A stretch of DNA of 64,000 bases from a virus, in the IMG/VR virus record IMGVR_UViG_3300037313_001714, positions 1 through 64,000 of that record, one strand, 5' to 3'. Position numbers and translations under genes: made by a program. Below the pieces are notes generated by a model. That model made no database searches. It was not told the DNA's origin and saw nothing but the letters and a program-made list of their open reading frames with translations. Below are positions 1 to 64,000 of this stretch, piece by piece; positions within the stretch are counted from its first letter, which is position 1; the number at the start of each line of letters is the position of its first letter.

Positions 1-8
1 GAGCTTTC

Positions 9-52
9 ACTGTAGGGCATTTGACACAAATTGTCAAGTCACCGCTGACTTA
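9..52 (-). promoter_or_regulatory. sigma70-type promoter (TTGACA-17 nt-TACAGT) firing leftwards, abutted by a GTCACCGCTGAC operator
   Basis: On the minus strand TTGACA (32-37), a 17-nt spacer and TACAGT (9-14). The palindrome GTCACCGCTGACTTA lies at 38-52. Confidence 0.7.
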
Positions 53-375
53 CGCAGCAGGAACAGCAAAGCGAGCGCGCGGGCCAGCCCCTGGGTGGCC
101 TGCGGGGCGGTGGCGTAGCCCTCGCCGCCGGCGTGGAACAGCGCCATCCAGCCGCCCGAGGAATAGGCCTCCAGGTAGGTCTCGCAGCGCGGGGTGAGCG
201 TGTCCTTCAGCTGCTGCGCCACCCGCGGGTCGCCCGCGAAGTCCGGAATCGGCGAGGCGCCCAGGTGCGCCGCGAGCAGCTCGCGGTCGTCGTCCTGCAG
301 CGCGTAGCCCTCGCCGACCAGGATGGTCTGGAAGGTGTATTGCTTGGCGTTCTTGGCCACGGTTGCCTTTCTCAT
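34..375 (-). CDS. hypothetical phage protein
   Basis: 113-aa ORF with GC3-rich codon usage, directly downstream of the wHTH gene; no recognised motif. Confidence 0.6.
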   Translation of the reverse strand: MRKATVAKNAKQYTFQTILVGEGYALQDDDRELLAAHLGASPIPDFAGDPRVAQQLKDTLTPRCETYLEAYSSGGWMALFHAGGEGYATAPQATQGLARALALLFLLRKSAVT

Positions 376-386
376 GGGTGGGCTCT

Positions 387-734
387 TCAGAGGTCCTCGG
401 GGATGTCGCTGACGACCTGGTCCAGCTCGTCGTCTTCCAGCGCCACCACGTAGTGGGGCTTTTCCGCGCGGGCGATGCCGATCAGGGCGCGGCCGGCGGC
501 GGTGGCGTCGATCACCACCCGCTGGCGGCCGCGCCGCTTTTCGATGCCGCGCTTGTAGATCAGGCCGCGGCGGATCAGCGCGCGGATCGAGAACTGCAGG
601 CTCTGCTTGCTGGTCTCGTAGGGCACGCGGTCCAGGATCTCGTCCAGGTCGCAGGGGCCCTCCACCCCGTTGCCCTTGGCGATGACGGTCATGAGCAGGA
701 TCTGCTTGTGCGTGAGGTGGGCGCTGTCGGTCAT
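387..734 (-). CDS. winged-helix (MarR-like) DNA-binding protein
   Basis: Pattern 'LDEILDRV..TSKQSLQFSIRALIRRGLIYKRG..RR..RVVIDATAAG' is typical of wHTH helix plus wing. Confidence 0.7.
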   Translation of the reverse strand: MTDSAHLTHKQILLMTVIAKGNGVEGPCDLDEILDRVPYETSKQSLQFSIRALIRRGLIYKRGIEKRRGRQRVVIDATAAGRALIGIARAEKPHYVVALEDDELDQVVSDIPEDL

Positions 735-1675
735 GGGGCGGTCATCCGCTCCTGCAGCATGAGCAGGTCGCGCACGCGCGCCATGTCCAGCGGTTCATTG
801 GTCGCCTGCAGGTCGAACGCCAGCAGCGGCAGGCGCGCCGGCATGTCAGCGCGCAGGCAGTCGGCGGCGCTGTCGAAGTCCGGGTTCTCGTAGACGCCGT
901 ACAGCGGTGAGGCCAGCACCAGCTGCTGCAGGCTTTTCACGAGGTAGCCCACCGCCATCGCCTCCACCCGGCTGGTGCCGTTGGCGCGGTTGTCGCCCGA
1001 CTTCTCCATCGAGGAGCAGCGGTAGTAGAAGTGGCGCATCTCGTCGACGCACTTGGCGCGCACCGCCTCGGGCATGGCCTGCAGCTCGGCCATGACGCCC
1101 ACGTAGTCGCTCGGGTGGCAGGCGAACCAGCGCTTGAAAAAGCCCAGCCCCTTTTCGTAGTAGTTCGAGCGGCGCGGCGGCGTGAAGCGCATGCCGGCCT
1201 TGGCCGCGAACGGGTTGAACTTGCTCATCGAGGACTGGAACTCGACGAAGCGGCAGCCGGTCATGCGCATCATCAGGTTCTGCATCCGGTAGGCGATGCC
1301 GGCACCCCGGTACATGGTGTCCAGCACCAGCCGGCTGTTGGTGCAGCTGTGGTCGTTCATCCACAGCGCCCGGTGCTGGTTCATCACGCGCGTGTCGCGC
1401 CCGTCCTGGTTGGGCTTCATGTGCCGGAAGGCGTGGTTGCGCCCGGACAGCAGCATCTTGGGCACCGTCATGACGCCCACGCCGATGGTGCCGTGGCCGG
1501 CCAGCACGCAGCGGTAGACCTTGGGGCCGATGCCGAGGCGCTCGGCCTTGTAGTGCAGCTCGTGCAGCAGGTCCCAGTCGTGCTTGTCGCCGCGCTCGAC
1601 GTAGATGCGCGGCAGCAGCGACAGGCTGTGGTGCGCCGGCAGCGGGCGGCGCGCGATGACGACGTCGTCGCTCAA
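731..1675 (-). CDS. GNAT-fold acetyltransferase of the ABC-ATPase-associated type
   Basis: Acetyl-CoA loop 'SRLVLDTMYRGAGIA' followed by 'SSMSKFNPFAAKAGM'. Probable TTG start overlapping the upstream stop codon. Confidence 0.7.
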   Translation of the reverse strand: MSDDVVIARRPLPAHHSLSLLPRIYVERGDKHDWDLLHELHYKAERLGIGPKVYRCVLAGHGTIGVGVMTVPKMLLSGRNHAFRHMKPNQDGRDTRVMNQHRALWMNDHSCTNSRLVLDTMYRGAGIAYRMQNLMMRMTGCRFVEFQSSMSKFNPFAAKAGMRFTPPRRSNYYEKGLGFFKRWFACHPSDYVGVMAELQAMPEAVRAKCVDEMRHFYYRCSSMEKSGDNRANGTSRVEAMAVGYLVKSLQQLVLASPLYGVYENPDFDSAADCLRADMPARLPLLAFDLQATNEPLDMARVRDLLMLQERMTAP

Positions 1676-2157
1676 TGCAGTCCGAGCCTTTCGATCTGCT
1701 CGCACTGGTGCGCGGTGCGCGCGTCCGCCAGGTTCAGCGCATCCACCCCCATGCCGCAGTCGGTGGCCAGCTCGCAGGTCACGCGCACGGCGGTGACGGC
1801 GTCGGCGCCCATGTGCATGGCGGCCAGCGCGAAGTCGCGCCCGCTTCCCATCGCGTCAAAGCGCCCCTCGATGCGCATCGGGTGCGGGAATTCCTCGTAG
1901 ATCCAGAGCTGGCCGCTCCAGTCGATGAACATGCAGTAGGCCTCGCGGTCCTTGACGCCCTGCACGCGCGGCCACTCGTCGGGGTCGCGCCCGCCGCGAA
2001 ACCACTCGACCATGGCGACGCCGGCGGCCAGGCAGCCGCAGAAGCCCATGATGCCCTCGGGCACGCGGTGGATCTTGGTCACCTCGCGGCCGAAGTTGCC
2101 GAAGCTGCCCTGGCGGTCAGCGGCCAGGGTCTTGCCGTCCCATGCGAGGATCGTCAT
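1672..2157 (-). CDS. Ntn-hydrolase (HslV/proteasome-beta-like) peptidase
   Basis: N-terminal 'MTILAWDGKTLAADRQ' (Thr nucleophile after Met removal), 'TKI', and 'AMGSGRDFALAAM'. Confidence 0.75.
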   Translation of the reverse strand: MTILAWDGKTLAADRQGSFGNFGREVTKIHRVPEGIMGFCGCLAAGVAMVEWFRGGRDPDEWPRVQGVKDREAYCMFIDWSGQLWIYEEFPHPMRIEGRFDAMGSGRDFALAAMHMGADAVTAVRVTCELATDCGMGVDALNLADARTAHQCEQIERLGLH

Positions 2158-2522
2158 TCGTCGCCTTCCCGGCGCCAGTCGATGACGCCTTGCTCCATCA
2201 GGTACTCGGTGATGCGCAGCGCCGTGTGCGCGCCCACCAGCGGGATGCTGGCGTGGTCGCCGCGGTGCACCTGCAGGTGCGGCACGATCTCGCCGGCGCG
2301 CTCGGGGTCCCAGGACAGCGCGCCGTGCACCCGCACGAGGTAGAAGCCGTGCTTGCGGCACAGCTCCTCGACGTAGTGCTTGGTCGAGCGGCAGGGGTCG
2401 CAGAAGTCCTGGTAGGCGAGCGTGACGATCGGCGCGCCGCGGGCAGCGGCCGCCTCCACTTCCGGCGTGGTGTGCAGGAAGCAGTCGTACTTCAGGCCGT
2501 TGCCCAGGTGGCCGAGCTTCAT
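2154..2522 (-). CDS. thioredoxin/glutaredoxin-like protein
   Basis: 'IVTLAYQDFCDPCRSTKHYVEEL' is a beta-strand, CxxC, helix arrangement. Confidence 0.5.
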   Translation of the reverse strand: MKLGHLGNGLKYDCFLHTTPEVEAAAARGAPIVTLAYQDFCDPCRSTKHYVEELCRKHGFYLVRVHGALSWDPERAGEIVPHLQVHRGDHASIPLVGAHTALRITEYLMEQGVIDWRREGDE

Positions 2523-3172
2523 GCGCGGAACTCCGCGTCCGGGCGGTGCAGCGCGATCTTCTCGCGGTAGCGCTTCTCGATCACCAGGCTGGGGGCCAGG
2601 TCGGCCACCATGTCGGCGTGGGTGGTGGCCACCAGCAGCGTCGCGCCGACCTTGCGCGCCACCTTCTGCAGGTTGAAGGCGATCACGCAGGCGGTGGTGC
2701 GGTCCAGCACCGCCAGGAACTCGTCGGCGATCCAGACGTGGGCGCCCGACTCGATCAGCTTGGCCAGGCGAAAGCGGTAGCGCTGGCCGTCCGAAAGTTC
2801 GCTCGGTTTTCGGACAAAAAGGTAGGCGTCGTTCAGGCCGGCGATCGACAGCAGGTTCAGCGCCTCGGTGGTGCTGGCGCCGATCTGGTCGATCAGCGGC
2901 ACCTCGCGCAGCGCCACGGCGTCGATGTCGGCGACCTGCAGGCCCTCGTCCTGCATGCGCGCGGCCAGCAGCCGCAGCAGGCAGCTCTTGCCCGAGCCGG
3001 ACTGGCCGGTGATGTAGACCACGTCGCCGGCCTGCACTTCGATGTCCTGCTGGTCGAAGACGACGAACTCCTTGTCGTCCAGGCCGAGACCGAACGCCTC
3101 GGCGATCTCCAGCACGCGCGGGCTGCGCTCGACCTCGGTGTGGAAGCGCTTGTCGATGCGGTAGACGCTCAC
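2519..3172 (-). CDS. stand-alone ABC-family ATPase (no permease)
   Basis: Walker A GQSGSGKS, signature LSDGQRYR, Walker B WIADEF, H-loop ATTH. Confidence 0.9.
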   Translation of the reverse strand: MSVYRIDKRFHTEVERSPRVLEIAEAFGLGLDDKEFVVFDQQDIEVQAGDVVYITGQSGSGKSCLLRLLAARMQDEGLQVADIDAVALREVPLIDQIGASTTEALNLLSIAGLNDAYLFVRKPSELSDGQRYRFRLAKLIESGAHVWIADEFLAVLDRTTACVIAFNLQKVARKVGATLLVATTHADMVADLAPSLVIEKRYREKIALHRPDAEFRA

Positions 3173-3414
3173 GTGCGGTCCCTCCGCACGGCCACCAAGG
3201 TGCCGCAGAAGGCGCCGGCGGCGGCCGGGATCAGCAGCCAGGGGTCGCTCACGTAGCTCACCACGGCGTAGGCGCCGCTCAGAAACAGCAGGACGGCCCA
3301 GGCCGCGGCGGCCAGGCCGCGCTTGTCGCGCACCTTCTGCACGTACCGGCCCCAGGCGATGTCGGTGCAGAACATGGCCAGGAACACCGGGAGCCAGCGC
3401 GCCGGCTCGATCAC
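3169..3414 (-). CDS. small membrane protein
   Basis: GTG start at 3414; three hydrophobic segments ('IEPARWLPVFLAMF...'). Confidence 0.55.
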   Translation of the reverse strand: MIEPARWLPVFLAMFCTDIAWGRYVQKVRDKRGLAAAAWAVLLFLSGAYAVVSYVSDPWLLIPAAAGAFCGTLVAVRRDRT

Positions 3415-3629
3415 CGCACGACCTCGGTGTCGTAGAAGTGCTTCACGACGTCCATCGCCGTCAGCTCGGGAACCACGGCGTTGGGCTGCGCGGCGCTCAC
3501 GCGCGCGGTGGCGTGAATGGTGGCCCAGTAGATGACGCGGCGCGGCAGGTGACGCGCGACGAAGTGCGCCAGCACGTCCGGCGCGTCGGCCAGGAACAGC
3601 CGGATGGTGAACCACAGCTCGTTGATCAT
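3411..3629 (-). CDS. hypothetical protein
   Basis: 72 aa, translationally coupled at both ends. Confidence 0.55.
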   Translation of the reverse strand: MINELWFTIRLFLADAPDVLAHFVARHLPRRVIYWATIHATARVSAAQPNAVVPELTAMDVVKHFYDTEVVR

Positions 3630-4027
3630 CGGGTCTTCCTCAGTGCGCGCCAGGCCGCGTGCAGCCAGTTCTCCAGGCGCGGGTTGTCCAGGTTCACCTG
3701 CATCCAGCCGTTGGCGCTCTGGGTGGTGATGTGCTCCTCCTCCTCGCCGCCGTGGATGCCGTAGGAGTGGTTGATGGCGTGGCCGATCTCGTGGATCAGC
3801 GTGTTGACGAACTGGTCGAACTCGCTGTCCGTCGCCATCAGGATGCGGGTGGTCTCGGCGTCGGTCAGGCCCAGGCAGCTGTAGGGCTCGCCCTCGTCGT
3901 CCTCGCCGTTCAGGTCCGGATGGTCCTTGGCCACCAGCAGCAGCTTGAAGGTGAAGCTGCCGATGCGCAGGCGCTTGGGCAGCCGCTCCACCGAGACCGG
4001 GTAGCCCGGGGTGCGGTCGTCAGGCAT
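3626..4027 (-). CDS. putative HExxH metallopeptidase
   Basis: 'FVNTLIHEIGHAINH'; start MPDDR at 4027. Confidence 0.6.
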   Translation of the reverse strand: MPDDRTPGYPVSVERLPKRLRIGSFTFKLLLVAKDHPDLNGEDDEGEPYSCLGLTDAETTRILMATDSEFDQFVNTLIHEIGHAINHSYGIHGGEEEEHITTQSANGWMQVNLDNPRLENWLHAAWRALRKTR

Positions 4028-4508
4028 GGCCGTCGCCCTGCGCGTGGTGAATGATCTCGACGCCCGAGAACTGGTAGCCCTCGCGCGCGTAGCGCTGGGC
4101 GATCCACAGCGGGTGCGGCAGCATGTGGATGCCCTCGTCGACGCCGGTGTGGTGCGGCTTGCACAGCAGCAGGCCATTGATGGTCATGTCGTCGACAAAC
4201 AGGTAGGGGTCGCGTGCCTTGTCGAAGGCGGCCCAGTCGAACTGCGGGAAGTCCAGGCGGATCTGCGCCTTGGGGCCCCAGTCCACCGCTTCGGCCAGCG
4301 AGCGCTCGATCGGGAAGTGGTGCGCCTCCAGCGGGCCGACTTCCGCTGCGGTGCGCCCGCAGATGTGGCAGCGCCCGCCGGCCTTGGTGATCAGCAGCTT
4401 GCGGGTGCGCTCGAACAGCGCCGTGGCCGTGCGCGGCGCGTGCGCCGGCAGGTTCACGTCGACCTGCAGGGTCTCTTTTTCCTCGTGCGGCTTGTCGGCC
4501 TTGTCCAT
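4020..4508 (-). CDS. HNH-like nuclease / zinc-binding protein
   Basis: 'CHICG...LEAHH...NGLLLCKPHH'. Confidence 0.6.
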   Translation of the reverse strand: MDKADKPHEEKETLQVDVNLPAHAPRTATALFERTRKLLITKAGGRCHICGRTAAEVGPLEAHHFPIERSLAEAVDWGPKAQIRLDFPQFDWAAFDKARDPYLFVDDMTINGLLLCKPHHTGVDEGIHMLPHPLWIAQRYAREGYQFSGVEIIHHAQGDGHA

Positions 4509-4522
4509 GCGTCACCCGTGAC

Positions 4523-5176
4523 TTACTTGCGCGCCGCGAGAAAGGCCAGGAAGGCGGCGGCGCCCTGCTCCCCGGTTTCGGCCTCGATCTGGGCCATGAA
4601 CATCGCCACCGTGCGCTCGTCGCGGCCCTTGATGGACTTGAAGCCCAGGGCCTTGGCGATCGGCACGTCCTTCTCGTCGGCCTCGTTGATCGTGCGGTCG
4701 GTCTCGGCGGCCTGCGCGTCGAGCGCGCCGTCCAGGTCCTCGACGAAGGCGTCGGCGTTGATCTCGCCCAGGTCCGCGTCCAGGAAGGCCAGCTCCTTCT
4801 TGTCGAAGATGCCCTCCATGTCGAAGTCCAGCTCCTTCAGCTCGGCCTGCAGCAAGTCGGTGTCGTAGCCGCTGATCGCCACCCGGTTGTCGGCCAGGCG
4901 GTAGGCGTTCTGCTCGGCGGGCGTCATGCCCGCGGCGACCAGCACCGGCACCTTCTTCAGGCCCAGCTCGATGGCCGCCAGGCGCCGGCCGTGGCCGGCC
5001 AGGATCACGCCCTGCTCGTTCACCACGATCGGGTTGCCGCGCCAGCCGAGCTTTTTGATGCTGGCGGCGATCTGCGCCACCTGCGCCTTGCCGTGCACCT
5101 TGGCGTTCTTGGCGTAGGGCTGGACGGCCTCGAGCGGCCACAGCTGGATGTCGCCCGCGGGCGTCTTGCTGCTCAT
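4523..5176 (-). CDS. ParB/Srx N-terminal domain protein
   Basis: 'PYAKNAKVH', 'PIVVNEQGVILAGHGRRLAA', 'LADNR'; no ParB HTH evident. Confidence 0.85.
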   Translation of the reverse strand: MSSKTPAGDIQLWPLEAVQPYAKNAKVHGKAQVAQIAASIKKLGWRGNPIVVNEQGVILAGHGRRLAAIELGLKKVPVLVAAGMTPAEQNAYRLADNRVAISGYDTDLLQAELKELDFDMEGIFDKKELAFLDADLGEINADAFVEDLDGALDAQAAETDRTINEADEKDVPIAKALGFKSIKGRDERTVAMFMAQIEAETGEQGAAAFLAFLAARK

Positions 5177-5379
5177 TCGAGGTCTCCGTAGCGGTCGCGA
5201 AATTCGTCCAGGTCCATGTCTTCCACGCTGTCGACGTCCGGGCCCTCGTCGGAGAAGCCCTCCCAGTTGCTCTCGCTGCTGCAGGTGGCGCACTGGAACG
5301 GGTCCAGCTCGCGGTTCACGCAGGAGGCGCAGCCGGGGTAGCCGCGGCCGGCGCGCGGCATCTCAGGCTTGCGTGGCAT
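5173..5379 (-). CDS. small Cys-rich acidic protein
   Basis: CASC...CATC with an acidic tail. Confidence 0.55.
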   Translation of the reverse strand: MPRKPEMPRAGRGYPGCASCVNRELDPFQCATCSSESNWEGFSDEGPDVDSVEDMDLDEFRDRYGDLE

Positions 5380-5560
5380 CGGGACTTTCTTCGCTCACCA
5401 GCACGCGCGTTCCGCGCCACACGGTGAGGGTCAGCTCGTCGCCCGGCAGCACCTTGGCCACCGGCCCAAGCGCCGAGCGCGCGCCGTTGTCGTGCTGGCG
5501 CCAGACGTGCACCGGGGCCGGCTCGGTCGGCGCCAGCTTGACGGTCACTTGGATGGTCAC
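5363..5560 (-). CDS. hypothetical protein
   Basis: 65 aa coupled ORF within the operon. Confidence 0.5.
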   Translation of the reverse strand: MTIQVTVKLAPTEPAPVHVWRQHDNGARSALGPVAKVLPGDELTLTVWRGTRVLVSEESPDATQA

Positions 5561-6192
5561 GGTTGGGACTCCTTGAAGACGTGCACGAGGGCGTTGCCGG
5601 CGTTGGCCAGGCTGTCCTCGTCGGTGAACTTCTGCTCCTTCATCACCCGCTCGATGCGCTGGGAGATGGCCGCCACGTCCTCCACCGGCACCTTGAAGCG
5701 CATGATCTGGTGGGTCTGCACCTTGGGCCTGGCCGGCGGCGGCGCGTGCGGACCGTCGTCATCGAGGTCCAGGTCCTCGAGGGCTATATTGGTTGCAGCG
5801 AAGATGCCCGCGAGGTCATCGTCGTCCAGCGGCATGAACGAGGCCAGCTCCTCGGGCGTGCCCAGCCCTTCGAGCAGTTCGGCCAGCTTGAGGGTGTCGT
5901 CCTCGCCGTAGCGGGCGTTGTCCAACAGGCCGATTTCCTGGGCCGCCTTGTCGTCGATGCGCCCGACGTTGTGAATGGGGACCGTTTTGAGCTTCAGCCG
6001 CACCGCGGCTTCGACCCGGTGCTGCCCGCCGATGATCTGCAGCGTGCCGTCGGCCAGCTCGCGCACGATCACCGGCTTGAACATGCCGCGCCGGCGCACG
6101 CTGGCATCGAGCTTGGCCGCCGCCTCCGGGCTGACGTGGTTGGTGTTCCAGGGGTTCGGCTGCAGCCGTTTCGGGTCGGCGGTGGGTGTCAT
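5557..6192 (-). CDS. ParB/Srx N-terminal domain protein (second copy)
   Basis: 'LQPNPWNTN', 'KPVIVR', 'IIGGQHRVEAA'. Confidence 0.85.
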   Translation of the reverse strand: MTPTADPKRLQPNPWNTNHVSPEAAAKLDASVRRRGMFKPVIVRELADGTLQIIGGQHRVEAAVRLKLKTVPIHNVGRIDDKAAQEIGLLDNARYGEDDTLKLAELLEGLGTPEELASFMPLDDDDLAGIFAATNIALEDLDLDDDGPHAPPPARPKVQTHQIMRFKVPVEDVAAISQRIERVMKEQKFTDEDSLANAGNALVHVFKESQP

Positions 6193-6210
6193 TGGGTCGG
6201 GCCGGCGCCC

Positions 6211-6233
6211 TTACAGTCACCGGTGACTTATAC
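6211..6233. promoter_or_regulatory. operator palindrome in the divergent ParB/helicase promoter region
   Basis: Perfect AGTCACCGGTGACT at 6215-6228, immediately followed by TATACT. Confidence 0.7.
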
Positions 6234-6268
6234 TTTACGCCTGTTTTCACCCTGTGGCAAGTACCTCC

Positions 6269-8002
6269 ATGCCTGAGACCGTCACCATCGCCTCGAACGC
6301 CGTGCTGGCCAAGCTGCACCAGCCCTCGCGCGAGGTGAAGCTCGCCGTGCAGGCGATCCTGTCCTACGAGGTGGAGGGCTACGAGCAGTCGCTCGCCTTC
6401 AAGCGCGGTGGCTGGGACGGTCGCAGCTCGTTCCTGGATTTCCGCGCCGGCACCTTCCCGGCCGGCTTCGTGGTCTACGTCGCCGCCGCCCTGCGCAAGC
6501 AAGGCCACGTGGTGCGCACGGTGCGCAAGCCGCTGCCCGAGCCGCTCGGTCCGCTGCACGCCAAGGTGGACGCGCTCGGCGACGATCCGCGCTACGACTT
6601 TCAGGACGAGACGGTCGAGCGCCTGGTCAAGCACGGCGCGATCATCGCCCAGGTCGCCACCGGCGGCGGCAAGAGCCGCATCGCGCGCAAGGCGTTCGTG
6701 CGCATCGGGCGGCCGACCATGTTTCTGACCACCCGCGGCATCCTGATGTACCAGATGGCCGAGGGCTTTCAGAGCCACCTCGGCATCGGCCCGTCGGTGC
6801 TGGGCGACGGCCAGTTCGGCCACACGGTGGTGGGCAGCGACGGCATCGAGCGCCAGACGGTCAAGAAGATCAGCGTGGCGATGGTGCAGACGCTGATCGC
6901 GCGGCTGGAGGAAAAGACCGTCGACGTCGAGCTGAAGCGCTGGGCCGAGGCGCGCGCGGCCAAGGAGCGCAAGGCCGAGAAGGCGCTCGAGCAGCGCCTG
7001 CTCAAGGCCAAGCTGCCGCACGTCCAGGTCGAGCGGCAGGTCCAGGCGCTGGAGGCCAAGCACGCCGCGGCCCGCCCGGCCCTGCCGGCGCTGCGCGCGG
7101 AGATCGCCGCCAAGGTCGAGGCCCACATGCGCGAGCGCGCCCGCACGATCCGCCTGCTCGAGATGATGGAGCTGGTGATCCTGGAGGAGGCCCACGAGGC
7201 CAGCGGCAACAGCTACTACGAGATCCTGCGCCACTGCAAGAACGCCCACTACCGGCTCGCGCTGACGGCCACGCCGATGATGAAGGACTCGCAGGAGTCG
7301 AACATGCGGCTGATGGCCTGCTCGGGGCCGATCGCGATCAAGGTGTCCGAGAAGACGCTGATCGAGCGCGGCATCCTGGCGCGGCCCTACTTCAAGTACC
7401 TGCCGCTCGCGCGCAAGCCCGACAAGCTCTACCGCCACACCGGCTGGCAGAGCGCCTACCGCATCGGCATCGTCGAGAACGAATGGCGCAACCGGGCGAT
7501 CGTCGCCGAGTGCGTGAAGATGGCCCGCTGGGGCCTCACCTCGATGGTGCTGGTGCAGCAGGTGGCGCATGGCGACACGCTGCAGGCCCTGATGGCCGCG
7601 GCCGGGCTGCGGGTGGAGTACATCGCCGGCGAGGACGACCACCCGGCGCGCAAGGCGGCGCTGGCGCGCCTGGAGCGCGGCGACATCGACGTGCTGATCG
7701 GCACCAACATCCTGGACGTGGGGGTGGACGTGCCGGCGGTCGGCCACATCTGCCTGGCCGCCGGCGGCAAGGCCGAGGTGTCGCTGCGCCAGCGCATCGG
7801 CCGCGGGCTGCGCGCCAAAAAAAGCGGGCCCAACGTCGCCTTCATCACCGACTTCGCCGATGACTTCAACGAGCACCTGAAGCGCCACGCGCTGCAGCGC
7901 CGCGCTATCGTCGAGGGCACCCCGGGCTTCGTCGAGGGCATCCTGCCGGCCGGCGTCGAGTTCGACTTCGAGGGCCTCGGCCTGCTGCGACGGGCCGCCT
8001 GA
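6269..8002 (+). CDS. superfamily 2 (DExH-like) helicase
   Basis: Motif I ATGGGKS, motif II variant LEEAH, motif III TATP, motif VI QRIGRGLR. Confidence 0.9.
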   Translation: MPETVTIASNAVLAKLHQPSREVKLAVQAILSYEVEGYEQSLAFKRGGWDGRSSFLDFRAGTFPAGFVVYVAAALRKQGHVVRTVRKPLPEPLGPLHAKVDALGDDPRYDFQDETVERLVKHGAIIAQVATGGGKSRIARKAFVRIGRPTMFLTTRGILMYQMAEGFQSHLGIGPSVLGDGQFGHTVVGSDGIERQTVKKISVAMVQTLIARLEEKTVDVELKRWAEARAAKERKAEKALEQRLLKAKLPHVQVERQVQALEAKHAAARPALPALRAEIAAKVEAHMRERARTIRLLEMMELVILEEAHEASGNSYYEILRHCKNAHYRLALTATPMMKDSQESNMRLMACSGPIAIKVSEKTLIERGILARPYFKYLPLARKPDKLYRHTGWQSAYRIGIVENEWRNRAIVAECVKMARWGLTSMVLVQQVAHGDTLQALMAAAGLRVEYIAGEDDHPARKAALARLERGDIDVLIGTNILDVGVDVPAVGHICLAAGGKAEVSLRQRIGRGLRAKKSGPNVAFITDFADDFNEHLKRHALQRRAIVEGTPGFVEGILPAGVEFDFEGLGLLRRAA

Positions 8003-8200
8003 AAAGAAAAGCGGCCGTGGAGAGGCGGCCGCGAAGGTGGTGCAGCGACAAGGGAGAAGCGAAGTCGCCGGCGGCCCGCACCACAGCAAGGGAGGGCAAA
8101 CACGTGGGCCGCAGCTCAACTGTAACGCAGCTTGCGGCAATGTGAAAGGATGGGCTAGAGTGTCAGTCACCAGTGATCTACAATCACGGGAGACAACGCA

Positions 8201-8407
8201 ATGCCCGTCATCATCAACCTGGCCCTGCTCGCCCTCGTGGCGCTGGCCATCGTGCTCACGCACAACCCGCTGTTTCTGCTCGGACTGCTGGCGCTACAGC
8301 ACCCGCTGATGCCCCCGATGATGATGGCGAGCATGGCCGAGCCCGCCGCCGACGAAGACCACCAGCAAAACCCGATCGGCTTCACCGCCGGCGAGCGCGA
8401 CGACTGA
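8201..8407 (+). CDS. small membrane protein
   Basis: Hydrophobic N-terminal half. Preceded by the operator at 8166 plus TACAAT and a GGGAG SD. Confidence 0.55.
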   Translation: MPVIINLALLALVALAIVLTHNPLFLLGLLALQHPLMPPMMMASMAEPAADEDHQQNPIGFTAGERDD

Positions 8408-8435
8408 TTCAGTTCTCGTAACGATTTCCTCCTGA

Positions 8436-8464
8436 AAGCAGCCCCCTACGTGGGGCGCTTTTTT
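8436..8464 (+). terminator. rho-independent terminator
   Basis: AGCAGCCCC-CTACGT-GGGGCGCT followed by TTTTT. Confidence 0.6.
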
Positions 8465-8518
8465 ATCTGCGTGCGCCCGCTAGAATCACGCAGTGCTTAC
8501 TGTCACAGGGAGAATTGC

Positions 8519-8806
8519 GTGACGACTCAGCTGCAAGGCGACGACGATTGCCGCTACACGATGAACATCTCGCGCGGCGCGCGCGATCGGCTCAACGAAC
8601 TGGCCGGCCAGTTCAAGATCACGCAGGGCGAAGTGGTGGAGGTGCTGCTGGCCAGGTGCGACACCAGCGCCCACGCCGACGCCTTCAAGAAAGCCCGCCA
8701 GGACAAGCTGGCAGTGCGCGCGCAAAAGCGCGCCGAGCTGGCCGAGCTGCGCAAGCTGCCGCCCGACAAGCTGCACCAGCTGGTGCAGCAAGCCGGAAAG
8801 CCATGA
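8519..8806 (+). CDS. ribbon-helix-helix-like / coiled-coil small protein
   Basis: GTG start after a GGGAG SD; 'YTMNISRGARDRLNELAGQFKITQGEVVEVLL'. Confidence 0.5.
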   Translation: MTTQLQGDDDCRYTMNISRGARDRLNELAGQFKITQGEVVEVLLARCDTSAHADAFKKARQDKLAVRAQKRAELAELRKLPPDKLHQLVQQAGKP

Positions 8807-8856
8807 GGCTTTTTCACGCCTGTTTCACTAAGTCACTACTGACTCTGGAGGACTAG

Positions 8857-9105
8857 ATGGCCGATGATCTCACCACCGTTTCCGCTCCCGACCTGCCCGG
8901 CCACACCGCGCGGCGCAACTTCGTGATCGCCAGCTTGCTGTTCCACTGGGCGCTGATCGGCCTGGTCCTGTGCTTCGGCAAGCCCGACAACTCGCTGCAC
9001 AGCTCGGCGCTGGCCTGGGCCTTCGCCGCCTCGACCGCCACCTTCGTCGCCTACGTGTTCGGGATGGCGCTCGACGCCGCCACGCTCATGAAGGCGCGCA
9101 GCTGA
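8857..9105 (+). CDS. two-TM membrane protein (holin-like architecture, function unproven)
   Basis: GGAGG SD; two hydrophobic helices and a basic C-terminus. Confidence 0.5.
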   Translation: MADDLTTVSAPDLPGHTARRNFVIASLLFHWALIGLVLCFGKPDNSLHSSALAWAFAASTATFVAYVFGMALDAATLMKARS

Positions 9106-9143
9106 AGCGCGGCGCTAGATCCACGTGAAACATGCCGTGAAAC

Positions 9144-9479
9144 ATGAGATCGAGCCAGAAGTACGGCAGCCCGTTCCAGCACCCGGCGCCGCGCCGCGAG
9201 GACCTGCCGCCGCAGAAGGCGGCGCCCATCGTCGCGTACGGCATGCGGCGCGAGGGCGTGCTGTGGATCATGGACGAGGTGCAGTGGTGGAGCCACCGGG
9301 CACTGCGCGACACCCACCGCTACCGCGAGGTGTCCGAAGCGCCGCCGCACCGCCTGCTGAAGCGCCTGCAGAACGATCTGCTCGTGCGCGTGCAGGCCGC
9401 GACCGTGGCGCGTGAGCTGCGCAACCACCGCGAGCGCGAGCTGCGCCACATGGAACGCAACTACGGAGACGCCTGGTGA
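9144..9479 (+). CDS. hypothetical protein, tail ...NYGDAW
   Basis: First gene of the repeat-ended array. Confidence 0.6.
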   Translation: MRSSQKYGSPFQHPAPRREDLPPQKAAPIVAYGMRREGVLWIMDEVQWWSHRALRDTHRYREVSEAPPHRLLKRLQNDLLVRVQAATVARELRNHRERELRHMERNYGDAW

Positions 9480-9871
9480 GCAGCTGCTACTTCACCCGCC
9501 GCGCCGGCTTCGAGCCGGCCAGGACCGAGGGCTACGCCACGCCGTTCGTCCTGGTCGAGTTTGACTGCGACGACAACTGCCACCTCTGGTTCACCGACAG
9601 CCTGAAGTGCACGGCCCCGGGCGATCGGCTGCGCTACCGGTTCGACGAGGCCGAGCGCTTCGTGAAGGACGGCAGCTGGGTCGAGCTGACCGAGGCCCAG
9701 GCCGAGCGCCACCTGGAATGGGCGCGCACCCGGCCGCACCCATGGCCGTGGCCGAGCCATCCGGTCGACGTGGCCCTGAACGACCCGGCCGAGCGCCAGC
9801 GCATCGCCGAGGTGCTGCTCAATGGCAAGCCCTCGGATGCGCCCGAGACCGGCATCGAGGAGGCCTGGTGA
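9476..9871 (+). CDS. hypothetical protein, tail ...ETGIEEAW
   Basis: GTG start overlapping the previous stop codon. Confidence 0.65.
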   Translation: MSSCYFTRRAGFEPARTEGYATPFVLVEFDCDDNCHLWFTDSLKCTAPGDRLRYRFDEAERFVKDGSWVELTEAQAERHLEWARTRPHPWPWPSHPVDVALNDPAERQRIAEVLLNGKPSDAPETGIEEAW

Positions 9872-9872
9872 C

Positions 9873-10301
9873 ATGGCGATCGGGCTGAGCGCGGCGGTGC
9901 AACAGGCGATGGACCAGGCGGGCGAGCTGTGCGCCTGGATGGAGTCGCTCGCGAGCAGCGGCAGCCGCTTTTTCACCAACCCGAATGGCTTCGTGGGCGT
10001 GACTGGCGAGCCGATCGTGCTGGTCGAGATACAGGGCACGATGCGGGCGTCCTGGAGTCGCAGCGACGAGCGCGAACCCCGGCGCGAGCTGCACCAGCAG
10101 CCCGATTCGGTCGATCTGGAATTCGCCGAGAAGACCGTCACGAGCGGCATCTGGGTCGAGCTGGACGTCGAGCACGCCGTGCAGCACATGCTGTACGCGC
10201 TGCGCACCCAGCCGCCCTGGCTCTACACGGACCACACGCTGGCGAGCCAAGCCGCGGTCAACCCGTGGACCCCCGAGACCAGCTACGGAGACGCCTGGTG
10301 A
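9873..10301 (+). CDS. hypothetical protein, tail ...ETSYGDAW
   Basis: ATG 1 nt after the previous stop; GGAGG inside the repeat can serve as SD. Confidence 0.65.
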   Translation: MAIGLSAAVQQAMDQAGELCAWMESLASSGSRFFTNPNGFVGVTGEPIVLVEIQGTMRASWSRSDEREPRRELHQQPDSVDLEFAEKTVTSGIWVELDVEHAVQHMLYALRTQPPWLYTDHTLASQAAVNPWTPETSYGDAW

Positions 10302-10555
10302 TGCGCGTCTTCGACCGCCAGAACGCGCCGCCGGACGTCACCCTGTGGCGCATCGTCATCTACGACGACGGCTCGTGGACGCACGTCTACATGGACGGCA
10401 CCATCAGCAAGCACGACTCGGGCGGCCGAGACAAGCTGCGCGAGCTGCTGCTGCTGCGCACGCTCTGGCGCGAGCGCCCGAGCTGGGAGCACCCTGCGGG
10501 CTTCGAGCTGCAGCGCTGCGACCAGCCCGAGACCAGCTACGGAGACGCCTGGTGA
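10301..10555 (+). CDS. hypothetical protein, tail ...ETSYGDAW
   Basis: TGATG overlap with the previous gene. Confidence 0.6.
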   Translation: MRVFDRQNAPPDVTLWRIVIYDDGSWTHVYMDGTISKHDSGGRDKLRELLLLRTLWRERPSWEHPAGFELQRCDQPETSYGDAW

Positions 10556-10604
10556 ACACACAGCTGCACGTTTCGGGCGTTTCGTTCAAGCATAGGTGCA
10601 CGCC

Positions 10605-11117
10605 ATGAGCACGCCCGACCCGAACGAGCGCGACTACCGCTACTACAGCGCCACCGACCCCGAGTTCGCCTGGAACGTCGTGCGCGTCGATGAGCCGACC
10701 GGCCGGGCCTGGCAGCAGACCCAGGAAGGCGACTGGTATCAGCTCGATCCGAAGGGCGACTGGCGGGACTGGGCGCGCCGGCATGTTGCAATGGGCAAGC
10801 GCGTCGAGATCAACTGCAGGGCGGACCGCACCGACGTGCCGCAGACCGCAGGACGCCTGGTGAGCACCATGCGCTGCTACCGCCCGCTCATTCAAGGGGC
10901 CAGCTGGACGCTGGCCAAGATCGACGCGGGGCGCAACGAGCTGCACCTGCTGCGGCTCAAGGGCAACTGGGAGGTCCTGCCACGCACCCAAGGAGATTGG
11001 CAGGCCGACTGGGCTGACGACGCCCTGCAGCGCGGCCACCTCGAGGAAATCGAGGACCCGGACGCCGCGGCACCTGCGGGCTCGGACATCCCCGAGGCCA
11101 GCCAGGACGCCTGGTAG
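10605..11117 (+). CDS. hypothetical protein, tail ...EASQDAW
   Basis: 170 aa, Trp-rich. Confidence 0.65.
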   Translation: MSTPDPNERDYRYYSATDPEFAWNVVRVDEPTGRAWQQTQEGDWYQLDPKGDWRDWARRHVAMGKRVEINCRADRTDVPQTAGRLVSTMRCYRPLIQGASWTLAKIDAGRNELHLLRLKGNWEVLPRTQGDWQADWADDALQRGHLEEIEDPDAAAPAGSDIPEASQDAW

Positions 11118-11129
11118 GAGCGCTGCGCC

Positions 11130-11504
11130 ATGGGCATCCGTGTGATCGTCTGCGGGGGTCGCGACTACAGCGACCGCGCAGCCCTGTTCAACATTCTGGA
11201 CCGCATTCACGTGCGCTACCCGATCGCCGTCATCGTCGAGGGTGGTGCAACCGGTGCAGACGACCTGGCGGCGGTGTGGGCCCGCAAGCGCGGTGTGCCC
11301 ATCGAGGAGCACAAGGCGGCGTGGTCGGTGCACGGCAAGATGGCCGGCAGGGTCCGCAACGGGCAGATGGCCCGGCTGGGTGCCCACCTGTGCGTGGCGT
11401 TCCCGGGAGGCGCTGGCACGGCCCACATGGTGGAAGTGGCCAGGCGGCATGGCATCAAGGTCTGGCAGCCGCTCGGGCCGGGGATGTGGCCCTATAAGGA
11501 TTGA
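11130..11504 (+). CDS. SLOG-family (DUF2493/YspA-like) protein
   Basis: 'RVIVCGGRDY', 'EGGATGAD', 'AGRVRNGQM', 'VAFPGGAGTAHM'. Confidence 0.85.
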   Translation: MGIRVIVCGGRDYSDRAALFNILDRIHVRYPIAVIVEGGATGADDLAAVWARKRGVPIEEHKAAWSVHGKMAGRVRNGQMARLGAHLCVAFPGGAGTAHMVEVARRHGIKVWQPLGPGMWPYKD

Positions 11505-11510
11505 AGAGTC

Positions 11511-11699
11511 ATGACACCCACCGAACAGGTAGCCTACAAGGACGGGCTTGATGCGGGCTGGCGCCACGGCCGCTACGAGGGCAACACGAGCTTCTTCATC
11601 GACTGTCCGTATGCCGAGGGCACACCCGAGTACGCCGCGTGGCAGAGGGGCTTTGGCGATGGCACCGAGGACTTCATCGCATGGCAGCGGTCGGACTGA
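11511..11699 (+). CDS. ribosome-modulation-factor (RMF)-like small protein
   Basis: 'AYKDGLDAG...CPY...EYAAWQRGF' resembles the RMF CPY..W..GW core. Confidence 0.5.
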   Translation: MTPTEQVAYKDGLDAGWRHGRYEGNTSFFIDCPYAEGTPEYAAWQRGFGDGTEDFIAWQRSD

Positions 11700-11895
11700 T
11701 CGAGGGTCGGCTGTATAAGGATTGAGGCCTGGTTCCTCCCGGCCTGGCCGTATAAGGATCGTCCTGACCAAGGTCGGAACGAGGAAGGCTGGGCCGCCGC
11801 CCGTATCAAGCTCTTCTAGGACTGTGCACCTCGGCAAAACCGGTCCCGTTGATGAGGTTCCCTTCGAAGGACTCATCAACGGGACTGGTTGCTCA

Positions 11896-12108
11896 TCAGT
11901 GCAGCGTCGCAGTGCAGCGCACGAGCGCATCGATGGTCGTGTGGATGAGCTGCTCGGGCTGCTGCTCACCGCTCAGCATCACCATGTTCGCGGGAATGGT
12001 TGAGTAGCTCCCGCTGACCGTGTCGAGCACATCATAGGTTTCTTGGAAGTCATCGTAACTCAGCACGTAGAGTGGATGAGCTTCGCTCACGTAAACAGTG
12101 CGATTCAT
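11896..12108 (-). CDS. hypothetical protein (lower-GC cassette)
   Basis: GAGGTCAACC-ATG leader, identical to that of the adjacent gene. Confidence 0.5.
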   Translation of the reverse strand: MNRTVYVSEAHPLYVLSYDDFQETYDVLDTVSGSYSTIPANMVMLSGEQQPEQLIHTTIDALVRCTATLH

Positions 12109-12182
12109 GGTTGACCTCGTGAATGGTTGAGACAGTCAGCGGTGAGTGTGAGTCACCGCTGACTTTACCTGATGACCAGAGC

Positions 12183-13139
12183 TTAGCGCTTATTGCTGCG
12201 CTTGCCCTTGCCCTTGTTCTGCTGAGATTCGGGCTGCACCGAACTACCCTCTGCGCTGACCGGTGCAGCGTTGTCGATGGGCTCGCTCATGCTGGGCGAT
12301 TCGCTGAGCTGTTCGTTGATGAGCTGTCGCTGCTCGCTGTCATCGTGCAGCTCGTCTGCTTCTGCGATCAGCGAATTGATGAGGTCGCTGACCTCTGCGC
12401 TGTCATCGTGAACCTGAGCGGTAACATCGGGCGTCTGCGGGTCTGCGACTGCTGCGGGCATCACTGCTTCGGGTTGCGTCTGCGGGACGTCTGCGGGCGC
12501 TTCTGCGGGCGTTTGCTGCTCGTTCTTTTCGTCTGCGCTCGTGAGCACCTTTGCGGGAGCAAAGATGCTAGCGAAGAGCTTTGCCCGGTCGTTATCGTAG
12601 AGCTTCATCACATCGCCCGCATGCGCTTTGCGAACCTCTGCGATCCCAAGGTAATGCAGCGTCATGCGAGTGGATGAGCTTTGCGTGCTTGCGGTCCCGG
12701 GCGTGCAGTCACGCTTGACCTTGAGCATTTGAACCTCGTCAAGAGCGTTGTATGCGATGCTCTTACTCAAGCACACGAGGTTGCTCTTGTTGGTGATCTG
12801 GTGCAAATTGATGAGGTTTGCACCGATCGCGTTGGTGTACGGGTCGAGATCACTGCGCAGCTGCGTCGCGAGCGCTTGCAGCGTCGAAACGATTTTGACC
12901 AGGACTTTTACCGCGATGAAATTGAGCTTGTCACTGTTCGGGTTCGCGATGCGAACCCTGCGCAGCAATTCGGGCGCGACCTCAGCGAAAGCGGGCAAGC
13001 TCATCACCTTGTCGAGCGCGACTGCTGACCTGCGCGCATTGCTGAGCGCGGTGAGCGTGTCGTTGCTGTGCACTTCTGCGTTGCGGGATTCGAGCGCAGC
13101 AATGAATTGTTGAGAGAACGAAACGGTAGAGCTGTTCAT
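12183..13139 (-). CDS. hypothetical protein with acidic low-complexity C-terminus (lower-GC cassette)
   Basis: 318 aa from MNSSTV; GAGGTCAACC-ATG leader; atypical codon usage. Confidence 0.7.
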   Translation of the reverse strand: MNSSTVSFSQQFIAALESRNAEVHSNDTLTALSNARRSAVALDKVMSLPAFAEVAPELLRRVRIANPNSDKLNFIAVKVLVKIVSTLQALATQLRSDLDPYTNAIGANLINLHQITNKSNLVCLSKSIAYNALDEVQMLKVKRDCTPGTASTQSSSTRMTLHYLGIAEVRKAHAGDVMKLYDNDRAKLFASIFAPAKVLTSADEKNEQQTPAEAPADVPQTQPEAVMPAAVADPQTPDVTAQVHDDSAEVSDLINSLIAEADELHDDSEQRQLINEQLSESPSMSEPIDNAAPVSAEGSSVQPESQQNKGKGKRSNKR

Positions 13140-13391
13140 GGTTGACCTCTGAAAAGATGGGTTGGAACGGATGAGTTGACTCACTGGTGACTTGCGCGCG
13201 AGGGATGAGCTTGCATTGCGCAAGCGCTCGCGCGGGCGACCCAGTGACCGGGTTGTTAAAGAGCGTGGGCGCTTGCGTGAGATCGCGCGGGCGTGAGTCA
13301 ATTCTAGTCACGCATGCCCGCGATACTAGGTCAGCGGTGAGTTACCATGAATCTGGACCGTAACGCATCGTGGACTCAGCGGTACGCGGGC

Positions 13392-13435
13392 AAGCTCAGG
13401 AGTGGAAAGCTCAGGAGTGGAAAGCTCAGGAGTGG
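13392..13435. repeat. 15-bp-period tandem repeat AAGCTCAGGAGTGG(A) x3
   Basis: Units at 13392, 13407 and 13422. Confidence 0.9.
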
Positions 13436-14255
13436 CAATGGCTGGGCTGCTGCTCGGCCGCGCCTAGGCTCAGCCATGGACCCAGCCATGGCGAGCGCGG
13501 CCAGGCGGCGCCGTGGCCCGTCCTAGGCGGGCGGCGCCGAGGCCCTGCCGCGGCTGCTGCCTTTGGCCGGCCACCGGCAACCGTCGGCGCGGCATCCGAT
13601 TTCCGTTGGGCCGCCCGTCGCCGTGGCATCCGATGCCGCCCCACGCCGCCCCATCCGGTACAGTGACCCTTGCCCGTGCCCGTTGCTGCCCGTGGCGTCT
13701 CCTGCTGCTCCTGGCAGGGACGCGATCCAGTGCCACTGCCATGGACGGTCGGCACGGGCGCCATGGCGGCAGGCAGGCTGGTCAGGCAGCGTTCAGGCTT
13801 TGGCAAGCCAGGCTGCTCTACAGTGCGCCCGCACGCCGCCTGCCCCGCCGGGTGTATGCCTGAACGGGCTCGGAGCAACGGGGATGGCCAGGCGGCGTGC
13901 ACCTCCAAGGAGCCGAGGGCAGTTGCGCTTTTACGATGGCTTGAGCACCGCCGCTCGCTTCGCTCGCTTGTGCTGCCTGTCCTTCCCCCTAGCCTCTCCT
14001 CTTCCCCTCTCTTCCATGGCATGACCGTCTTCCGGTGTGCTCGCCATGGCGGTGCTGTCCTCTCTGTCGTTGACCCTGCCGGTGTCGCTTCCTTCCTCCA
14101 TGGGGAGTGACCGTCGGCGTGGCATCCGAGTTGGTTCTGCCTGTGCTTTTTCTCTTACGGTTCAGGTCGCCTTGCCTGTCGAGTTTGCTCTGTCTGCCTC
14201 GACATTTCCTGCAATGTGAAACCTTATAGGCGGGCCGACAGTCGTCCTTTCTTTG

Positions 14256-14268
14256 TAAGTTGTTGATT
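14256..14268 (-). promoter_or_regulatory. IHF-consensus site
   Basis: Minus-strand AATCAACAACTTA matches WATCAANNNNTTR, in an AT-rich patch. Confidence 0.5.
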
Positions 14269-14296
14269 TTCCTAGGCTTTTTAGCGTTTCAGGCAG

Positions 14297-14326
14297 GAAA
14301 AGGCCCGATGCTTATAGATCGGGCCT
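14297..14326 (-). terminator. rho-independent terminator ending the long minus-strand early block
   Basis: AGGCCCGAT-8 nt-ATCGGGCCT followed by TTT on the minus strand. Confidence 0.7.
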
Positions 14327-14399
14327 GTACGCATATCCAGTTGCAGACAGCCTGCGATGGGCAGGACTGTATGCCTATCCAGTGGTTTCCTGGGCCTGG

Positions 14400-14603
14400 T
14401 CAGAAGGTCGGCAGGTCGTAGGACACGAGCCGGCCCACGTGGAAGTCATCGAACTGCGCGCGATTGGCAAACACGTTGATCGCCTCGAACTCCGGGCTGA
14501 TGTGGACGATCCGCCCGTCCTTGAGTGTGACGACGACGTCGTCGGCAGCGCTGTGGAAGAAGCCGACCTCCATGGTCACGCCTTGCGCTTGCACTTTGTC
14601 CAT
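14400..14603 (-). CDS. hypothetical protein
   Basis: AGGAG SD; ends ...YDLPTF. Confidence 0.6.
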   Translation of the reverse strand: MDKVQAQGVTMEVGFFHSAADDVVVTLKDGRIVHISPEFEAINVFANRAQFDDFHVGRLVSYDLPTF

Positions 14604-14636
14604 GATGGGTGTCTCCTGTGGTGGGTTGGGGTTGGC

Positions 14637-14921
14637 TCAGGCGAACACGTCGATGGAACCGTCGGCGTTCACGTTCAGGCAGTGGGCCGGCTGGTGGATG
14701 GCGTCTGCGGCGCTGTCGAAGTCCTGGTCGAACCAGAAGACCGGCACCAGCCCGTGCTCGTACACGCCCTGCCATTCCACGTAGCAGTGCTTCGTGATGT
14801 GACCGTCAGCCTGCAGCTTTTGCAGCAGCGGCTCGGCGATCTTGTCCATCTCGCGCTCGGTGAAGTCGCCGGTGGCATGGGCGAGCAGATCGACGACGAG
14901 GTTCGGAACGGTGGCGATCAT
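14637..14921 (-). CDS. hypothetical protein
   Basis: AAGGAG SD; start MIATVP. Confidence 0.6.
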   Translation of the reverse strand: MIATVPNLVVDLLAHATGDFTEREMDKIAEPLLQKLQADGHITKHCYVEWQGVYEHGLVPVFWFDQDFDSAADAIHQPAHCLNVNADGSIDVFA

Positions 14922-15001
14922 GGCAATCTCCTTTGCGTGTGGTTGACCGATGCACGCATGTTCGGGCGCACGCATTGGCGTGCGCGTGGCTGATTCGTGC
15001 C

Positions 15002-15406
15002 TCAGATGTGATCGCCGACCGCGACCATCATGTCATCCTGCGTGAGCGGCAGGTCAGGCGTTGCCGGTGCGGGCCTGCGCGCCATCAGCGCCTCGAGTTG
15101 CGGCGGGACGGGCTTGGCTTCGGCGTTGGCGATCTCGACCAGCTGGCGGGCGTAGAACTTCATGCGCGGGCGCACGGCGTTCAGCTGGCGCTCGGTCAGG
15201 GTGCCAAAGCGCTTGGACTTGCGCGCGATGTCCGACAGCCACTCCGCGTCGCGCTTGTTGAAGCCGACGCCGTTGGCGTGCGCGGTGTACTGCATCTGCT
15301 GCTCGTCGGCGGTCTGCCTGGCGTACAGCGCCTGCAGCGCGCGGTAGACGGCGCGCGGGCTGGCATCGAGCAGCGCGTGAACGTGTTCCTTGGTCCACAT
15401 AGCCAT
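15002..15406 (-). CDS. conserved-type phage hypothetical protein
   Basis: 'LYARQTADEQ...NGVGFNKRDA..LS..TLTERQL'; GGAGG SD. Confidence 0.65.
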   Translation of the reverse strand: MAMWTKEHVHALLDASPRAVYRALQALYARQTADEQQMQYTAHANGVGFNKRDAEWLSDIARKSKRFGTLTERQLNAVRPRMKFYARQLVEIANAEAKPVPPQLEALMARRPAPATPDLPLTQDDMMVAVGDHI

Positions 15407-15587
15407 CGCCTCCAAGGTGCGTGTGTTGCGATAGACCCATGGTCTCGAGCACACGCAGGCGTGCATGCGGCAGATCACGTTGCCTGGCAGGTTGCCGCGT
15501 CAGGGCGGGTGGGCAGCAGTCCTAGGCTGCGCCGCGGCGGCCGCGGTCCACGACAAAGCCGGCGGCGGGCACCGGCTTTGCGCTGGA

Positions 15588-15806
15588 TCACAGGCGCTTG
15601 ATCGTGAGCATCAGGACGATGCCGTCGTCGCGCGCCTCGCGCACGAGCAGCTCGCCGTTCCGCACTTCGAACTGCTCCATCGGGCCGAGGTCGCGTGGCG
15701 CGAAGCGCTCGGCGTGGCTGCTGGCGTACAGGCTGCCCTCGCCGGCTTGCAAGCTGGCGGCGGTGAAGCCGATGGCGGTGTTGCTGTAGGCACGGGGTTC
15801 TTGCAT
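15588..15806 (-). CDS. hypothetical protein
   Basis: AGGAG SD; start MQEPRA. Confidence 0.55.
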   Translation of the reverse strand: MQEPRAYSNTAIGFTAASLQAGEGSLYASSHAERFAPRDLGPMEQFEVRNGELLVREARDDGIVLMLTIKRL

Positions 15807-17189
15807 GGCTCTCTCCTGGTTGAAACGGGTGGGTTGGAAAACGCCGGGGCCGCGCAACGCCCCGGCAGCGGATCTCAGCGGAACAGGATGTGCGACTCGC
15901 CCACCAGATAGATGCCGAGGTCGTGCAGGCTGCTCAGCATCGTCGGGTGCAGCGCCATGAAGATCACGGTGCCGTGCCGTGCGTTCTTCAGGCGATCGCG
16001 GTGGTGCTCGCACCAGCGCTCGGCGTAGTTGCAGGCGACCTGCAGGACCACGAAACCAACAAACGTGTACGGAAGCGTGTTCATGGCGGCGTCACTCCTG
16101 GTCATCGTCATCGTCGGCAACGTTTTCGAACAGGCGGTGCTCGGCGCTCTTGCGAAAGCGCGGGCGCACCTTGGCAGCTTCGTGGGCGGCGATCTTGTGG
16201 CCCTGCCCGCGCAGGTGCAGGTTCAAGATCGAGAAGGCGATGGCACCGGGCTCGACCGGCGCGGGGGCGGGTGCAGGCGCGTCCATCGCGCTCACCGCTT
16301 GGCGTGAGGCTGCTGACGCTGTTGCTGCTGCGCTTGCAGGCGCAACAGGGCTTCTTGGCGCGCGCGGCGGTTGGCGTCGTCGAGCGCTTGGAGAATCCGC
16401 ATGAGCTTCATGGCTGCTACCTCGTCGGGTGGGTTGAACGAGGTTTCATGCTCCCGTGGTCCAGTTGGACGCTCATCGGCGATCTGCTTTAGCCAGATGA
16501 CTTGCCGAGAGCGGGGAGAAGCTGGCATGGCGCGGATTGGGGCGGACAGGAGTGGCGCTGTCTCAAGCGGACAGCAGGTGTCTCAACCAATCTCCTTGGC
16601 GAGTAAGGTTTAAGTCTTGTATTGAGATAAAACACCGGAGATAGGACAGTGCTCCCCCAAGGAGCGCTCACCAGCGTTCCTCGGGCCTTGCCTTGTCCTG
16701 GAGATCTCCGGCGTGCACCGCGAAGCCGCGGCACCGTCTGATGAAGGCGAGCGTCCTTTTCAACCTTGACGCTTCTACGTGTCCAGTTCTAGCCATGGCG
16801 CAGACTTATCACGGAAGGTATCCGTGCCACCCGAGGGTTCTGCATGCCACTGGCCCCCGCCCCCGCGCCCGTTGGGTTCCCGGCTTGGCGCGATTGTGTC
16901 CACCGGGCCAGGGCGCCGGCGGGTCGTCCTCGCCTTCATGCCTGGCCTGACGTTTCGTGCGCGGCGAGCTGGGTCCGTCTTCGGGCGCCGCGCGACGCTC
17001 AGGACCCTGATATTGTAGATCACCGCTGACTTATCCGCCATGGCTGATCCATGGACCAGCGGCAGAGCATCCGTTGCCGGATGCCGCGGGTTGTGGGTCA
17101 GAGCGTGAGCAGGAGGGCGAGCGCCACGATCGCCAGGAGGATGGCGAGCAAGGCGCCCGCGCTGTGGCAGCGGCAGTGCATGGCGGGCT

Positions 17190-17639
17190 TCACAGCAGCG
17201 CGAACTTGCCACCGCCCGCGAGGATGATGGTGGCGAGCGGCAGCAGGTAGATCACTTCGGGCAGGTACAGCCAGTCGTCGATGTAGTCGGCTCGGTTGAT
17301 CGGCGCGTAGCTGGCAACGCGCGCCCGGCCCTCGGCGCAGCAGGCGACCAGCAGAATGATCGACAGCACGCTGGCGGCGAAGGCGCTGAGGATGCCCAGC
17401 GCGAGCATGGCGCCGCCGATGAATTCCCAGCCTGGCACCCACCACTGCATGAACGGCACCGCCGGCACGTGGTCGGCGACGAGCGTCTTGACCAGGCCCG
17501 CGTGGCGGCCCTTGTTGAACAGCTTGTTGGCGCCCGACAGGAAGAAGAACGAGCCGGTCGCAACGCGAATGCCGAACGTGCCGAGGTCGTGCAGGTTCAG
17601 GCCGTTGGAGGCGGCGTTGAGGATGGCGTGGAAGTCCAT
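17190..17639 (-). CDS. DoxX-family membrane protein
   Basis: 'RVATGSFFFLSGANKL...WEFIGGAMLALGILS..AA'; AGGAG SD. Confidence 0.75.
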   Translation of the reverse strand: MDFHAILNAASNGLNLHDLGTFGIRVATGSFFFLSGANKLFNKGRHAGLVKTLVADHVPAVPFMQWWVPGWEFIGGAMLALGILSAFAASVLSIILLVACCAEGRARVASYAPINRADYIDDWLYLPEVIYLLPLATIILAGGGKFALL

Positions 17640-17779
17640 GATGCGGGTCTCCTGTGAGTGGGTGGGTTCAGGCTTCGGGGCGGTCGCCGACGTGCTTGCG
17701 GATGCACACGAAGGCGAGCACGGCGACCGGCGGGATGAAGAAGATCAGGACGATGGGCATGGCGCGCTCCCGCGTGGCT

Positions 17780-18082
17780 TCACCAGCCGCCGAACTTCAT
17801 GTCCTGGAACGCGCCGCATTCCGGGCAGCTATGGGCTTCCACGAACTGCTCGTGGGTCGTTGCCCGCGGCAGGTCGTTGGCGTGCTTCCAGCAGCTGCCG
17901 CACTCGTCGCACAGGTGCTTGTGGTTGCCGGTGCCCACCACGTCCTCGTGCGGGTGACAGGCGGTGCGCAGGTGCTGCGGCTGGTCGTGCTGCTCGTGCA
18001 CGCGCGGCGTGAGCGGCGCAGGCCCGAAGGCGATCGGATCGAGCAGATCGAAGAAAGAGGCAAGGTCGTGACGGAACAACAT
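17780..18082 (-). CDS. zinc-ribbon protein, tail ...KFGGW
   Basis: CHPH, CDECGSCWKH and CPECG motifs. Confidence 0.6.
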   Translation of the reverse strand: MLFRHDLASFFDLLDPIAFGPAPLTPRVHEQHDQPQHLRTACHPHEDVVGTGNHKHLCDECGSCWKHANDLPRATTHEQFVEAHSCPECGAFQDMKFGGW

Positions 18083-18159
18083 GGCGAAACCTCTGTGCAG
18101 TGGGTTGAACGAGGTTTCACTGTCACGACGCAGCGCAGGCGCGCTGCTGGCGAAATGAA

Positions 18160-18663
18160 TCAGCCGCTGCTGATGCCGAGCGCGGGCGCGACGCGCCAAT
18201 CCGCGGGGTCCTCCGGCGCGTCCAGGTCGCCGCGCTTCGCTGCCATAGCCGACGCCTGCAGGTGCTCCTGCAGCTCCGCCTGCGCCTCGGCCTGCGTTTC
18301 GAACGTGAGCGGCTTGCCGGTCTCGTCCGTCGACACGTTCTGCCACTCGTTGTGGGCCAGGCGGTGCTGGATCTCCCACCGCGGCAGCTGCGCGCGTGTC
18401 ACGCAGGTATTGAATGGGTCTTCGTCCTGGTGCGCGGCCAGGATCTCTTCCCAGTCTGCGATCAGCGCCTCCAGCTCGTCGACCAGGCAGGCCGGCACCG
18501 GCGCGAAGCGCGGATAGGCGTCGCTGTCCGGCACCGCAGCCTCCACCATGCGCAGCCACGCCGCGAGCGTCGCCGATGCGTGGGTGTCGGCCCAGCAGAC
18601 GAGGTCCGTCAGCTCGGCATCCGACGCGACGCTGAGCATTGCGGAGGGATCGCGCGCGCTCAT
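18160..18663 (-). CDS. hypothetical protein
   Basis: Coupled ORF; C-terminal 'GKPLTFETQAEAQAELQEHL'. Confidence 0.55.
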   Translation of the reverse strand: MSARDPSAMLSVASDAELTDLVCWADTHASATLAAWLRMVEAAVPDSDAYPRFAPVPACLVDELEALIADWEEILAAHQDEDPFNTCVTRAQLPRWEIQHRLAHNEWQNVSTDETGKPLTFETQAEAQAELQEHLQASAMAAKRGDLDAPEDPADWRVAPALGISSG

Positions 18664-19605
18664 GACTTGTCGGCCCAGTAGATGACCCAAACGAAGGTGC
18701 CGCCGATCATGCAGGCTATGTAGGTAAGAAGGGTCGGAATGCACCACCAGGCGGTGCTGTCAACCAGGAACGGCCAGCGGTGGACGACGTAGAAGCCGCC
18801 CCACAGCCAGCCCAGTGCCCAGGCGAAGGTGCCGACAATGCAGCTGCTGGCGCTCATGACTGTCCTTTCACTTCCGGGTCGTTCCAGTGCCTGCGCCCGT
18901 GCGCCCAGCACCAGCGGCAGACCGTGTCGTTGGCTTGGTGCGTGTTGTCGCACTCGCACGCAGGCGGCAGACCGTCCTCGTCATCGAGGATCGGCTCGTC
19001 GCGGGCAGCGCGCCGCTTGTCCTCGTGGCGCATGGCGCGGCTGTGCGCCGGCGGCTGCTTGCGCACCTTGATGTCGCCAGGCAAGGTCTTATGCTTCATG
19101 GCTTCAGTCCGGGCAGTAGGTTTCGTTGATGCTGCAGCCAGGCAGCGTGCCGGGGTCGATCAGCATGATCAGGCACGCCGAGCGGTCGATCTCGCCGCTC
19201 GGTCGCAGCAACTCCTCTGCCTCCTCGTAGCCCATGCCTTCTCGCTCGCGTGCATGCTTGCGAGCCGCCTCGAATAGTTCCTGTTCGTCGTGGACGTCCA
19301 GATCCATACAGATGCGCACGGCTCAGTCCTCCGAAGTGAATTCCTTGCCGACCAGCGCGGACCACTGCGCGGGGCCGTCGGCGCAGCAGATCGCCTGCAC
19401 CATCTGGCCGTAGGCGTCGGTGTAGCTCGCGTCGCGCACGCCGAGGTGCTCGAACAGGAAGGTCGCATGCGCCAGGTCGATGGTGGACGTGAAGGACACC
19501 GTCGCGGTGTCCTCGCCGTCGTGCAGGCTGAACTCGAAGACCGGCCCGTTCTCGTCGCGCTCGGTTAGGCTGTAGCTGAGGATCTCGGCGGTGAGCTTCA
19601 TGGCG

Positions 19606-19767
19606 TCAGTTCCCTTTCGGCTGGTGAAGCGGCACGACGCGCACGGCTGCACCGCTGGGCGGCGTGTTGTGCGGAACGGCAGCGACGGCTTCGAGGCGCG
19701 TGTTGAACGGCCCGACGCTGAAAGCGTGCTTGCCGCTGCCCACGAGGATGATGAATTGGTCTTTCAT
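19606..19767 (-). CDS. small protein, 'VGPF' paralog 1
   Basis: 'FIILVGSGKHAFSVGPFNTRLEA...VVPLHQP'. Confidence 0.5.
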   Translation of the reverse strand: MKDQFIILVGSGKHAFSVGPFNTRLEAVAAVPHNTPPSGAAVRVVPLHQPKGN

Positions 19768-20321
19768 GCGGTCAGTGTCGCGAGCGCCCGCAGGCGCGTA
19801 TGCGGCTATTCGATGATCGGAACTGGTCAGCCACGCGCTTCCCATCCCGGCTTGGCCGCAGGCTTCGGCGGTGCGAACGATCCGGCATTGCCACGTCCAA
19901 CCATCAACTCCAGGAGCTGGATCTCCCACGCCCCGCCTGCGCCCTCACGGGCCACTAGCCTTGTCCGCTGCGTTCCGATCAAAACCCGATCAAGAAATCA
20001 GTGCCGCACGGTCATAAACCAGGATGTCGCAGTCGTTCAGAAACCGCGCGCCTGGCTTTATGTCCTTGCACTCCTCGAGAAGCCGCCGGCGCAGCGCTCG
20101 CGCCGCGCGCTTGTCCGCGTGCGTGAACTGCGCGTCGCCGTTGAGCTGATAGAGGCGACACACCTCCTCGTCGCGCGACACCATGACGGTGCCGACCTGC
20201 ATCCGATCCACATCCAAAACGTCGCCTTGCCGCGTGCCGAACGGCGCGTAGCCGAGAACGACCATCCGGTGATCGAAGTCGATCTGGAGTGGACGAAACG
20301 TGAAGCGGCGCGGCTCCAGAC

Positions 20322-20507
20322 TCATGATGTCTCCTTGTCGTCGAAGATGCCGAGATCCACGCTCTCGTATGGCTCGATCTCGGCGTTGCAGGCGGGGCAG
20401 CGGTCATTGCACATGCACTCCCAGGCGTCCTCCCACTCGATGCCTGGCTGCACTGGGCAGTCGTCGTGCCGGTAGTGGTTCAGAAACCAGTTGTAGGACT
20501 TGCTCAT
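20322..20507 (-). CDS. small Cys-rich phage protein
   Basis: 'WEDAWECMCNDRCPACNAEIEPYES'. Confidence 0.6.
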   Translation of the reverse strand: MSKSYNWFLNHYRHDDCPVQPGIEWEDAWECMCNDRCPACNAEIEPYESVDLGIFDDKETS

Positions 20508-21199
20508 GGCTTTGGCCCCAAGTCGGCGATCAGTGCGTCCAGCTGCGCCACGCCGCGTCGTTCGGGCGTCTCGCCTGTGTTGTTGAACACCTGCGCCGTG
20601 CGCCCGTCCACCAGGATGCTTGCGTCATCCAGCCACAACATCGTTGGCATGCCGCTCAGTCCGAAAACCGGGTCAATGTCGCGGATCTCATAGCCGGCTT
20701 CACGCACGCGCCTAATGACGGCCGCAAGGAATTCATTGCAGAGGTTGCTCTTGTGGTTCATGCCACATCGAGGTGCTGGCGCGCCTCGCGCAGCATCGCC
20801 GGCAGGTCGTTGCCGACCAGCAGGTAGCCGTGCGCGTCATCGCTCGGATCGAAGATCATGTAGGCAGCGTCGGCGGCCGCTCGCAGACCCAGCGCCGTGT
20901 CGCAGATGGCGCTGAGCAGGGATGGATCGCGCTTGCTCACAACGTAGCCGTGGTCCAGCAGCCAGATCAGGTCTTCCATCACAGCCTCCGCAGGCCGCCG
21001 ATCGGCGACCACACGGCGACCGTGCGCCAGTCCTCGCGAATGGCGGCTTCGAAGCCGGCACGGCGTGCCGCCAGGATCGCGTCCTTCATGGTGGACCACT
21101 CGCCCGGCAGGCTGTAGCCCATGTTGGTCAAATGCACTCGGAACATTTCCGTGCTCCCGTTGTTGCGTGATTTTTCAGTGTCACCGGTGACTTGCGGCG

Positions 21200-21439
21200 T
21201 CACGCAGGCAATCGGTTCTTGGCAAAGCGACGCATCCAGCTGCGCACCACCTTGCCGACGTTGTTGTCGCCGGGACTGGAGGCGGCGATATGCACCGCCT
21301 TGCGCCCATCGGGCGCCTGAAGAACCAGGCGAATGTGCTGGCTGCGCGTGTCGGCGGCCTCGACGATCCTCAGGCCCTCGGACGCGGCGATGCGCCGCAG
21401 TTCTCGGATGGTGCGACCTTCCACGCTGTCTCTCCTCAC
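21200..21439 (-). CDS. HicA-like (dsRBD-fold) small protein
   Basis: 'RSQHIRLVLQAPDGRKAVHIAASSPGD' resembles the HicA-like GxH-strand-strand pattern. Confidence 0.35.
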   Translation of the reverse strand: MRRDSVEGRTIRELRRIAASEGLRIVEAADTRSQHIRLVLQAPDGRKAVHIAASSPGDNNVGKVVRSWMRRFAKNRLPA

Positions 21440-21680
21440 AACCGGTCGAGCCAGCTATTCAGGTCGTCGAACTGGGCGGCGTTGGGGTTCCATAGGTACG
21501 CCACCTCGCTCCAGCCGTCCTTTGCCACGCAGCGCACCAGGCCCCACCATTCGCCCAGCCAGGTCTGCCCCGGCCGAATCTCGGCCTCGTCGCTGAACAT
21601 GAAGCTCGTGGCAACGCACAGCGCATTCCACAGAACATGCGGCGCCTCGAAGATCGCCTTGAGTTTGCGCGGCTGTCGCT

Positions 21681-21890
21681 TCATGGTTGCTCCAGCGGCA
21701 CGATCCAGTAGGCCTCGTCGCGCACGCGCTCTTCGGCGTACTCGGCCGCGCTCATGTGATCGGCGAACGGGCCGACGTGCGTGAAGCCGTCGGTGGGCGA
21801 GCCGAACACCACGATGTGCGGGCCGGCGGCGACCTCGGCGAATGCCTGGCTCGTCACCTCCAGCACTTTTGCTGCTGCCGGGTCCATCAT
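21681..21890 (-). CDS. small protein, 'VGPF' paralog 2
   Basis: 'HIVVFGSPTDGFTHVGPFADH...IVPLEQP'. Confidence 0.5.
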   Translation of the reverse strand: MMDPAAAKVLEVTSQAFAEVAAGPHIVVFGSPTDGFTHVGPFADHMSAAEYAEERVRDEAYWIVPLEQP

Positions 21891-22345
21891 GCGGTCGCCT
21901 CCGCGCGCAGCACGTTCAGCTGGTGGCGCAGGCGCTCCAGCGCCAGCTCCTTGTCGCTGGGGTCGCCGTCTTCGTCCTCGCCGAGCCTGTCGTTGTACGC
22001 GGCGATGATGCTTGTGTCCCATTCGCCGCAGCCGTACGGCTCGAACAGCCGCGCGAAGGCGTCCTCGCCGAACAGCGCGTCGAGCCACTCCCAGTCTTCC
22101 GGGAACTGGTTGGTGCCCTGCGGCACGACGCACCAGCTTGTGGTGCCGAAGCTGCGGTCCACCTCCGCCAGGGTCATGCCTTGATCCTGAAAGAACTTGT
22201 CCTGGGCCAGCCAGCCGGCGCAGCAGGCGAGCGTGCCGCAGTCGCCTTGCGCCGGGACCAGAAAGTGCGCCAGGTTCACGTCCTTCTCGGGCACCGCCTG
22301 CATGATGGCGATGGCGCGCTCGATGTTCTCGATGGGTGTGCTCAT
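21887..22345 (-). CDS. hypothetical protein, CGxxAC family paralog 1
   Basis: 'DCGTLACCAGWLAQDKFFQDQG'. Confidence 0.7.
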   Translation of the reverse strand: MSTPIENIERAIAIMQAVPEKDVNLAHFLVPAQGDCGTLACCAGWLAQDKFFQDQGMTLAEVDRSFGTTSWCVVPQGTNQFPEDWEWLDALFGEDAFARLFEPYGCGEWDTSIIAAYNDRLGEDEDGDPSDKELALERLRHQLNVLRAEATA

Positions 22346-22707
22346 GACGTTGCCTTCATCCTTTCTCGCATTCCTGCGAAAGCGCCTTGGTCAGGTTGTC
22401 GTAGACCTGCAAGCAGTGGTCGTAATCGCCGACAGCCAACACGACGTCGTTGAGAACGACGCGCCAGTTGTGCCGCAAGGTGTCGTGCAGGATCAGCTCA
22501 TGGCCGCCGACGAACGCATGGCGCTCGGGCGCCAGGTTGCGCGGCGGGCGCATGCCCCAGGCCTGCTCGATGGTGGAGGCGACAGCGCTCATGGCTGCGC
22601 GCTCCGGGTGTAGCGTTTCATTTCCAATGTCCCCCTGATGCGGTGAATGACGATGCGCTCATGGTCGCCCGCATGCGCAGGCGGCCGCGCGGCAACCGCG
22701 CGGGTGC

Positions 22708-23136
22708 CTAGAGCTGCGCCGCGAGGCGGTTGATCTGGTTCTGCAGGCGGTTCACGACTTGCTGGTGGTGCGACACGCCTTCCTCGCCGTCCGACGAGCG
22801 GAACAGCGAGCCATCGCCGAACAGTTCGCTCGCGACAGTGCAGGGCAAGGTGGCGACCTTGGTGCCGTTCTGGTCGACCAGGACCGGCGCATTGCCCCAG
22901 TCGCGCGACATGCCGGCGTACTCTTCAGGCGGACTCGCCTCGCGGTCGCTGCGCACGCCCTTGGCGCGGAACTCGGGCCAGGTTGTCAGGTGGCCGCCGA
23001 AGCAGGCTTTGGTGCCGCACTTCCAGTCGCCCAGGTCTACATGACGCGGCTTGACGTCCTGCTGCCAGATCAGCAGCGCCAGCAGGCAGTTCTGCAGCTG
23101 CCGCTCGGTGCGTTGGCGGTTGGTTTCGCGTGCCAT
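22708..23136 (-). CDS. hypothetical protein, CGxxAC family paralog 2
   Basis: 'QLQNCLLAL...KCGTKACFGGHLTTWPEFRAKGV'. Confidence 0.7.
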   Translation of the reverse strand: MARETNRQRTERQLQNCLLALLIWQQDVKPRHVDLGDWKCGTKACFGGHLTTWPEFRAKGVRSDREASPPEEYAGMSRDWGNAPVLVDQNGTKVATLPCTVASELFGDGSLFRSSDGEEGVSHHQQVVNRLQNQINRLAAQL

Positions 23137-23137
23137 G

Positions 23138-23548
23138 TCATGCCTCCAGTGCGACGTCTTCGGACAGTTCCTCGATGCGCCGGCGCAGCCGCTCGCGCAC
23201 CTGCTGGTGCTGCGACGCGCGGCCGCCGAAATTGCGGCCGTCGAACAGGTTGGCATCGCCGAACAGGTACTGGGCCACGCCGAAGCCGTTGATGCCGGTC
23301 TCCTCGCCGTTCTCGTCCACGAGCATCGGGAAGCCGTCACGGTGGGCGCGCACGCCTTGGTCGCGGAACTCCGGCCAGGTGGCGAGCCAGCCGCCGAAGC
23401 ACGCCTTCATGCCGCAGGACTTCGCGCCACAGTTCTCCCTGCGCCAGTCGTCCAGGTACACCTGGCGCGGCGTCACGGTGTCCCACAGCACGGTGGCGAG
23501 CAGGCAGTTCTGGAGCTGTTGCTCCTCGGTCAAGCAGTACGGAATCAT
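23138..23548 (-). CDS. hypothetical protein, CGxxAC family paralog 3
   Basis: 'QLQNCLLAT...SCGMKACFGGWLATWPEFRDQGV'. Confidence 0.7.
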   Translation of the reverse strand: MIPYCLTEEQQLQNCLLATVLWDTVTPRQVYLDDWRRENCGAKSCGMKACFGGWLATWPEFRDQGVRAHRDGFPMLVDENGEETGINGFGVAQYLFGDANLFDGRNFGGRASQHQQVRERLRRRIEELSEDVALEA

Positions 23549-23988
23549 TCCGGTTTCTCCTGTGTGGTTTCGGGTTGCGGCGCAGACGCCTCGGTGATGG
23601 CAGCGGCCGCCTCTTCCCGCGCGCTGCGCTCGATGCTTTCCGCCATCTGCCGGCGCACCGACTCGGTGTCGCTGATGGCGTTCAGGACGGCGTCGCGCAG
23701 CAGGATCGGCTGGCCCATGCGGCCGTTGCCGTTCTTCACGCGCATGGCGGTGCTCACCGCAGCGGCCGGCGTGAAGCGGGTGGCGTTCGGCACGTTCGTG
23801 GGCCGCGGGTTGCCGTAGCCACCGCCACCCTCACTGAACTTCAGGCTGATGCCTTCGACCTGGACGATGTGGCTCTTGGCGCCTGCGCCTTCGAGGGCGA
23901 GCTGGTCGGCAAGGGCACCCAGCTCGGCGAGGTGGGCATCGAGGCGATCGATCTCCGCCTGTAGGGCGGCCGTCTGTGTGTCGGTCAT
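23545..23988 (-). CDS. hypothetical coiled-coil protein
   Basis: Start MTDTQT; coupled to its neighbours. Confidence 0.55.
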   Translation of the reverse strand: MTDTQTAALQAEIDRLDAHLAELGALADQLALEGAGAKSHIVQVEGISLKFSEGGGGYGNPRPTNVPNATRFTPAAAVSTAMRVKNGNGRMGQPILLRDAVLNAISDTESVRRQMAESIERSAREEAAAAITEASAPQPETTQEKPE

Positions 23989-24404
23989 GGGAATTTGCTT
24001 CCTGTGGTGAGAGGAGGTCGAAAGTCGAACAGGACGTTCTCCAGCTCCAGCACTGCGTGCCGGTACAGCGCGTCGTCCAGCAGGACGTACATGCCGTGCG
24101 GGTCGCGCGCGTAGGCGCGCTGCAGGGCGTCCAGCTGCTCGATCGACAGGCCGGTGGCGTCCAGCACGTGCGGCAAGCCGATCGACTCGATGGTCAGGTC
24201 GCGCAGCTTCTTGACGGCATCCTTGCCGCAGCAGCGCTGCACGTCCGCCTGGTCGCGGTCGCCGATCCACTGGCCCAGGCAGACCAAGTCCGCGCAGTAC
24301 CAGCGGCCGGCGCTCGCCCGCGCCATGTCCATCGCCGTGCGCACGCTGGCGAGCATGTGCGCGTAGCGGCGCTGGCGCGTTGCCTGGTCAATCACAGTGG
24401 CCAC
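23985..24404 (-). CDS. hypothetical protein
   Basis: 139 aa coupled ORF. Confidence 0.55.
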   Translation of the reverse strand: MATVIDQATRQRRYAHMLASVRTAMDMARASAGRWYCADLVCLGQWIGDRDQADVQRCCGKDAVKKLRDLTIESIGLPHVLDATGLSIEQLDALQRAYARDPHGMYVLLDDALYRHAVLELENVLFDFRPPLTTGSKFP

Positions 24405-24678
24405 CTTCGCTGTGGTCGCTGGGCGGGTAGATCGTGTGGCGCTCCAGGCGGGTGGGCTGCGGCCGCACGCCCTCCTCGCGCACCGTGACGGCGCTGCAGC
24501 TGTCCTGCAGCGCGCAGCGGATCGCCTCGACCCGCCGGGTGCGCTCGCTGGGCGGCAGCGCGTCCGTGTCGCCGTCGTAGTTCACGGGAAAGCCGCAGTG
24601 CCGCAGCGCAGCGGCGATCTCGCGGGCCAGCGTGGTCTTGCCGGACTTGGCCACGCCGCGCACGATGATCTCCATCAT
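24388..24678 (-). CDS. small P-loop protein
   Basis: 'IIVRGVAKSGKTTLA' Walker A in only 96 aa; AGGAG SD and operator upstream. Confidence 0.55.
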   Translation of the reverse strand: MMEIIVRGVAKSGKTTLAREIAAALRHCGFPVNYDGDTDALPPSERTRRVEAIRCALQDSCSAVTVREEGVRPQPTRLERHTIYPPSDHSEGGHCD

Positions 24679-25261
24679 GGTTTGTTCTCCTGGCTCAGCG
24701 GTGACTTACTCGTTCAGGCCGGCGTTGATTGCGTCGGCGTACGTGCCGCCCTCCACTGCGCTGTGGGCGCGCGAGGCGACCGCCTGGTGCTGCGCGGGTT
24801 GCGCTGCGGGCGTGTACGTGCGCATGTCGTAGACGGTCACGGGACCGGGCTTGCGCATCTCCAGCACGCGCGAATGGGTCTTGAACGCTTTGCGCGTGGT
24901 GGCGCGCTGCTTGTCGGTTTTCTTGGGCACGCTGCCCATGAAGGCGGACATGGCGAGAATCCTTTCGAGGGTTGGGTTGCTGCGTCGTTGCAGTGCTTGC
25001 AGTGTCGAGCGCGCCTTCAGGCGATCTCGCGGCTGTCGCCCGCCTTCTTCAACTTGCCGCTGGCGTGCGCGTGCGCCTGCGCATCGGCCCAGGCGTCGTA
25101 CTCGCTGTACGTCTTGTGGTCGTGGTGCTGCAGGCTGCCGCACTGGTCGTTGACCCAGCGGTACTCGCCGTGGTGCGCCCGCGGCCACTTCTCGCCAAGG
25201 TGCTCGATGCGGTAGCCGAGCGTGCGCAGGCGGTCGGTGTTGAGGATCTGGTTGTGGCCCA

Positions 25262-25570
25262 TCAGTGCAAGATTCCTTCGATCAGGTAGCTGCCGGCAGG
25301 CAGGCCGGCGCTGTTGCGGAGCGCTTCCGCGGTGAGTGGCGCGACGACGAAAAAGCGCATGAAGTGGCGATCGGCGCCGGTGCCGTGCACCACCGCCGCG
25401 CCGGCGTCGTCGAGCGTGATCGGCTGGTCGGCCAGGTCCACCTGACGGTGGCCCAGGTCCAGCGCGAGCTGGCCGTCCTCGAAGAAAAGGACCTCGCGCA
25501 CCGGCTGGTTGTCGATGCTGGAGCCGGCGGCCGCAGCCACCGCCTCGAACAGGGTCGTGACGAACGGCAT
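25262..25570 (-). CDS. hypothetical protein
   Basis: Start MPFVTT; coupled ORF. Confidence 0.55.
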   Translation of the reverse strand: MPFVTTLFEAVAAAAGSSIDNQPVREVLFFEDGQLALDLGHRQVDLADQPITLDDAGAAVVHGTGADRHFMRFFVVAPLTAEALRNSAGLPAGSYLIEGILH

Positions 25571-25575
25571 GGCGC

Positions 25576-26499
25576 TCAGATGTGGCAGTCCACCACGGTG
25601 ACGGTGGTCTCCGGCGCCAGGCCGCGCACGTAATCCCAATACTGGCGCGTGAAGGCTTCCTTGGTCTCCGGCGTCTCGCTGGAGATGCCAAACCAGCCCA
25701 TTTCGCCAGGCTCGAGCCAGCGGCCGTCGTGCGTGAGCAGCGCGTAGGTGCGGCTGTTGTCCATGCCTTCGTACTCGGCGTAGGCGTCGCGCGTCTTGGC
25801 CATCACGGCCTCCAGGATCTCCGCGTCGCTCATGAACGAGCCGATCACCGCGTGCGCTTCCTTCACGCCGGGCTGGGCGTTGTATGCCTCGCGCGCCTGC
25901 TCGATGGTGATTTCCTGCGACTTCACGCGCGCGACGAACTTGGACCACGGCGTCGGGCGGTGCTCGCCGAGCGCCGCCATCACCTTGTCGTGCAGCTCGC
26001 CGGCGGCCTGACCCGCTTCGGCGATCATGCCTTCGAAGTCGACGTCGCCGACCTGCGCCTGGTCGACGTAGCCGGCCTTGCGCGACTTGTCCTCGTCCAG
26101 CAGCGACTTCTCGCCGCGCTCGCCCGCCGCACCGGCCTTGAGCTTGAGGAAGTCGGACCAGCGGCCGCCCACCTGATACCAGTCCCACTTGGCGTTCGGA
26201 TTGGTGCGATCCACCGCCTTCACGAGCTGGCCGTCCTGCACGACCGCGTAGCCGAACTGGTGGTCGCCATCGCGGTCGACCTTGGACTCGTCATCGACGA
26301 CGCGCTCGTCCAGCCCGAAGTAGGACAGCGCCTCCTCGAGCGGCTCGGCTTTGTCGCCGGTCATGCGGGCGCGCACCTTGTCGGTGATGTCCATGTCCTG
26401 CACGTATTCGTCGTTCAGGCCGGTGCATTCGAATTCATGGAATGGCGCAAGCGCCCGTTCGTAGTCGTCGCCGACGACCAGCACGGTGAAATGGCTCAT
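25576..26499 (-). CDS. conserved-type phage hypothetical protein
   Basis: 'MSHFTVLV...NPNAKWDWYQVGGRWS...EPGEMGWFG...TVVDCHI'. Confidence 0.8.
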   Translation of the reverse strand: MSHFTVLVVGDDYERALAPFHEFECTGLNDEYVQDMDITDKVRARMTGDKAEPLEEALSYFGLDERVVDDESKVDRDGDHQFGYAVVQDGQLVKAVDRTNPNAKWDWYQVGGRWSDFLKLKAGAAGERGEKSLLDEDKSRKAGYVDQAQVGDVDFEGMIAEAGQAAGELHDKVMAALGEHRPTPWSKFVARVKSQEITIEQAREAYNAQPGVKEAHAVIGSFMSDAEILEAVMAKTRDAYAEYEGMDNSRTYALLTHDGRWLEPGEMGWFGISSETPETKEAFTRQYWDYVRGLAPETTVTVVDCHI

Positions 26500-26537
26500 G
26501 GATGGTTCCCTTGTGGGTTGATGAAGCGCTCAGTGTT

Positions 26538-26846
26538 TCAACCGTGCGCAGGCTCTTCGTAGGCAACCTTGTCGGCGCCCACGTCTGCCGCGCAGAGCGG
26601 GCGCTGGTCGAGCAGGCTGCCGCAGACGAACCGGAACCGCACCGGGCCGTCCCAGTCCACGCACTCGATGTCGGCGTAACCCTCCTCGTCGACCAGGATG
26701 TCCTGGTCGGGGCTGGCCAGCGCCTCGGTGTCGTCGCTGCACTCGCCACGCGCGACGTTCGCGACGGCATGCATGTAGCCGTCCTCGCCGCGGATCAGCA
26801 CGCGCGCGGCGGCCCGCGTGGCCGCCTCCAGGGTGGTGCGAAACAT
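26538..26846 (-). CDS. hypothetical protein
   Basis: AAGGAG SD; start MFRTTL. Confidence 0.55.
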   Translation of the reverse strand: MFRTTLEAATRAAARVLIRGEDGYMHAVANVARGECSDDTEALASPDQDILVDEEGYADIECVDWDGPVRFRFVCGSLLDQRPLCAADVGADKVAYEEPAHG

Positions 26847-26857
26847 CGCGGGCTCCT

Positions 26858-27739
26858 TCACTTCGCTGCCTTGCGCCGCTTCTTGAGCGGGTAGGCCTCT
26901 TCCTTGACGCCCTTGATGACCGTGAGGCGGCGGCGCTTCATGAAGTAGGAGATGGCGTTTTGCACCTTCAAGAAGGTGTCGCGCCACATTGCCGAGGTCG
27001 CCGTGTTGTTGGCGTTGTCCAGCAGGTAGTTGCGCATGGTGATGGCGGCGCTGTCGGCGTCGCCTTTGCTGTAGCCGTTGCCCAGCACCTTGCAGAATTC
27101 GTCCAGGCGGTCGAGGTCCTTTTCGTGATACCAGGCGCGCGCCACCGCGGCGAAGACAACGCTGTTGGCGATGTAGCGGCGGTGCGGAACGTGCCCGTTG
27201 GCCCACTCGGCGGCTTCGCGGTGCTCGGCGACCAGAAGCAGCTTCTGCGCGAAGGACAGCGTGTCGCGCGCGCTTGCCATGCCGTTCTCGACGGCCCGCG
27301 CGATGGCGATGATCGTGTTGGAGAGGTGGGTGTCTTTTTCGCTGATGCGCCCCGCGTCCACCAGCGTGCGCGGCAGCTGGGTGTCGATATTCAGGCCGGC
27401 AGCGCGCGGCAGCCCGCGCACCACGATCATGTCCTGCGCGACGCCGCTGTTGACGATGGCCCACAGGCGGTGCTGCCCGTCGGCGATGTCGCCGTCGTCG
27501 TAGAAGACGATCGGCGCCACGCAGAAGGTCCAGTCGCCGTTCTTCATGTCCTCGGTGAGCATCTCCACGCGTCCTTCGCGAAGGGCGCGGTTGCAGTTGT
27601 TGTGCTCGTTCAGCCACTTCTCGGCTTTGGTGGGCGTGATGCGCTCGACCTGGATGCTCAGGACGCCTTTCTTGAACAGCGTTTCGAAGACCTCGACCGC
27701 TGCCGAGGTGGGTGTGCTCTCGCGTTCTGCAAATGACAC
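26858..27739 (-). CDS. ParB-superfamily DGQHR-domain protein
   Basis: 'NNCNR..L...V......M..G.W...PIVF...DIADGQHRLWAI'; GTG start after AGGAG. Confidence 0.8.
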   Translation of the reverse strand: MSFAERESTPTSAAVEVFETLFKKGVLSIQVERITPTKAEKWLNEHNNCNRALREGRVEMLTEDMKNGDWTFCVAPIVFYDDGDIADGQHRLWAIVNSGVAQDMIVVRGLPRAAGLNIDTQLPRTLVDAGRISEKDTHLSNTIIAIARAVENGMASARDTLSFAQKLLLVAEHREAAEWANGHVPHRRYIANSVVFAAVARAWYHEKDLDRLDEFCKVLGNGYSKGDADSAAITMRNYLLDNANNTATSAMWRDTFLKVQNAISYFMKRRRLTVIKGVKEEAYPLKKRRKAAK

Positions 27740-27771
27740 AGGACTCTCCTGGTGGTTGGAAAAAAAAAGGG

Positions 27772-27876
27772 TCAGCGCGTCGGCTTCACCGGCGGCAGGC
27801 TTGGGAAGGGCCACTGGTTGCGGTCCGGGGTCGGTTTGGGTTGCGCCGCGCGCAGCGGGGGCGGGTTCCAGCTCAT
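27772..27876 (-). CDS. 34-aa Pro-rich micropeptide (MSWNPPP...QWPFPSLPPVKPTR), not in the ORF track
   Basis: AAGGAG SD before ATG; located downstream of the operator/TAAAAT promoter at about 27990-28009. Confidence 0.5.
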   Translation of the reverse strand: MSWNPPPLRAAQPKPTPDRNQWPFPSLPPVKPTR

Positions 27877-28051
27877 TGCTCTCTCCTTGAAAGTCACGGA
27901 TGACTCAACCATCCGGGCGCAGCTTGGGCCTCATGTGAAGCCGGGTTCTGCGTCACCGCGATTCACGCAGTATCGCGCAGTGCGTCAGGATTTTAGAGTC
28001 ACCAGTGACTTTGCCGCAAGTGTGGAAGTGTGATTGCCTGTTGCGATCGAC

Positions 28052-28075
28052 AAAAAAGAGGCCCCGCAGGGCCTC
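28052..28075 (-). terminator. rho-independent terminator
   Basis: GAGGCCC-TGCG-GGGCCTC-TTTTTT on the minus strand. Confidence 0.75.
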
Positions 28076-28106
28076 AACGTCCAACGCACCCCCGTTGATA
28101 CGTGTG

Positions 28107-28448
28107 TTAGAACGCGCCGACGGCGTTGGCCGGCCGGTCGTTTGCGCCGCCAAACGTCTCTTTGGCGGGCGGCGGTTTGACGGGCTCCAGGCGCACGGCG
28201 CCCGGATGCGCGCGCCACTTCATGTTGTGCAGGTGGTTGCCGTCGCGGTCGATCTCGTAGCCTTGCAGTCGGGTGCGGCCGAAGCCGGTGACGAACATCC
28301 GCACCTGTCGGCCCTTGGCCCAGAAGGTGACGATGGAGCCGTAGCGGATCTCCTGATGCTGCTTGGTCGTGATCTCGGCGTTGACGGCGTCGCGCAGGTC
28401 CATGAGGGCCTGCAGCGACAACTGGCGCAGCTTGCTCCTGTCGATCAT
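28107..28448 (-). CDS. hypothetical protein, tail ...AVGAF
   Basis: AAGGA SD. Confidence 0.6.
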   Translation of the reverse strand: MIDRSKLRQLSLQALMDLRDAVNAEITTKQHQEIRYGSIVTFWAKGRQVRMFVTGFGRTRLQGYEIDRDGNHLHNMKWRAHPGAVRLEPVKPPPAKETFGGANDRPANAVGAF

Positions 28449-28496
28449 GGGCTGTCCTTTCGAAGACTGGGCGGGCCGCAGCCCGCCCGTGTGGCA

Positions 28497-29480
28497 TCAC
28501 GCGCTCGCGTCCTCGACTTCGGCGCCCGCCTCGACCTCGACATCCGCGCTCGCGTCGTCCGCCTTCACGAGGCCCAGCTGGCTGTAGACCATCGGCAGCA
28601 ACGCGCTGTCGGGGTTCGGCGTGAGCTTGCCCTTCTCCTTCAGCGCGATGCCCAGCTCCGGCAGCAGCATGAACATCTGGTTGGCCTGGCTGTTCGCCGT
28701 GCCCTTGCTGTAGGGCTTGGCGAGCAGTGCCTTCGTCAGGTTGCCCTTCTCGCCGGAGGTCAGCTCGCCGTCGCGGTGCAGCACGCGGAAGGTGATGTCC
28801 ATCACCTTGTTCAGCTCGCCGCCCGCCTTCAGCCAGCCGAACAGCATGATCGCCTTCTCGCGCACCTTGTCGGCGATCGCGTCGCGGTCGTTCATGCGCT
28901 CGATGAAGGCGTTCTGCGCGGCTTCGGTGGCAAGAGTGTCGGCGGCGCCCTCGTTGGAGAACACCACGTACTCGCGCCAGTCGCCGCCCAGCTTGGCGAC
29001 CAGCAAGTCGCCCGGCTGGTGCGTCACGCTGGTGGCGCGCGGCGGCTTGGCGGCCCGCTCGGCGTCCTTCTTCGCCTTCGTTTCGGCGCGCTTTTTCTCA
29101 CGCTCGGCCTTCTTGGCCTCCTTCTCGGCCTTCTTGGCTTCGGCCTTCGCGCGCTTGGCCGCTTCCGGGTCCGTCACCGCTTCGGGCGGCGTCTGCGGCG
29201 TGTCGCTGCCGGCGCTCTCGAGGAACTCGGCGCCCTCGCCCTGCGCGGCGTACAGGTCCTGGCGATCGGCAGCGTTGGCGGCCGACTCGACCAGCGCCTC
29301 GTCCTCGCCGTGCGCGGCCGGCTCGATGGGCTCGGCGCGCGCTTCGACGGCGACTGCGCCCTGCGTTTCGGCTTCCTCGAGGACTTCGCCCTCGCCTTCG
29401 ATTGCCATGCCGGCGAGGATGCCCTCGATCACGGCGTCGTCGGCACTGGAGCCGACGCCTTCGTTCAGATGGTCTTGCAT
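28497..29480 (-). CDS. hypothetical protein: acidic disordered N-terminus, Lys/Ala/Glu coil, probable wHTH-like C-terminal domain
   Basis: AGGAG SD; 'KGTANSQANQMFMLLPELGIA'. Confidence 0.75.
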   Translation of the reverse strand: MQDHLNEGVGSSADDAVIEGILAGMAIEGEGEVLEEAETQGAVAVEARAEPIEPAAHGEDEALVESAANAADRQDLYAAQGEGAEFLESAGSDTPQTPPEAVTDPEAAKRAKAEAKKAEKEAKKAEREKKRAETKAKKDAERAAKPPRATSVTHQPGDLLVAKLGGDWREYVVFSNEGAADTLATEAAQNAFIERMNDRDAIADKVREKAIMLFGWLKAGGELNKVMDITFRVLHRDGELTSGEKGNLTKALLAKPYSKGTANSQANQMFMLLPELGIALKEKGKLTPNPDSALLPMVYSQLGLVKADDASADVEVEAGAEVEDASA

Positions 29481-29605
29481 GATGTGCTCCTGAAAAACTG
29501 CGGGTTTGCGTCTGCGCATTCGTTGCGCGACAGACGAATGCTCGCAAGGGCCGTCAGGAGAGCAGCGCTGGCAAGAGCAACATCCTGTGCCGTGTGCGGC
29601 CGCGC

Positions 29606-30107
29606 TTACTCGGTGTCGTCATAGACGCGCGCGCCCGAACCCACGCCCTCGATCAGCGCCTGTGCCTCGAGTTCGGCTTCGCTGCGCGCCACGTCGCGCG
29701 CCCCCGGCGCATCGTCATAGGGGAACGACGCCGCGAGCGCGCCCCACTGCAGGACGTTGATCTGCTTGGCGACCCTGTCCTCGGTGATGATGACGCTGCC
29801 CTGGCGCGACAGCCACACCCAGGCCGACACCCACAGGCCCTCGTCGCGGTCGGCGCGGCTGGTGACGGCGTTGTCGTCGATCTCGATGCTGTCGTCGCTG
29901 CCGTTGGCGTACGCCTCGCGCGCTTCCTCGATCTCTTCGGGCGTGGCCGGGTCCTGCGCTGAGACGGAGACGTTCTTCAGCACCACACTGCGGCCGTCGG
30001 CGAGCGTGAGCAGGCCCTCGCTCAACCGGCGCTCGATGGCCATCGCCAGGTCCTCCGCGGTGACGCCTTCGACCTCGCGCGGGATCGTGATCTTGGAGGA
30101 TCGCCAT
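29606..30107 (-). pseudogene. hypothetical protein with apparent 1-nt frameshift near the start (or sequencing error)
   Basis: AAGGAG SD and ATG at 30107 are out of frame with the long ORF. Removing one C in CTCCAAG gives MAILKITIPREVEG... Confidence 0.45.
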
Positions 30108-30108
30108 T

Positions 30109-30372
30109 TCAGTTCTCCTTGCGGGCCAGCGTGCGTGCGGCCCACACGAGGCGTTCATGGCGCCGGGCCTCGTAGGCGATCTCGCTGGCTTCGTCCATCG
30201 ACATCTCCGCGCAGAGCATCCCGAACCAGCTCCACTGCTCGTCGCCGCGCCGGTACTGCTGCACCGCCAGGCGTCGCGACAGTGCGGCGGCCGTGAGCGC
30301 CTCGTGGAACCGATGGTGGGCGACATACATGCGCTCCAGCTCCTCGTCCACGTCGATTGCGTCCAGGTCCAT
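30109..30372 (-). CDS. hypothetical protein
   Basis: Start MDLDAI; coupled ORF. Confidence 0.55.
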   Translation of the reverse strand: MDLDAIDVDEELERMYVAHHRFHEALTAAALSRRLAVQQYRRGDEQWSWFGMLCAEMSMDEASEIAYEARRHERLVWAARTLARKEN

Positions 30373-30812
30373 CACCAGGCCCCTCCTTCGATGTCCTCGC
30401 TCTCGGTCTGCGGGCGGTTCGGGTCCGGCCCCTTGGGCAGCTCCAGCGTGTTGCCCTCCTCCACCAGCACGCCTTCGTCGTCGCGCTTGGAGGCGGTCCA
30501 CGCCTCGAGGAACTTCTCGTAGGCGGCGATGCCGGCGGCCTCGGTGGGAAAGGTCTGGTCGCTGTCGGCCGGGTCCACCACCAGACTGCCGTCGGCGGTG
30601 TAGTTCTTCACCAGCAGGATGAAGACCTTCCAGTAGTCGGAAAGGGTGTTCTGCGGGTCCTCGATCCGGCCGACCCACTGCAGCGTCACGTTGACGACGC
30701 CGTTGTCGTACTGGCGCACGATCGGGTAGGCCGGATCGGCGCGCAGCTCGCGCCACTTCTTGGCGTCGATCGGCTTGCCGTCACGGTCGATGAAGGCCAC
30801 GAGTTTGGCCAT
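30372..30812 (-). CDS. hypothetical protein, tail ...EDIEGGAW
   Basis: AGGAG SD; operator at 30831. Confidence 0.7.
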   Translation of the reverse strand: MAKLVAFIDRDGKPIDAKKWRELRADPAYPIVRQYDNGVVNVTLQWVGRIEDPQNTLSDYWKVFILLVKNYTADGSLVVDPADSDQTFPTEAAGIAAYEKFLEAWTASKRDDEGVLVEEGNTLELPKGPDPNRPQTESEDIEGGAW

Positions 30813-30914
30813 CGTTTCGCTCCTGAATGTCTCAGCGGTGACTTACCGCTACATTTACAATTTTGCCCAGCGCGGGCAGGCATGCGCCCGTGCATGGGCA
30901 ACTGCCGTCAGGCA

Positions 30915-31298
30915 TCAGCGCTTGAGCGCCGGCCCGTCGATCTCGTTGTCGTACAGGCGAATCTCGTCCGGGGTGATGCTCTTGCCGTGCTCGGCCCGGT
31001 CGCGCAGCTCGTCGATGATCTTGTAGCACTTGAGCTGGACGCTGACCCGCGCCTCCAGCGCGTCGTGGGCGCGGTTCTCGGCGACGTCGATCATGTAAAG
31101 CTGGAAGGCGGCGATCGGCTGCGGCTGCATGTAGGTGGCCATCTGCGGGTCGTTGCGCAGGCCGTGCTCGTGGAAGCGCTGGTACATGAGCTGGGCGGTC
31201 CGACCATAGCGCTCGCACTGCTGGTCGGTGGTCGGCATGAGGGCCAGCGCCGAGCCTGCCAGGGTGAGCGCAAGCGCGCCGACGAGAACTGCTTTCAT
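30915..31298 (-). CDS. putative exported protein
   Basis: Signal peptide 'MKAVLVGALALTLAGSALA'. Confidence 0.55.
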   Translation of the reverse strand: MKAVLVGALALTLAGSALALMPTTDQQCERYGRTAQLMYQRFHEHGLRNDPQMATYMQPQPIAAFQLYMIDVAENRAHDALEARVSVQLKCYKIIDELRDRAEHGKSITPDEIRLYDNEIDGPALKR

Positions 31299-31419
31299 CC
31301 TGCACCTCCGCAAGGTCACGGGGCCGGCCAGTAAGTCACGGCTGCGGCACCCAGACCCAGCATGAGGGGCAGGAGGTAGAGCGTCAAGCTCAGCCAGAGA
31401 GGCGGTGTGTCGTTTTGCC

Positions 31420-31758
31420 TCATGTGATCGCGTGCGCGCCCGCAGGCACGCCGTTCAGGACCCGGTCGGTGCTGATGTAGCAGTCCATCGGACACTTCTT
31501 CATCGGCGCGTTGTTGTAGAAGGCGGTCCAGGTGACGCCATAGACGCCGTCCTTGAAGTGGCTGCCGCCGCTCTTGCGCCACTCGTCCAGCTGCACGTTG
31601 CGCGCGCAAAAGCAGCAGGGCCGCTCGCCACTGGGGCGACCCGGCCACGGTGCGCTGCCGGCGCTGTGGGCGCAGCCGCTGCACACCAGCGGGTTGCCGT
31701 ACTCGTCCTTGTTCAGCTCCTCGAGCTTGCTCGGATACTTGTCGTCCTCGTCACTCAT
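31420..31758 (-). CDS. Cys-rich hypothetical protein
   Basis: CSGC, 'SGERPCCFCARN', 'CPMDCY'. Confidence 0.6.
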   Translation of the reverse strand: MSDEDDKYPSKLEELNKDEYGNPLVCSGCAHSAGSAPWPGRPSGERPCCFCARNVQLDEWRKSGGSHFKDGVYGVTWTAFYNNAPMKKCPMDCYISTDRVLNGVPAGAHAIT

Positions 31759-32276
31759 GCGTCCTTCCCTTTCTGCTTCTGTTGCCATGTCCGAATCGAG
31801 TGGCAGTTCGCGCAGCGCACTACGCACTTGCCTGCGGCAATTTCTGCCTGCAGCCGCGCGATGCTGGTGCGTGCCTTGCTGATCTCGACCGACTTCACTC
31901 CTTCGTGATCCAGCTGTAATGCGGCGAAGTGACCTTTGAAGCCGCAGTCCGCACAGCCGTGCTCCAACTTGTAATTGGCCAGCCATTCGCGAACCTTCTT
32001 CTGGTGCGCCACCCACTGCGCGTCCGCCTTCGCCTTGAACTCCGGGTCGTTCTTGCGGCGATGATTGACATACGCCTTCATGTATGCGCGACGCGCCGCT
32101 TTCTTTTCAGGCGTGTCCGTCTCGCGCCGGTAGCGACTCTTTTGCTTGCAGGCATCTGAGCAGTACAAGCCGTTGTAGCCCATCGGGTCAGGCTCGAACG
32201 CCCGTTGGCAAGTGCGACAGATACGCTCGCCAACTTCGCGATCGCCGTAATCCTCGCGACCAGCAGTCTTCGTCAT
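31755..32276 (-). CDS. free-standing HNH (homing-type) endonuclease
   Basis: N-terminal CxxC zinc finger; 'CADCG...LQLDH...KCVVRCANCH..RT'; lower GC than its flanks. Confidence 0.75.
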   Translation of the reverse strand: MTKTAGREDYGDREVGERICRTCQRAFEPDPMGYNGLYCSDACKQKSRYRRETDTPEKKAARRAYMKAYVNHRRKNDPEFKAKADAQWVAHQKKVREWLANYKLEHGCADCGFKGHFAALQLDHEGVKSVEISKARTSIARLQAEIAAGKCVVRCANCHSIRTWQQKQKGKDA

Positions 32277-32719
32277 CAGTCACACCCTCTGCCAACGGTT
32301 CCGCTGTCCGTTATGTCGCAGAAGTCCTTCCAATGGACCCAGCCCTTCGGACACAGGAATCCCCATTGACGATAGCGTGGGCCTGTCACGAACAGGGTCC
32401 AACACTCGCCTCGGTCCAGCTCCACGCGATGCGCGAATCGGCCGGAAAGACGCAGACGCCGGTCACCCGCGACGAGGCGTTGAACGCCGGTCCTCGTGTG
32501 TTCCAGGTAGCTTCCTTGCAGCAGCCAGCTGGCGTTAATCCACGGGTGGTCATGCATCGCCCTGTCGTCATCGGATCGGAGAAACCGGTGGACGTAGACG
32601 TTGAAGAACCGGTTGCGCGGCAGCAGCCAGTGCCGCTCCAGGTACGGGTCGTCCGGCCCGCCGATCACGAAGTCGGGCTTTCTGTTGCGAGCCCAGCGCA
32701 GGATGGCCTCGCGGATCAC
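32276..32719 (-). CDS. cupin-fold phage protein
   Basis: 'VHRFLRSDDDRAMHDHPW..ASWLLQGSYLEH...FAHRVEL...WTLFVTGP'. Confidence 0.7.
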   Translation of the reverse strand: MIREAILRWARNRKPDFVIGGPDDPYLERHWLLPRNRFFNVYVHRFLRSDDDRAMHDHPWINASWLLQGSYLEHTRTGVQRLVAGDRRLRLSGRFAHRVELDRGECWTLFVTGPRYRQWGFLCPKGWVHWKDFCDITDSGTVGRGCD

Positions 32720-33276
32720 GCCGCCATCCTTGCCGCGGGCAGCGGCGGCAGGGTGTAGAAACCGCGGTCGACGCCGCGCCAGAAGCACTCCATCATGCGC
32801 TCGGTGTCGTAGTCGGCCGCGTGGGCCGCTGCCGGGTCGTACGGCACGCCGAGCGCGAAGCACAGCTCGCCGAGCTTGGGGAACTTGCCGTCGGCGCAGG
32901 CCCAGCGCGCGTTCTCCATGGTGCAAAAGCCGATGCCGTGCGGCAGCGTCAGGCCCACGCGCAGCAGCTCGCTGCCGATGAAGGGCAGGTCGAACTCGGC
33001 GTTGTGGGCCACCATGTAGTCGCAGGCGTCGAGCTTGGCGTGGATCGTCCTGGCGACGTCCTCCCACTTCGGGCACCCCACCAGCTCGGTGTAGCTGATG
33101 CCGTGCACGGCCTGGGCGCCGGCGCTGATCGCGCGGTCCGGGTCGATGCGCTGCACGTAGCGATCCACCAGCGCGCGCGTGGACCAGTCATAGGTGAGGA
33201 TGGCGATCTCGATGATCCGGTCGTTCGCCGAAATCTCGAGGCCGGTGGTCTCGGTGTCGATGGCGGCGAGCTTCAT
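32716..33276 (-). CDS. dnaQ: DEDDh 3'-5' exonuclease (Pol III epsilon-like)
   Basis: ExoI IDTETTG, ExoII AHNAEFD, ExoIII HAADYD. Confidence 0.9.
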   Translation of the reverse strand: MKLAAIDTETTGLEISANDRIIEIAILTYDWSTRALVDRYVQRIDPDRAISAGAQAVHGISYTELVGCPKWEDVARTIHAKLDACDYMVAHNAEFDLPFIGSELLRVGLTLPHGIGFCTMENARWACADGKFPKLGELCFALGVPYDPAAAHAADYDTERMMECFWRGVDRGFYTLPPLPAARMAA

Positions 33277-33689
33277 GCGTGCTCCAGCTCGTACGGCACG
33301 GCGGGCGCGCAGCGCGCGTACTCGTTCATGTAGAAGCGCAGCCGCCCGAGCAGCAGCTCCTTGTCCGACAGCGCCGGCAGTTCGGCTTCGCGCGGGCTGC
33401 GCGGGCCGAACAGGATGGCGATCACGCCCACGTCGATGCGAAACAGCGCCGCGAGCGACAGCCGCGCGCCCATGTATCTGCCGCGCAGGTAAATGCCGCC
33501 TACCCGCTCGACGGCCAGGCCGAGCGCCTTGAAGAACGGGTCCTGCGACAGCCAGTAGGCCGCGTCGCCGCAGGACTGGCCATCCTTCTCGCAGACGATC
33601 TGGTCGAGCGTGAAGCGCTCCTTGGGCACCGCGGCGAGGCGCTCGTACGCCAGGTCCAGCAGCTGCCAGTCGGTGTTCGGTCGGTACAT
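33273..33689 (-). CDS. hypothetical protein, divergent CGxxAC family paralog 4
   Basis: 'AYERLAAVPKERFTL...SCGDAAYWLSQDPFFKALGL' parallels 21887-22345. Confidence 0.6.
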   Translation of the reverse strand: MYRPNTDWQLLDLAYERLAAVPKERFTLDQIVCEKDGQSCGDAAYWLSQDPFFKALGLAVERVGGIYLRGRYMGARLSLAALFRIDVGVIAILFGPRSPREAELPALSDKELLLGRLRFYMNEYARCAPAVPYELEHA

Positions 33690-33916
33690 TGCGCCTCCTG
33701 AAGTAGCGCGGTTCAAAGATCAGTGTCTCGTGATTGCTCAGGCGGGCGGTCGGCCCCGCGAATAGATCCAGCAGGCGCGGCAGAAGACGGTCTCCGGCAG
33801 CCGCCGGCGCGACAGGGTCCGCAGCCACACCCACTTGCGCGTCGCGCAGCCGTCGGGCACCCGCACCGGGCGCCAGGCGAACCAGCGGTGCCATTGCCGA
33901 ATGTCCTGGTCACGCT

Positions 33917-34801
33917 TCATTGTCGCGTCACTGGTGACTTACATTGTACCTTGTACGAAACCAGCGTCGGGGCGCTCGCCTGCAGGAACCCGGTCATGAG
34001 CTTGCGGCCCTGCGCGACGCCCTCGTCCGTGGCCTTGCCGGAGCGCCGCACGATGTAGGGGACGTCGCCAATGCCCTCGACGTAGGCCTGGCTGAAGGCG
34101 ATCGCCGCGGCGTAGAACGAGTCGCGCAGCCGGATCGCGCCGACCTCGTCGGGCGCGGCGCAGATCATCTGCTGGGCCAGCACCGGCAGCGCCTGCAGCG
34201 GGTTCATGCCGGCCGTCATCTGCGGCGAGTACCAGGCGCGCAGCATCATCTTGTCGATGGCCGTCAGCGGCGCCGTCTGGCGCGGAAAATACGACAGCAC
34301 GGTGTCGCCGCTCGGGTGGCCGCGCAGACCCATCACGTGCATGAACTCGTGGTAGCGGCAGCGCCCCACGTCGGCCTCGCGCATCTGCGTGAGCGTGTGC
34401 GTGACCAGGAAGTCCTTGCTGCCGTAGTCGGTGAAGGTGACGCACGGCTGGTTGTCCGCCAGCGCCTTGTTGGGCAGCACCTCGACGATGACGTTGGCGT
34501 AACGCTTTGCATCCTCCTCGCGCGGCACTTCCACCAGCGGCACGCCCGCGGCGGCCGTCACATCGGCCAGCGCCTGCAGGATCTCGTCATGGTGCCGCTT
34601 GGCGTGCAGCCCGGTGATGTGCACCCGCATCGGCTGCTCCCAGCGGATCACCTCGACCGGCTCGCCCGACTGGTGCCACAGCACTTCCCACATGGTCTGG
34701 AGCTGGGCGCGCTCGGCGGCCAGCGGGGTCTCTTGCGCGCCCAGCCCGCTCGCGAACGCCAGGCCGGCGACGAGGGCAAGGACCGAAGAGCAGGCGCGCA
34801 T
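33917..34801 (-). CDS. exported zinc metallopeptidase-like protein (DUF2927-like)
   Basis: Signal peptide 'MRACSSVLALVAGLAFASGLGA'; HEFMHVMGLRGH zinc motif. Confidence 0.6.
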   Translation of the reverse strand: MRACSSVLALVAGLAFASGLGAQETPLAAERAQLQTMWEVLWHQSGEPVEVIRWEQPMRVHITGLHAKRHHDEILQALADVTAAAGVPLVEVPREEDAKRYANVIVEVLPNKALADNQPCVTFTDYGSKDFLVTHTLTQMREADVGRCRYHEFMHVMGLRGHPSGDTVLSYFPRQTAPLTAIDKMMLRAWYSPQMTAGMNPLQALPVLAQQMICAAPDEVGAIRLRDSFYAAAIAFSQAYVEGIGDVPYIVRRSGKATDEGVAQGRKLMTGFLQASAPTLVSYKVQCKSPVTRQ

Positions 34802-34808
34802 GGTCGGA

Positions 34809-34886
34809 TTATAGTCACCGCTGACTGAAACACCAGACGGTGTCCTGTTTCAGACTGGGGTTGATTGTATGTCACTTGTGACTTAC
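34809..34886. promoter_or_regulatory. divergent promoter region with two operator palindromes
   Basis: GTCACCGCTGAC at 34814 with minus-strand TATAAT adjacent; GTCACTTGTGAC at 34871. Confidence 0.65.
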
Positions 34887-34896
34887 ACTCTGCCAT

Positions 34897-36282
34897 ATGA
34901 AACGACTCAGCCTGCTGGCGCTGGTCGCGGCGTCGGCACTGTCTGCCTGTGGCGGTGGTGGTGGCTCCGGGAACGACCTGCAACCTTCCCCCTCTCCGCA
35001 ACAGACCTCGCCCGAGGTCTACCCGGCCGCATCCACCGACGGCAGCCTGCTGTCGGCGATCGACGCGCGCTTCAAGGTCCATCCGCGCCCTGCCCCGGCC
35101 CCGGCACCCGCGCCGGCACCCGCCCCGAGCTGCAGCGCGCCCGCGTGGAGCACCACGACGCGCTACATGGGCGGCGAGCTGGTCACGGACCCCGGCAACG
35201 GCCAGGTCTACGTGGCGGTGGTGCTCGACCCGTCCATCTGGAATGTCAACAGCGAGCCGATGTGGACGCCGCAGTACTGGACGCCCGCGCCTGGCTGCGT
35301 CACACCGGCCCCGGCGCCAGCGCCAGCGCCCAGCCCCGCCCCCGCGCCGACTCCTGCGCCGACCCCGGCGCCCGCGCCTGGCGGCATTCCGTCGATCAGC
35401 GTCAGCTCCAACCCGAACGTGTGGCTGCAGACCGGCCCCGACGCCGCGGGCGCGGCCTACTGGGCCTCCAGCGACCCGTGGGGCGCCACCGGCCTCACCG
35501 CCGGCACCTACACCGGCATCACCGGCACGACCTACGAGCAGGCGCTGGGCATCGCGACCGATGCCTCCAACGGCGCGGCCGCGCGCTTCACCTGGAAGTG
35601 GCCCACCGGCCAGACCGAGGTGAAGGCCTACCCGTCGATCCTGGCCGGCGACAAGCCGGGTGAGGCCAACAGCGGCCCCGCCCCGGGTGGCCTGCCCGTG
35701 ATCCTGCCGGACGGCAGCACGTCGCAGACGGCGCCGTCTGGCGCCACGCCGGGGACGATCTTCCCGATGCAGCTGCCGCTGCCGCCGGTCTACAGCTCGT
35801 TCGCCTACTCGAGTGCGCTGCCCACCGGCCACGGCCACCTGTCCTACGACATCTGGCTGCAGAACACGCCCACTCAGTGCCACGGCTGGGACGCCTGCGG
35901 CGAGATCACGCACGAGATCATGATCCCGCTGGAGTACTGGGGCGGCTATGGCGCGTACCCGAACGGGCGCAACCCCGGCTGGTACGTCAAGGACGACATC
36001 ATCGATGGGCGCCTGTGGCACATCTACATCGCCAAGGACGGCTCGGGCAACTTCGTGCCGTTCGGCAGCGGCTGGAAGTTCATCGTCTTCGAGCCGGACG
36101 GCCCGGTCGCGCCTGGCACGCTGAACATCGGCGCCTTCATCAACTACCTGACCACGCAGTCCACGCCGAACGGCACCAAGTGGGCCAACGGCAACGAGTG
36201 GCTGGTGAGCGCCGAACTCGGCATCGAGCCGGTGGACGGTGAAGGCGACCTGACGATCTACGACTACCGCGTGTGGAAGTGA
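34897..36282 (+). CDS. lipoprotein with CBM-like module and glycoside hydrolase family 12-like catalytic domain
   Basis: Lipobox LSAC; Pro-Ala linkers flanking a 'WSTTTRYMGGELVT' module; GH12-like motifs EVKAYPSI, SYDIWL, HEIMIPL (nucleophile Glu) and ELGIEP (acid/base Glu). Confidence 0.75.
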   Translation: MKRLSLLALVAASALSACGGGGGSGNDLQPSPSPQQTSPEVYPAASTDGSLLSAIDARFKVHPRPAPAPAPAPAPAPSCSAPAWSTTTRYMGGELVTDPGNGQVYVAVVLDPSIWNVNSEPMWTPQYWTPAPGCVTPAPAPAPAPSPAPAPTPAPTPAPAPGGIPSISVSSNPNVWLQTGPDAAGAAYWASSDPWGATGLTAGTYTGITGTTYEQALGIATDASNGAAARFTWKWPTGQTEVKAYPSILAGDKPGEANSGPAPGGLPVILPDGSTSQTAPSGATPGTIFPMQLPLPPVYSSFAYSSALPTGHGHLSYDIWLQNTPTQCHGWDACGEITHEIMIPLEYWGGYGAYPNGRNPGWYVKDDIIDGRLWHIYIAKDGSGNFVPFGSGWKFIVFEPDGPVAPGTLNIGAFINYLTTQSTPNGTKWANGNEWLVSAELGIEPVDGEGDLTIYDYRVWK

Positions 36283-36304
36283 CGTTCGGTTTTCGCGAAA
36301 ACCG

Positions 36305-36328
36305 AAAAGGGGCCATCAGGCCCCTTTT
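36305..36328. terminator. bidirectional rho-independent terminator between convergent genes
   Basis: AAAAGGGGCC-ATCA-GGCCCCTTTT, preceded by the perfect palindrome TTCGGTTTTCGCGAAAACCGAA (36285-36306). Confidence 0.75.
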
Positions 36329-37122
36329 TCATGACTGTCTTGCGAAGCGCTTCCGCTAGAGGACAGGGCGGCGCAGAACTTGGTCCATGCCTCGTCGCCG
36401 AATGCGACGGCCGGTTGATGTGGGGACGCACGGTTGCGGTACACGGTCGCGCCGCACTCCTGCGCCAACTTCAGCACGTCGGGCTCGCTTGCTGCGGCTG
36501 CCTGGGGTGCGACGACCTCAGCCTCGAACGCTGGATGGATGTGCGCATCCTCCAGAACCAGCTGTGGATGTACGTCTTCGTAGCCTTCTGGGCGCTTCAG
36601 GCGCACCAGCACATCGCTTGCTGCGGCTGCTTCTCGCTCAGTCGTCATGGGGCACCTCCACGCCAATACGACGCGCCAGTTCTTGACGCGATCGCAGCGG
36701 GCCAGACGAATTGGCAATGTCCCAGAGCGCGGCCTTTCGGAAGTCGCGCCTCCACTTCCACCACCAGATACGGTTTAGCAGACGCTTAATCGGTGCGCGA
36801 ATCAGCGAGGCTAACAAGATCAGGACGGCGATGGCTGGTGGAATGAGGATGCAAGCGAGAGGGGAGAGCGTGTCAGTCGCCATGACGCTCTCCTTGAAGG
36901 GCGGCGTCGATCATGACCTGTCTCCATTCATGCGTTGCCGGTACAGCGCCACGGGCGACATCTTGCACGCCTTGTCCGGCACCTTGCCGCCATCGCGGCA
37001 GATCCACAGCGTCACGCACGGCAGCACATTGATGCACCAGCGCCGGCTGAAGCCGCTGTAGTGCGCGCCGATCCACAGCGCGAGCGGCTGGAACAGAACG
37101 CCCCAGCGCGTGCCGTAGCCCT

Positions 37123-37491
37123 TCATGCCAGCAGCTCCTCCGGCACGTCCACCTCCTCGCCCAGCTTGCTGGCCACGAAGCAGCGCATGGCGGCAATGAG
37201 GGGCGTGGGCGCGTCGGGACCGAAGTTGCCGTACTCGGTCGAGTCGCTTGCCATCCACGCGCCATGACGCAGGCGGCGAATAGCGATGCCTTCGCGCTCG
37301 ATGATCGGCCCGCACAGCGCCCAGTCCAGGGCGCTCACCTGGCGCGTGCGGCAGCGAACCACGTGCGCGACCGTGACGACGCCGGCGGCGTCCTTTGACT
37401 CGATCGTCCTGACGAAAGGCTCCCAGCCCTCGGCCAGGCACGCCGTCCACAGCAGGGCCTGACCGGTCAGCTCCGTGGCCTGAATCTTCAC
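37123..37491 (-). CDS. DUF2591/NinX-like phage protein
   Basis: 'ELTGQALLW...DWALCGPIIERE...GPDAPTPLIAAMRCFVASKLGEEVDVP'. Confidence 0.75.
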   Translation of the reverse strand: MKIQATELTGQALLWTACLAEGWEPFVRTIESKDAAGVVTVAHVVRCRTRQVSALDWALCGPIIEREGIAIRRLRHGAWMASDSTEYGNFGPDAPTPLIAAMRCFVASKLGEEVDVPEELLA

Positions 37492-37639
37492 AGTCTCACC
37501 TCGATGGCTTTGCCGGACAGCGTGGGCACCTTGCAGCCAGTCGTGTCTTCCGGCGTCAGGGTGAACGCGAGCCACAACGTGTACGCGCCGATCAGGGCGA
37601 ACGCCACGCCAAACGTCTTGAGCAAGAATCTGAAGAACT

Positions 37640-37864
37640 TCATTGCAGCCTCCCATGCAACAGCATGTCCAGGCGCGGCGCATCGTCGCCCAGCAGCCCG
37701 AACGCCTTCTTGCGCCGGCGCAGCTCCACACCCTTGAGCGCTGCGGCGCGGGCCTGCTCATGGTCGAACTGGTGCGCGCGGCGCAGCGCGTGCGCCTTCT
37801 TGCCCGCCGCCGACGAGATCTCCTGCAGCTGCGGCGTGCCTTCGATGTCGGCGAAGTAGCTCAT
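37640..37864 (-). CDS. KGG-repeat general-stress-like small protein
   Basis: 'FAD...QEISSAAGKKAHALRRAHQFDHEQARAAALKG' parallels the KGG-family EIASKGGKAAH...AHEF..EEAR.AG.KG pattern. Confidence 0.55.
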   Translation of the reverse strand: MSYFADIEGTPQLQEISSAAGKKAHALRRAHQFDHEQARAAALKGVELRRRKKAFGLLGDDAPRLDMLLHGRLQ

Positions 37865-38033
37865 GCGGCAAACGACAGTTGGTAGGCGACATACAGGAGC
37901 GTGACGCTGGCCACCACGATGCCCAGCAGGATCAGCAGGCCGCCGTAACCCTTGGCGGTGTCGGTGCCGCCGATCACGCCGACGAGGATGCCCCACACGA
38001 CGAGCATCACCGCCGTCACAAAACTGAAAATCA

Positions 38034-38516
38034 TCATTTCCCTTTCGAAAACCCGCCGCAGAGCAGGCGGGTGACATCCATGGTCTTGTCCGCGAAGCCG
38101 GGTGCGTCCAGCTTGGGCAATTCCCACGACAACGGGCCGCGATCCGGCTCGCGTTGTTTCTTGCGTGACGCGGACGCCTCGAGCACGCCCACGCGGCGCG
38201 CCCAGGCATCCAGGTGGTCGCGCGTTTCAGCCTGGCTCTCGCCGATCCACTGGCCCTGCTCGATCAGGCGTGCGCAGGTGTCGTAGAACCGGCGAAAGAC
38301 GTCCATTTCGTTCTCGTCGTCATCGAACGTCACCGGCCCGGCGATCGCGTCCGTTTCCTGCCAGCTGTCGGAGGCGCACCAGGCGATCATTCGCGCGCTG
38401 GTCCTTGCGGCCCATGCGGCGACCTGCTCCTTCGCGTCCACGTCGGATAAGGTCCAGGAAGCGGGGCGGTCCGTCCCGACGCCGAAGCCGAATCCGCGGA
38501 TGTGTCCAACTTGCAT
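38034..38516 (-). CDS. hypothetical protein
   Basis: 160 aa ORF in the operon. Confidence 0.5.
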   Translation of the reverse strand: MQVGHIRGFGFGVGTDRPASWTLSDVDAKEQVAAWAARTSARMIAWCASDSWQETDAIAGPVTFDDDENEMDVFRRFYDTCARLIEQGQWIGESQAETRDHLDAWARRVGVLEASASRKKQREPDRGPLSWELPKLDAPGFADKTMDVTRLLCGGFSKGK

Positions 38517-38708
38517 TTCAAGGCTCCCAGCAGTCGATCTCGTCCTGCACGGCCTGCTTGGGGTCGTCCCAGCGCAGCAGGTCCGGACCCCACAGGTCTT
38601 CCTGCATGCGCGCAGCCTCCTCAGAGGCAGCCAGCGCCGTGTCGTAGCCGCAGTCCGTGCACTCGACGAACTCCATGAAGTAGGCGGCGATCCATTGGTG
38701 GCGGTTCA

Positions 38709-39215
38709 TCAGAAGGTCCCCCAGCCGTGCAGCGTGGCGGTGCGCTCGGCATCGAGCGCCCGTGCCTGTTCTTCCAGCTCGCGCTGGCGGGCCTCGCGCT
38801 CGGCGAGCTTTTCCGGCGAGTTGTCGGGCATGTCCTTCACCCGGAAGTCGCCGACGAAGCTCGGGTAGTAGTCGTCGGTGTTGTGCGTGCCGACCTCGAG
38901 GACGACCTTGTCGTTCTCCAGACACACGAACTGCACGGCGTCGTGCGTCGTGCTACCGACCTCTGGCGTCTTCTGCCCGCGCACCCGCACGGGGTGGAAG
39001 CGGTTGATCTGCGGCACGTACGGCACCACCACGATCTCCTTCATGCAGCTGCGGTAGCCGTCCTCCGGGTCCTCGATCGCCTGGTAGCAGACGCCGTCCA
39101 GCTCGAAGGTGATCGTGCTGGCGTCGCCGCCACCGTAGTCGTTTGTGTTGGCGATCTGGGCGGTGTCCACGCCGGTCAGATCGAACTCCTTGCCGACGAA
39201 ATCGTCCAGCGTCAT
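38709..39215 (-). CDS. hypothetical protein, tail ...HGWGTF
   Basis: 'AIEDPEDGYRSCM', 'GTHNTDDYYPSF'. Confidence 0.7.
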   Translation of the reverse strand: MTLDDFVGKEFDLTGVDTAQIANTNDYGGGDASTITFELDGVCYQAIEDPEDGYRSCMKEIVVVPYVPQINRFHPVRVRGQKTPEVGSTTHDAVQFVCLENDKVVLEVGTHNTDDYYPSFVGDFRVKDMPDNSPEKLAEREARQRELEEQARALDAERTATLHGWGTF

Positions 39216-39559
39216 CAGAAGGTCCCCCAGCCCTGTTCCACGCGCTCGGCCTGCACGCGGGCTGCTGCCCGCGCCACCTCGCAGCGCGAGGTCGCCAGCG
39301 CGCACAGGGCGCGCGCCACGTCGGTCACGCCTTGTTGGCGGCCGGTGAGCGTGTCGGCGGGCGTGATGACCAGGCCCAACTCCTTCGTGAACCAGCCCTC
39401 CTGCGGTCCGGCCAGGACGTCGTCGTCCGGCGGGTTGGTGTCGAACGGCCAGGGCTTGCGCTTGGACAGCCCTGCCTTGAGGGCCGCGCGGTCGGCGGCC
39501 GCGCGCTGGGCTTCCCCGAACTGCATCAACGCCTCGATGTCATCGGCGAGCTTGCCCAT
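39215..39559 (-). CDS. hypothetical protein, tail ...QGWGTF
   Basis: Shares a 20-bp 3' end with the downstream gene. Confidence 0.6.
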   Translation of the reverse strand: MGKLADDIEALMQFGEAQRAAADRAALKAGLSKRKPWPFDTNPPDDDVLAGPQEGWFTKELGLVITPADTLTGRQQGVTDVARALCALATSRCEVARAAARVQAERVEQGWGTF

Positions 39560-39963
39560 CACAGCTCCCTCCAGCCGTTCTCGATCAGCCTGGTGCAGAA
39601 GCTGTCCATCATTTCCTTCGCGTGGGCGGGCGAGGCGCAGCCGCCGTGACTGCGAAAGCCGCGCAGCGGCTTGCTCACGTAGAAGCTCGACTCCTGCATC
39701 TGGCGCTCCACCACCATCGGTTCCTTCTTCCAGAAGAAGCGTCGCTCCATCGGCGGCTTCTCGCGGGCGATGCGGCCCGCCTCGCACATCAGCTCGCTGA
39801 CGTCCTCGCTCACCAGCCCGCTGACGGCCTTCCAGGTCGCGGCGATGCCGGTGGAGAACTGGCTGTCGGTCAGCAGCCCGTTGCGCACGGCCGCCATCAG
39901 CCAGTCGAGCGTTTCGACGGTCTTGCGGTCCAGCTCTTCGCGCACGCTCGGCAGTTGAGTCAC
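39559..39963 (-). CDS. hypothetical protein
   Basis: 134 aa; operator at 40039 upstream. Confidence 0.6.
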   Translation of the reverse strand: MTQLPSVREELDRKTVETLDWLMAAVRNGLLTDSQFSTGIAATWKAVSGLVSEDVSELMCEAGRIAREKPPMERRFFWKKEPMVVERQMQESSFYVSKPLRGFRSHGGCASPAHAKEMMDSFCTRLIENGWREL

Positions 39964-40060
39964 GGGTTACTCTTCCCTGAAAGCGGGCGATACCGCCCGC
40001 GAATGAACGCATCATAGAGAGTTGCGTCAGGAAAGCAAGTCAGCGGTGACTATTGCCGCA

Positions 40061-40699
40061 TCAGTGCACGAGGTGGCTCGAGTGCAGGAAGCCGGAGATG
40101 TTGCTCAACACCTGCATGGTGCGGCCGCAGGCGTTGTCCACGGCCTGCACGCGCTCGTCCAGGTCGGTGAGCAGCCGCGGCAGGTAGAAGTGCGCGCACT
40201 CCAGGCGCGGGTCCACCGTCAGGCCCAGGTACAGGCTGTTCAGGTGCTCGATGAACGCCGGGTTGGCCACCGCCTTGCCGTCGCGGCTCTCCTGCAGCGG
40301 GATGCCTGGCTGCACCAGGATCACGGTGGAGAACCACTTGTTGGTGGCGTCGAAGCAGGCCTGCACGTAGCAGGTGAAGCGGTCCTGCAGCTCCGGCGGC
40401 ACGCTGTCGCCGATCGCCTCGGCCATCGTGTAGCCCAGCATGTCGAGCGGCGTGCGGTCGGTGATCACCGTCAGGCCCGGCGGCGCCTGCGCGTAGAGCT
40501 GCTGCACGCCCGCCAGCACGATCTCTTGCAGCTGCAGGCGCGTGGCGAAGTCATAGCGGCCGGCCGCCGCAGGGTCGTAGCCCGCCGCGCGGATGATCTT
40601 GGACACCGAGGCGTCCAGGTAGACGCCTTCGATGAACTCCGCGTACTTCTTGGCGAGCGTGGTCTTGCCAACGCCCTGCGCGCCGACCAGGCCGATCAC
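40061..40699 (-). CDS. P-loop nucleotide (dNMP-type) kinase, AAA_28-like
   Basis: 'IGLVGAQGVGKTTLA', 'ITDRTPLD'; located next to dut and thyX. Confidence 0.7.
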   Translation of the reverse strand: MIGLVGAQGVGKTTLAKKYAEFIEGVYLDASVSKIIRAAGYDPAAAGRYDFATRLQLQEIVLAGVQQLYAQAPPGLTVITDRTPLDMLGYTMAEAIGDSVPPELQDRFTCYVQACFDATNKWFSTVILVQPGIPLQESRDGKAVANPAFIEHLNSLYLGLTVDPRLECAHFYLPRLLTDLDERVQAVDNACGRTMQVLSNISGFLHSSHLVH

Positions 40700-40847
40700 G
40701 ACGTGACCTCGCGCGCCTCGATCACGGCGTTGTCGCCGTGGTAGGAGGCCTTGTAGAGCTTTGCGCGGGCGAAGCTGATGGCCGAATCCGCGCTGTTCGC
40801 GCGGACCGTCGCCACCTTGTGGCCGTTGATGAAGATGGCCCACTCGA

Positions 40848-41291
40848 TCATGTGCCGGTACTCCCGAATCCATTCGTGCCGCGCACGGTGTTCAGGTCGA
40901 AGTCCTCGACCTCCTCGAACTGCGCGCGCAGCACCGGCTGCACCACGCCCTGGCAGATGCGGTCGCCGTGGTTCACGACGAAGGGGTGGCTGTTGCGGTT
41001 GATCAGGACCGCGTTCAGCTCGCCTTGGTAGTCGCTGTCCACCAGGCCCGCGCCCAGCCCGATGCACTTCACCGCGTCCATCCCCGAGCGCGGCCACAGG
41101 CACAGGCCGTAGTCGGCGTCGGCCAGGTGCAGCGCGATGCCGGTGGGCACCATCGCCGTCGCGCCCGGCGCGATCGTCAGCGGCTCGTCCAGGCAGGCGT
41201 GCAGATCGAACGCGGCAGCGCCGGGGCTGTGGTACTGCGGCACGATCGCGCCGGGGCGCAGCCGGCGCAGCTTGACGCGGATCTCCGTCAT
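40848..41291 (-). CDS. dut: trimeric dUTPase
   Basis: AAFDL, PRSG, VDSDYQGE, GDRICQ and RGTNGFGSTG motifs. Confidence 0.95.
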   Translation of the reverse strand: MTEIRVKLRRLRPGAIVPQYHSPGAAAFDLHACLDEPLTIAPGATAMVPTGIALHLADADYGLCLWPRSGMDAVKCIGLGAGLVDSDYQGELNAVLINRNSHPFVVNHGDRICQGVVQPVLRAQFEEVEDFDLNTVRGTNGFGSTGT

Positions 41292-41701
41292 GCCGAAGCG
41301 CTCGCGCTGCCGTCGGCCGGCTGGGCGGCCTGGTTCTGCACGGGCGCGCTGGTGTCCGCGGCGGCGCACACCACGCAGGCCGGGTCGTCACAGCTCGTCG
41401 CGGTCGTCGGCTGGGCGGCCTCTTCGGGCTGGGCGGCCGGTTCGTCGGGCGTGAGCAGGCCGGCGATCTTGCTGCCGATCGCCTTGGCCGCGGTGGACTC
41501 GGCGACGGAGTCGTAGGCCTTGCCGAGCGACACGCCGGCGTCGGTGAAGTGCTGCTGCGCCAGCTGCTCGTGGTGCTCGGCCACGGTCTTCAGCTGGCCG
41601 AGCGCGTCCTGGAACATGCCGAGGGCCGACATGACGGTCAGCTCCTCCTTCTTGAACAGGGCCTTGATGCGCGCCCACAGCGCGGCGATCGATGCAAACA
41701 T
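41288..41701 (-). CDS. hypothetical coiled-coil protein
   Basis: 137 aa ORF. Confidence 0.55.
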   Translation of the reverse strand: MFASIAALWARIKALFKKEELTVMSALGMFQDALGQLKTVAEHHEQLAQQHFTDAGVSLGKAYDSVAESTAAKAIGSKIAGLLTPDEPAAQPEEAAQPTTATSCDDPACVVCAAADTSAPVQNQAAQPADGSASASA

Positions 41702-41731
41702 GGGAAGCTCCTTTGGGTGACAGGAAAGGGA

Positions 41732-42568
41732 TCAGGCGAACTGGGCCTCGACGTCCGCCCGGAACTGGTGGAAGCCGCGGAAGTTCTTGCACCACGTCGC
41801 CTCTGGCAAGGCGTACGCGGGGTGCTCGGTGGGGCTGGCGTGCAGCGGCGCGCTGCCGACCAGCTTGTCGAAGAGGCCCAGGTCCTTCTGCGGGTCCGGG
41901 GTCGTGCCGTCGTGGTTCAGGTAGCTGACGCGCGCATTGCGCGCCGTCGAGAGCTTGGCCAGGAAGCGCGGGTCGTCGAAGTGCTCCCAGCGCTCGGCCT
42001 GCGTGATCCACGGCAGGTGCCAACCGGAGGCATTCACGGCGTTGCGCGAGAGCAGGATCTGCGGGTTGGTCGAAGCGGCCCGCGCGTCACTCATCAGGCC
42101 CGCCAGCTTCTTCATGTTCGGGTCCGCGTCCTCGTGGTCGCGCAGCGCGAAGAAGTTGGCCCACTCCGTCGCGGTGACGATCACGTTGATCCACTGGAAC
42201 GGCTCGAGGATGCGGTTGGCCACCTGCTTGTGCAGGCCCATGTCCATCATGCGTTGCGCGGTGTCGGCCGCGTCGCGCGCAGCCTGCAGCCACAGGGCCT
42301 TCGCCCGCTCGATGTCCTCGACTTCGGCGCGCGCCTGCATGCCAGGCTGGTTCTTGCCCCAGTGCACGGGCATGGCCGGCTCGTTGCGGACCTGCTCGAT
42401 CATCTTGGCGACCGGGATGGCGCGCGAACTCGAGGCGTTGCGGCTGAAAACGCGGTGCGTCATGAACTCCGCATGGACGAAGCGCGGGTAGCGCAGCTGG
42501 AACGTGATCAGCTCCTCGCCGTGCTCGGCCGAGACGCTGTGTTCGACGACTTTGGCGAGCCAGCTCAT
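41732..42568 (-). CDS. thyX: flavin-dependent thymidylate synthase
   Basis: 'EFMTHRVFSRNASSSRAIP', 'ARVSY', 'HASPTEH'. Confidence 0.92.
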   Translation of the reverse strand: MSWLAKVVEHSVSAEHGEELITFQLRYPRFVHAEFMTHRVFSRNASSSRAIPVAKMIEQVRNEPAMPVHWGKNQPGMQARAEVEDIERAKALWLQAARDAADTAQRMMDMGLHKQVANRILEPFQWINVIVTATEWANFFALRDHEDADPNMKKLAGLMSDARAASTNPQILLSRNAVNASGWHLPWITQAERWEHFDDPRFLAKLSTARNARVSYLNHDGTTPDPQKDLGLFDKLVGSAPLHASPTEHPAYALPEATWCKNFRGFHQFRADVEAQFA

Positions 42569-42867
42569 TGCGCGCCTACCTTTCGCTTACCCTTCTCCAG
42601 AAAGCGCATGGACACGAAGTGCATCAGCACGCTGCCGGTGACGGTGCTGGCCACGTAGATCGCACCCAGCTTGAGCAGGTCGGCCAGATGCAGGCCCTGC
42701 AGCGTCACCAGCCGAATCAGGAACAGGTTGCAGGCGAAGAACACGCCGTTGCTGAACACGCTCGCGATGGCGTGGTAGCCCAGGCTGCCGCTGTTGCGAG
42801 CGCGGCTGACCCATGTGAATGCGGCGTTCTGCAGGATCAGCAGCACCGCCCAAAGAAAAAGACTCAT
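42565..42867 (-). CDS. small multi-TM membrane protein
   Basis: Three hydrophobic segments. Confidence 0.6.
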   Translation of the reverse strand: MSLFLWAVLLILQNAAFTWVSRARNSGSLGYHAIASVFSNGVFFACNLFLIRLVTLQGLHLADLLKLGAIYVASTVTGSVLMHFVSMRFLEKGKRKVGAQ

Positions 42868-43024
42868 GGTGTTCCAGGGATCGGGTGGCTTCCGTCCTGG
42901 TCGTCGTCATCGTCCTCGTCGTCGTGCCAGCCGGCCCAGCCCAGGAAGGCCAGGATCACCAGCACGCCGGAGACGGCGCCCAGGATGAAGAAGAACAAAG
43001 GGGTGTCGGTGAAGGCGACGTCGG

Positions 43025-43285
43025 TCATGCCAGGCCTCCGTCGTTGGCCGCGAGCACGCTGGACATGCCGCGCAGGGCCCGGCGGGCCGTGTCGCCGCGG
43101 TCCTCGCCGCCGGCGGCGTAGAACTGCAGCGCGCGCACCACGTCGACCGCCGCGGTGGTATCCACCGACGGATAGCCGCCGTGCGCGGGCCGCTCAGCAG
43201 CAGGTGACTCTGCGCGTGCATTGAAGCCGTCGCGCACGACGACGGTGCGCACGCGCGCTCCAGTGAAAGGGACGATGGTTGCCAT
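43025..43285 (-). CDS. hypothetical protein
   Basis: GAGG SD; TATAAT plus operator at 43300-43322. Confidence 0.5.
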   Translation of the reverse strand: MATIVPFTGARVRTVVVRDGFNARAESPAAERPAHGGYPSVDTTAAVDVVRALQFYAAGGEDRGDTARRALRGMSSVLAANDGGLA

Positions 43286-43327
43286 AGCTGCCTCGCGGTG
43301 ATTATAGATCACCGCTGACTTACTCCA

Positions 43328-43654
43328 TCAACCCGCAGATGGCACTGCCGACTGCACCTTGAGCTTGCCGTGCAGCTCGGTGAGGTGGATCACGCCGTCC
43401 GGGTCGGTGAAGCCCGGACAGCCTTCCAGCTTCTCGGTGTGCACGACGGAGCCCTTGAAGACGAACTGCGCGGCCATGCAGCCGTAGGTGGGGTGCATGG
43501 CGATGGTCATCTCGTCGTACATCAGGTAGACGTCGCCGCTTGCCTCCTCGACCCACCACGGCTCGCCGAGCTTGCGCGCGTCGATCTGGATCTTGGGCGG
43601 CTCGGGCGGCGCCTGCATCCGCTGGAACAGGTCGGCCAGGTTGCCGTGGGCCAT
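43328..43654 (-). CDS. hypothetical protein
   Basis: GGGAG SD. Confidence 0.6.
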   Translation of the reverse strand: MAHGNLADLFQRMQAPPEPPKIQIDARKLGEPWWVEEASGDVYLMYDEMTIAMHPTYGCMAAQFVFKGSVVHTEKLEGCPGFTDPDGVIHLTELHGKLKVQSAVPSAG

Positions 43655-43708
43655 CTGCTTTCTCCCTATAAGGATTGGTTGAAAATTCCCGAAAAACGCG
43701 GCGTCGAT

Positions 43709-46168
43709 TTAGCTCGCCGCGGAGTTCTCGTTGAACGAGATCGGGCAGGCCCCGCCGGCGCAGCCCACGTGCTCGAAGCCCACGTCCTCCTTTTCGAGCG
43801 CGTCGGCCGCGATCGCCGCGGCGATCTGCTCGTACTCCTGCTTGGTGACGGGTTCCTCGGGCAGGTACTCGTAGGCGCTGGTGTCGGCCTGCGGCATCAC
43901 GCTGCAGCAGCGGATCGTCGACTGGCCGGCCAGCAGCGTGCGCTTGAACTCTTCGAAGGACACCCGCGCCGGGTCGTACTTCAGCGTGTAGGAGACCTGA
44001 TTGCCGCTCTCGCGCAGCGGCGTGACGCCGTCCTCTTCCACGCCCGTGATCCAGTATTTCTCGAGCAGCCGCAGCCACTGGTACTGCTCCTCGGGCGTCG
44101 CCTCCGCCGCGGTGACGAGCTTGTCGCCCATCCCGAGATCGCAGATGGTCGGGCGGGTCGGGAAACCCACGATGGTCGTGCCAGCGTAGACGCGCAGCTT
44201 GCGCACCGGGTAGCCCTTGGCGCGGTACTCTTCGATCAGCGGGTCGTCGTTGCGAAACTGCACCCAGCGCAGGAACTCGCGCATGGTCGGCAGGTGCGCG
44301 CCCTCGGTCAGCATGAACAGCTTGGAGGTGGTGCCGGCCGGCTTCATGGTGGTGTCGGTGTGCGGCACCGTGACGCCCAGCTCGGCGGCGTACCTGCGCG
44401 CCTCGTCCTGCACCGCGCGCTTGAAGCGCGACAGCATCAGCCAGAACGGCAGCGAGGCCTGCTCGTCGATCAGGTCGCGAAAACCGTATCCAAAGCGCGC
44501 CCAGGCGTACTCGTGAATGCCGGTCATGCCGACACCGATGCGGTTGGTGCGCTGGACCTCCTTCTTGTAGAGGGAGTCCATGAGATTCGTGCGCATCAGC
44601 GCACGCGTGGCCACCCGGAAGGCGTCCTCACAGTCGGCGTCGGCCGCCCACATCAGCTCGCACAGCTCCTCGCCGTCGTCCTCCTCGAGCGCGCGCTGCA
44701 CCGCGTGGTACGGCACCACGTCGGCGATCACGCAGTAGCCGCCCAGCATGTTCAGCACAATCTCGCCGCACGGGTTGGTGATGACCTTGTAGCGCTGGTG
44801 CTGCCAGCGCTCGCCCAGCACGCGCATGAGCGCATTGCCGCCCTCGTCCAGCTGGTAGCGCTCGGAGCGCGCGAAGTCGCCATCGAACAGGGCTTCGGTG
44901 CCTTCGTCGCTGTGCGTGAGCCGGTCCACCGTGATGAAACCCGGTTCGCCCGTGCCATCGAAGTAGGCCGCCTTGCAGACCGCCTCGAAGACGCGCCAGG
45001 CGTGCTCGGCCAGCGGATGGTCGACGGCGTTGCCGTCGAACTGCAGCTGCACCAGACGCCAGAACTCGCGGTCCACCGTGACGCTGTTGTTGCTCGACCA
45101 GAGAAAGCCACCGCGCTTGAGCTGGATGAAGCCGAAGATGGTCGGGTCGCGCCAGTCCTTGGTGGCCATGCGCGCGGCGCGCCGCGCCCCGCCCACCAGC
45201 ACGCACTCGGCCAGGTAGTGGTCGGCGAACATCGCCGCGCGCCAGGGCTCCATGCCCGCATCGCGCAGCTTGGCTACGTGGTTGATGGCGGTCATGAGCG
45301 GCCCCGGTCCGCTGGCGGGCCGGCCCTGCATGCCGCCGATCGGCGCGCCGCGCGGGCGCACCTTGCTGAAGTCGATCACGAGGACGCGGTCGCGCGCGCG
45401 CTGGTGCGCCATCACCTCCATCTGCTCGACCGCCTTGGCCCAGCCCTCGCGCGAATCGGGCACCTCGTAGACCACGGTCTGCGCCTGCGCGTACAGGTGC
45501 AGCGCGGTGCGCCGGTCCAGGCAGTGGATCTCCCCGGACAGCACGTCCGGGTGACTCTGGTCGCACACCGTCACCACCACCGGCAGCCAGTTCAGGTCGG
45601 CGACGATCATGTTGTCGTCGTAGGCGCGGCCCACGCCCGAGCCGTTCAGCAGCAGGTAGAACGACAGGAAGCTGGTCGCCGCGGTCGCGCAGTTGGTGAA
45701 CACCTCCATGTTGCGCTTGGGCTGGTCCTCGTCGCCGTGCTGCAGGTGGCGCCCCGACATCAGCAGGCTCGCCTGGCGCAGGTGGTGGTTGAGCGCTTCG
45801 AACTCGCGGGCGCGCCGCTGCATCGCGGTGACGTCCATGTCGCGGATCGGGTGCAGCAGGCTGTTGCCCATCGCCACCCGGTACGCCACGTCCTCCCAGC
45901 GCTCGACCTGAACTTCGCCGATCACGTTCAGCTGCACCTCCACCGCCAGGCCGTCGCCGTGCGGCACGTGGTAGCCGTCGATCACCAGCCCGAGGTGCTT
46001 GGCCTCGGCGGCGACCAGATCATCGAGGGCCGTGTCGTCCTGGCGCGGCACGACGATGGTCTTGACGTACTGCGGCACGGGCCGGGTGATCTTGCGGTTG
46101 ATGGTGCGGTCCGCGACCGCCTGGCCCATGCCAGGGGCGTACTCGCGTGCGGGGGTGACGGACGTCAT
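43709..46168 (-). CDS. nrdJ: class II (adenosylcobalamin-dependent) ribonucleotide reductase
   Basis: VFTNCAT, ITNPCGEI (thiyl Cys), RIGVGMTG, KPAGTTS, C-terminal CxxxxC; no nrdB in the window. Confidence 0.85.
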   Translation of the reverse strand: MTSVTPAREYAPGMGQAVADRTINRKITRPVPQYVKTIVVPRQDDTALDDLVAAEAKHLGLVIDGYHVPHGDGLAVEVQLNVIGEVQVERWEDVAYRVAMGNSLLHPIRDMDVTAMQRRAREFEALNHHLRQASLLMSGRHLQHGDEDQPKRNMEVFTNCATAATSFLSFYLLLNGSGVGRAYDDNMIVADLNWLPVVVTVCDQSHPDVLSGEIHCLDRRTALHLYAQAQTVVYEVPDSREGWAKAVEQMEVMAHQRARDRVLVIDFSKVRPRGAPIGGMQGRPASGPGPLMTAINHVAKLRDAGMEPWRAAMFADHYLAECVLVGGARRAARMATKDWRDPTIFGFIQLKRGGFLWSSNNSVTVDREFWRLVQLQFDGNAVDHPLAEHAWRVFEAVCKAAYFDGTGEPGFITVDRLTHSDEGTEALFDGDFARSERYQLDEGGNALMRVLGERWQHQRYKVITNPCGEIVLNMLGGYCVIADVVPYHAVQRALEEDDGEELCELMWAADADCEDAFRVATRALMRTNLMDSLYKKEVQRTNRIGVGMTGIHEYAWARFGYGFRDLIDEQASLPFWLMLSRFKRAVQDEARRYAAELGVTVPHTDTTMKPAGTTSKLFMLTEGAHLPTMREFLRWVQFRNDDPLIEEYRAKGYPVRKLRVYAGTTIVGFPTRPTICDLGMGDKLVTAAEATPEEQYQWLRLLEKYWITGVEEDGVTPLRESGNQVSYTLKYDPARVSFEEFKRTLLAGQSTIRCCSVMPQADTSAYEYLPEEPVTKQEYEQIAAAIAADALEKEDVGFEHVGCAGGACPISFNENSAAS

Positions 46169-46254
46169 GAGGCGTGCTTTCCTTGTGCTTTTCGGGAGGG
46201 GGAGCGTGAGTCTAGCCAAGTCACCGATGACTTACTATAAGCGGCGGAATTAAT

Positions 46255-46923
46255 TCACCACGCCTGCTCGTCGCTGCCCTCCGGGATGTCATTGGTCGTG
46301 GACTTCTCAACGGTTTCGGCCTTTTTCGCGGACGACAGCAGACCGGCGCCGGTGATCACCCAGGCGCCCTCGAGAAAGGTGTATTCGGTGCCGGTGTTGG
46401 CGTCGTAGAAGCGCGCGCCTTTCACCAGCGTCACGCCGGGCGGCAGCTGGGGCTCCGGCGGCATCGAAACGATCGAGCCGATCCCGCTACCGAGCACTCC
46501 CTTGAAGGCCTCCTTCATGGCCTTTTCGTCGAATTCATCTGTGGAGATGGTCAGCGACGGCATGGTCGGCGCGGCCGCGGTGAGCCTCGGATCGTTGGGC
46601 TCCAGAAACCTATAAGGATTGATGGCCGGCCTCGAAAAAGCCGGCGACGGAATGTCGTGTTTGCAAACGACGCGGTCCTTGCAGGCCGCGCGGATCGTGA
46701 TGACGCGCTGGTCGCGGTGGTAGATGGGCGGATGTTCGTGCTTCGTGATCTCCATGTGCTCGCAGCCTGCACACCCGGGTCGCTCTTCGGCCACCGCGTC
46801 CCGCAGACGCTCTTCGTGGGCCTTCACGCGCTTGGCGAAGTAGTCGCTGCCCTTGAACATGCGCTCGAGGCTTGACTGCGTCACGTCCACCCGCAGGTCT
46901 TGGTCAATCAGTCGCTTGCCCAC
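46255..46923 (-). CDS. hypothetical protein, tail ...SDEQAW
   Basis: GTG start; CxxC motif; operator at 46937. Confidence 0.6.
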   Translation of the reverse strand: MGKRLIDQDLRVDVTQSSLERMFKGSDYFAKRVKAHEERLRDAVAEERPGCAGCEHMEITKHEHPPIYHRDQRVITIRAACKDRVVCKHDIPSPAFSRPAINPYRFLEPNDPRLTAAAPTMPSLTISTDEFDEKAMKEAFKGVLGSGIGSIVSMPPEPQLPPGVTLVKGARFYDANTGTEYTFLEGAWVITGAGLLSSAKKAETVEKSTTNDIPEGSDEQAW

Positions 46924-46956
46924 GGTCTGACTCTATCTCACGGGTGACTTAGCCAC

Positions 46957-47535
46957 TCAGGCAGCAGCAATCACACCGAAGCGGCTTCCCCGCAGCACCG
47001 ACACCAGCCGGCGGAATTCATCCGTGTTGACGCCCGCCTGGATCGCCGCCACGGCGTCGGCCAGGTGCTCGTTCTTGCCGGTGATCGCGCCGCGGTGCAG
47101 CAGCCATGGCGCCGCCGGGAAGCGCGTGGTGGCCCACTCGATCATCTCCTCCTTCGTGGCGGTCTTCTTGCCGAAGCCACCGAGCTTCACCTCGGTTGGC
47201 GTCACCTCGATCATCGGGATGCCGCAGCTGGCGAGCACGCCCACGCAGATGCCGTAGCTGGCCATGGCGCGCGCGCTCTGGCTGCCCACAGGCACCTCCA
47301 CGAAGGCGATGGCCGCGCCCGTGCAAGCCAGCTGCAGCCCGCCGTACAGGATGCGGGCGCGCGCCAGGTCCTGGCAGTTCTTGCGAATCACCTTGCGGGC
47401 CGCCTTGTCGGGCTCCGTGGACACGAGCTTCAGACCCGTGATCTTGAACTCCAGCGTGTCCAGGTCCAGGTCCGCGTGGGCGAACCCCCAGTTGTTCAGG
47501 GACGGGTCCATCCCCACGACTTTCACAGTGCTCAT
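46957..47535 (-). CDS. ruvC: RuvC-like Holliday junction resolvase
   Basis: VVGMDPSL, FVEVP, KEEMI, EHLADAVA. Confidence 0.8.
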   Translation of the reverse strand: MSTVKVVGMDPSLNNWGFAHADLDLDTLEFKITGLKLVSTEPDKAARKVIRKNCQDLARARILYGGLQLACTGAAIAFVEVPVGSQSARAMASYGICVGVLASCGIPMIEVTPTEVKLGGFGKKTATKEEMIEWATTRFPAAPWLLHRGAITGKNEHLADAVAAIQAGVNTDEFRRLVSVLRGSRFGVIAAA

Positions 47536-47771
47536 GGTTTCATCTTTCCGAACAGCGACTTGCCGCTGCGTTTGTTGAGGTAGTGGTCGGCGACCACCAT
47601 CGTGACGAACAGGCCCACGCAGCACAGGCCGGCGAGCACGCCGTAGCCGACGACCAGCATGGGCGGCAGCCACAGCGGCATGGCAACCATCCACCAGGCG
47701 CAGGTAATCAGGCCCTGCACCTTCAGCACGGCCAGCAGGGCCGTCAGGATCACACCGGGGTAGAGGCGCAT
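47532..47771 (-). CDS. small membrane protein
   Basis: 'LLAVLKVQGLITCAWWMVAMPLW'. Confidence 0.6.
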   Translation of the reverse strand: MRLYPGVILTALLAVLKVQGLITCAWWMVAMPLWLPPMLVVGYGVLAGLCCVGLFVTMVVADHYLNKRSGKSLFGKMKP

Positions 47772-47774
47772 GGC

Positions 47775-48413
47775 TCAGAACATCCCGAAGTTGTCGTAGT
47801 CGTCGAACTTGGAGCGGTTGCGCTCCTTCTCTTTGATCTCGCTGGCCTTGCGCGCGAGCGCGTGCAGCTTGTCGGACAGCGTGCTGCCGTCCTCGAACCA
47901 CGTGAGCTGGTCGAAGCCATGCATGTGCGCCAGCGCGTCGTCCACGAACATCTCCATGTGGGCGTACTCGGCGGCCTGCAGCGGCTGGAACTTGATCAGC
48001 ATGCGCTTGCGCTTGCCGATGTAGGCCTCGACCGGCTTGAAGTCCTCGCCGCCCACGTGCGAGACCTTGTGGTAGGTGCCGTTGACGCGGCAGCAGGTCA
48101 GCACCTCCGGGCCGGCCAGCGTGCAGGTGGTGATCGCCTGGTCGGGTTGCGCCGCGAAGTAGGTCGTCAGCTCCTGTGCCAGGTCGGTCAGCTCGGCCTC
48201 CAACAGCATGGCGTCGTCGATGTCGTCGTCGGGTTGAGGTTCGTCCATGGGATTGCTCTTCCATTGAGGGCCGTGAGATGTTTGGACCTTGCGCGACGGC
48301 GCGGGCCGTCGCGGGGCGGCAGCGACCAGCGCCTGGTACTCCGGGTCGTTGGTCGTCATGCCAGGGGTGTTGAGGAACACCTCGAAGGGCGACCTGCCTG
48401 CTGCGCCGGCCAT
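47775..48413 (-). CDS. hypothetical protein, tail ...DNFGMF
   Basis: The start may alternatively be at 48248. Confidence 0.6.
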   Translation of the reverse strand: MAGAAGRSPFEVFLNTPGMTTNDPEYQALVAAAPRRPAPSRKVQTSHGPQWKSNPMDEPQPDDDIDDAMLLEAELTDLAQELTTYFAAQPDQAITTCTLAGPEVLTCCRVNGTYHKVSHVGGEDFKPVEAYIGKRKRMLIKFQPLQAAEYAHMEMFVDDALAHMHGFDQLTWFEDGSTLSDKLHALARKASEIKEKERNRSKFDDYDNFGMF

Positions 48414-48414
48414 G

Positions 48415-50361
48415 TCAGAACGTCGCCACCGTGGCGCCCGTGACGGTGGACTTGCCACCGGACTTCGTGACCGTCACCGTCTGGTCGATCCAGTCGCTCA
48501 GCGAGTTGTGGCTGATCACCAGCACCGTGCCGCGCTCCTTCGCCTTGCGGTCGAGCACGCCCATCAGACGCTCCAGCCCGCTCTCGTCCAGCGCGTGGTC
48601 CACCTCGTCGGCGATGAAGATGTTGATCGGCTTGCTGGCGCGCGAGGCCACCAGGTCCTGCAGCGCCAGCGCGGTGGCGATGCGCACCTTGCGCTTTTCG
48701 CCGCCCGACTGCAGCCCGAAGCTGGCGCCGCCGGTGTCGTTGGCGACGGCGATCGAGAACTTCTCCTTCAGCTCACCCTTCGCGTTGGCGGTGAGCGTGC
48801 TCCAGGTCGCGTGCAGGTTCCCGTCGGCCAATGCACCGAGGTACTCACCGGTCTGGTGGTTCAGAAATGGCGTGACGGTGTCGAGAATGTGCGCGCGCAC
48901 GCCCGCAGGCCCGAACACCGCGCATGCGTCTTTGAGCAGCGCGTGGCGCGCTTCGAGCGCGGCGACGGCGCTGATGGCGAGGTTCAGCTTGCCCTCCAGA
49001 TCCTTCACCGCCTTCTCGCGTGCCGGCAGGTGCGGCGTCCACGGGTTGGGCTCGGTGAGCTTGGCCTTCGCATTGGCTTTGGCAGCGGCGATGGCCTCCA
49101 GATGACGCTTGTGCAGGCGCTCCAGGTCGGCGCGCTCGCCCAGCTGGCGGTTGATGTCGGCCAGCTCCGCGGTGGCCGCGCTCACGTCGGTCATGGTTGC
49201 CTTGTGGTCGTCCAGCGCCTTCTGCGCAGCCGCCACTTCCGCCTTCGCAGTGCGTGCAATGCCCACGAAATACCGCAGGTTCGCCTCGATCGCCTTCAGG
49301 TGCTTGGCGCGGTGCTCGCGCAGGCCATCGAGGTCGTGCTCGCTGTACGGCTTGCCGCACTCCGAGCACGCCGTGCCAACCTTGTCGGCGACATACGCCA
49401 GCGCCTGTTTGGCGTCGTCGTAGTTCATCTTGGCGTTGCGCGCGTCACTGCTCGCGACGGCGTCGTGCATGTGGGCCTTACCCAGCGCCCTTTGCAGGCG
49501 CTCCAGCTCGTCCTGCTCGCCCTTCACGCCGGCGATCTGCGCTTCCAGATCGAGCTTGCGCCGCCCGAGCGGCAGCGCCGCGATCGCGGCGATCTTGACT
49601 TGCAGGTCGTTCGCGTTGGCCGTCAGCGCCGGCACGTTGCCAACCTCCGCAGCCGCCCTGCCCTTGCGTCCCGCTTCGAACTCCTTCGCCTGGTCCTGGT
49701 AGTTGGCCAGCGTGTCGCGCGCTGCGTCCAGCTGGATCTGCAGGTGGTCGCGCTCGTTGTAGGCCACCGCCAGGTTCTTCTCGACGGCCGTCGCCTGCTT
49801 GCCCGCTTCGGCGTACGCCGCGGCCAGCTCCTCGACGCCGGCGGCCTCCTCGACCAGGAGCTTGAGGAACTTGTCCGTCATGCCAGGCAGGTCGGGCATC
49901 TGTTCCTGGCCGGCGTAGACGCTGCCCTTGAAGACTTCCAGCGAGCAGCCCATCACCTTGGCGATGACCTCCTGCGTTTCGCGCTCGGTGCCCTTGTGCA
50001 GCGGCGTGCTGGTGCCGCTGGCGTCGATCTGGTGGACAAACAGCGCGTTCTTGTGGACGTTGTGCTTGCGAAAGCGCCAGATTTGGTACGTGATGCCGCC
50101 GTCCTCCAGCAGCACCTTGACGGCGCAGTCCTTCTTGGCCTTGCTGTTGACGATGGCGTCCCCGCTCTCGCCGCGCGCGGTGGTGCCGTACAGGCACCAG
50201 CACAGCGCGTCCACGATCGAGGACTTGCCCGCGCCGTTGGACTTCGCGCTCGAGTCGTCGGCGTTGACACCCTGCACCAGGATCAGGCCACGGTTGTCCA
50301 GCTCCAGATGGGCGTCGCCGATGGCGCAGAAGTTGTGGATGTCCAGTGCCTTGATGTCCAT
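48415..50361 (-). CDS. sbcC: SbcC/Rad50/gp46-like SMC ATPase
   Basis: NGAGKSS Walker A, CSEC zinc hook, QSGGEKRK signature, FIADEVD Walker B. Confidence 0.92.
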   Translation of the reverse strand: MDIKALDIHNFCAIGDAHLELDNRGLILVQGVNADDSSAKSNGAGKSSIVDALCWCLYGTTARGESGDAIVNSKAKKDCAVKVLLEDGGITYQIWRFRKHNVHKNALFVHQIDASGTSTPLHKGTERETQEVIAKVMGCSLEVFKGSVYAGQEQMPDLPGMTDKFLKLLVEEAAGVEELAAAYAEAGKQATAVEKNLAVAYNERDHLQIQLDAARDTLANYQDQAKEFEAGRKGRAAAEVGNVPALTANANDLQVKIAAIAALPLGRRKLDLEAQIAGVKGEQDELERLQRALGKAHMHDAVASSDARNAKMNYDDAKQALAYVADKVGTACSECGKPYSEHDLDGLREHRAKHLKAIEANLRYFVGIARTAKAEVAAAQKALDDHKATMTDVSAATAELADINRQLGERADLERLHKRHLEAIAAAKANAKAKLTEPNPWTPHLPAREKAVKDLEGKLNLAISAVAALEARHALLKDACAVFGPAGVRAHILDTVTPFLNHQTGEYLGALADGNLHATWSTLTANAKGELKEKFSIAVANDTGGASFGLQSGGEKRKVRIATALALQDLVASRASKPINIFIADEVDHALDESGLERLMGVLDRKAKERGTVLVISHNSLSDWIDQTVTVTKSGGKSTVTGATVATF

Positions 50362-50729
50362 CAGAACTCCCCGCTCATTTCCGCCTGCTCCTCGCGCAGA
50401 GCGTCGATGGCGCGTTGCGGCACGCGGTAACCCATGGCGCGCATCTGCTCGAGGCGGTCCGCCATCTCACCGGGCGTTGCTGTGATGAAGTCGTCCACGT
50501 GCGGCACGCCCAGTGGCACCATCGTCTCGTGGTCCAGCATCGCCGACACCTTCTGGTGGCGCTCGAGCCATTCCGCCATGTGCTCCTGGTCGAACGACAC
50601 CTCGGGCGGCAGCGGCTCCTTGAAGACGTACTTCAAGCCCGCGACGTGGCACTGCCAGCCGCCCATGCAGCTTTCGTACACGTACACGTCGCACTGGAAG
50701 TCGTCGGTGGAAAAGCGGCAGTAGCTCAT
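50361..50729 (-). CDS. hypothetical protein, tail ...MSGEF
   Basis: Start MSYCRFS; inserted between sbcD and sbcC. Confidence 0.65.
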   Translation of the reverse strand: MSYCRFSTDDFQCDVYVYESCMGGWQCHVAGLKYVFKEPLPPEVSFDQEHMAEWLERHQKVSAMLDHETMVPLGVPHVDDFITATPGEMADRLEQMRAMGYRVPQRAIDALREEQAEMSGEF

Positions 50730-51817
50730 GCAACACTCCTGACGGTGGTGAGGATGTCCTGGCACAGCGTCTGCAGCTCCGCGGGCTTCGCGAAGTGCGG
50801 CTGCGCCTTGATGTAGTCGCCGATCGACTGCTCGATGCTGGTGCCGGCCTTGTAGGTGGCCCCGGTGCGGGTCGCGCCGGTGGTCGTCTTCTCGCTCAGG
50901 ACCACCACGCCCAGTGCGCCCGCGTCCATCAGGAACTGGCGGGTCGCTTCGACGTCGGCGCTCTTGCTGCTGTTGATCGTGATGCGCACGTAGTTGCCGT
51001 CGGCCACCAGCGGGATGTCGGCGGGCGGCACACTGCCGTCGATCTCGACGAAGCGCGGCGCGTTGGTGCTGTGCCACTTCACCTCGTCGTCATCGACGAT
51101 GAGAAAGCCCGCCTGGCTGCCGATGTCGCTCCAGGTCTGGTGGGTGGTCGCGCCGATCGAGTAGACGCTGCGCGCCACGCTTCCCGGCTTGAGGTCCACC
51201 GCCATCTGCTTGTGGTGGTGGTAGTGGCCCGCGAGCACCCGCCGGAAGCCGCGCGCGAGCAGCCAGTCGGCGTCCAGCCCGTGGTCCGGCAGACCCTTGA
51301 TGACGCCGTCCACCGGCGCGTGGATGATGAGGTCGGTCTCCACCGGGTCGGTGCAGTGCGCCGCCACCTCGTCGATCGTGTCCTTCAGCTCATTGATGGC
51401 GGCGTGCCAGGGCACCAGCACGACGTCGCCGACGCGCTCACCGCTGGGCGTGTTCACCACCTGGCAGCCGATGCCGCGCATCGCGGTGATGGCGCTGGAG
51501 ACGTCTTCGGCGGTGCGGCCTTCCAGGTCGTGGTTGCCCGCAAGCAGGATCGTCTGCACGCCCAGCTTGTCGTGGATGTCCCGATACAGGTCCATCGTGG
51601 GGTTCAGCACCGAGGGGGCCAGGTTGCCGCGCACGTGAAACAGGTCGCCCGCGTGGAAGAGCCGGTAGCCGCCGGCAGCCTTCACCGCTTCGGCGGCGCG
51701 CCAGGTCTCGTCCAGGATGGTCTGCAGCCGGCTGTTTACGCCGCTGGGCAGCGTGGTGGCGAAGGCAGACCACGCATGGTTATGGCTGTCCGAAATGACG
51801 CCGTACGGCTTGCTCAT
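50726..51817 (-). CDS. sbcD: SbcD/Mre11/gp47-like metallophosphoesterase nuclease
   Basis: ISDSH, AGDLFH, GNHD, GHYH. Confidence 0.9.
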   Translation of the reverse strand: MSKPYGVISDSHNHAWSAFATTLPSGVNSRLQTILDETWRAAEAVKAAGGYRLFHAGDLFHVRGNLAPSVLNPTMDLYRDIHDKLGVQTILLAGNHDLEGRTAEDVSSAITAMRGIGCQVVNTPSGERVGDVVLVPWHAAINELKDTIDEVAAHCTDPVETDLIIHAPVDGVIKGLPDHGLDADWLLARGFRRVLAGHYHHHKQMAVDLKPGSVARSVYSIGATTHQTWSDIGSQAGFLIVDDDEVKWHSTNAPRFVEIDGSVPPADIPLVADGNYVRITINSSKSADVEATRQFLMDAGALGVVVLSEKTTTGATRTGATYKAGTSIEQSIGDYIKAQPHFAKPAELQTLCQDILTTVRSVA

Positions 51818-51909
51818 GTCGCTCCTGAAGTCATCGGTGACTTTGCATCATGGGCGCACGAATCCCGCGCGCCCGGTTTGTTCATTATACGCAGTAAGTC
51901 AGGCGTGAG

Positions 51910-52290
51910 TCACCTGACGGGGAACGCCAGATCAATCTTCCTGGGATCGTTCGCGGGGTCGACGGCGAAGTGCGTGCAACGCACGCCCCGCTCCAGGCCC
52001 AGCGGCGTGCGCGTGACGAAGCTCTTCTCGGGATGGAAGAAGTCCTCCAGCGGCGACAGCCACACGCACTTCTTGCCGCCCCGCCTGGCCACCACGCCCA
52101 CGTGCAGGAAGCCCTGCTCGCGGCAGCGCGCCAGCGTGCCGGTGTCGATGCTCCAGCCGTTGAATTTGCGATTGAGGTGGCGCATCTGCCGGTGCGCCAG
52201 GTAGATCCGGTGGCCGCCCTCGGTCTCGTAGTAGATGCCCAGCAACTTGCCATTGAGCGTGTGCCGTGTGCGCGCTACACGATGGGCCAT
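51910..52290 (-). CDS. hypothetical protein
   Basis: 126 aa ORF. Confidence 0.6.
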   Translation of the reverse strand: MAHRVARTRHTLNGKLLGIYYETEGGHRIYLAHRQMRHLNRKFNGWSIDTGTLARCREQGFLHVGVVARRGGKKCVWLSPLEDFFHPEKSFVTRTPLGLERGVRCTHFAVDPANDPRKIDLAFPVR

Positions 52291-52292
52291 GA

Positions 52293-52607
52293 TCAGAACT
52301 CACCCCAGTCGGCGTAGTGGGTGAGCGTCGTGTTCTCTTGCGCAGTGGCCTGCGCCTGCGTCACCGGGCCGTCGGCCACCGGCGGCGCCCACGGCTGATA
52401 CTTTCGCTGGAGCTGCCTGCTTTTTCGAATTTCGTTGTCCAAAAGAATCGAGACTTCCGGACTAAAGAAACGCGCATCTCCGTTTTCATCCTTGCGCGTC
52501 TGCCGCAGCCACACCAAATACCCCGGCGCCTCCTTGAGCAAACTCCCCACCGTCTGGCCCTTGTGCTTCCCGAAGGGCATGGTGTCCGTAAGATGTAGCA
52601 ATCCCAT
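52293..52607 (-). CDS. DUF3820-like (MPFGKHKG) small protein, tail ...DWGEF
   Basis: 'MPFGKHKGQTVGSLLKEAPGYLVWL'. Confidence 0.7.
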   Translation of the reverse strand: MGLLHLTDTMPFGKHKGQTVGSLLKEAPGYLVWLRQTRKDENGDARFFSPEVSILLDNEIRKSRQLQRKYQPWAPPVADGPVTQAQATAQENTTLTHYADWGEF

Positions 52608-52959
52608 TTGGCAGTCGCTGTAAGTAAACGACTGTGGTCCTCTTAGTCTCTGTGGCTATCTGTGGGCCATAGAGTTTCTGGAGATACTCAAACAGTCTTT
52701 GGCAGGCGTGATCCGGGTCCGGCTTTCCTTTTTCCCGATGGTTCTCTTTGGCGTGCAAAAGACAAAGCTGCATTAGCGTGCCGGTATGAACCGCCTTCAC
52801 TAAGGCCCGGCCGAAGACGATCTTTGCCTTTTCCTCCATCAAGAAAACCTCCTGACCAGGCCGCAAGCGCTTCGACAGCGCAATGCCTAATCGGAAGGTG
52901 TTGAATTCGCCGTCGACTCCCTCGATCGGCGGGGCGAATCCAATCAGCTGAACGTGCAT
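52486..52959 (-). CDS. possible ASCH/PUA-like protein (lower GC)
   Basis: 'EFNTFRLG...RPGQEVFL...FGRALV'. Its stop lies about 120 nt inside the next gene. Confidence 0.45.
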   Translation of the reverse strand: MHVQLIGFAPPIEGVDGEFNTFRLGIALSKRLRPGQEVFLMEEKAKIVFGRALVKAVHTGTLMQLCLLHAKENHREKGKPDPDHACQRLFEYLQKLYGPQIATETKRTTVVYLQRLPNGIATSYGHHALREAQGPDGGEFAQGGAGVFGVAAADAQG

Positions 52960-53049
52960 GCCTAAACCCCCAACAGACTGCCTTAAATGAGACTATTTAA
53001 GAGCAGAGTGTAGCGGTCTAAGCTACGTTAGTCGGATTAAAACAGTCGC

Positions 53050-54063
53050 TTACGAGCCCAACAAAGCTGTCAGTTTAGGCATAAGAGAGTCGGCCCTAAT
53101 CAGCTCGGCGAAGGCCTTTTTGCTCAACTGTTTGCCGTCCCACTTAACGAAGCCTTTGGTCGGCACTTCGATCTTGCCGGCCTCCATCAAGGATTCAACC
53201 ATCGAATATTCACGGTCGAAATAAGCAGTGCCGTTTTCATCAAAGGACATCCGCATGGCGGTCTCCTTGAACGGCTTAGTGAACTTGGTTTTCACCACCT
53301 GGATGCCGATCTTCTGTGCAACAAATTCCTTGCTGCCATTGACCTGCTGCATGACCTTTTCGCGACCGAGCGCCAGGCGGGCCGACGCATAGAACTCCAT
53401 CGCCTTGCCGCCGGGCGTGGTGCGCGGGTCGCCGTAGACGACACCCGGCTTCAGACGCATCTGGTTGAGGTAGATGAACATGGCGTTGTAACGCTCGGCG
53501 TACATCGCCATCGCTTTGAGCGTCGTGGAGGTGACACGGGCCAGCGCCGTCGTGTCATTCATGTTGTAGTCGGCGAACGGTTTGGTGCCGATGCTGTCGG
53601 GAATGGCTGAGGCGATCGAATCGAAGCCGACCACGATCGGCGCCTCGGGCGCAATCACCTTCTTCTCGCGCAGCCAGTGGCAATACAGCGCAGCGCGGGT
53701 GTTGCCCTGCTCCCACGAATTGTTGGGCGGCCGGTGGTAGTACCAGTAGGGCCGCTCGTCCGACATCTTGTAGCCGTCCTTGGCCAGATCGATGTTGAAG
53801 GTGCGCTCCCAGTCGATGAAGGCGGCCGCGCCACCCATGCGCTGGGCCTGCGCCATCACGTCGGTGAGGATCGCGGTCTTGCCGGTGCCGCTCTCGCCGA
53901 AGATTTCATACATGCGGCCGAACACCCAGCCGCCGTCGTATTTCCCGGTCATCGCCTCGTTGAGCGGCGGGAAGCCGGTGTCCAGATAGACGAGGTTCAA
54001 CCCGTCGTCCTCTTCGGGAAAGGCCTTGTCGAAGTCGGCAATCAATGCTGCGCTGGCACTCAT
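53050..54063 (-). CDS. recA: RecA/UvsX-family recombinase
   Basis: GESGTGKT Walker A, IDWER, FDSIA, NQMR, TPGGKAMEFYASARL. Confidence 0.93.
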   Translation of the reverse strand: MSASAALIADFDKAFPEEDDGLNLVYLDTGFPPLNEAMTGKYDGGWVFGRMYEIFGESGTGKTAILTDVMAQAQRMGGAAAFIDWERTFNIDLAKDGYKMSDERPYWYYHRPPNNSWEQGNTRAALYCHWLREKKVIAPEAPIVVGFDSIASAIPDSIGTKPFADYNMNDTTALARVTSTTLKAMAMYAERYNAMFIYLNQMRLKPGVVYGDPRTTPGGKAMEFYASARLALGREKVMQQVNGSKEFVAQKIGIQVVKTKFTKPFKETAMRMSFDENGTAYFDREYSMVESLMEAGKIEVPTKGFVKWDGKQLSKKAFAELIRADSLMPKLTALLGS

Positions 54064-55082
54064 GTGGAAAGTTCCTTTGGTTTGAAATGGTCGAGGTAGG
54101 CGTCGAGCTGCTTGAGGATCGAGGCGAAGGCCAGCTCCTCGCAGATCGCGGCGAAGGCCTCGGGATCGAAGCAGCCCTTGTCGACATGGATGTCGGCGGG
54201 GTTGGGTGGCGTGACCTTCAGCAGCTGCATGAGCTGGAAGTTGCGCCGGAAGATGGCGCGACCCTGGCCGGGCCAGGCGTCCTGGTGTTTCTTGAGCGCC
54301 TTCGCGTCGGTCGGGTCGCCCGCATACAGCGCGGCCCAGGCCTCCTTGTCGTGCTCGCACTCGCCCCGCCACAAGCTCTTTTCGGCCTTGCTCTTGGGCT
54401 TGTACGCGCCGCTGTCGCACTGACGCCAGAACTCGCGCACGCTGCCGAAGGTGGCGATCAGCTCGATCGCGCCCTTCTCGCCGATGCCGCCCACGCCGCT
54501 GATGACGTCCGAGCTGTCGCCCATGAGACATTTGCGCTCGAGGAACTGCAGCGGCGTGCGGCAGCCCGTCCATTCGTAGAAGTTGCGGGCCGTGACCAGG
54601 CGCGAGCCGTCGCGCATGTCGCGCCAGAAGACGTTGCGCCGCACGAACTGCAGCCAGTCACCGTCGCCGGTGATGCAGCCGATGCGGTGACGCGGATCGA
54701 CGCTGAGCTTGCGCACGAAGTGGCCGGCCAGGTCGTCGGCCTCGTGAGTGAACGCCGTGATCTGGCGGATGCCCAGGTGCCGCAGCAGACCCTGGATGTA
54801 GGGCTTCTGGCTGGCGTAGGCCTCCTTCATGGCCACCCGCTCGGGCGTCGAGCGCCGGTTGCTCTTGTAGTCCGGGTGCAGCGCGAAGCGCCACTCGGCG
54901 CGGCCGTCCCACAGCACCAGCGGCGTCGCGCCGGGATAGTCCTGGCGCAGCGTGCGCATGTCGATCAGCATCCCGTAGGCGGCCTGCGTGGGCTGGCTGC
55001 CCGAGGTCAGCTTGGTGGCTTGCTGCCAGGCGTAGCCCAGCGCATTGCCGTCCACCAGCAACGTGAACTTGTCGTAGTTCAT
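54060..55082 (-). CDS. 5'-3' exonuclease / flap endonuclease (PolI N-terminal / T5 D15 / T4 RNase H type)
   Basis: LLVDGN, YKSNR, EADD, TGDGD, GDSSDVISGVGGIGEK (H3TH). Confidence 0.9.
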   Translation of the reverse strand: MNYDKFTLLVDGNALGYAWQQATKLTSGSQPTQAAYGMLIDMRTLRQDYPGATPLVLWDGRAEWRFALHPDYKSNRRSTPERVAMKEAYASQKPYIQGLLRHLGIRQITAFTHEADDLAGHFVRKLSVDPRHRIGCITGDGDWLQFVRRNVFWRDMRDGSRLVTARNFYEWTGCRTPLQFLERKCLMGDSSDVISGVGGIGEKGAIELIATFGSVREFWRQCDSGAYKPKSKAEKSLWRGECEHDKEAWAALYAGDPTDAKALKKHQDAWPGQGRAIFRRNFQLMQLLKVTPPNPADIHVDKGCFDPEAFAAICEELAFASILKQLDAYLDHFKPKELST

Positions 55083-55090
55083 GAACAAGG

Positions 55091-55170
55091 AGGTCGCGTG
55101 TGGGACTCGAACCCACCTGGCGGAGCGAAGCGGGAAGCTCCGCGGGCCTCACCCGAAGCCGAACGCGACC
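55091..55170 (-). ncRNA. tRNA-like cloverleaf with non-canonical 8-bp acceptor stem and 7-bp/10-nt anticodon arm
   Basis: GGTCGCGT/ACGCGACC acceptor; GGCTT-CGGGTG-AGGCC D-arm; GCGGAGC-TTCCCGCTTC-GCTCCGC; GTGGG-TTCGAGT-CCCAC T-arm; no encoded CCA. Confidence 0.7.
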
Positions 55171-55179
55171 GTGTCCGCT

Positions 55180-56022
55180 TTACGCGGTCGTGTCGATGTC
55201 GCCCAGCAGGTCGTCCAGCTCGGCGTCGAGGGCGACACCGGCGTCCGGTGCAGTGCGGGCGGCGCCCGCGGCGCCGTTGCCGTTCACGCGCGCGCCGATC
55301 GGGGCGGCCGCCGGACGCGGCAGGGCCGTGGTCGGGGTCGCGGGCGCTGCGCCCGGTGCCGGCAGCAGGCCAGCGACCGTGTTCAGGGCCGCCAGGGCGC
55401 GCTGCTCGCCCTCGGTGCTGTCCTGCTTCACGTAGTCATCCAGGTCCGTCACCTTGTCCTGCACAGCCTTCGGGATCGGCGTGCCAGGCTTCATGCTCAT
55501 GGTGGTGGTGTAGCGCGTGTTCAGACCCGTGCCTTCGCGGTTCACGACGATTTCGTGCCCCTTCTCGGGGTCCAACACGGCTTCCGCGCCGTTCTCGATG
55601 ATCATTTCGAAGATTTGCGTCAGCACCTGCTGCGCCACTTTCGTCACCTTCGGCGTGTTGGGCTCGGACGAGTCCAGGTGCAGCGCGTTGACGAGGTGTT
55701 CCTTGCTGGACTTGGACTTCGCGAGGACTTCGGTTGTGGTGTCGTCCGGGGCGCTGGCGATCAGCGCGCGCAGCGCGTTGCAGGTGTTGCACGGCTTGCC
55801 GTCGGTGGCAGCGGCGCAGACATAGACGGCCTGGAGTTCATCGGCCGCGTTCTTGATGAAGTGCTGGCCGAAGTCGCGCCAGAACTGCTCGGGGTTCTTC
55901 GGGTTCCAGCCGGCGAACAGCCGGATGCGGTTCTTGCCTTGGTTGAAGCCGGCGGCGCGCTCGATGCGCTTCATGGCTTGTTTCTTGGAGGCGATCAGGG
56001 CAGCGATTTTTGCGGCGTCCAT
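55180..56022 (-). CDS. gp32-like single-stranded DNA-binding protein
   Basis: 'GKNRIRL..W...FWRDFGQHF...C...CNTC...NTRY', acidic C-terminal tail; located between mediator and recombinase genes. Confidence 0.7.
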   Translation of the reverse strand: MDAAKIAALIASKKQAMKRIERAAGFNQGKNRIRLFAGWNPKNPEQFWRDFGQHFIKNAADELQAVYVCAAATDGKPCNTCNALRALIASAPDDTTTEVLAKSKSSKEHLVNALHLDSSEPNTPKVTKVAQQVLTQIFEMIIENGAEAVLDPEKGHEIVVNREGTGLNTRYTTTMSMKPGTPIPKAVQDKVTDLDDYVKQDSTEGEQRALAALNTVAGLLPAPGAAPATPTTALPRPAAAPIGARVNGNGAAGAARTAPDAGVALDAELDDLLGDIDTTA

Positions 56023-56157
56023 GTGGTGTGTGACAGCAGTAAAGAGGTTGAAGAGATGGCAGGTTTGCAGGTGCTTCTCGACGCGGTCGCCCGCGTCAAT
56101 CGCACCCGACATTATACCTCACCGGTGACTTACTGACGAGCCCGAGTCCGCGGGCCT

Positions 56158-57288
56158 TCAGGAGCCCGCGCGGGCTGCGTGCAAGGCCTGCACCACGCGC
56201 ACCGGCCCCTTGCTTTCCTCGCGCCGGTCGGCGCCGATCTGGATCAGCATGTCGCGCCGGTCGTTGAGCGACGCCACCAGGCTCTTGTTGATGCTGGCGA
56301 TGGTCTCGGCCTCCACCACCCGGTTCTTGATCGCGAGCCACAGCGGGTCTGTCTTGACGGCGCTCTCCACCGCCTTCTCGGTGACCTTCTCGCCGCCCGC
56401 GGCAGCCTTCGCGGCCAGGATCTTGCGGTGCTTCTCGTACAGCTGCGCCTCCTTCACTTCGGCCTGCAGCTTCACGCGGTCGGCCTGGGCCTCCGCGTTG
56501 GCCGCGAACTGCCCGTAGGTGGCGCGCAGGCTGTTCTGCTGCATCATGGCGTCGCTCAGGTTGGTGTCGCTGATCGCCGTCTCGCGCTTGAACTCGTCCA
56601 CGTCGATGGAAAAACGCAGGCCCGGGGCGACGCGCGGGTTGTGCGTGTCGGGTTCGGCGGGCGGCTTGCTGGCTTCGCTCGCCAGGCCGGTGCCCTCGTC
56701 CTTCTCGATCTCCGCGATGGCAGCGGCCGCTTCGGCCGCCTCGTTCGCTGCGGCCACCGGGGTAGCCGGGGCGGCGGGCGTTGCTGCAGCCGCCTTGCGC
56801 GTGCGCACGATGGTCTGCACCGCGACGAACGCCGACTGGTACTCGCTGCTCGCCTGGCCGTAGATGCCGGCGATGTCCTTGAGCTTGGCCTTCATCTGCT
56901 CGCCGGTCATCGGCGACCAGTCGGGCATCGTGAAAGCCGGCAGGCCCAGCGCTTCGCCGGTGCTCGGATCGTCCTCCCACGGCAGCGGGTCGGCGATGGG
57001 TGTGACCTTCTCGGGCACGACGAAGTTGGAGGGCTCGGGCGCGGCATGGGCGGCGTCGGCGATGATCGCGTCCACCTTCTGCGCGGCCGTCACGCGCTGC
57101 GACTTCAGCGCCTCGGGCGGCAGCTCGGGCTGCTCGCGCTTGGCCGGCGCGGCGACGGCAGCGGCCGCCTCCTCGACGACCACCGCGGCCGGTGCCGCGG
57201 GCGCATCGACCGCGCCGGCAGTCTCGAGTTCCAGCTCCGCCATGATGGCGTCCAGCTCCGGGTCGTTCATTTCGATTTCGCGTGCCAT
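56158..57288 (-). CDS. protein with UvsY-like recombination-mediator C-terminal coil and long Ala/Pro/Glu-rich N-terminus
   Basis: 'EKVTEKAVESAVKTDP.W.....RV...E......SL..RRDMLIQIG'. Confidence 0.55.
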   Translation of the reverse strand: MAREIEMNDPELDAIMAELELETAGAVDAPAAPAAVVVEEAAAAVAAPAKREQPELPPEALKSQRVTAAQKVDAIIADAAHAAPEPSNFVVPEKVTPIADPLPWEDDPSTGEALGLPAFTMPDWSPMTGEQMKAKLKDIAGIYGQASSEYQSAFVAVQTIVRTRKAAAATPAAPATPVAAANEAAEAAAAIAEIEKDEGTGLASEASKPPAEPDTHNPRVAPGLRFSIDVDEFKRETAISDTNLSDAMMQQNSLRATYGQFAANAEAQADRVKLQAEVKEAQLYEKHRKILAAKAAAGGEKVTEKAVESAVKTDPLWLAIKNRVVEAETIASINKSLVASLNDRRDMLIQIGADRREESKGPVRVVQALHAARAGS

Positions 57289-57392
57289 GTTGCGTGTGCT
57301 CCGTGTTGCGTGTGCAGGTTGCAGGTTTGAGGGTCTGACTGTAGCCCGAATGGGCAGGAAAAGATGCGTCACGGGTGACTGAGTGAAACTGC

Positions 57393-60300
57393 CTAAGAAA
57401 CGATCTCGTGAACGGTCTTGAACACCTCCTTCAAGGCGTCGTACTTGCTCGGGTCGAAGTTGATCTGTTGCGGGTTCAGGCCGCACACGATGGTGGCGGC
57501 CAGCGCCGCGTCGTAGATGGTCTTGCCCACCATCTCCGCGCCCTTGGCGCCCGGGATGAAGCGGCGGATCGCTGCTGAGCCCAGCGCCACGATCACCGGC
57601 GGCTTGATGACTTCCAGCTCGCGGGTGAGGAACTGGCTGCAGCCGTTGATCTGGTCGTTGGAGAGGAACTTGTCGTTCTTCTTGGCCTTCACGAGCGTGG
57701 TGTAGTAGCCGTCACCGGGCTGCAGGCCGGCATCGCGGATGGCTTCCTTCACCCAGCCGGCGGCCTCGCCCTCCAGCAGCTTGTCGGCCTTTTCCTCTTC
57801 CCAGCTCGGGCAGTCGGCCACCACCATGAACTTCACGTTGGACTTCATGCGCGCCTGCGGATGCGGCCGGCCGGCCAGGTCGCAGTCGCCGCACTTGCGG
57901 TACTCCTGCACGATGTGGATCACCTTCGCGCGCACGAACTTGTCGGTGACGTCCGTGGTGCGGTCGGCCTTGACGTTGTCGATGATCAGGCCTGGCATCA
58001 GCTCGGTCTGGTCGCGCCGGCGGTCCGGGTGGCGCGCCGGCTTCTCGGTCGGGTCGATGCTGGCCAGTGCGCCGACGAGTTTGAGGCGCTCGCGGTGCGT
58101 GATCGTGATCTTGCTGCCCTTGACGCTGGTCACTGCCTCGAAGTGCGCGGCGCTGGTGAAGCGGCCGCCGGCGGCGGCGCGGTGGGCCATGAGCTTGTGC
58201 GCCGTGTTGTCGCTCAGGCCCTTGACGGCGCTGAACGGTGCCAGGATGTGCGTGTCGTCGGGAATGGTGAAGCGCTCGGTGGACAGGTTGATGTCCGGCG
58301 GCAGGATCTCGATGCCCGCCTCGCGCGCGTCCTTGACCAGGCCCGCGAGCTTGTCCTCCTTGACGATCGACAGGCAGGCAGCGAAGTATTCGGCCGGGTA
58401 GCGCACGCGCAGCCACATGGTCCAGTAGCTGATGATGGAATACTCGACCGCGTGCGAGCGGTTGAAGCCGTAGCCGGCGAACGCCTCGATCTTGTCGAAC
58501 AGCGCGCCCGCGATCGCGGCATCCATGCCCGAGTGCTTCTCGCAGCCCTCCACCCAGGCCTTGCGCTGCTCGGCCATCTTGACCTTGTCCTTCTTGCCCA
58601 TCGCCTTGCGCAGGTGGTCGGCGCCGGCGCGGGAAAAGCCGGCCAGGTCGATCGCCAGCTGCATCACCTGCTCCTGGTAGACGATGACCGAGTAGGTGGA
58701 CTCGAGCGCCGCCTCCATGTTCGGGTGCTCGTAGCTGGGCGTGAGCATGCCCTGTTTGATCGCCACGAAGTCGTCCATCAGGCCCGAGTCCATCGGGCCG
58801 GGCCGGTACAGGGCGGTGGCCGCGGTGATGTCCTCGAAGGTGAGCGGTCCACCCTTGCGCAGCTCGCGCAGCAGCTTGCGCATGCCAGGCGACTCGAACT
58901 GGAAGACGCCCGTGGTGTCGCCGCGCCCGAAGGCGTCCATCACGTCCGGGTCCTCGAGCGGCAGATCGGTGTAGGTGACGTCGACGCCGTGCCGGCCCTT
59001 GATGTACTGCCGTGCGATCTCCAGCACGTCGAGCGTGGACAGGCCCAGCACGTCCATCTTGACCAGGCCCCAGTCCTCCACCGTGCGCTTGTCCCAGGAC
59101 ACCACCGGCAGGCCTTCATCCGTCTCGCTGCGCGTCTCCACGACCGCGCGCTCGTGCAGCGGCACGCCGCCGATCACCACGCCCCCGGCGTGCTGGCCGA
59201 ACGAGCGCATCACGCCTTCGAGCTTCAGCGCGTGGCCCCAGATGTGCGGATGGTTCAGGCGGAACTTGTCGATCTCGGGGATCGCTTTGGCGGCTTCCTC
59301 GAGGGTGGCCGACACGCCCTGCTCCTTTGGCACCAGCTTGGTCGGACTCAGCTCCAGGTTGGACAGCTCGTGCACCCGGCCCGCGTCCCTCAGCGCCGAT
59401 GCGGAGGCGAGCGTCGAAAAGTTGCTGACACCGGCCACCCGGTCGGCACCGTGGCGGCCGACCAGGTACTGGAAGACCTCGTGCCGCCGGCTCGTCTGGA
59501 AGTCCAGGTCCGCGTCCGGGAGGTCGAGGCGTTCAGGGTTAATGAACCGCTCGAACAGCAGGTTGAAACGGATAGGGTCCACCTCGGTGATCCCAAGGAG
59601 GTAGGCAACGAGACTGCCACCAACCGATCCCCGACCGGGACCAACAATGATGCCATTGGCTTTGCTCCAGTTCACGAGGTCCGCGACCAGCAGGAAGTAG
59701 CCGGCGAAGCCCATCTTTTTCAGGACCGCCAGCTCGTAGTTCAAGCGCTCGCGGTACTTGGGCAGGTCGGCGATCGACGGCTGGTGGCCCATGACGCGGC
59801 GGCCGAAGCGCCTACCCCAGCCCGCGATGCACAGCCTGCCCAGCTCCATGAACTCGTTGGTCGCCATGGTGGGCAGCGACACCGGCAGCTTCGCGAACTC
59901 CCACCTGCAGGCGTCGGCCAGGTGCTGGGTGTTGACCAACCCCCTGGCGAACAGGGTGGCGATCTCATGCTTGCTCAGACCCGTGTTTCCCCACTTCTCC
60001 GCACGGTCCACCGCGCCGCTCAGACGTAGTCGCAGCGTCGCAGCCGGCTTGAAGCCGAAGTCGCGCACGAACTGGCGCGGGCGGTGCCGCGTGTCCATCT
60101 TGTACTGCCCCGACGAGCAGATCGTCTGCAAGACCTCCAGCGTGGGTGCGTCTGCGTCGTCGCGGTACAGAAACGGATAGGTGACAAGGGTGCGCGCAGC
60201 GTGCGTGTGCGCTGCCTTCAGCGCGCGCGCGTTGAGCGTGTCGAACAGCGGCGTGTCGATCGGCGCCAGTTCGACATAGACGCGCTCGCGGCTGAACTTC

Positions 60301-60788
60301 GCGATCAGCCGCTGCAGGATCGCGTCGGCCTCCTGGTGGTGCCACAGGCTGTTGAAGTCGCCGGTGGACACAAGCACGTCCTCGAGCGCGAACACCTGCT
60401 CCCAGCCGGTGCGCGCGTGGTAGTAGAACTGCTCGCGCGAGTTGGCCGCCGACAGCAGCTTCATCAGGCTCGTGATGCCGCGCTCGCCCGCCACGTAGAC
60501 CTTGATGCACACGTGCGGGTTCGGCTTGTCCTCGATGCCGCTGTTCTTGGCCGGCTTCTTCCACAGCGGGTCGTCGTAGACGCGCAGGCGGCAGCCGACG
60601 ATCGGCTTGATGCCGGCTTTCTTGCACTTCGTGGTGAAGTCCACCAGCGAGTGGATCGACATCGTGTCCACCAGCGCGACCGACTCGTAGCCGTGCCGCT
60701 GGGCCTCCTCGATGATGTGGTCCGTCTGCAGCAGCGACTCGCCGATGCTGAAGTCGCTGCGCACGGACAGCGCGTGGTTGATGCTCAT
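57393..60788 (-). CDS. dnaE: DNA polymerase III alpha subunit with C-terminal uracil-DNA-glycosylase-like domain
   Basis: PHP 'HALSVRSDFSIGES', GPGRGS, PDADLD, GQHAGG, FQFES, YGFNRSHA. C-terminal 'FMVVADCPSWEEEK...TTLVKAK...FLTRELEVIKPPVIVALGSAA'. Confidence 0.93.
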   Translation of the reverse strand: MSINHALSVRSDFSIGESLLQTDHIIEEAQRHGYESVALVDTMSIHSLVDFTTKCKKAGIKPIVGCRLRVYDDPLWKKPAKNSGIEDKPNPHVCIKVYVAGERGITSLMKLLSAANSREQFYYHARTGWEQVFALEDVLVSTGDFNSLWHHQEADAILQRLIAKFSRERVYVELAPIDTPLFDTLNARALKAAHTHAARTLVTYPFLYRDDADAPTLEVLQTICSSGQYKMDTRHRPRQFVRDFGFKPAATLRLRLSGAVDRAEKWGNTGLSKHEIATLFARGLVNTQHLADACRWEFAKLPVSLPTMATNEFMELGRLCIAGWGRRFGRRVMGHQPSIADLPKYRERLNYELAVLKKMGFAGYFLLVADLVNWSKANGIIVGPGRGSVGGSLVAYLLGITEVDPIRFNLLFERFINPERLDLPDADLDFQTSRRHEVFQYLVGRHGADRVAGVSNFSTLASASALRDAGRVHELSNLELSPTKLVPKEQGVSATLEEAAKAIPEIDKFRLNHPHIWGHALKLEGVMRSFGQHAGGVVIGGVPLHERAVVETRSETDEGLPVVSWDKRTVEDWGLVKMDVLGLSTLDVLEIARQYIKGRHGVDVTYTDLPLEDPDVMDAFGRGDTTGVFQFESPGMRKLLRELRKGGPLTFEDITAATALYRPGPMDSGLMDDFVAIKQGMLTPSYEHPNMEAALESTYSVIVYQEQVMQLAIDLAGFSRAGADHLRKAMGKKDKVKMAEQRKAWVEGCEKHSGMDAAIAGALFDKIEAFAGYGFNRSHAVEYSIISYWTMWLRVRYPAEYFAACLSIVKEDKLAGLVKDAREAGIEILPPDINLSTERFTIPDDTHILAPFSAVKGLSDNTAHKLMAHRAAAGGRFTSAAHFEAVTSVKGSKITITHRERLKLVGALASIDPTEKPARHPDRRRDQTELMPGLIIDNVKADRTTDVTDKFVRAKVIHIVQEYRKCGDCDLAGRPHPQARMKSNVKFMVVADCPSWEEEKADKLLEGEAAGWVKEAIRDAGLQPGDGYYTTLVKAKKNDKFLSNDQINGCSQFLTRELEVIKPPVIVALGSAAIRRFIPGAKGAEMVGKTIYDAALAATIVCGLNPQQINFDPSKYDALKEVFKTVHEIVS

Positions 60789-61060
60789 ACTGGGATGTAG
60801 TCCTGGTCCACCCGTTCGGGAATGGTTCGCTCCCACAAGATGACGAGGTTATGCATGCGCGTGCGGCTGATGGTTCTGGATGGTGAAGTTGCCGTGCACC
60901 CCGGCGACGGCGACACGAACGAGCTGCCCGGATCGAACTCGCTCTCGTTGTGCTCCTGCAGGTAGCTCGCGCGCACCCGCCAGCCCGACTCCGTTGTGGG
61001 CGGCAGCAGCGTGCCGGAGAACGGCAGCGTCACTGTGTGGACGTGATATTCGAACCTCAT
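60785..61060 (-). CDS. hypothetical protein
   Basis: Start MRFEYHV; coupled ORF. Confidence 0.5.
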   Translation of the reverse strand: MRFEYHVHTVTLPFSGTLLPPTTESGWRVRASYLQEHNESEFDPGSSFVSPSPGCTATSPSRTISRTRMHNLVILWERTIPERVDQDYIPV

Positions 61061-61713
61061 GCCAGCACGAACCTGTCGCCGTCCAGGCGCACGATGCCGA
61101 AGGTCTGCAGGATGGCCATCGCCTGCGCCATCTGGCTGCGCGCGGTGCCCTCGGTCCAGCCGAGGTCGGCCATCAGGCGGGCCAGCATCTCGGCGCGGGT
61201 GAAACCGCCGGTCAGCAGCAGCTCGCAGGCGATGCGCATGTGCTTCCACTCGCCGATCTCGGCAAACGGGTTGTTGCCTTCGTGCAGCTTGTCGCGCAGC
61301 CCGGTGATCAGGTTCGCCTTGCACAGCGACACCGCCATCGCCTGCGCCTTGGTGTTGGCGATCTTCATGATGAGCGTGCTCTGGTCGCCGCTCAGGTCGA
61401 AGGAGACCTTCACCACGCGCGTGGTGCGCTCGATCGGCTTGGCCACCGGCTTGGGCTGGGATGCCGGCACCGCCGGCGTGGCCACCGACTCGGGCGGGCA
61501 GGCCGCAGCGCGCGCCTTCTCGTGACGCTTGAGCAGGTCGTTGACGTTGACCCGGTCGCGGATCGCCTGCAGCGTCGCCCAGCTCGCGTCCTTGCAGGCC
61601 GCGTAGGCCGGGCAGTCCTGGCAGACCTTGCCGTCCACCGCGAACACGCTGGCCGCGCCGAAGCAGCCTGGCGCCAGAATCTGGCGCCCATCACTGGCGT
61701 TGACGATGGTCAT
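61057..61713 (-). CDS. zinc-finger / wHTH-like hypothetical protein
   Basis: 'PGCFG...CQDCPAYAAC'; C-terminal 'FTRAEMLARLMADLGWTEGTARSQ'. Confidence 0.65.
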   Translation of the reverse strand: MTIVNASDGRQILAPGCFGAASVFAVDGKVCQDCPAYAACKDASWATLQAIRDRVNVNDLLKRHEKARAAACPPESVATPAVPASQPKPVAKPIERTTRVVKVSFDLSGDQSTLIMKIANTKAQAMAVSLCKANLITGLRDKLHEGNNPFAEIGEWKHMRIACELLLTGGFTRAEMLARLMADLGWTEGTARSQMAQAMAILQTFGIVRLDGDRFVLA

Positions 61714-62468
61714 GCTGTCTCCACTTGCCGCACCAGCTCGCCCAGCTCGGCGTGCACCAGCGCCAGGTCGGTGTCGTCCACCGGTGCGCCCGCGAGCTGC
61801 AAGAAGCGGCCAATGCTGTCGATGCTCACATCGGGGTCGCGCATGATGGTGGCGGCCCGCGCGCCCTGCTCTTTCGCGTGCTGGTAGTGCGCCGACTGCT
61901 TGCCCAGCTCGCACACCAGCTCGGGCGGCGGCTCGCGCAGCCAGCTCACCACCAGCTGCGTGAGCGGCGACATGCGCTGCAGCTGCTTGTCCACCCATTC
62001 CAGGCGCTCCACCTTCTGCTCGGGCGACTCGCTGTCGGCCTCCAGCAACTCCTCGAAGGGCAGGCCCTCCTCGTGGGAGCGCAGCCGGCTGAACGGCACC
62101 GGGCGCAGGCCCCACTGGGGCGGATCGAGCAACTTCTCGCCGGCGATGGCGCGCCGCTTGTTCTCGTCGCGCACGAGCTGGATCTGCTCGCGCTGGCCGG
62201 TGTTCAGGTTCTTCACCCCCGACATCACGCCGATCACCTTCTGGAAGTGGTTGCGGGCATAGCGCGAGTAGATCGCCGAGAACTTGAAGCCGGACTCCGG
62301 GTCGTAGTTCTCCGCGGCTTTCAGGAAGGCGATCGACGCCTCCTGAAAGCAGTCGTCGTATTCGAAGCCGGCGTGGTTCAGGTTGGCCATCTTCAGGCAC
62401 TGCTGGGCCTGCAGGTGGATCAAGCCCTGGTGGTCCTCGAAGCGCGGCGGGTTGGTGTTCTTGGCCAT
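61710..62468 (-). CDS. sigma70 region-2-containing phage transcription factor
   Basis: 'EYDDCFQEASIAFLKAAENYDPESGFKFSAIYSRYARN'. Confidence 0.7.
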   Translation of the reverse strand: MAKNTNPPRFEDHQGLIHLQAQQCLKMANLNHAGFEYDDCFQEASIAFLKAAENYDPESGFKFSAIYSRYARNHFQKVIGVMSGVKNLNTGQREQIQLVRDENKRRAIAGEKLLDPPQWGLRPVPFSRLRSHEEGLPFEELLEADSESPEQKVERLEWVDKQLQRMSPLTQLVVSWLREPPPELVCELGKQSAHYQHAKEQGARAATIMRDPDVSIDSIGRFLQLAGAPVDDTDLALVHAELGELVRQVETA

Positions 62469-62607
62469 GGTCACGCTCCGAAGAAGAACAGCCAGGACCA
62501 GTCGCGCAGGCCGTAGCCGCACGGGCAGCACTTGTAGGCCTCGCAGCTGGCGGACCAGGCGTAGGCCAGGTCCACATCCAGCACGCTCACGTCGTCGTGG
62601 ATGAACA

Positions 62608-63174
62608 TCACGCCTCCGCGGTCTCGGGTTCGGGCTGCTTGTCCTTGGGCCAGCCCGCCTTCGTGAGGTCGGCCATCAGGTTGGCCAGGGCCGGCACGCT
62701 GCGCGAGGGCGGCGCGGTTTCATCGGGCAAGTACTTCGCGAGTTCCGGCAGCGCCTCTTTGGCTGTCTTCACCGTGCTGTAGCCGCGAATTGTGGCGTTG
62801 AGCTTTTGCTCCATCTCGCCGCGCGCGGTGTTCTGCTCTCCTTCCTTGTCGTACAGCGCCTGGATCTTCGCCTCGAGGTCCTTGTCCTTGATGTAGCCGT
62901 CGTCCAGGTCGCTCAGGTACACGTGGAAGTTGATGTTGGTCGTGTAGCTGCGACCCGATGAAACGGAATAGACGACGCTGACGTGCACCTGCTGGATCGG
63001 AAAATACTGCGGATGCGCCTTGCGCGCACGCTTGATGATGTCGGGCGCCTTGTTCAGGAAATAGTCCTGGACGATCTTTTGCATCTGCTCGCGGTAGTCG
63101 ACGCGCGGGATGTCCTGCATGACCGCCCGCACGAAGGCGTTGCGGATCGATTCGGTGATGCGCATGCTGCTCAT
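62608..63174 (-). CDS. Nmad5-like (nucleotide-modification-associated) protein
   Basis: 'MRIT..IRNAFVRAVMQDIP..DY' N-terminus and 'TVKTAKEALPELAKYLP' C-terminus resemble this family (from recall, not a search). Confidence 0.55.
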   Translation of the reverse strand: MSSMRITESIRNAFVRAVMQDIPRVDYREQMQKIVQDYFLNKAPDIIKRARKAHPQYFPIQQVHVSVVYSVSSGRSYTTNINFHVYLSDLDDGYIKDKDLEAKIQALYDKEGEQNTARGEMEQKLNATIRGYSTVKTAKEALPELAKYLPDETAPPSRSVPALANLMADLTKAGWPKDKQPEPETAEA

Positions 63175-63188
63175 GTTCCGCTCTCCCT

Positions 63189-64000
63189 TCAGCCGAAGAT
63201 GCGCTGCGCCAGGCCATCGGCCACTTCGCGGTCGACCTTGGACAGCTTGTTGATGAAGGCCAGGTTCAGACCCTGGCGGAAGCTCGCGCGCATGACACCG
63301 ATGCGCGCCGCGTTGATCAGGGTGCGCGGCGAGATCGTGTCGCTGATCTTGGCGCCGTCGTACGACTGACGGATCAGCGAGGCGAACTCCACCATCTTGT
63401 CGGCGTCGGCCTTCGTGAGCTTGCAGTGGTTGATCAGGATCTGGCTCTCGGCCGCCTTGTCCATGTACTTCTTGTGGATCACCATCCCGAAGCGGTCGTA
63501 GTTGGCGCTGTTCTGGATCAGCGTGCCTTGGTACAGGCCGGTCTCGTCGCCGCTGCCGTTGGTGTTGCCCGTGGCGACGAAGCGGAACATCGGGTGCGGC
63601 TTGACGATCCGCATGTCTTCCGGCGCTTCTTTAATCACCAGTGACTTACCCTCCAAGACCGGCTGATAGACCGCCAGGACGCTCGGCATGCCGAAGTCGT
63701 ATTCGTCGGCGCAGTACACCCAGCCATTGAGCATGGCGAGCGGCAACGGCCCGAGCTGGAACTCGGTCTGGCCGCCCTTGACGATCCACTGCCCGAGGAT
63801 GTGGCTCTCTTCGGTGTTCACCGTGTGCTGCACCCGGATGAACGGCCGGTTGGTGCGCGCGGCCACCTGCTCGAGCATCTCGGACTTGCCCGAGCCCTTG
63901 TGGCCCCACAGCAGCGTCGGGATGTTCAGCTCCATCGCGAGGATCACGTTCTTCAGCTCGTCGATGTCGTAGACATAGTTGTCCGACACCGCCGGCACCA
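63189..64000 (-). CDS. CobS/MoxR-type AAA+ ATPase (5' end outside the window)
   Basis: GHKGSGKS Walker A, ADEYD Walker B, ATGNTNG, NYDRF, ISPRTLI. Confidence 0.88.
   Translation of the reverse strand, partial: VPAVSDNYVYDIDELKNVILAMELNIPTLLWGHKGSGKSEMLEQVAARTNRPFIRVQHTVNTEESHILGQWIVKGGQTEFQLGPLPLAMLNGWVYCADEYDFGMPSVLAVYQPVLEGKSLVIKEAPEDMRIVKPHPMFRFVATGNTNGSGDETGLYQGTLIQNSANYDRFGMVIHKKYMDKAAESQILINHCKLTKADADKMVEFASLIRQSYDGAKISDTISPRTLINAARIGVMRASFRQGLNLAFINKLSKVDREVADGLAQRIFG

Follow-up and report, generated by a model that had tools for sequence, protein, structure and literature searches.

Unrelated small proteins of a phage share a C-terminal aromatic tail that may serve as a docking tag

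Results

The window analyzed here is a stretch of 64,000 nucleotides from a phage genome of 118,453 bp, in which a gene model based on codon usage and GC3 called 161 genes, 107 of them inside the window. The genome is a relative of the RHEph10, nickie and SSU5 group and contains an integrase gene; the label phage-plasmid, which an earlier note on this DNA had used, is not established for it. About 1 in 10 proteins of the phage, nearly all of them small, share a short tail, either aromatic-Gly-x-Trp/Phe or acidic-Ala-Trp. All 16 of the termini listed in the earlier note were found where it had placed them, which confirms its observation of a recurring tag.

Five tagged genes form a tandem array on the plus strand. 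The first (9144..9479) encodes a 111-aa protein of no Pfam family that ends ..ERNYGDAW. The other four, recognized from gene call and terminus, encode proteins of 131 aa (9476..9871; ..APETGIEEAW), 142 aa (9873..10301, although the start may be at 9822; ..TPETSYGDAW), 85 aa (10298..10555; ..QPETSYGDAW) and 173 aa (10596..11117; ..DIPEASQDAW). The neighboring genes at 9873..10301 and 10298..10555 are identical over their last 27–30 nt.

The remaining members in the window lie on the minus strand. A Cys-rich protein of 73 aa (17780..18001; ..MKFGGW) and a protein of 115 aa (39215..39562; ..EQGWGTF) were identified by gene call and terminus, while others can be followed into relatives: the 113-aa protein at 28107..28448 (..NAVGAF; orthologues end ..MAGSF and ..TGVRW), the 146-aa protein at 30372..30812 (..EDIEGGAW; orthologues end ..DVGAW, ..GVGAW and ..EVGAW, and ..DAGGWS in nickie), the 157-aa protein encoded downstream of sbcC at 47775..48248 (..YDNFGMF; ..DFGSW, ..GFGSF, ..GFGSW and ..EFGSW) and the 104-aa protein at 52293..52607 (..HYADWGEF; ..EWGAW, ..LWGSF, ..EWGAF and ..DWGSW). 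The gene at 46255..46923, which has no coupled downstream start, encodes a 222-aa protein ending ..NDIPEGSDEQAW, and the relatives' genes at this position end ..AAGDAW, ..TTDDAW and ..MQEDAW. A DUF7448 protein of 168 aa (38709..39215; ..HGWGTF) has homologues with the tails GWGSF, NWGTF, GWASW, GWATW and DWQTW; its structural model (pLDDT 93.6) has a beta-rich body (residues 1–124) and one long helix (134–165), with the tag at the tip. Since homologues of the DUF7448 body that lack the tail exist, the tail is an add-on to it. Beyond the window, further members end ..DAWGTF (genome 73498–73992) and ..DQEAW (genome 112324–112512).

Most of the proposed members stand, but not all. SbcC (648 aa, ..TVATF; 48415..50361, minus strand; Pfam AAA_23/SMC_N) does not, since its orthologues end ..RGSV, ..RGAV, ..EMAA and ..NTIL and the terminal Phe is thus not kept, and neither does a 67-aa ORF (14400..14603, minus strand; ..SYDLPTF), which lacks the motif. 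The 122-aa phrog_13573 protein encoded between sbcD and sbcC (50361..50729, minus strand; ..EMSGEF) is a weak member, and a search for an orthologue with which to compare its tail found none.

The enrichment that the earlier note had called for checking is present. Trp or Phe ends occur on 16 of the 107 genes in the window against 5.35 expected (p = 8.5e-5) and, across the genome, on 19 against 8.05 expected (p = 5e-4), made up of nine Trp ends (2.7 expected, p = 0.002) and ten Phe ends (5.3 expected, p = 0.04). Ends matching G-x-[WF] or [DEQG]-A-W are found on 16 of 161 genes and on 3 of 1,041 non-gene ORFs (p = 7e-20). Set against internal positions, [YFW]G.[WF] lies exactly at the C terminus six times where 0.07 is expected. 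The tagged proteins show no paralogy among their bodies and are, as had been claimed, unrelated.

A refined motif can be written as (P-E-x)-[WYF/VI]-G-[AST]-[WF]-COOH, joined in this genome by ..YGDAW and ..[DEQ][DEQ]AW. Among 156 tails from 10 genomes, Gly is at −2 in 58% (background 7%), Trp, Tyr or Phe at −3 in 42%, and Ala, Ser, Thr or Gly at −1 in 64%. The tail segment has a hydrophobic fraction of 0.22 versus 0.32 (p = 5e-18) and is net acidic (p = 1e-6). Acidic surroundings with few hydrophobic residues are what would be expected of a docking motif.

Does selection act on the peptide, as the earlier note had supposed? The comparison with relatives shows that it does. In six families, the tail is kept among orthologues with only 27–47% identity in the body, and tails are retained in genomes of 39–66% GC, with other codons, whether or not a downstream gene is coupled. 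Five complete IMG/VR relatives (48–62% GC) keep the tail in their orthologues, again with other codons. The accompanying claim that the tails are encoded by different DNA clearly holds across relatives; inside this genome it fails in part, since two tails share the identical stretch described above and GC3 bias fixes most codons. A reading in which the tail has no function as a peptide, and simply reflects the Shine-Dalgarno sequence and overlapping start codon of the following gene or a repeated DNA joint for cassette shuffling, can draw on that repeat and on the occurrence, in ~13 of 19 cases in this genome, of GGAG, GAGG or GGGGGA in codons −2 to −4 with a stop overlapping ATG or GTG. However, a Shine-Dalgarno sequence does not explain a terminal aromatic residue, such ends are almost never seen on spurious ORFs, and association with coupling is not significant: the excess of nearby starts at tagged genes has an odds ratio of 2.4 (p = 0.20) in this genome and 1.6 (p = 0.06) in relatives. 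Moreover, orthologous tails persist at 48% GC with other codons and no downstream start; in relatives, the choice of synonymous codons differs, and downstream of many tagged genes there is terminator-like or promoter-like DNA in place of a start codon. We regard the by-product reading, which was hardly credible by our estimate, as largely refuted by these sequence comparisons.

The spelling of the tag shifts genome-wide between phage lineages (Trp only, Phe only or a one-residue shift) without tracking host GC. Of the cultured phages, in which tag version is confounded with host taxon, ANB28 has 12 Trp ends (p = 2e-6) of type ..YGxW and JGB6 has 11 of type YGxW; RHph_X66 has no Trp ends and 11 Phe ends of type ..[YF]GxF; and nickie has eight core motifs (FGxW), each followed by one extra Ala, Ser or Gly. 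A relative of 48.6% GC (G005) has the same tag version as its sisters of 60–62% GC. A separate SSB-type end, ..DDL[TI]PF, occurs in relatives on proteins of 140–162 aa.

The carriers belong to no family, to DUF7448 or to a WGR-like group. The most widely kept is a WGR-like protein encoded between primase and ligase, an order that is conserved even in the SSU5-like coliphage Cyrano, where it is the sole tagged protein. Other carriers are embedded in sbcCD, RNR and thyX operons. The non-structural half of this genome holds 15 of the 16 tagged genes, a bias that is not significant by itself (p = 0.12).

One possibility is that the tag loads cargo into the capsid. It would dock proteins inside an HK97-type procapsid for injection with the DNA, much as encapsulin peptides do. 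The hydrophobic-G-S/A/T-hydrophobic core near the C terminus, following a flexible linker, resembles the core of encapsulin cargo-loading peptides (..IGSL..), and packaged anti-defense proteins are known in T4. In addition, the member at 112324–112512 adjoins the gene for the major capsid protein and is a shortened copy of a protein from the head module. However, 15 of 16 tagged genes lie in early or replication operons, several of them translationally coupled to sbcCD, RNR and thyX, the ancestral carrier is the WGR-like replication-module protein, and in none of the genomes compared is the tag at the end of a core head-module protein. A nickie-related paper, consulted for virion proteomics, contains none. 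We consider capsid loading very improbable.

A second possibility is that the tag binds the host beta clamp, on which a phage that has DnaE but lacks a clamp would depend. The phage encodes DnaE and no clamp of its own: a search for one (PF02768) found none. Two ORFs whose size had suggested phage clamps (56158–57288 and 72702–73319) are not clamps. Two hydrophobic residues at i and i+3 occupy the extreme C terminus, which resembles E. coli Pol II (..QLGLF) and ImuB (..QLPLWG), and in T4 clamp-binding tails are found on unrelated proteins. Yet the tag departs from QL[SD]LF in lacking the conserved Gln (−4 is Gly, Asp, Glu or Ala) and in having a small or polar residue (Ala, Ser or Thr at −1) rather than Leu before the last aromatic residue, and its versions differ even though the clamp pocket is highly conserved. 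Nor is the tag on canonical replisome enzymes of this phage, as DnaE ends ..HEIVS, FEN ..KELST, ligase ..AAVSA, DnaQ ..RMAA and gp32 ..DIDTTA, and in all genomes compared the C termini, as distinct from internal sequence, of polymerase, ligase, FEN and proofreading exonuclease are without it. Clamp binding thus seems to us a most improbable explanation.

Discussion

The sequences show a motif that is enriched, conserved and confined to one position; that it binds, that it has a single receptor, and what that receptor is, we infer. Its retention in related phages suggests a label that addresses proteins to one partner, and because its spelling shifts with lineage independently of host GC, that partner would co-evolve with the phage and is probably phage encoded. 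That the tail is a docking tag for one such receptor is the reading we favor, with confidence that goes no further than an even balance. The tail would be a portable short linear motif tipping the acidic, hydrophobic-poor stalk of small accessory proteins encoded in the half of the genome given to early functions, replication and nucleotide metabolism. Two aromatic side chains, kept close by the glycine, might plug together with the nearby free carboxylate into one receptor pocket, and a single receptor could in this way bring many unrelated proteins together at one site. The ancestral carrier is the WGR-like protein, of the DNA-nick-sensor type, between primase and ligase. Given this carrier, and the others in sbcCD, RNR and thyX operons, the likeliest destination is the phage replication and recombination machinery; since most carriers are without known function, it is gene position that makes this link. 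No receptor was found, and neither a clamp nor a PDZ domain is encoded by the phage. The interpretation in the earlier note, which had offered docking on a phage hub, a degron or a capsid address, is as a whole partly supported.

The main rival is that the tail is a degron, its exposed non-polar C terminus being read by a host AAA+ protease (Lon, FtsH, ClpAP, or ClpXP with an adaptor). Such recognition might make early accessory proteins, of which some could be toxic, short lived, or might silence leaky expression in lysogens. The motif is 0–1 residue from the free C terminus on a flexible tail, its final 4–5 residues are non-polar or small, the carriers are small accessory proteins, and the phage, with its integrase, is probably temperate. 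Parsell, Silber and Sauer reportedly found in 1990 that non-polar C-terminal pentapeptides destabilize proteins in E. coli. Further, an ssrA-like -AA end is over-used in the same phage family (26 of 139 proteins in RHph_X66, p = 1e-19; 16–17 in each of the relatives G002–G004), so C-terminal proteolytic codes may matter here. However, the conserved Gly, the upstream P-E and the register shift in nickie point to a shaped pocket rather than to general hydrophobicity. Host proteases are highly conserved, yet tag versions vary by lineage, and G005, of very different GC content, has the same version as its sisters; moreover, it is hard to see why a conserved WGR-like protein of the replication module would be maintained in an unstable form throughout the group. 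A degron therefore strikes us as unlikely, if less so than the other alternatives.

What might a phage-encoded receptor be? A speculative candidate is a CobS-like MoxR AAA+ protein, the C-terminal part of whose gene (63189–64406, minus strand) lies at 63189..64000 in the window and which is paired with a CobT-like vWA gene at 64523–66445. The tail, perhaps together with the -AA tail, would then mark the clients of this pair, within a protein-addressing system that the virus encodes. The vWA MIDAS would capture the acidic tail, or the carboxylate beside the aromatic knob, so that the ATPase could remodel the client or assemble it. All 11 genomes compared have the pair as part of their core, MIDAS residues D432-x-S434-G-S436 and D567 are invariant across seven CobTs, no CobN was seen among the proteins scanned, and peptide capture has been proposed for the vWA domains of vWA-MoxR pairs (PMC7159879). 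Two unrelated phages that bear CobS/CobT also have shared C-terminal P-(x)-E-aromatic ends: in Cobavirus T5S1, 8 of 53 small proteins end [VIL]P.EF[LF][SRE], and CRP-810 has ..PEWLS. However, this evidence is correlative: every other core gene has the identical phyletic pattern, Cyrano retains the pair but has one tag only, and the T5S1 proteins, all of 62–69 aa, may be one family. We consider this assignment improbable. If it were true, it would give a first function to the long-puzzling phage "cobalt chelatase" genes and reveal a receptor-tag pair co-evolving genome-wide.

Whatever reads it, one C-terminal label is on a tenth of the proteome in a large, widespread phage group. More than 575 CobT relatives are present in IMG/VR, and the 80 examined are mostly on contigs of ~85–112 kb, as in this phage group; cultured members infect Pseudomonas, Xanthomonas, Stenotrophomonas, Rhizobium and E. 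coli. If its reader were identified, dozens of uncharacterized proteins would gain a shared fate or location in a single step, and the organization of a DnaE-based phage replication factory, or the timing of early proteins, could become visible. With its lineage-specific spellings and the one-residue register shift, nature has already set up a specificity swap, and with phages in culture the question can be tested directly.

No publication describing the aromatic tail was found in the literature; several known systems resemble it in part. The analogy with the SSB C-terminal tip drawn in the earlier note holds for the general design and fails for sequence and carrier. Like the SSB tip (..DDD[IL]PF-COOH) and the Phe-terminated acidic tails of T7 gp2.5 and gp4, all of which are used for docking, the tag is an acidic, flexible tail that finishes in an aromatic residue (followed in nickie by a single small one) and a free carboxylate. 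Unlike the SSB tip, it has Gly at −2, a second aromatic residue at −3 and no I-P-F, its sequence is not ..D-D-D-[IL]-P-F, and its carriers are not OB-fold proteins. In SSB and T7 one hub bears the tail and many partners have pockets, whereas here the tail is on many unrelated clients. The tag is missing from the gp32-like SSB that this phage encodes, and true ..IPF or ..TPF ends occur in relatives on other proteins.

Clamp-binding tails (QL[SD]LF, as in Pol II, and those of T4 gp43, gp33 and gp55) are likewise short C-terminal motifs with two hydrophobic anchors on unrelated proteins, all read by one hub; the tag differs in its missing Gln, its small third position and its absence from the usual clamp clients, in a phage that has no clamp. 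Encapsulin cargo-loading peptides and McdB, whose invariant C-terminal Trp binds carboxysome shells (PMC11321042), also present a short C-terminal peptide after a linker, there addressed to a protein shell, and the hydrophobic-G-S-hydrophobic core of the encapsulin peptides is similar. However, carriers of the tag are encoded in early and replication operons rather than with a shell gene, and it uses aromatic rather than aliphatic anchors. C-terminal degrons (ssrA ..LAA, read by ClpX, and non-polar pentapeptides) share a strictly C-terminal, exposed position and non-polar last residues, but the tag has a specific, lineage-dependent spelling with conserved Gly and P-E, and ends in Trp or Phe instead of ..[LV]AA-COOH; in this phage family -AA ends are a separate code on a separate set of proteins. 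Finally, vWA-MoxR chaperone pairs, for which capture of a substrate peptide has been proposed, have a counterpart in the MoxR AAA+ protein and MIDAS-bearing vWA protein that are core to these phages; no client peptide is defined for such pairs, and it is co-occurrence that connects the phage pair with the tag.

Genome content and gene calling

The whole record is a complete virus of 118,453 bp with terminal repeats and a GC content of 66.7%; its first 64 kb make up the window. Its replication and repair genes include DnaE, a gp32-like SSB, RecA, FEN, SbcCD and a UvsW-like helicase; further genes encode a class II RNR, ThyX, dUTPase, a DnaQ-like exonuclease, RuvC, a sigma factor, DnaB, DnaG, an ATP-dependent ligase, PhoH, a CobS/CobT-like AAA+ and vWA pair and an integrase. 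DnaE (57393-60788, minus strand) contains PHP, NTPase, finger and HhH domains, and at residues 984-1121 a fused domain of the UDG superfamily stands in for its usual C-terminal region. It shares 42-45% identity with its counterparts in Rhizobium phages RHEph10 and RHph_X66, Stenotrophomonas phage ANB28 and Pseudomonas phage nickie, and ~37% with the DnaE proteins of SSU5-like phage-plasmids; megablast of a 5-kb segment of the window against the phage collection gave no match. A core ORF lying between tagged genes (46957-47526, minus strand) is a RuvC-type resolvase, which Pfam missed at the thresholds applied; it has thousands of homologues, and many among those listed are so named. PDB sequence searches with four core proteins of no known function returned no match.

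Burkholderiales genomes hold close homologues of two core proteins of this phage, and records of Herbaspirillum, Cupriavidus, Paraburkholderia and Duganella contain core-gene homologues. On sequence grounds, the host is probably a beta-proteobacterium. Beyond the window (genome 68503-69738, L081:4503-5738, plus strand) lies a gene for a tyrosine integrase that has an Arm DNA-binding domain, which makes a temperate lifestyle probable.

As many of the 482 window ORFs of at least 50 aa are false owing to the high GC content, gene calling relied on a self-trained model of codon use and GC3, and 161 genes were obtained for the genome.

A C-terminal aromatic tag on unrelated proteins

The earlier note had proposed that a short aromatic C-terminus is shared by about 16 unrelated proteins. 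All the termini that it listed are real and were found in the called sequence; comparison of C-termini across genomes and orthologues showed, however, that neither SbcC nor the ORF at 14400 is a member. The predicted enrichment is present, with W or F ending 16/107 window genes (5.35 expected, p = 8.5e-5); across the 161 genes of the whole genome, nine end in W and ten in F, against 2.7 and 5.3 expected. Ends of the form G-x-[WF] or [DEQG]-A-W occur in 16/161 genes and in 3/1,041 non-coding-frame ORFs (p = 7e-20), and six proteins have [YFW]G.[WF] exactly at the C-terminus, where the internal frequency of this pattern would predict 0.07. All-against-all BLASTP found that the bodies of the tagged proteins are not paralogues, as had been claimed, ruling out paralogy as the source of the shared tails. 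Literature searches found no earlier description of the motif.

Among 156 tails, Gly occupies position -2 in 58%, W/Y/F position -3 in 42% and A/S/T/G position -1 in 64%, with Pro and acidic residues frequent further upstream. The 20 residues preceding the tail are net acidic and have a low hydrophobic fraction (0.22 versus 0.32, p = 5e-18). In the AlphaFold model of the tagged DUF7448 protein (38709-39215, minus strand, ending ..HGWGTF), a long helix juts from a beta-rich body and has the tag at its tip; Foldseek found no match to this model. Most DUF7448 homologues stop after the folded core, and a subset are extended, ending GWGSF, NWGTF, GWASW, GWATW, DWQTW or GWGLW.

Lineage-specific versions in related phages

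For comparison we used five complete IMG/VR sister genomes (85-112 kb, 48.6-62.4% GC) and IMG/VR loci around DUF7448 homologues. Each sister has 7-17 W ends where ~2 are expected (p = 1e-4 to 6e-11), and in six tagged families with 27-47% identity the tail is kept in all the sister orthologues, with changes such as EGGAW to DVGAW/GVGAW, NFGMF to GFGSW/GFGSF and DWGEF to EWGAW/LWGSF. A search of viral contigs with the protein at 46255 gave no match.

Comparison of whole genomes of cultured relatives established that the tag recurs in related phages in lineage-specific versions. In ANB28, W ends number 12 (p = 2e-6), most of them ..[NT]YGxW, and a tandem tagged array resembles the one at 9144-11117 (plus strand) of this genome; JGB6 has 11 W ends, which follow the pattern ..PExYGxW. 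W ends are absent from RHph_X66, which has 11 F ends, seven of them ..[YF]GxF, and the SSU5-like coliphage Cyrano has a single tagged protein, ending ..ISWGSW. Nickie, at first scored as tag-negative, has 12 proteins ending ..FG[GST]W[AS], ..FGAFA, ..WGAFG or ..YGLFG, which is the same motif plus one extra small residue. Of more than 575 IMG/VR CobT relatives, 80 loci were fetched, and ~50 of these, spanning 39-66% GC, carry a ..WGSW-type end, some in the +1 register (..WGAWS). The sister genome of 48.6% GC spells the tag like its 60-62% GC sisters.

Selection on the peptide

Could the shared ends be an artefact of the underlying DNA? In this genome, last codons often hold the Shine-Dalgarno sequence of the next gene (GGAG, GAGG, GGGGGA), and stop codons of tagged genes often overlap an ATG or GTG. 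Moreover, two adjacent and otherwise unrelated genes have identical 27-30-nt ends (10272-10301 and 10526-10555), which indicates that the tag module was recently duplicated or converted between them and fits a portable module. Since these features made an artefact plausible, we examined the relatives. There, tail codons vary (GGC, GGA, GGT, GGG; TTT, TTC), and downstream of many tails there is no start codon but DNA resembling a terminator or promoter. Tagged genes also do not lie upstream of a start significantly more often than other genes, and spurious ORFs rarely have tag ends (3/1,041). We therefore reject a DNA-level origin as scarcely credible. As orthologous tails are conserved with other codons, often with no start downstream and no excess of coupling, selection acts on the peptide, as originally suggested.

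Carriers and a possible destination

Nearly all carriers are small, family-less proteins, and Pfam and PHROGs revealed nothing of their function except WGR in RHph_X66 and phrog_13573. In this genome, 15/16 tagged genes lie in the half devoted to early functions, replication and nucleotide metabolism, and several are coupled to sbcD, sbcC, RNR or thyX. The carrier retained most widely is WGR-like, with the signature H.GGTKFYE...RWG, and is encoded between primase and ligase beyond the window (genome 73498-73992, L081:9498-9992, minus strand) and ending ..DRGDAWGTF. It is also present in the five sisters, RHph_X66, nickie and Cyrano, and synteny is kept across the group; in Cyrano it is the sole tagged protein. 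Of the orthologues, that of RHph_X66 alone is recognized by the Pfam WGR model (1e-11). These gene positions suggest that the tag would direct its carriers to the replication and recombination machinery.

A 62-aa ORF adjoining the major capsid gene (genome 112324-112512, in L083) ends ..PEGSDQEAW, and its first ~40 residues copy the N-terminus of a neighboring 152-aa head-module protein; it reads as a gene fragment that gained a tail. All core head-module proteins lack a tag end, and we regard a role of the tag in loading cargo into capsids as very unlikely.

What might read the tag?

Three features point to a single receptor, with a shaped pocket, that would read the tag and co-evolve with the phage: the motif sits strictly at the end, its Gly and P-E are conserved, and its spelling changes genome-wide from one lineage to another. 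We give a docking tag about an even chance of being the correct reading; a degron, in which the tail would instead mark carriers for degradation, is possible but unlikely.

A sliding clamp, for which the tag would be the binding motif, is slightly less probable than capsid loading, as proteins that usually bind a clamp are untagged and the tag lacks a conserved Gln. The phage itself has no clamp (no match to PF02768), and two ORFs that had looked like clamp candidates by size and position were rejected. The 376-aa ORF adjoining DnaE (56158-57288, minus strand) proved to be a core protein that begins with a long acidic, low-complexity and disordered stretch and ends in a conserved domain of ~170 aa, helical-looking by sequence; it has no Pfam family match. 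The second candidate (205 aa; genome 72702-73319, L081:8702-9319, minus strand; 396 homologues), conserved in the interval that separates ligase from the WGR-like gene, has an N-terminal helical domain of ~85 aa with four invariant Cys, modeled with pLDDT >94 and lacking a PDB fold match, and is otherwise disordered. No PDZ domain was found in the phage. Phyletic profiles failed for dUTPase, whose specificity was lost once nickie proved to be tagged in a shifted register, and for PhoH, which is absent only in Cyrano, yet Cyrano still has one tag.

The tag might instead label clients of the CobS/CobT-like MoxR-vWA pair (63189-66445), which is core to all genomes compared, with invariant MIDAS residues. 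Peptide capture by the vWA domains of such pairs has been proposed (PMC7159879), and two unrelated CobT-bearing phages share P-(x)-E-aromatic ends. However, the latter is only a correlation, and we consider this role improbable, if less so than capsid loading. In one of the two, cobavirus T5S1-k141_653015 (L151-L153), 8/53 proteins end [VIL]-P-x-E-F-[LF]-[SRE], seven of them 62-69 aa long with dissimilar bodies; in the other, Roseobacter phage CRP-810 (L148-L150), ends include ..PEWLS, ..DWSLLEA and ..DWLELDA. Both encode CobS/CobT.

Other C-terminal codes

Sister phages also encode 140-162-aa proteins with a true SSB-type tip, ..DEDDLTPF, ..DDLIPF or ..DEDSIPF (L002:9428-9850, L003:8220-8642, L005:10459-10947); the window has just a 67-aa ORF (14400-14603) ending ..YDLPTF. 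A second code, -AA-COOH, is found in related genomes. It ends 26/139 proteins of RHph_X66 (2.3 expected, p = 1e-19), including UvsW, RecA, FEN, ligase, SbcC, CobS, ThyX and DnaQ, and 16-17 proteins in each of three sisters (G002, G003 and G004). This genome has four such ends (6269-8002, 32716-33276, 37861-38037 and 46957-47526), which is not significant. About 40% of -AA ends are GCA-TGA, with an ATGA overlap, and the others are not; among RuvC homologues, 62/120 end in -AA. The -AA end resembles the end of the ssrA tag that is recognized by ClpX.

Follow-up and report, generated by a model that had tools for sequence, protein, structure and literature searches.

The window considered here (64,000 nucleotides, positions 1 to 64,000 of the IMG/VR virus record IMGVR_UViG_3300037313_001714) belongs to a phage genome of 118,453 bp and carries on its minus strand a gene for a gp32-like SSB, followed by a gene for a 5′–3′ exonuclease of the FEN type (Table 1). 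The 97-nt gap between the two genes is filled by a tRNA-shaped element, the sole tRNA that ARAGORN finds at default settings in the phage genome. After the SSB stop codon (55182–55180) come a 9-nt spacer, the cloverleaf, and the sequence UUGUUC, which runs up to the exonuclease AUG at 55082, 6–9 nt from the element. This start codon agrees with the N termini of 29 homologues; the closest exonuclease homologues (P0002–P0005) are 70–73% identical. A promoter-like sequence overlapping an operator-like palindrome probably starts a transcription unit of SSB, element, and exonuclease, and no further operator was found between 56116 and 51911. Over the 701 bases around the element, metagenome contigs from two runs in two studies (depths of ∼140 and ∼41) show 0 differences, so an assembly error is unlikely, with the qualification that these runs may be the record's own source. 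No sign of an origin at the element is apparent in the cumulative GC skew.

Table 1. Features of the SSB–exonuclease locus (coordinates are those of the window).
Feature	Position	Strand	Remarks
Promoter-like TCGTCA-17-TATAAT	56111..56139	minus	Overlaps operator-like palindrome 56116–56131
gp32-like SSB gene	55180..56112	minus	Longest ORF; likely start AUG 56021; Pfam gp32, PHROG 1192
tRNA-shaped element, apparently derived from tRNA-Glu(UUC), 82 nt	55089..55170	minus	ARAGORN, minimum-free-energy fold, model R1
Acceptor stem, 5′ strand (GGUCGCGU)	55163..55170	minus	Canonical numbering, G−1 plus positions 1–7
D arm GGCUUC-GGGU-GAGGCC	55145..55160	minus	6 bp including one U·G pair, 4-nt loop
Expanded anticodon arm, 7-bp stem and 10-nt loop UUCCCGCUUC	55120..55143	minus	Pair probability 0.92
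Repeat copy 1, GCUUCCC, containing UUC	55132..55138	minus	Deletion gives ARAGORN tRNA-Glu(ttc)
Repeat copy 2, GCUUCGC, containing UUC	55125..55131	minus	Overlapped by the homologues' alignment gap
T arm GUGGG-UUCGAGU-CCCAC	55100..55116	minus	Minimum-free-energy fold; 5-bp stem
Acceptor stem, 3′ strand (ACGCGACC)	55092..55099	minus	Pairs with 55163..55170
ACCUCCUU, identical to the anti-SD 8-mer	55087..55094	minus	Spans acceptor end, U, CC, and trailer
5′–3′ (FEN-type) exonuclease gene	54060..55082	minus	Pfam 5_3_exonuc_N and 5_3_exonuc, PHROG 107

The minimum-free-energy fold of the element (−43.8 kcal/mol; 72% of the ensemble; z = −2.8) contains 26 stem pairs with 0 mismatches, and the cloverleaf is kept when it is folded within 201 nt of mRNA context. 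A preliminary description of this DNA had placed an 80-nt cloverleaf between the SSB and exonuclease genes. ARAGORN and the minimum-free-energy fold both confirm its presence, and the fold reproduces the 8-bp acceptor stem, the 7-bp arm with a 10-nt loop, the 3-nt variable loop (CAG), the UUCGAGU T loop, and the U that is followed by no CCA. The D arm, which a 2-nt linker separates from the acceptor stem, was described correctly as to the GG in its loop but not as to its stem, which has 6 bp closed by the 4-nt loop GGGU rather than 5 bp. A reading of this arm as 4 bp with an 8-nt loop is also possible. The element has the general hallmarks of a tRNA, namely four arms, a T loop of the form UUCRANY with G53–C61, and GG in the D loop. 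What the stable fold lacks is the canonical 5-bp/7-nt anticodon arm with U33 and a purine at position 37. ARAGORN's alternative with a 5-bp/7-nt arm has C37 and a pair probability of 0.07 and is 9.5 kcal/mol worse than the fold with the 10-nt loop. At the 3′ end, the 8-bp stem is followed by U, CC, and U, such that CCA is not encoded.

Weak or odd calls had been expected of this noncanonical tRNA-like gene, and such calls were obtained. The Rfam tRNA model (RF00005; gathering cutoff of 29 bits) finds no match at E ≤ 1 across the whole phage genome, and the label given by ARAGORN, tRNA-Gly(tcc), rests on the minor fold. The tRNA-Sec model (RF01852) scores the element at 39.1 bits, below its cutoff of 47 and within the range of ordinary tRNAs (27–47 bits), whereas real selC genes from three host genomes score 72–75 bits. 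The tRNA classes with 8-bp acceptor stems are tRNA-Sec and tRNA-His, which the element resembles in its 8 stacked acceptor pairs and 5-bp T stem, and a model built from the element itself (R1) has its best cross-hits in 151 Burkholderiales genomes to selC and tRNA-His. We rejected both identities. There is no UCA in the loop for tRNA-Sec, and the variable loop of 3 nt takes the place of a long variable arm; a −1:73 G:C pair as in tRNA-His is possible, but the loop has no GUG and the stem is followed by UCC, not CCA. We also rejected both as origins. The element shares with selC its architecture, its 6-bp/4-nt D arm, and a similar T arm, but the acceptor sequence of host selC is unrelated and the element has no variable arm; in four Burkholderiales genomes, a BLAST search with the element gave no match beyond the 16-nt T arm of tRNA-His. 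Nor is the element an intrinsic terminator, as it has no U tract, and no terminator-like site was found on the minus strand between 52000 and 58000. A copy of an integration site (attP) was rejected in view of the full cloverleaf, the lack of an integrase nearby, and an acceptor unlike those of host tRNAs.

The nearest homologues of the element are phage genes for tRNA-Glu(UUC). Against R1, on which the element itself scores 114.7 bits, four such genes (L234, L233, L228, and L235) from four IMG/VR phage tRNA clusters score 52–57 bits and a fifth (L211) scores 48 bits; each of the five is typed as Glu(ttc) by ARAGORN. A 23-nt pattern from the 5′ half likewise has four matches, all of them tRNA-Glu(UUC) genes. 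When the element is aligned with the first four homologues, 100% of the 90 cells pair and 7 of the 18 pairs carry double changes, a degree of pairing that 0 of 500 shuffles reach; slid controls pair at 30–53%. Covariation is seen in the acceptor, D, and T stems, with every stem difference being compensatory: 7 canonical acceptor pairs covary, and 3 of the 5 T-stem pairs show compensatory changes. The primary sequences are alike as well, in the acceptor (AUCGCGU/ACGCGAU in L234, GUCGCGU/ACGCGAC in the element), the U8-C9 linker, the T loop UUCGAGU, and the unusual D arm CUUC-GGGU-GAGG; over its full length, the D arm of the element is near-identical to the GACUUC-GGGU-GAGGUC arm of the homologues. 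L211 and the element also have C33 and an N-CCU 3′ end in common. By these sequence comparisons, the acceptor, D, and T arms of the element are homologous to those of tRNA-Glu(UUC) from large uncultured phages. The two nonetheless differ in several respects. The homologues have a 5-bp/7-nt anticodon arm, mostly end in G73-CCA, and sit in tRNA clusters, and L234, the one tested, passes the Rfam tRNA model at 41.2 bits. The element has a duplicated loop, an acceptor stem extended by one base pair at its top, and no CCA, is solitary in a replication operon, and fails the Rfam tRNA model. Among 50,697 phage records, blastn with the element as query gave T-arm matches only, and an exact 18-mer from the odd arm has 0 matches in IMG/VR.

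The unusual 7-bp/10-nt arm can be accounted for if the anticodon loop underwent a tandem duplication of 7 nt. Its two copies are identical at 6 of 7 positions, and in silico deletion of either one yields a 75-nt tRNA that ARAGORN types as tRNA-Glu(ttc). In a MAFFT alignment, all four homologues show one 6-nt gap within the arm, overlapping the second copy. Thus, in place of a single UUC at positions 34–36 of a 7-nt loop, the element carries two tandem copies of the loop unit. At just 7 nt, the repeat is short, and it contains one mismatch. Because the net length excess is 6 nt and not 7, an additional loss of 1 nt in the variable loop must be assumed. The loop had previously been likened to that of a Gly-CCC tRNA plus 3 nt, and a frameshift-suppressor-like tRNA had been proposed; both ideas give way to a tRNA-Glu(UUC) anticodon arm with a duplicated loop.

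The identity between the 3′ junction of the element and the anti-SD, pointed out in the preliminary description, is real, and the 13-mer GGATCACCTCCTT occurs once each in one Massilia and one Paraburkholderia genome, as expected, by match alone, for the 3′ end of 16S rRNA. However, 6 of the 8 bases follow from an acceptor 3′ strand that ends in ACC, plus U and CC, and the homologues end in G-CCA or G-CCU. From the sequence, we therefore judge the match to follow for the most part from the tRNA 3′ end and not to be a designed feature. The exonuclease, as had also been claimed, has no SD of its own: GGAG, GAGG, and AGGA are all absent from the 20 nt upstream of its AUG, and the element abuts the start. 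On the plus strand, an ORF at 55100–55435, preceded by AAGGAGGT, was rejected as a shadow ORF of a high-GC gene, with third-codon positions in common with SSB.

Related phages have a different arrangement at this site. Each of 90 distinct SSB–exonuclease gaps contains one strong hairpin and 61 also have an SD; an operator-like palindrome is often present. In one subclade, an SD-less exonuclease start lies directly after the hairpin. The element occupies the same site, from the SSB stop codon to the exonuclease start, but is a four-arm cloverleaf without a U tract, whereas many relatives have a terminator-like hairpin there. Structural conservation in relatives, whose absence the preliminary description had counted as evidence against its reading, is lacking in one sense, the element being present in 0 of 162 related loci. 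The fold is nonetheless conserved among phage tRNA-Glu genes, which are its true homologues. These loci contain no tRNA at all, nor do four complete relatives. A blastn search with a 3.5-kb region recovered distant relatives only, and P0006 as a query gave no match in IMG/VR. A resemblance between GGAGCUUC and the hairpin of L009 is at the chance level for an 8-mer.

We consider it somewhat probable that the element is a captured and diverged phage tRNA-Glu(UUC) gene, disabled for decoding, which stands in place of the intercistronic cassette and is probably excised, leaving the exonuclease with an SD-less leader. In this reading, the SSB–exonuclease gap would have captured a tRNA-Glu(UUC) gene of phage origin, and the loop duplication would have lengthened the anticodon stem from 5 to 7 bp and the loop from 7 to 10 nt, giving a loop with two UUC triplets. 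The other two changes relative to the homologues are the extra G:C pair atop the acceptor stem and the absence of an encoded CCA. With its expanded arm, the product would most likely be neither charged by GluRS nor able to decode, making it a disabled tRNA or a tRNA-like RNA. The element would replace the operator-like palindrome, strong terminator-like hairpin, and usual SD of the relatives, and the promoter that precedes SSB would drive its cotranscription with SSB and exonuclease. RNase P normally needs no more than intact acceptor and T domains, and because the acceptor, D, and T domains are all intact here, host RNase P and 3′ tRNA-processing enzymes would be expected to excise the element. 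Excision would separate the two mRNAs, and that of the exonuclease would keep an SD-less leader of at most ∼9 nt. Among the functions suggested earlier, putative processing by RNase P and RNase Z to yield a near-leaderless exonuclease mRNA is the most plausible; the acceptor, D, and T domains are intact and covary with real tRNAs, and ORFs lie directly on both sides. Several points weigh against the overall proposal. The element occurs once and no close relative carries it, such that selection on it is not measurable, and the repeat is short, imperfect, and 1 nt longer than the net excess. The four stems are perfectly paired and the two extra stem pairs are clean, which is more order than is usual in a decaying pseudogene. 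An exonuclease that has neither an SD nor an open leader also needs explaining.

A more ambitious version, in which the element is a selected device, is in our estimation unlikely. Here, the cloverleaf would have been recruited and kept as a processing signal, a punctuation mark taking over from the operator, terminator, and SD cassette, with decoding being irrelevant. RNase P and RNase Z would set the SSB:exonuclease ratio, the stabilities of the two mRNAs would be uncoupled, and the near-leaderless exonuclease mRNA would be translated at a low, SD-independent level; the freed RNA with two UUC triplets might in addition decoy a host factor directed at tRNA-Glu. Selection for such a role is consistent with the tight fit of the element between its neighbors, the replacement of a structure that is universal in the 90 distinct relatives, and the subclade whose SD-less exonuclease start follows directly on a hairpin. 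It is also consistent with the integrity of all stems and the retention of CC, with which bacterial RNase P RNA pairs. However, the element is known from one genome only, RNase P cleavage would strip the SSB mRNA of a protective 3′ hairpin, and an AUG placed at the extreme 5′ end is what leaderless-type initiation normally calls for. Precedents for punctuation exist in mitochondria, where tRNAs punctuate polycistronic transcripts, and in bacterial tRNA-mRNA cotranscripts such as that of the tufB operon. As in those systems, a tRNA-shaped unit abuts two ORFs, here with an almost leaderless and SD-less downstream ORF; the element differs in being a single phage site and a nonworking tRNA for which cleavage is only predicted.

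It is quite improbable that the excised RNA acts in trans, either as a tRNA-Glu look-alike that decoys or sponges a tRNA-sensing defence, a modification enzyme, or a host nuclease that targets tRNAs, or through pairing of its pyrimidine-rich loop and tail with SD regions. A decoy would fit the perfectly maintained fold and the very stable stem whose loop presents UUC twice, and evasion of host anticodon nucleases has been proposed for phage tRNAs whose anticodon loops are altered (PMC10264068). Against this idea, no 10-nt site complementary to the loop is present in the phage genome, no defence-related or tRNA-repair gene was found adjoining the element, a CCA-adding enzyme (PF01743) is absent from the genome, and the element has been seen once. 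We know of no bacterial nuclease that is specific for tRNA-Glu.

Still less probable is a working decoder, whether of Gly through the UCC fold reported by ARAGORN or of Glu through remodeling of the large loop, with CCA added after transcription. The ARAGORN label, the U after an 8-bp stem as in bacterial tRNA-Gly, and the canonical T loop and D-loop GG would suit such a role, and 5.6% of phage codons are for Glu. But the fold with UCC is the disfavored one, with C37 and a 9-nt variable loop, and RF00005 has no match. A tRNA-Gly(UCC) was rejected on this minor fold, on nearest homologues that are Glu and not Gly, and on codon usage, GGA being the rarest Gly codon in the phage (44 of 1,906 Gly codons); ten-nt anticodon loops are, to our knowledge, not known to read triplets. 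The least probable reading is that of an inert relic, in which a dead tRNA gene, unprocessed and without function, is simply tolerated in the spacer, for although the element is unique to this phage, its anticodon loop is disrupted, and CCA is absent, its stem pairs are free of mismatches, its acceptor and T domains should suffice for RNase P, and the functional signals have been replaced, such that exonuclease expression must work through or around it.

The element also invites comparison with the irregular tRNAs and tRNA-like RNAs described from soil bacteria and phages, some of which are charged yet unused in translation (Mukai et al. 2017, PMC5389517). It resembles these in its noncanonical cloverleaf, its long acceptor stem or G−1, and its selC-like D arm. 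Those RNAs, however, combine 8/4 or 9/3 acceptor/T branches with long variable arms, whereas the element has a 7/5 branch plus the −1:73 pair and a 3-nt variable loop.

Overall, homology resolves what appeared to be a puzzling Sec-like or Gly-like cloverleaf into a tRNA-Glu of the phage type whose anticodon loop carries a tandem duplication. Because ARAGORN labels the element as a normal tRNA-Gly, caution is warranted in annotation. If the element is only a relic, it would illustrate how a tRNA gene can be captured at an insertion hot spot within a replication operon and be inactivated by slippage. If it is processed, it would be a natural case, in a bacterial virus, of tRNA punctuation in place of a terminator and ribosome-binding site, and SD-independent initiation following cleavage by RNase P or RNase Z could readily be studied on it.

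The element between the SSB and exonuclease genes is a genuine feature, a phage tRNA gene converted to a tRNA-like element. Its minimum-free-energy fold (−43.8 kcal/mol, 72% of the ensemble) begins with an acceptor stem of 8 bp, joined by a 2-nt linker to a D stem of 6 bp capped by GGGU. An odd arm with a 7-bp stem and a 10-nt loop (UUCCCGCUUC) follows, then a 3-nt variable loop and a T stem of 5 bp whose loop is UUCGAGU. Beyond the T/acceptor strands the 3′ end reads U-CC-U, and CCA is absent. Every part listed in the preliminary description agrees with this fold except the D stem, which had been given as 5 bp. The cloverleaf survives folding with 201 nt of context, and across the surrounding 701 bases the contigs of two runs from two studies do not differ; these assemblies may be the record's own source.

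ARAGORN calls the element and no second tRNA anywhere in the phage genome, which is 118,453 bp long and bears direct terminal repeats. The label is tRNA-Gly(UCC), but this assignment requires a 9-nt variable loop, C37, and a 5-bp stem that includes a G·U pair; the 7-bp/10-nt fold is more stable by 9.5 kcal/mol (pair probability 0.92 versus 0.07). GGA is the rarest Gly codon of the phage (44/1,906 in a crude gene set). Under the general Rfam tRNA model the element fails, with no match in the phage genome at E ≤ 1. Its best match within the clan is tRNA-Sec at 39.1 bits (cut-off 47), which is not specific because ordinary Burkholderiales tRNAs reach 27–47 bits with that model and the true selC of three host genomes 72–75 bits.

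The origin of the element lies with tRNA-Glu, to which it is homologous. In 151 Burkholderiales genomes R1, a covariance model made from the element, matched only selC (33–39 bits) and tRNA-His (28–31 bits); these are the two tRNA classes whose acceptor stems have eight pairs, and none of the matches is a true homologue. Pattern scans of IMG/VR, first with the D loop and T arm as anchors and later with only the 5′ half, recovered real homologues, namely tRNA-Glu(UUC) genes that lie within the tRNA clusters of large phages. R1 scores four of them (contigs L234, L233, L228, and L235) at 52–57 bits and a fifth (L211) at 48 bits, and the L234 gene passes the Rfam tRNA model at 41.2 bits. L234 has the acceptor stem AUCGCGU/ACGCGAU and the element GUCGCGU/ACGCGAC, the U8-C9 linker and D arm are nearly identical between the element and the homologues, and L211 resembles the element in having C33 (loop CCUUCAA) and an N-CCU 3′ end (G-CCU). 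When the element was aligned with four homologues, pairing held in 90/90 cells across the acceptor, D, and T stems and 7 of the 18 stem pairs showed changes on both sides, a result equalled by none of 500 shuffles; slid controls paired at 30–53%. Numbered canonically, the element is a 7/5 tRNA plus an extra G-1:C73 pair; its resemblance to selC comes from this pair combined with a 6/4 D arm, which is characteristic of this tRNA-Glu family. To judge from sequence distribution, this tRNA type looks phage-borne, as the 5′-half pattern was absent from 401 sampled Pseudomonadota genomes. The tRNA clusters of the homologue-bearing phages are themselves odd (L211:8464-8537, L211:8539-8614, L234:2579-2655, and L228:3018-3092), with two R1 matches that ARAGORN does not call, one "tRNA-???" called with a 2-nt anticodon, and one CUA-anticodon tRNA labelled Pyl that is a possible amber suppressor.

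The stretch from D arm to T arm is 28 nt in the element versus 22 nt in the homologues, and MAFFT places a single 6-nt gap within the anticodon arm. That arm (GCGGA-GCUUCCC-GCUUCGC-UCCGC) has a 7-nt tandem duplication at its centre, the copies being identical at 6 of 7 positions and each containing UUC. Pairing between the GC in the first copy and the terminal GC of the second extends the stem to 7 bp and makes the loop 10 nt. In silico deletion of either copy gives a 75-nt cloverleaf with a 5-bp stem and 7-nt loop, which ARAGORN calls tRNA-Glu(ttc). Because Glu codons make up 5.6% of phage codons, a working ancestral tRNA-Glu is a sensible acquisition.

Features around the element
Feature	Position	Strand	Basis or remark
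AAGTCA-N4-TGACTT-type palindromes, examples	36-51, 46218-46233, 51828-51843, 56116-56131
Next such palindrome downstream of SSB promoter	51896-51911
DnaE-type polymerase	57393-60836	minus	domain matches: PHP, Pol III alpha, finger, HhH
ORF matched only by PHROGs of unknown function	between polymerase and SSB	minus
Likely SSB start region	56021-56139	minus	AUG at 56021
gp32-like SSB	directly before element; gene end 55180	minus	sequence
Cloverleaf, 82 nt	55170 to 55089	minus	starts nine bases past SSB end
FEN-type 5'-3' exonuclease	directly after element; AUG 55082	minus	next after cloverleaf
RecA/UvsX-like protein	after exonuclease	minus
SbcD, SbcC	after RecA/UvsX-like protein	minus
ORF, 111 codons	55100-55435	plus	antisense to SSB C-terminus

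The exonuclease start is well placed, its N-terminus agreeing with 29 homologues, and no SD precedes the AUG, as had been claimed. A promoter-like site overlaps an AAGTCA-N4-TGACTT-type palindrome directly upstream of SSB; since the next palindrome lies more than 4 kb downstream, SSB, element, exonuclease, and recombinase probably form a single transcription unit. The palindrome (≤2 mismatches) occurs at 23 sites in the window versus 0.73 expected, often at promoter-like sites, and looks like an operator for a regulator that acts phage-wide. The longest SSB ORF begins within the −10 box; the likely AUG, ~90 nt downstream of the TATAAT box, also has no SD (CACACACCAC-AUG). At its C-terminus the polymerase has a domain of the uracil-DNA-glycosylase superfamily (Pfam UDG, residues 1000-1137, E = 2.8e-7).

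An anti-SD sequence had been described at the 3′ junction of the element. ACCUCCUU is indeed present, but six of its eight bases are explained by the acceptor strand ending ACC, followed by U and CC. Two host-like genomes each have a single copy of the 16S-tail 13-mer, and no target complementary to the element's loop was found in the phage genome. The opposite strand of the match is a perfect AAGGAGGT, six bases ahead of a GTG, at ideal spacing. The plus-strand ORF was rejected as a real gene: with third-codon positions that coincide with those of SSB, it is most probably a shadow ORF.

Homologues of the exonuclease number in the hundreds, on phage-sized contigs (~105–120 kb) and on Burkholderiales contigs (Massilia, Paraburkholderia, Undibacterium, Duganella, and others), and the gene order is common to relatives as distant as Rhizobium phage RHph_X66. 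Among 162 related loci, a set outside which the closest relatives (exonuclease 70–73% identical) fall, no tRNA lies within 2.5 kb of the exonuclease gene, and four complete relatives have none anywhere. The short SSB–exonuclease gaps (90 distinct, median 62 nt) hold a single strong hairpin, often with a T run behind it, and an SD-like motif in 61/90; in many, the operator-like palindrome spans the SSB stop codon. In other relatives (L014, L058, and L062) a longer insert separates the exonuclease from the SSB terminator hairpin; Pfam identifies the one in L014 (L014:1959-2489) as a NUMOD4/HNH_3 homing-endonuclease gene. The gap is therefore a regulatory cassette as well as a hot spot for insertions, and in this phage the cloverleaf replaces the whole ancestral cassette. 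By eye, the L058 insert resembles that of L014; the L062 insert is different. In an SD-less subclade of relatives, the exonuclease AUG directly follows the hairpin, and its start is possibly structure-dependent or SD-independent. This subclade (L009, L017, L021, L023, L031, L048, L072, L074, and others) has a long, nested hairpin with a GAGGAA-like motif in the 5′ flank. The RHph_X66 gap (L002 6650-6740) has three hairpins, two with 10–12-nt pyrimidine-rich loops, one of which (AUUCCCGCCC) has the 7-mer UUCCCGC in common with the element's 10-nt loop, perhaps by chance.

We infer that the element would be transcribed as part of the SSB operon. GluRS recognizes the anticodon loop, and to our knowledge 10-nt loops do not read triplets, so the RNA would be neither charged by GluRS nor able to decode. 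Bacterial RNase P and 3′ processing enzymes require only the acceptor and T domain, and a CC after the discriminator helps; these enzymes would thus probably excise the element. Such excision would split the SSB message from the exonuclease message and leave the latter a leader no longer than ~9 nt, rich in pyrimidines and lacking an SD. In this one genome, excision may be selected as punctuation of the transcript, used in trans as a decoy, or merely tolerated.
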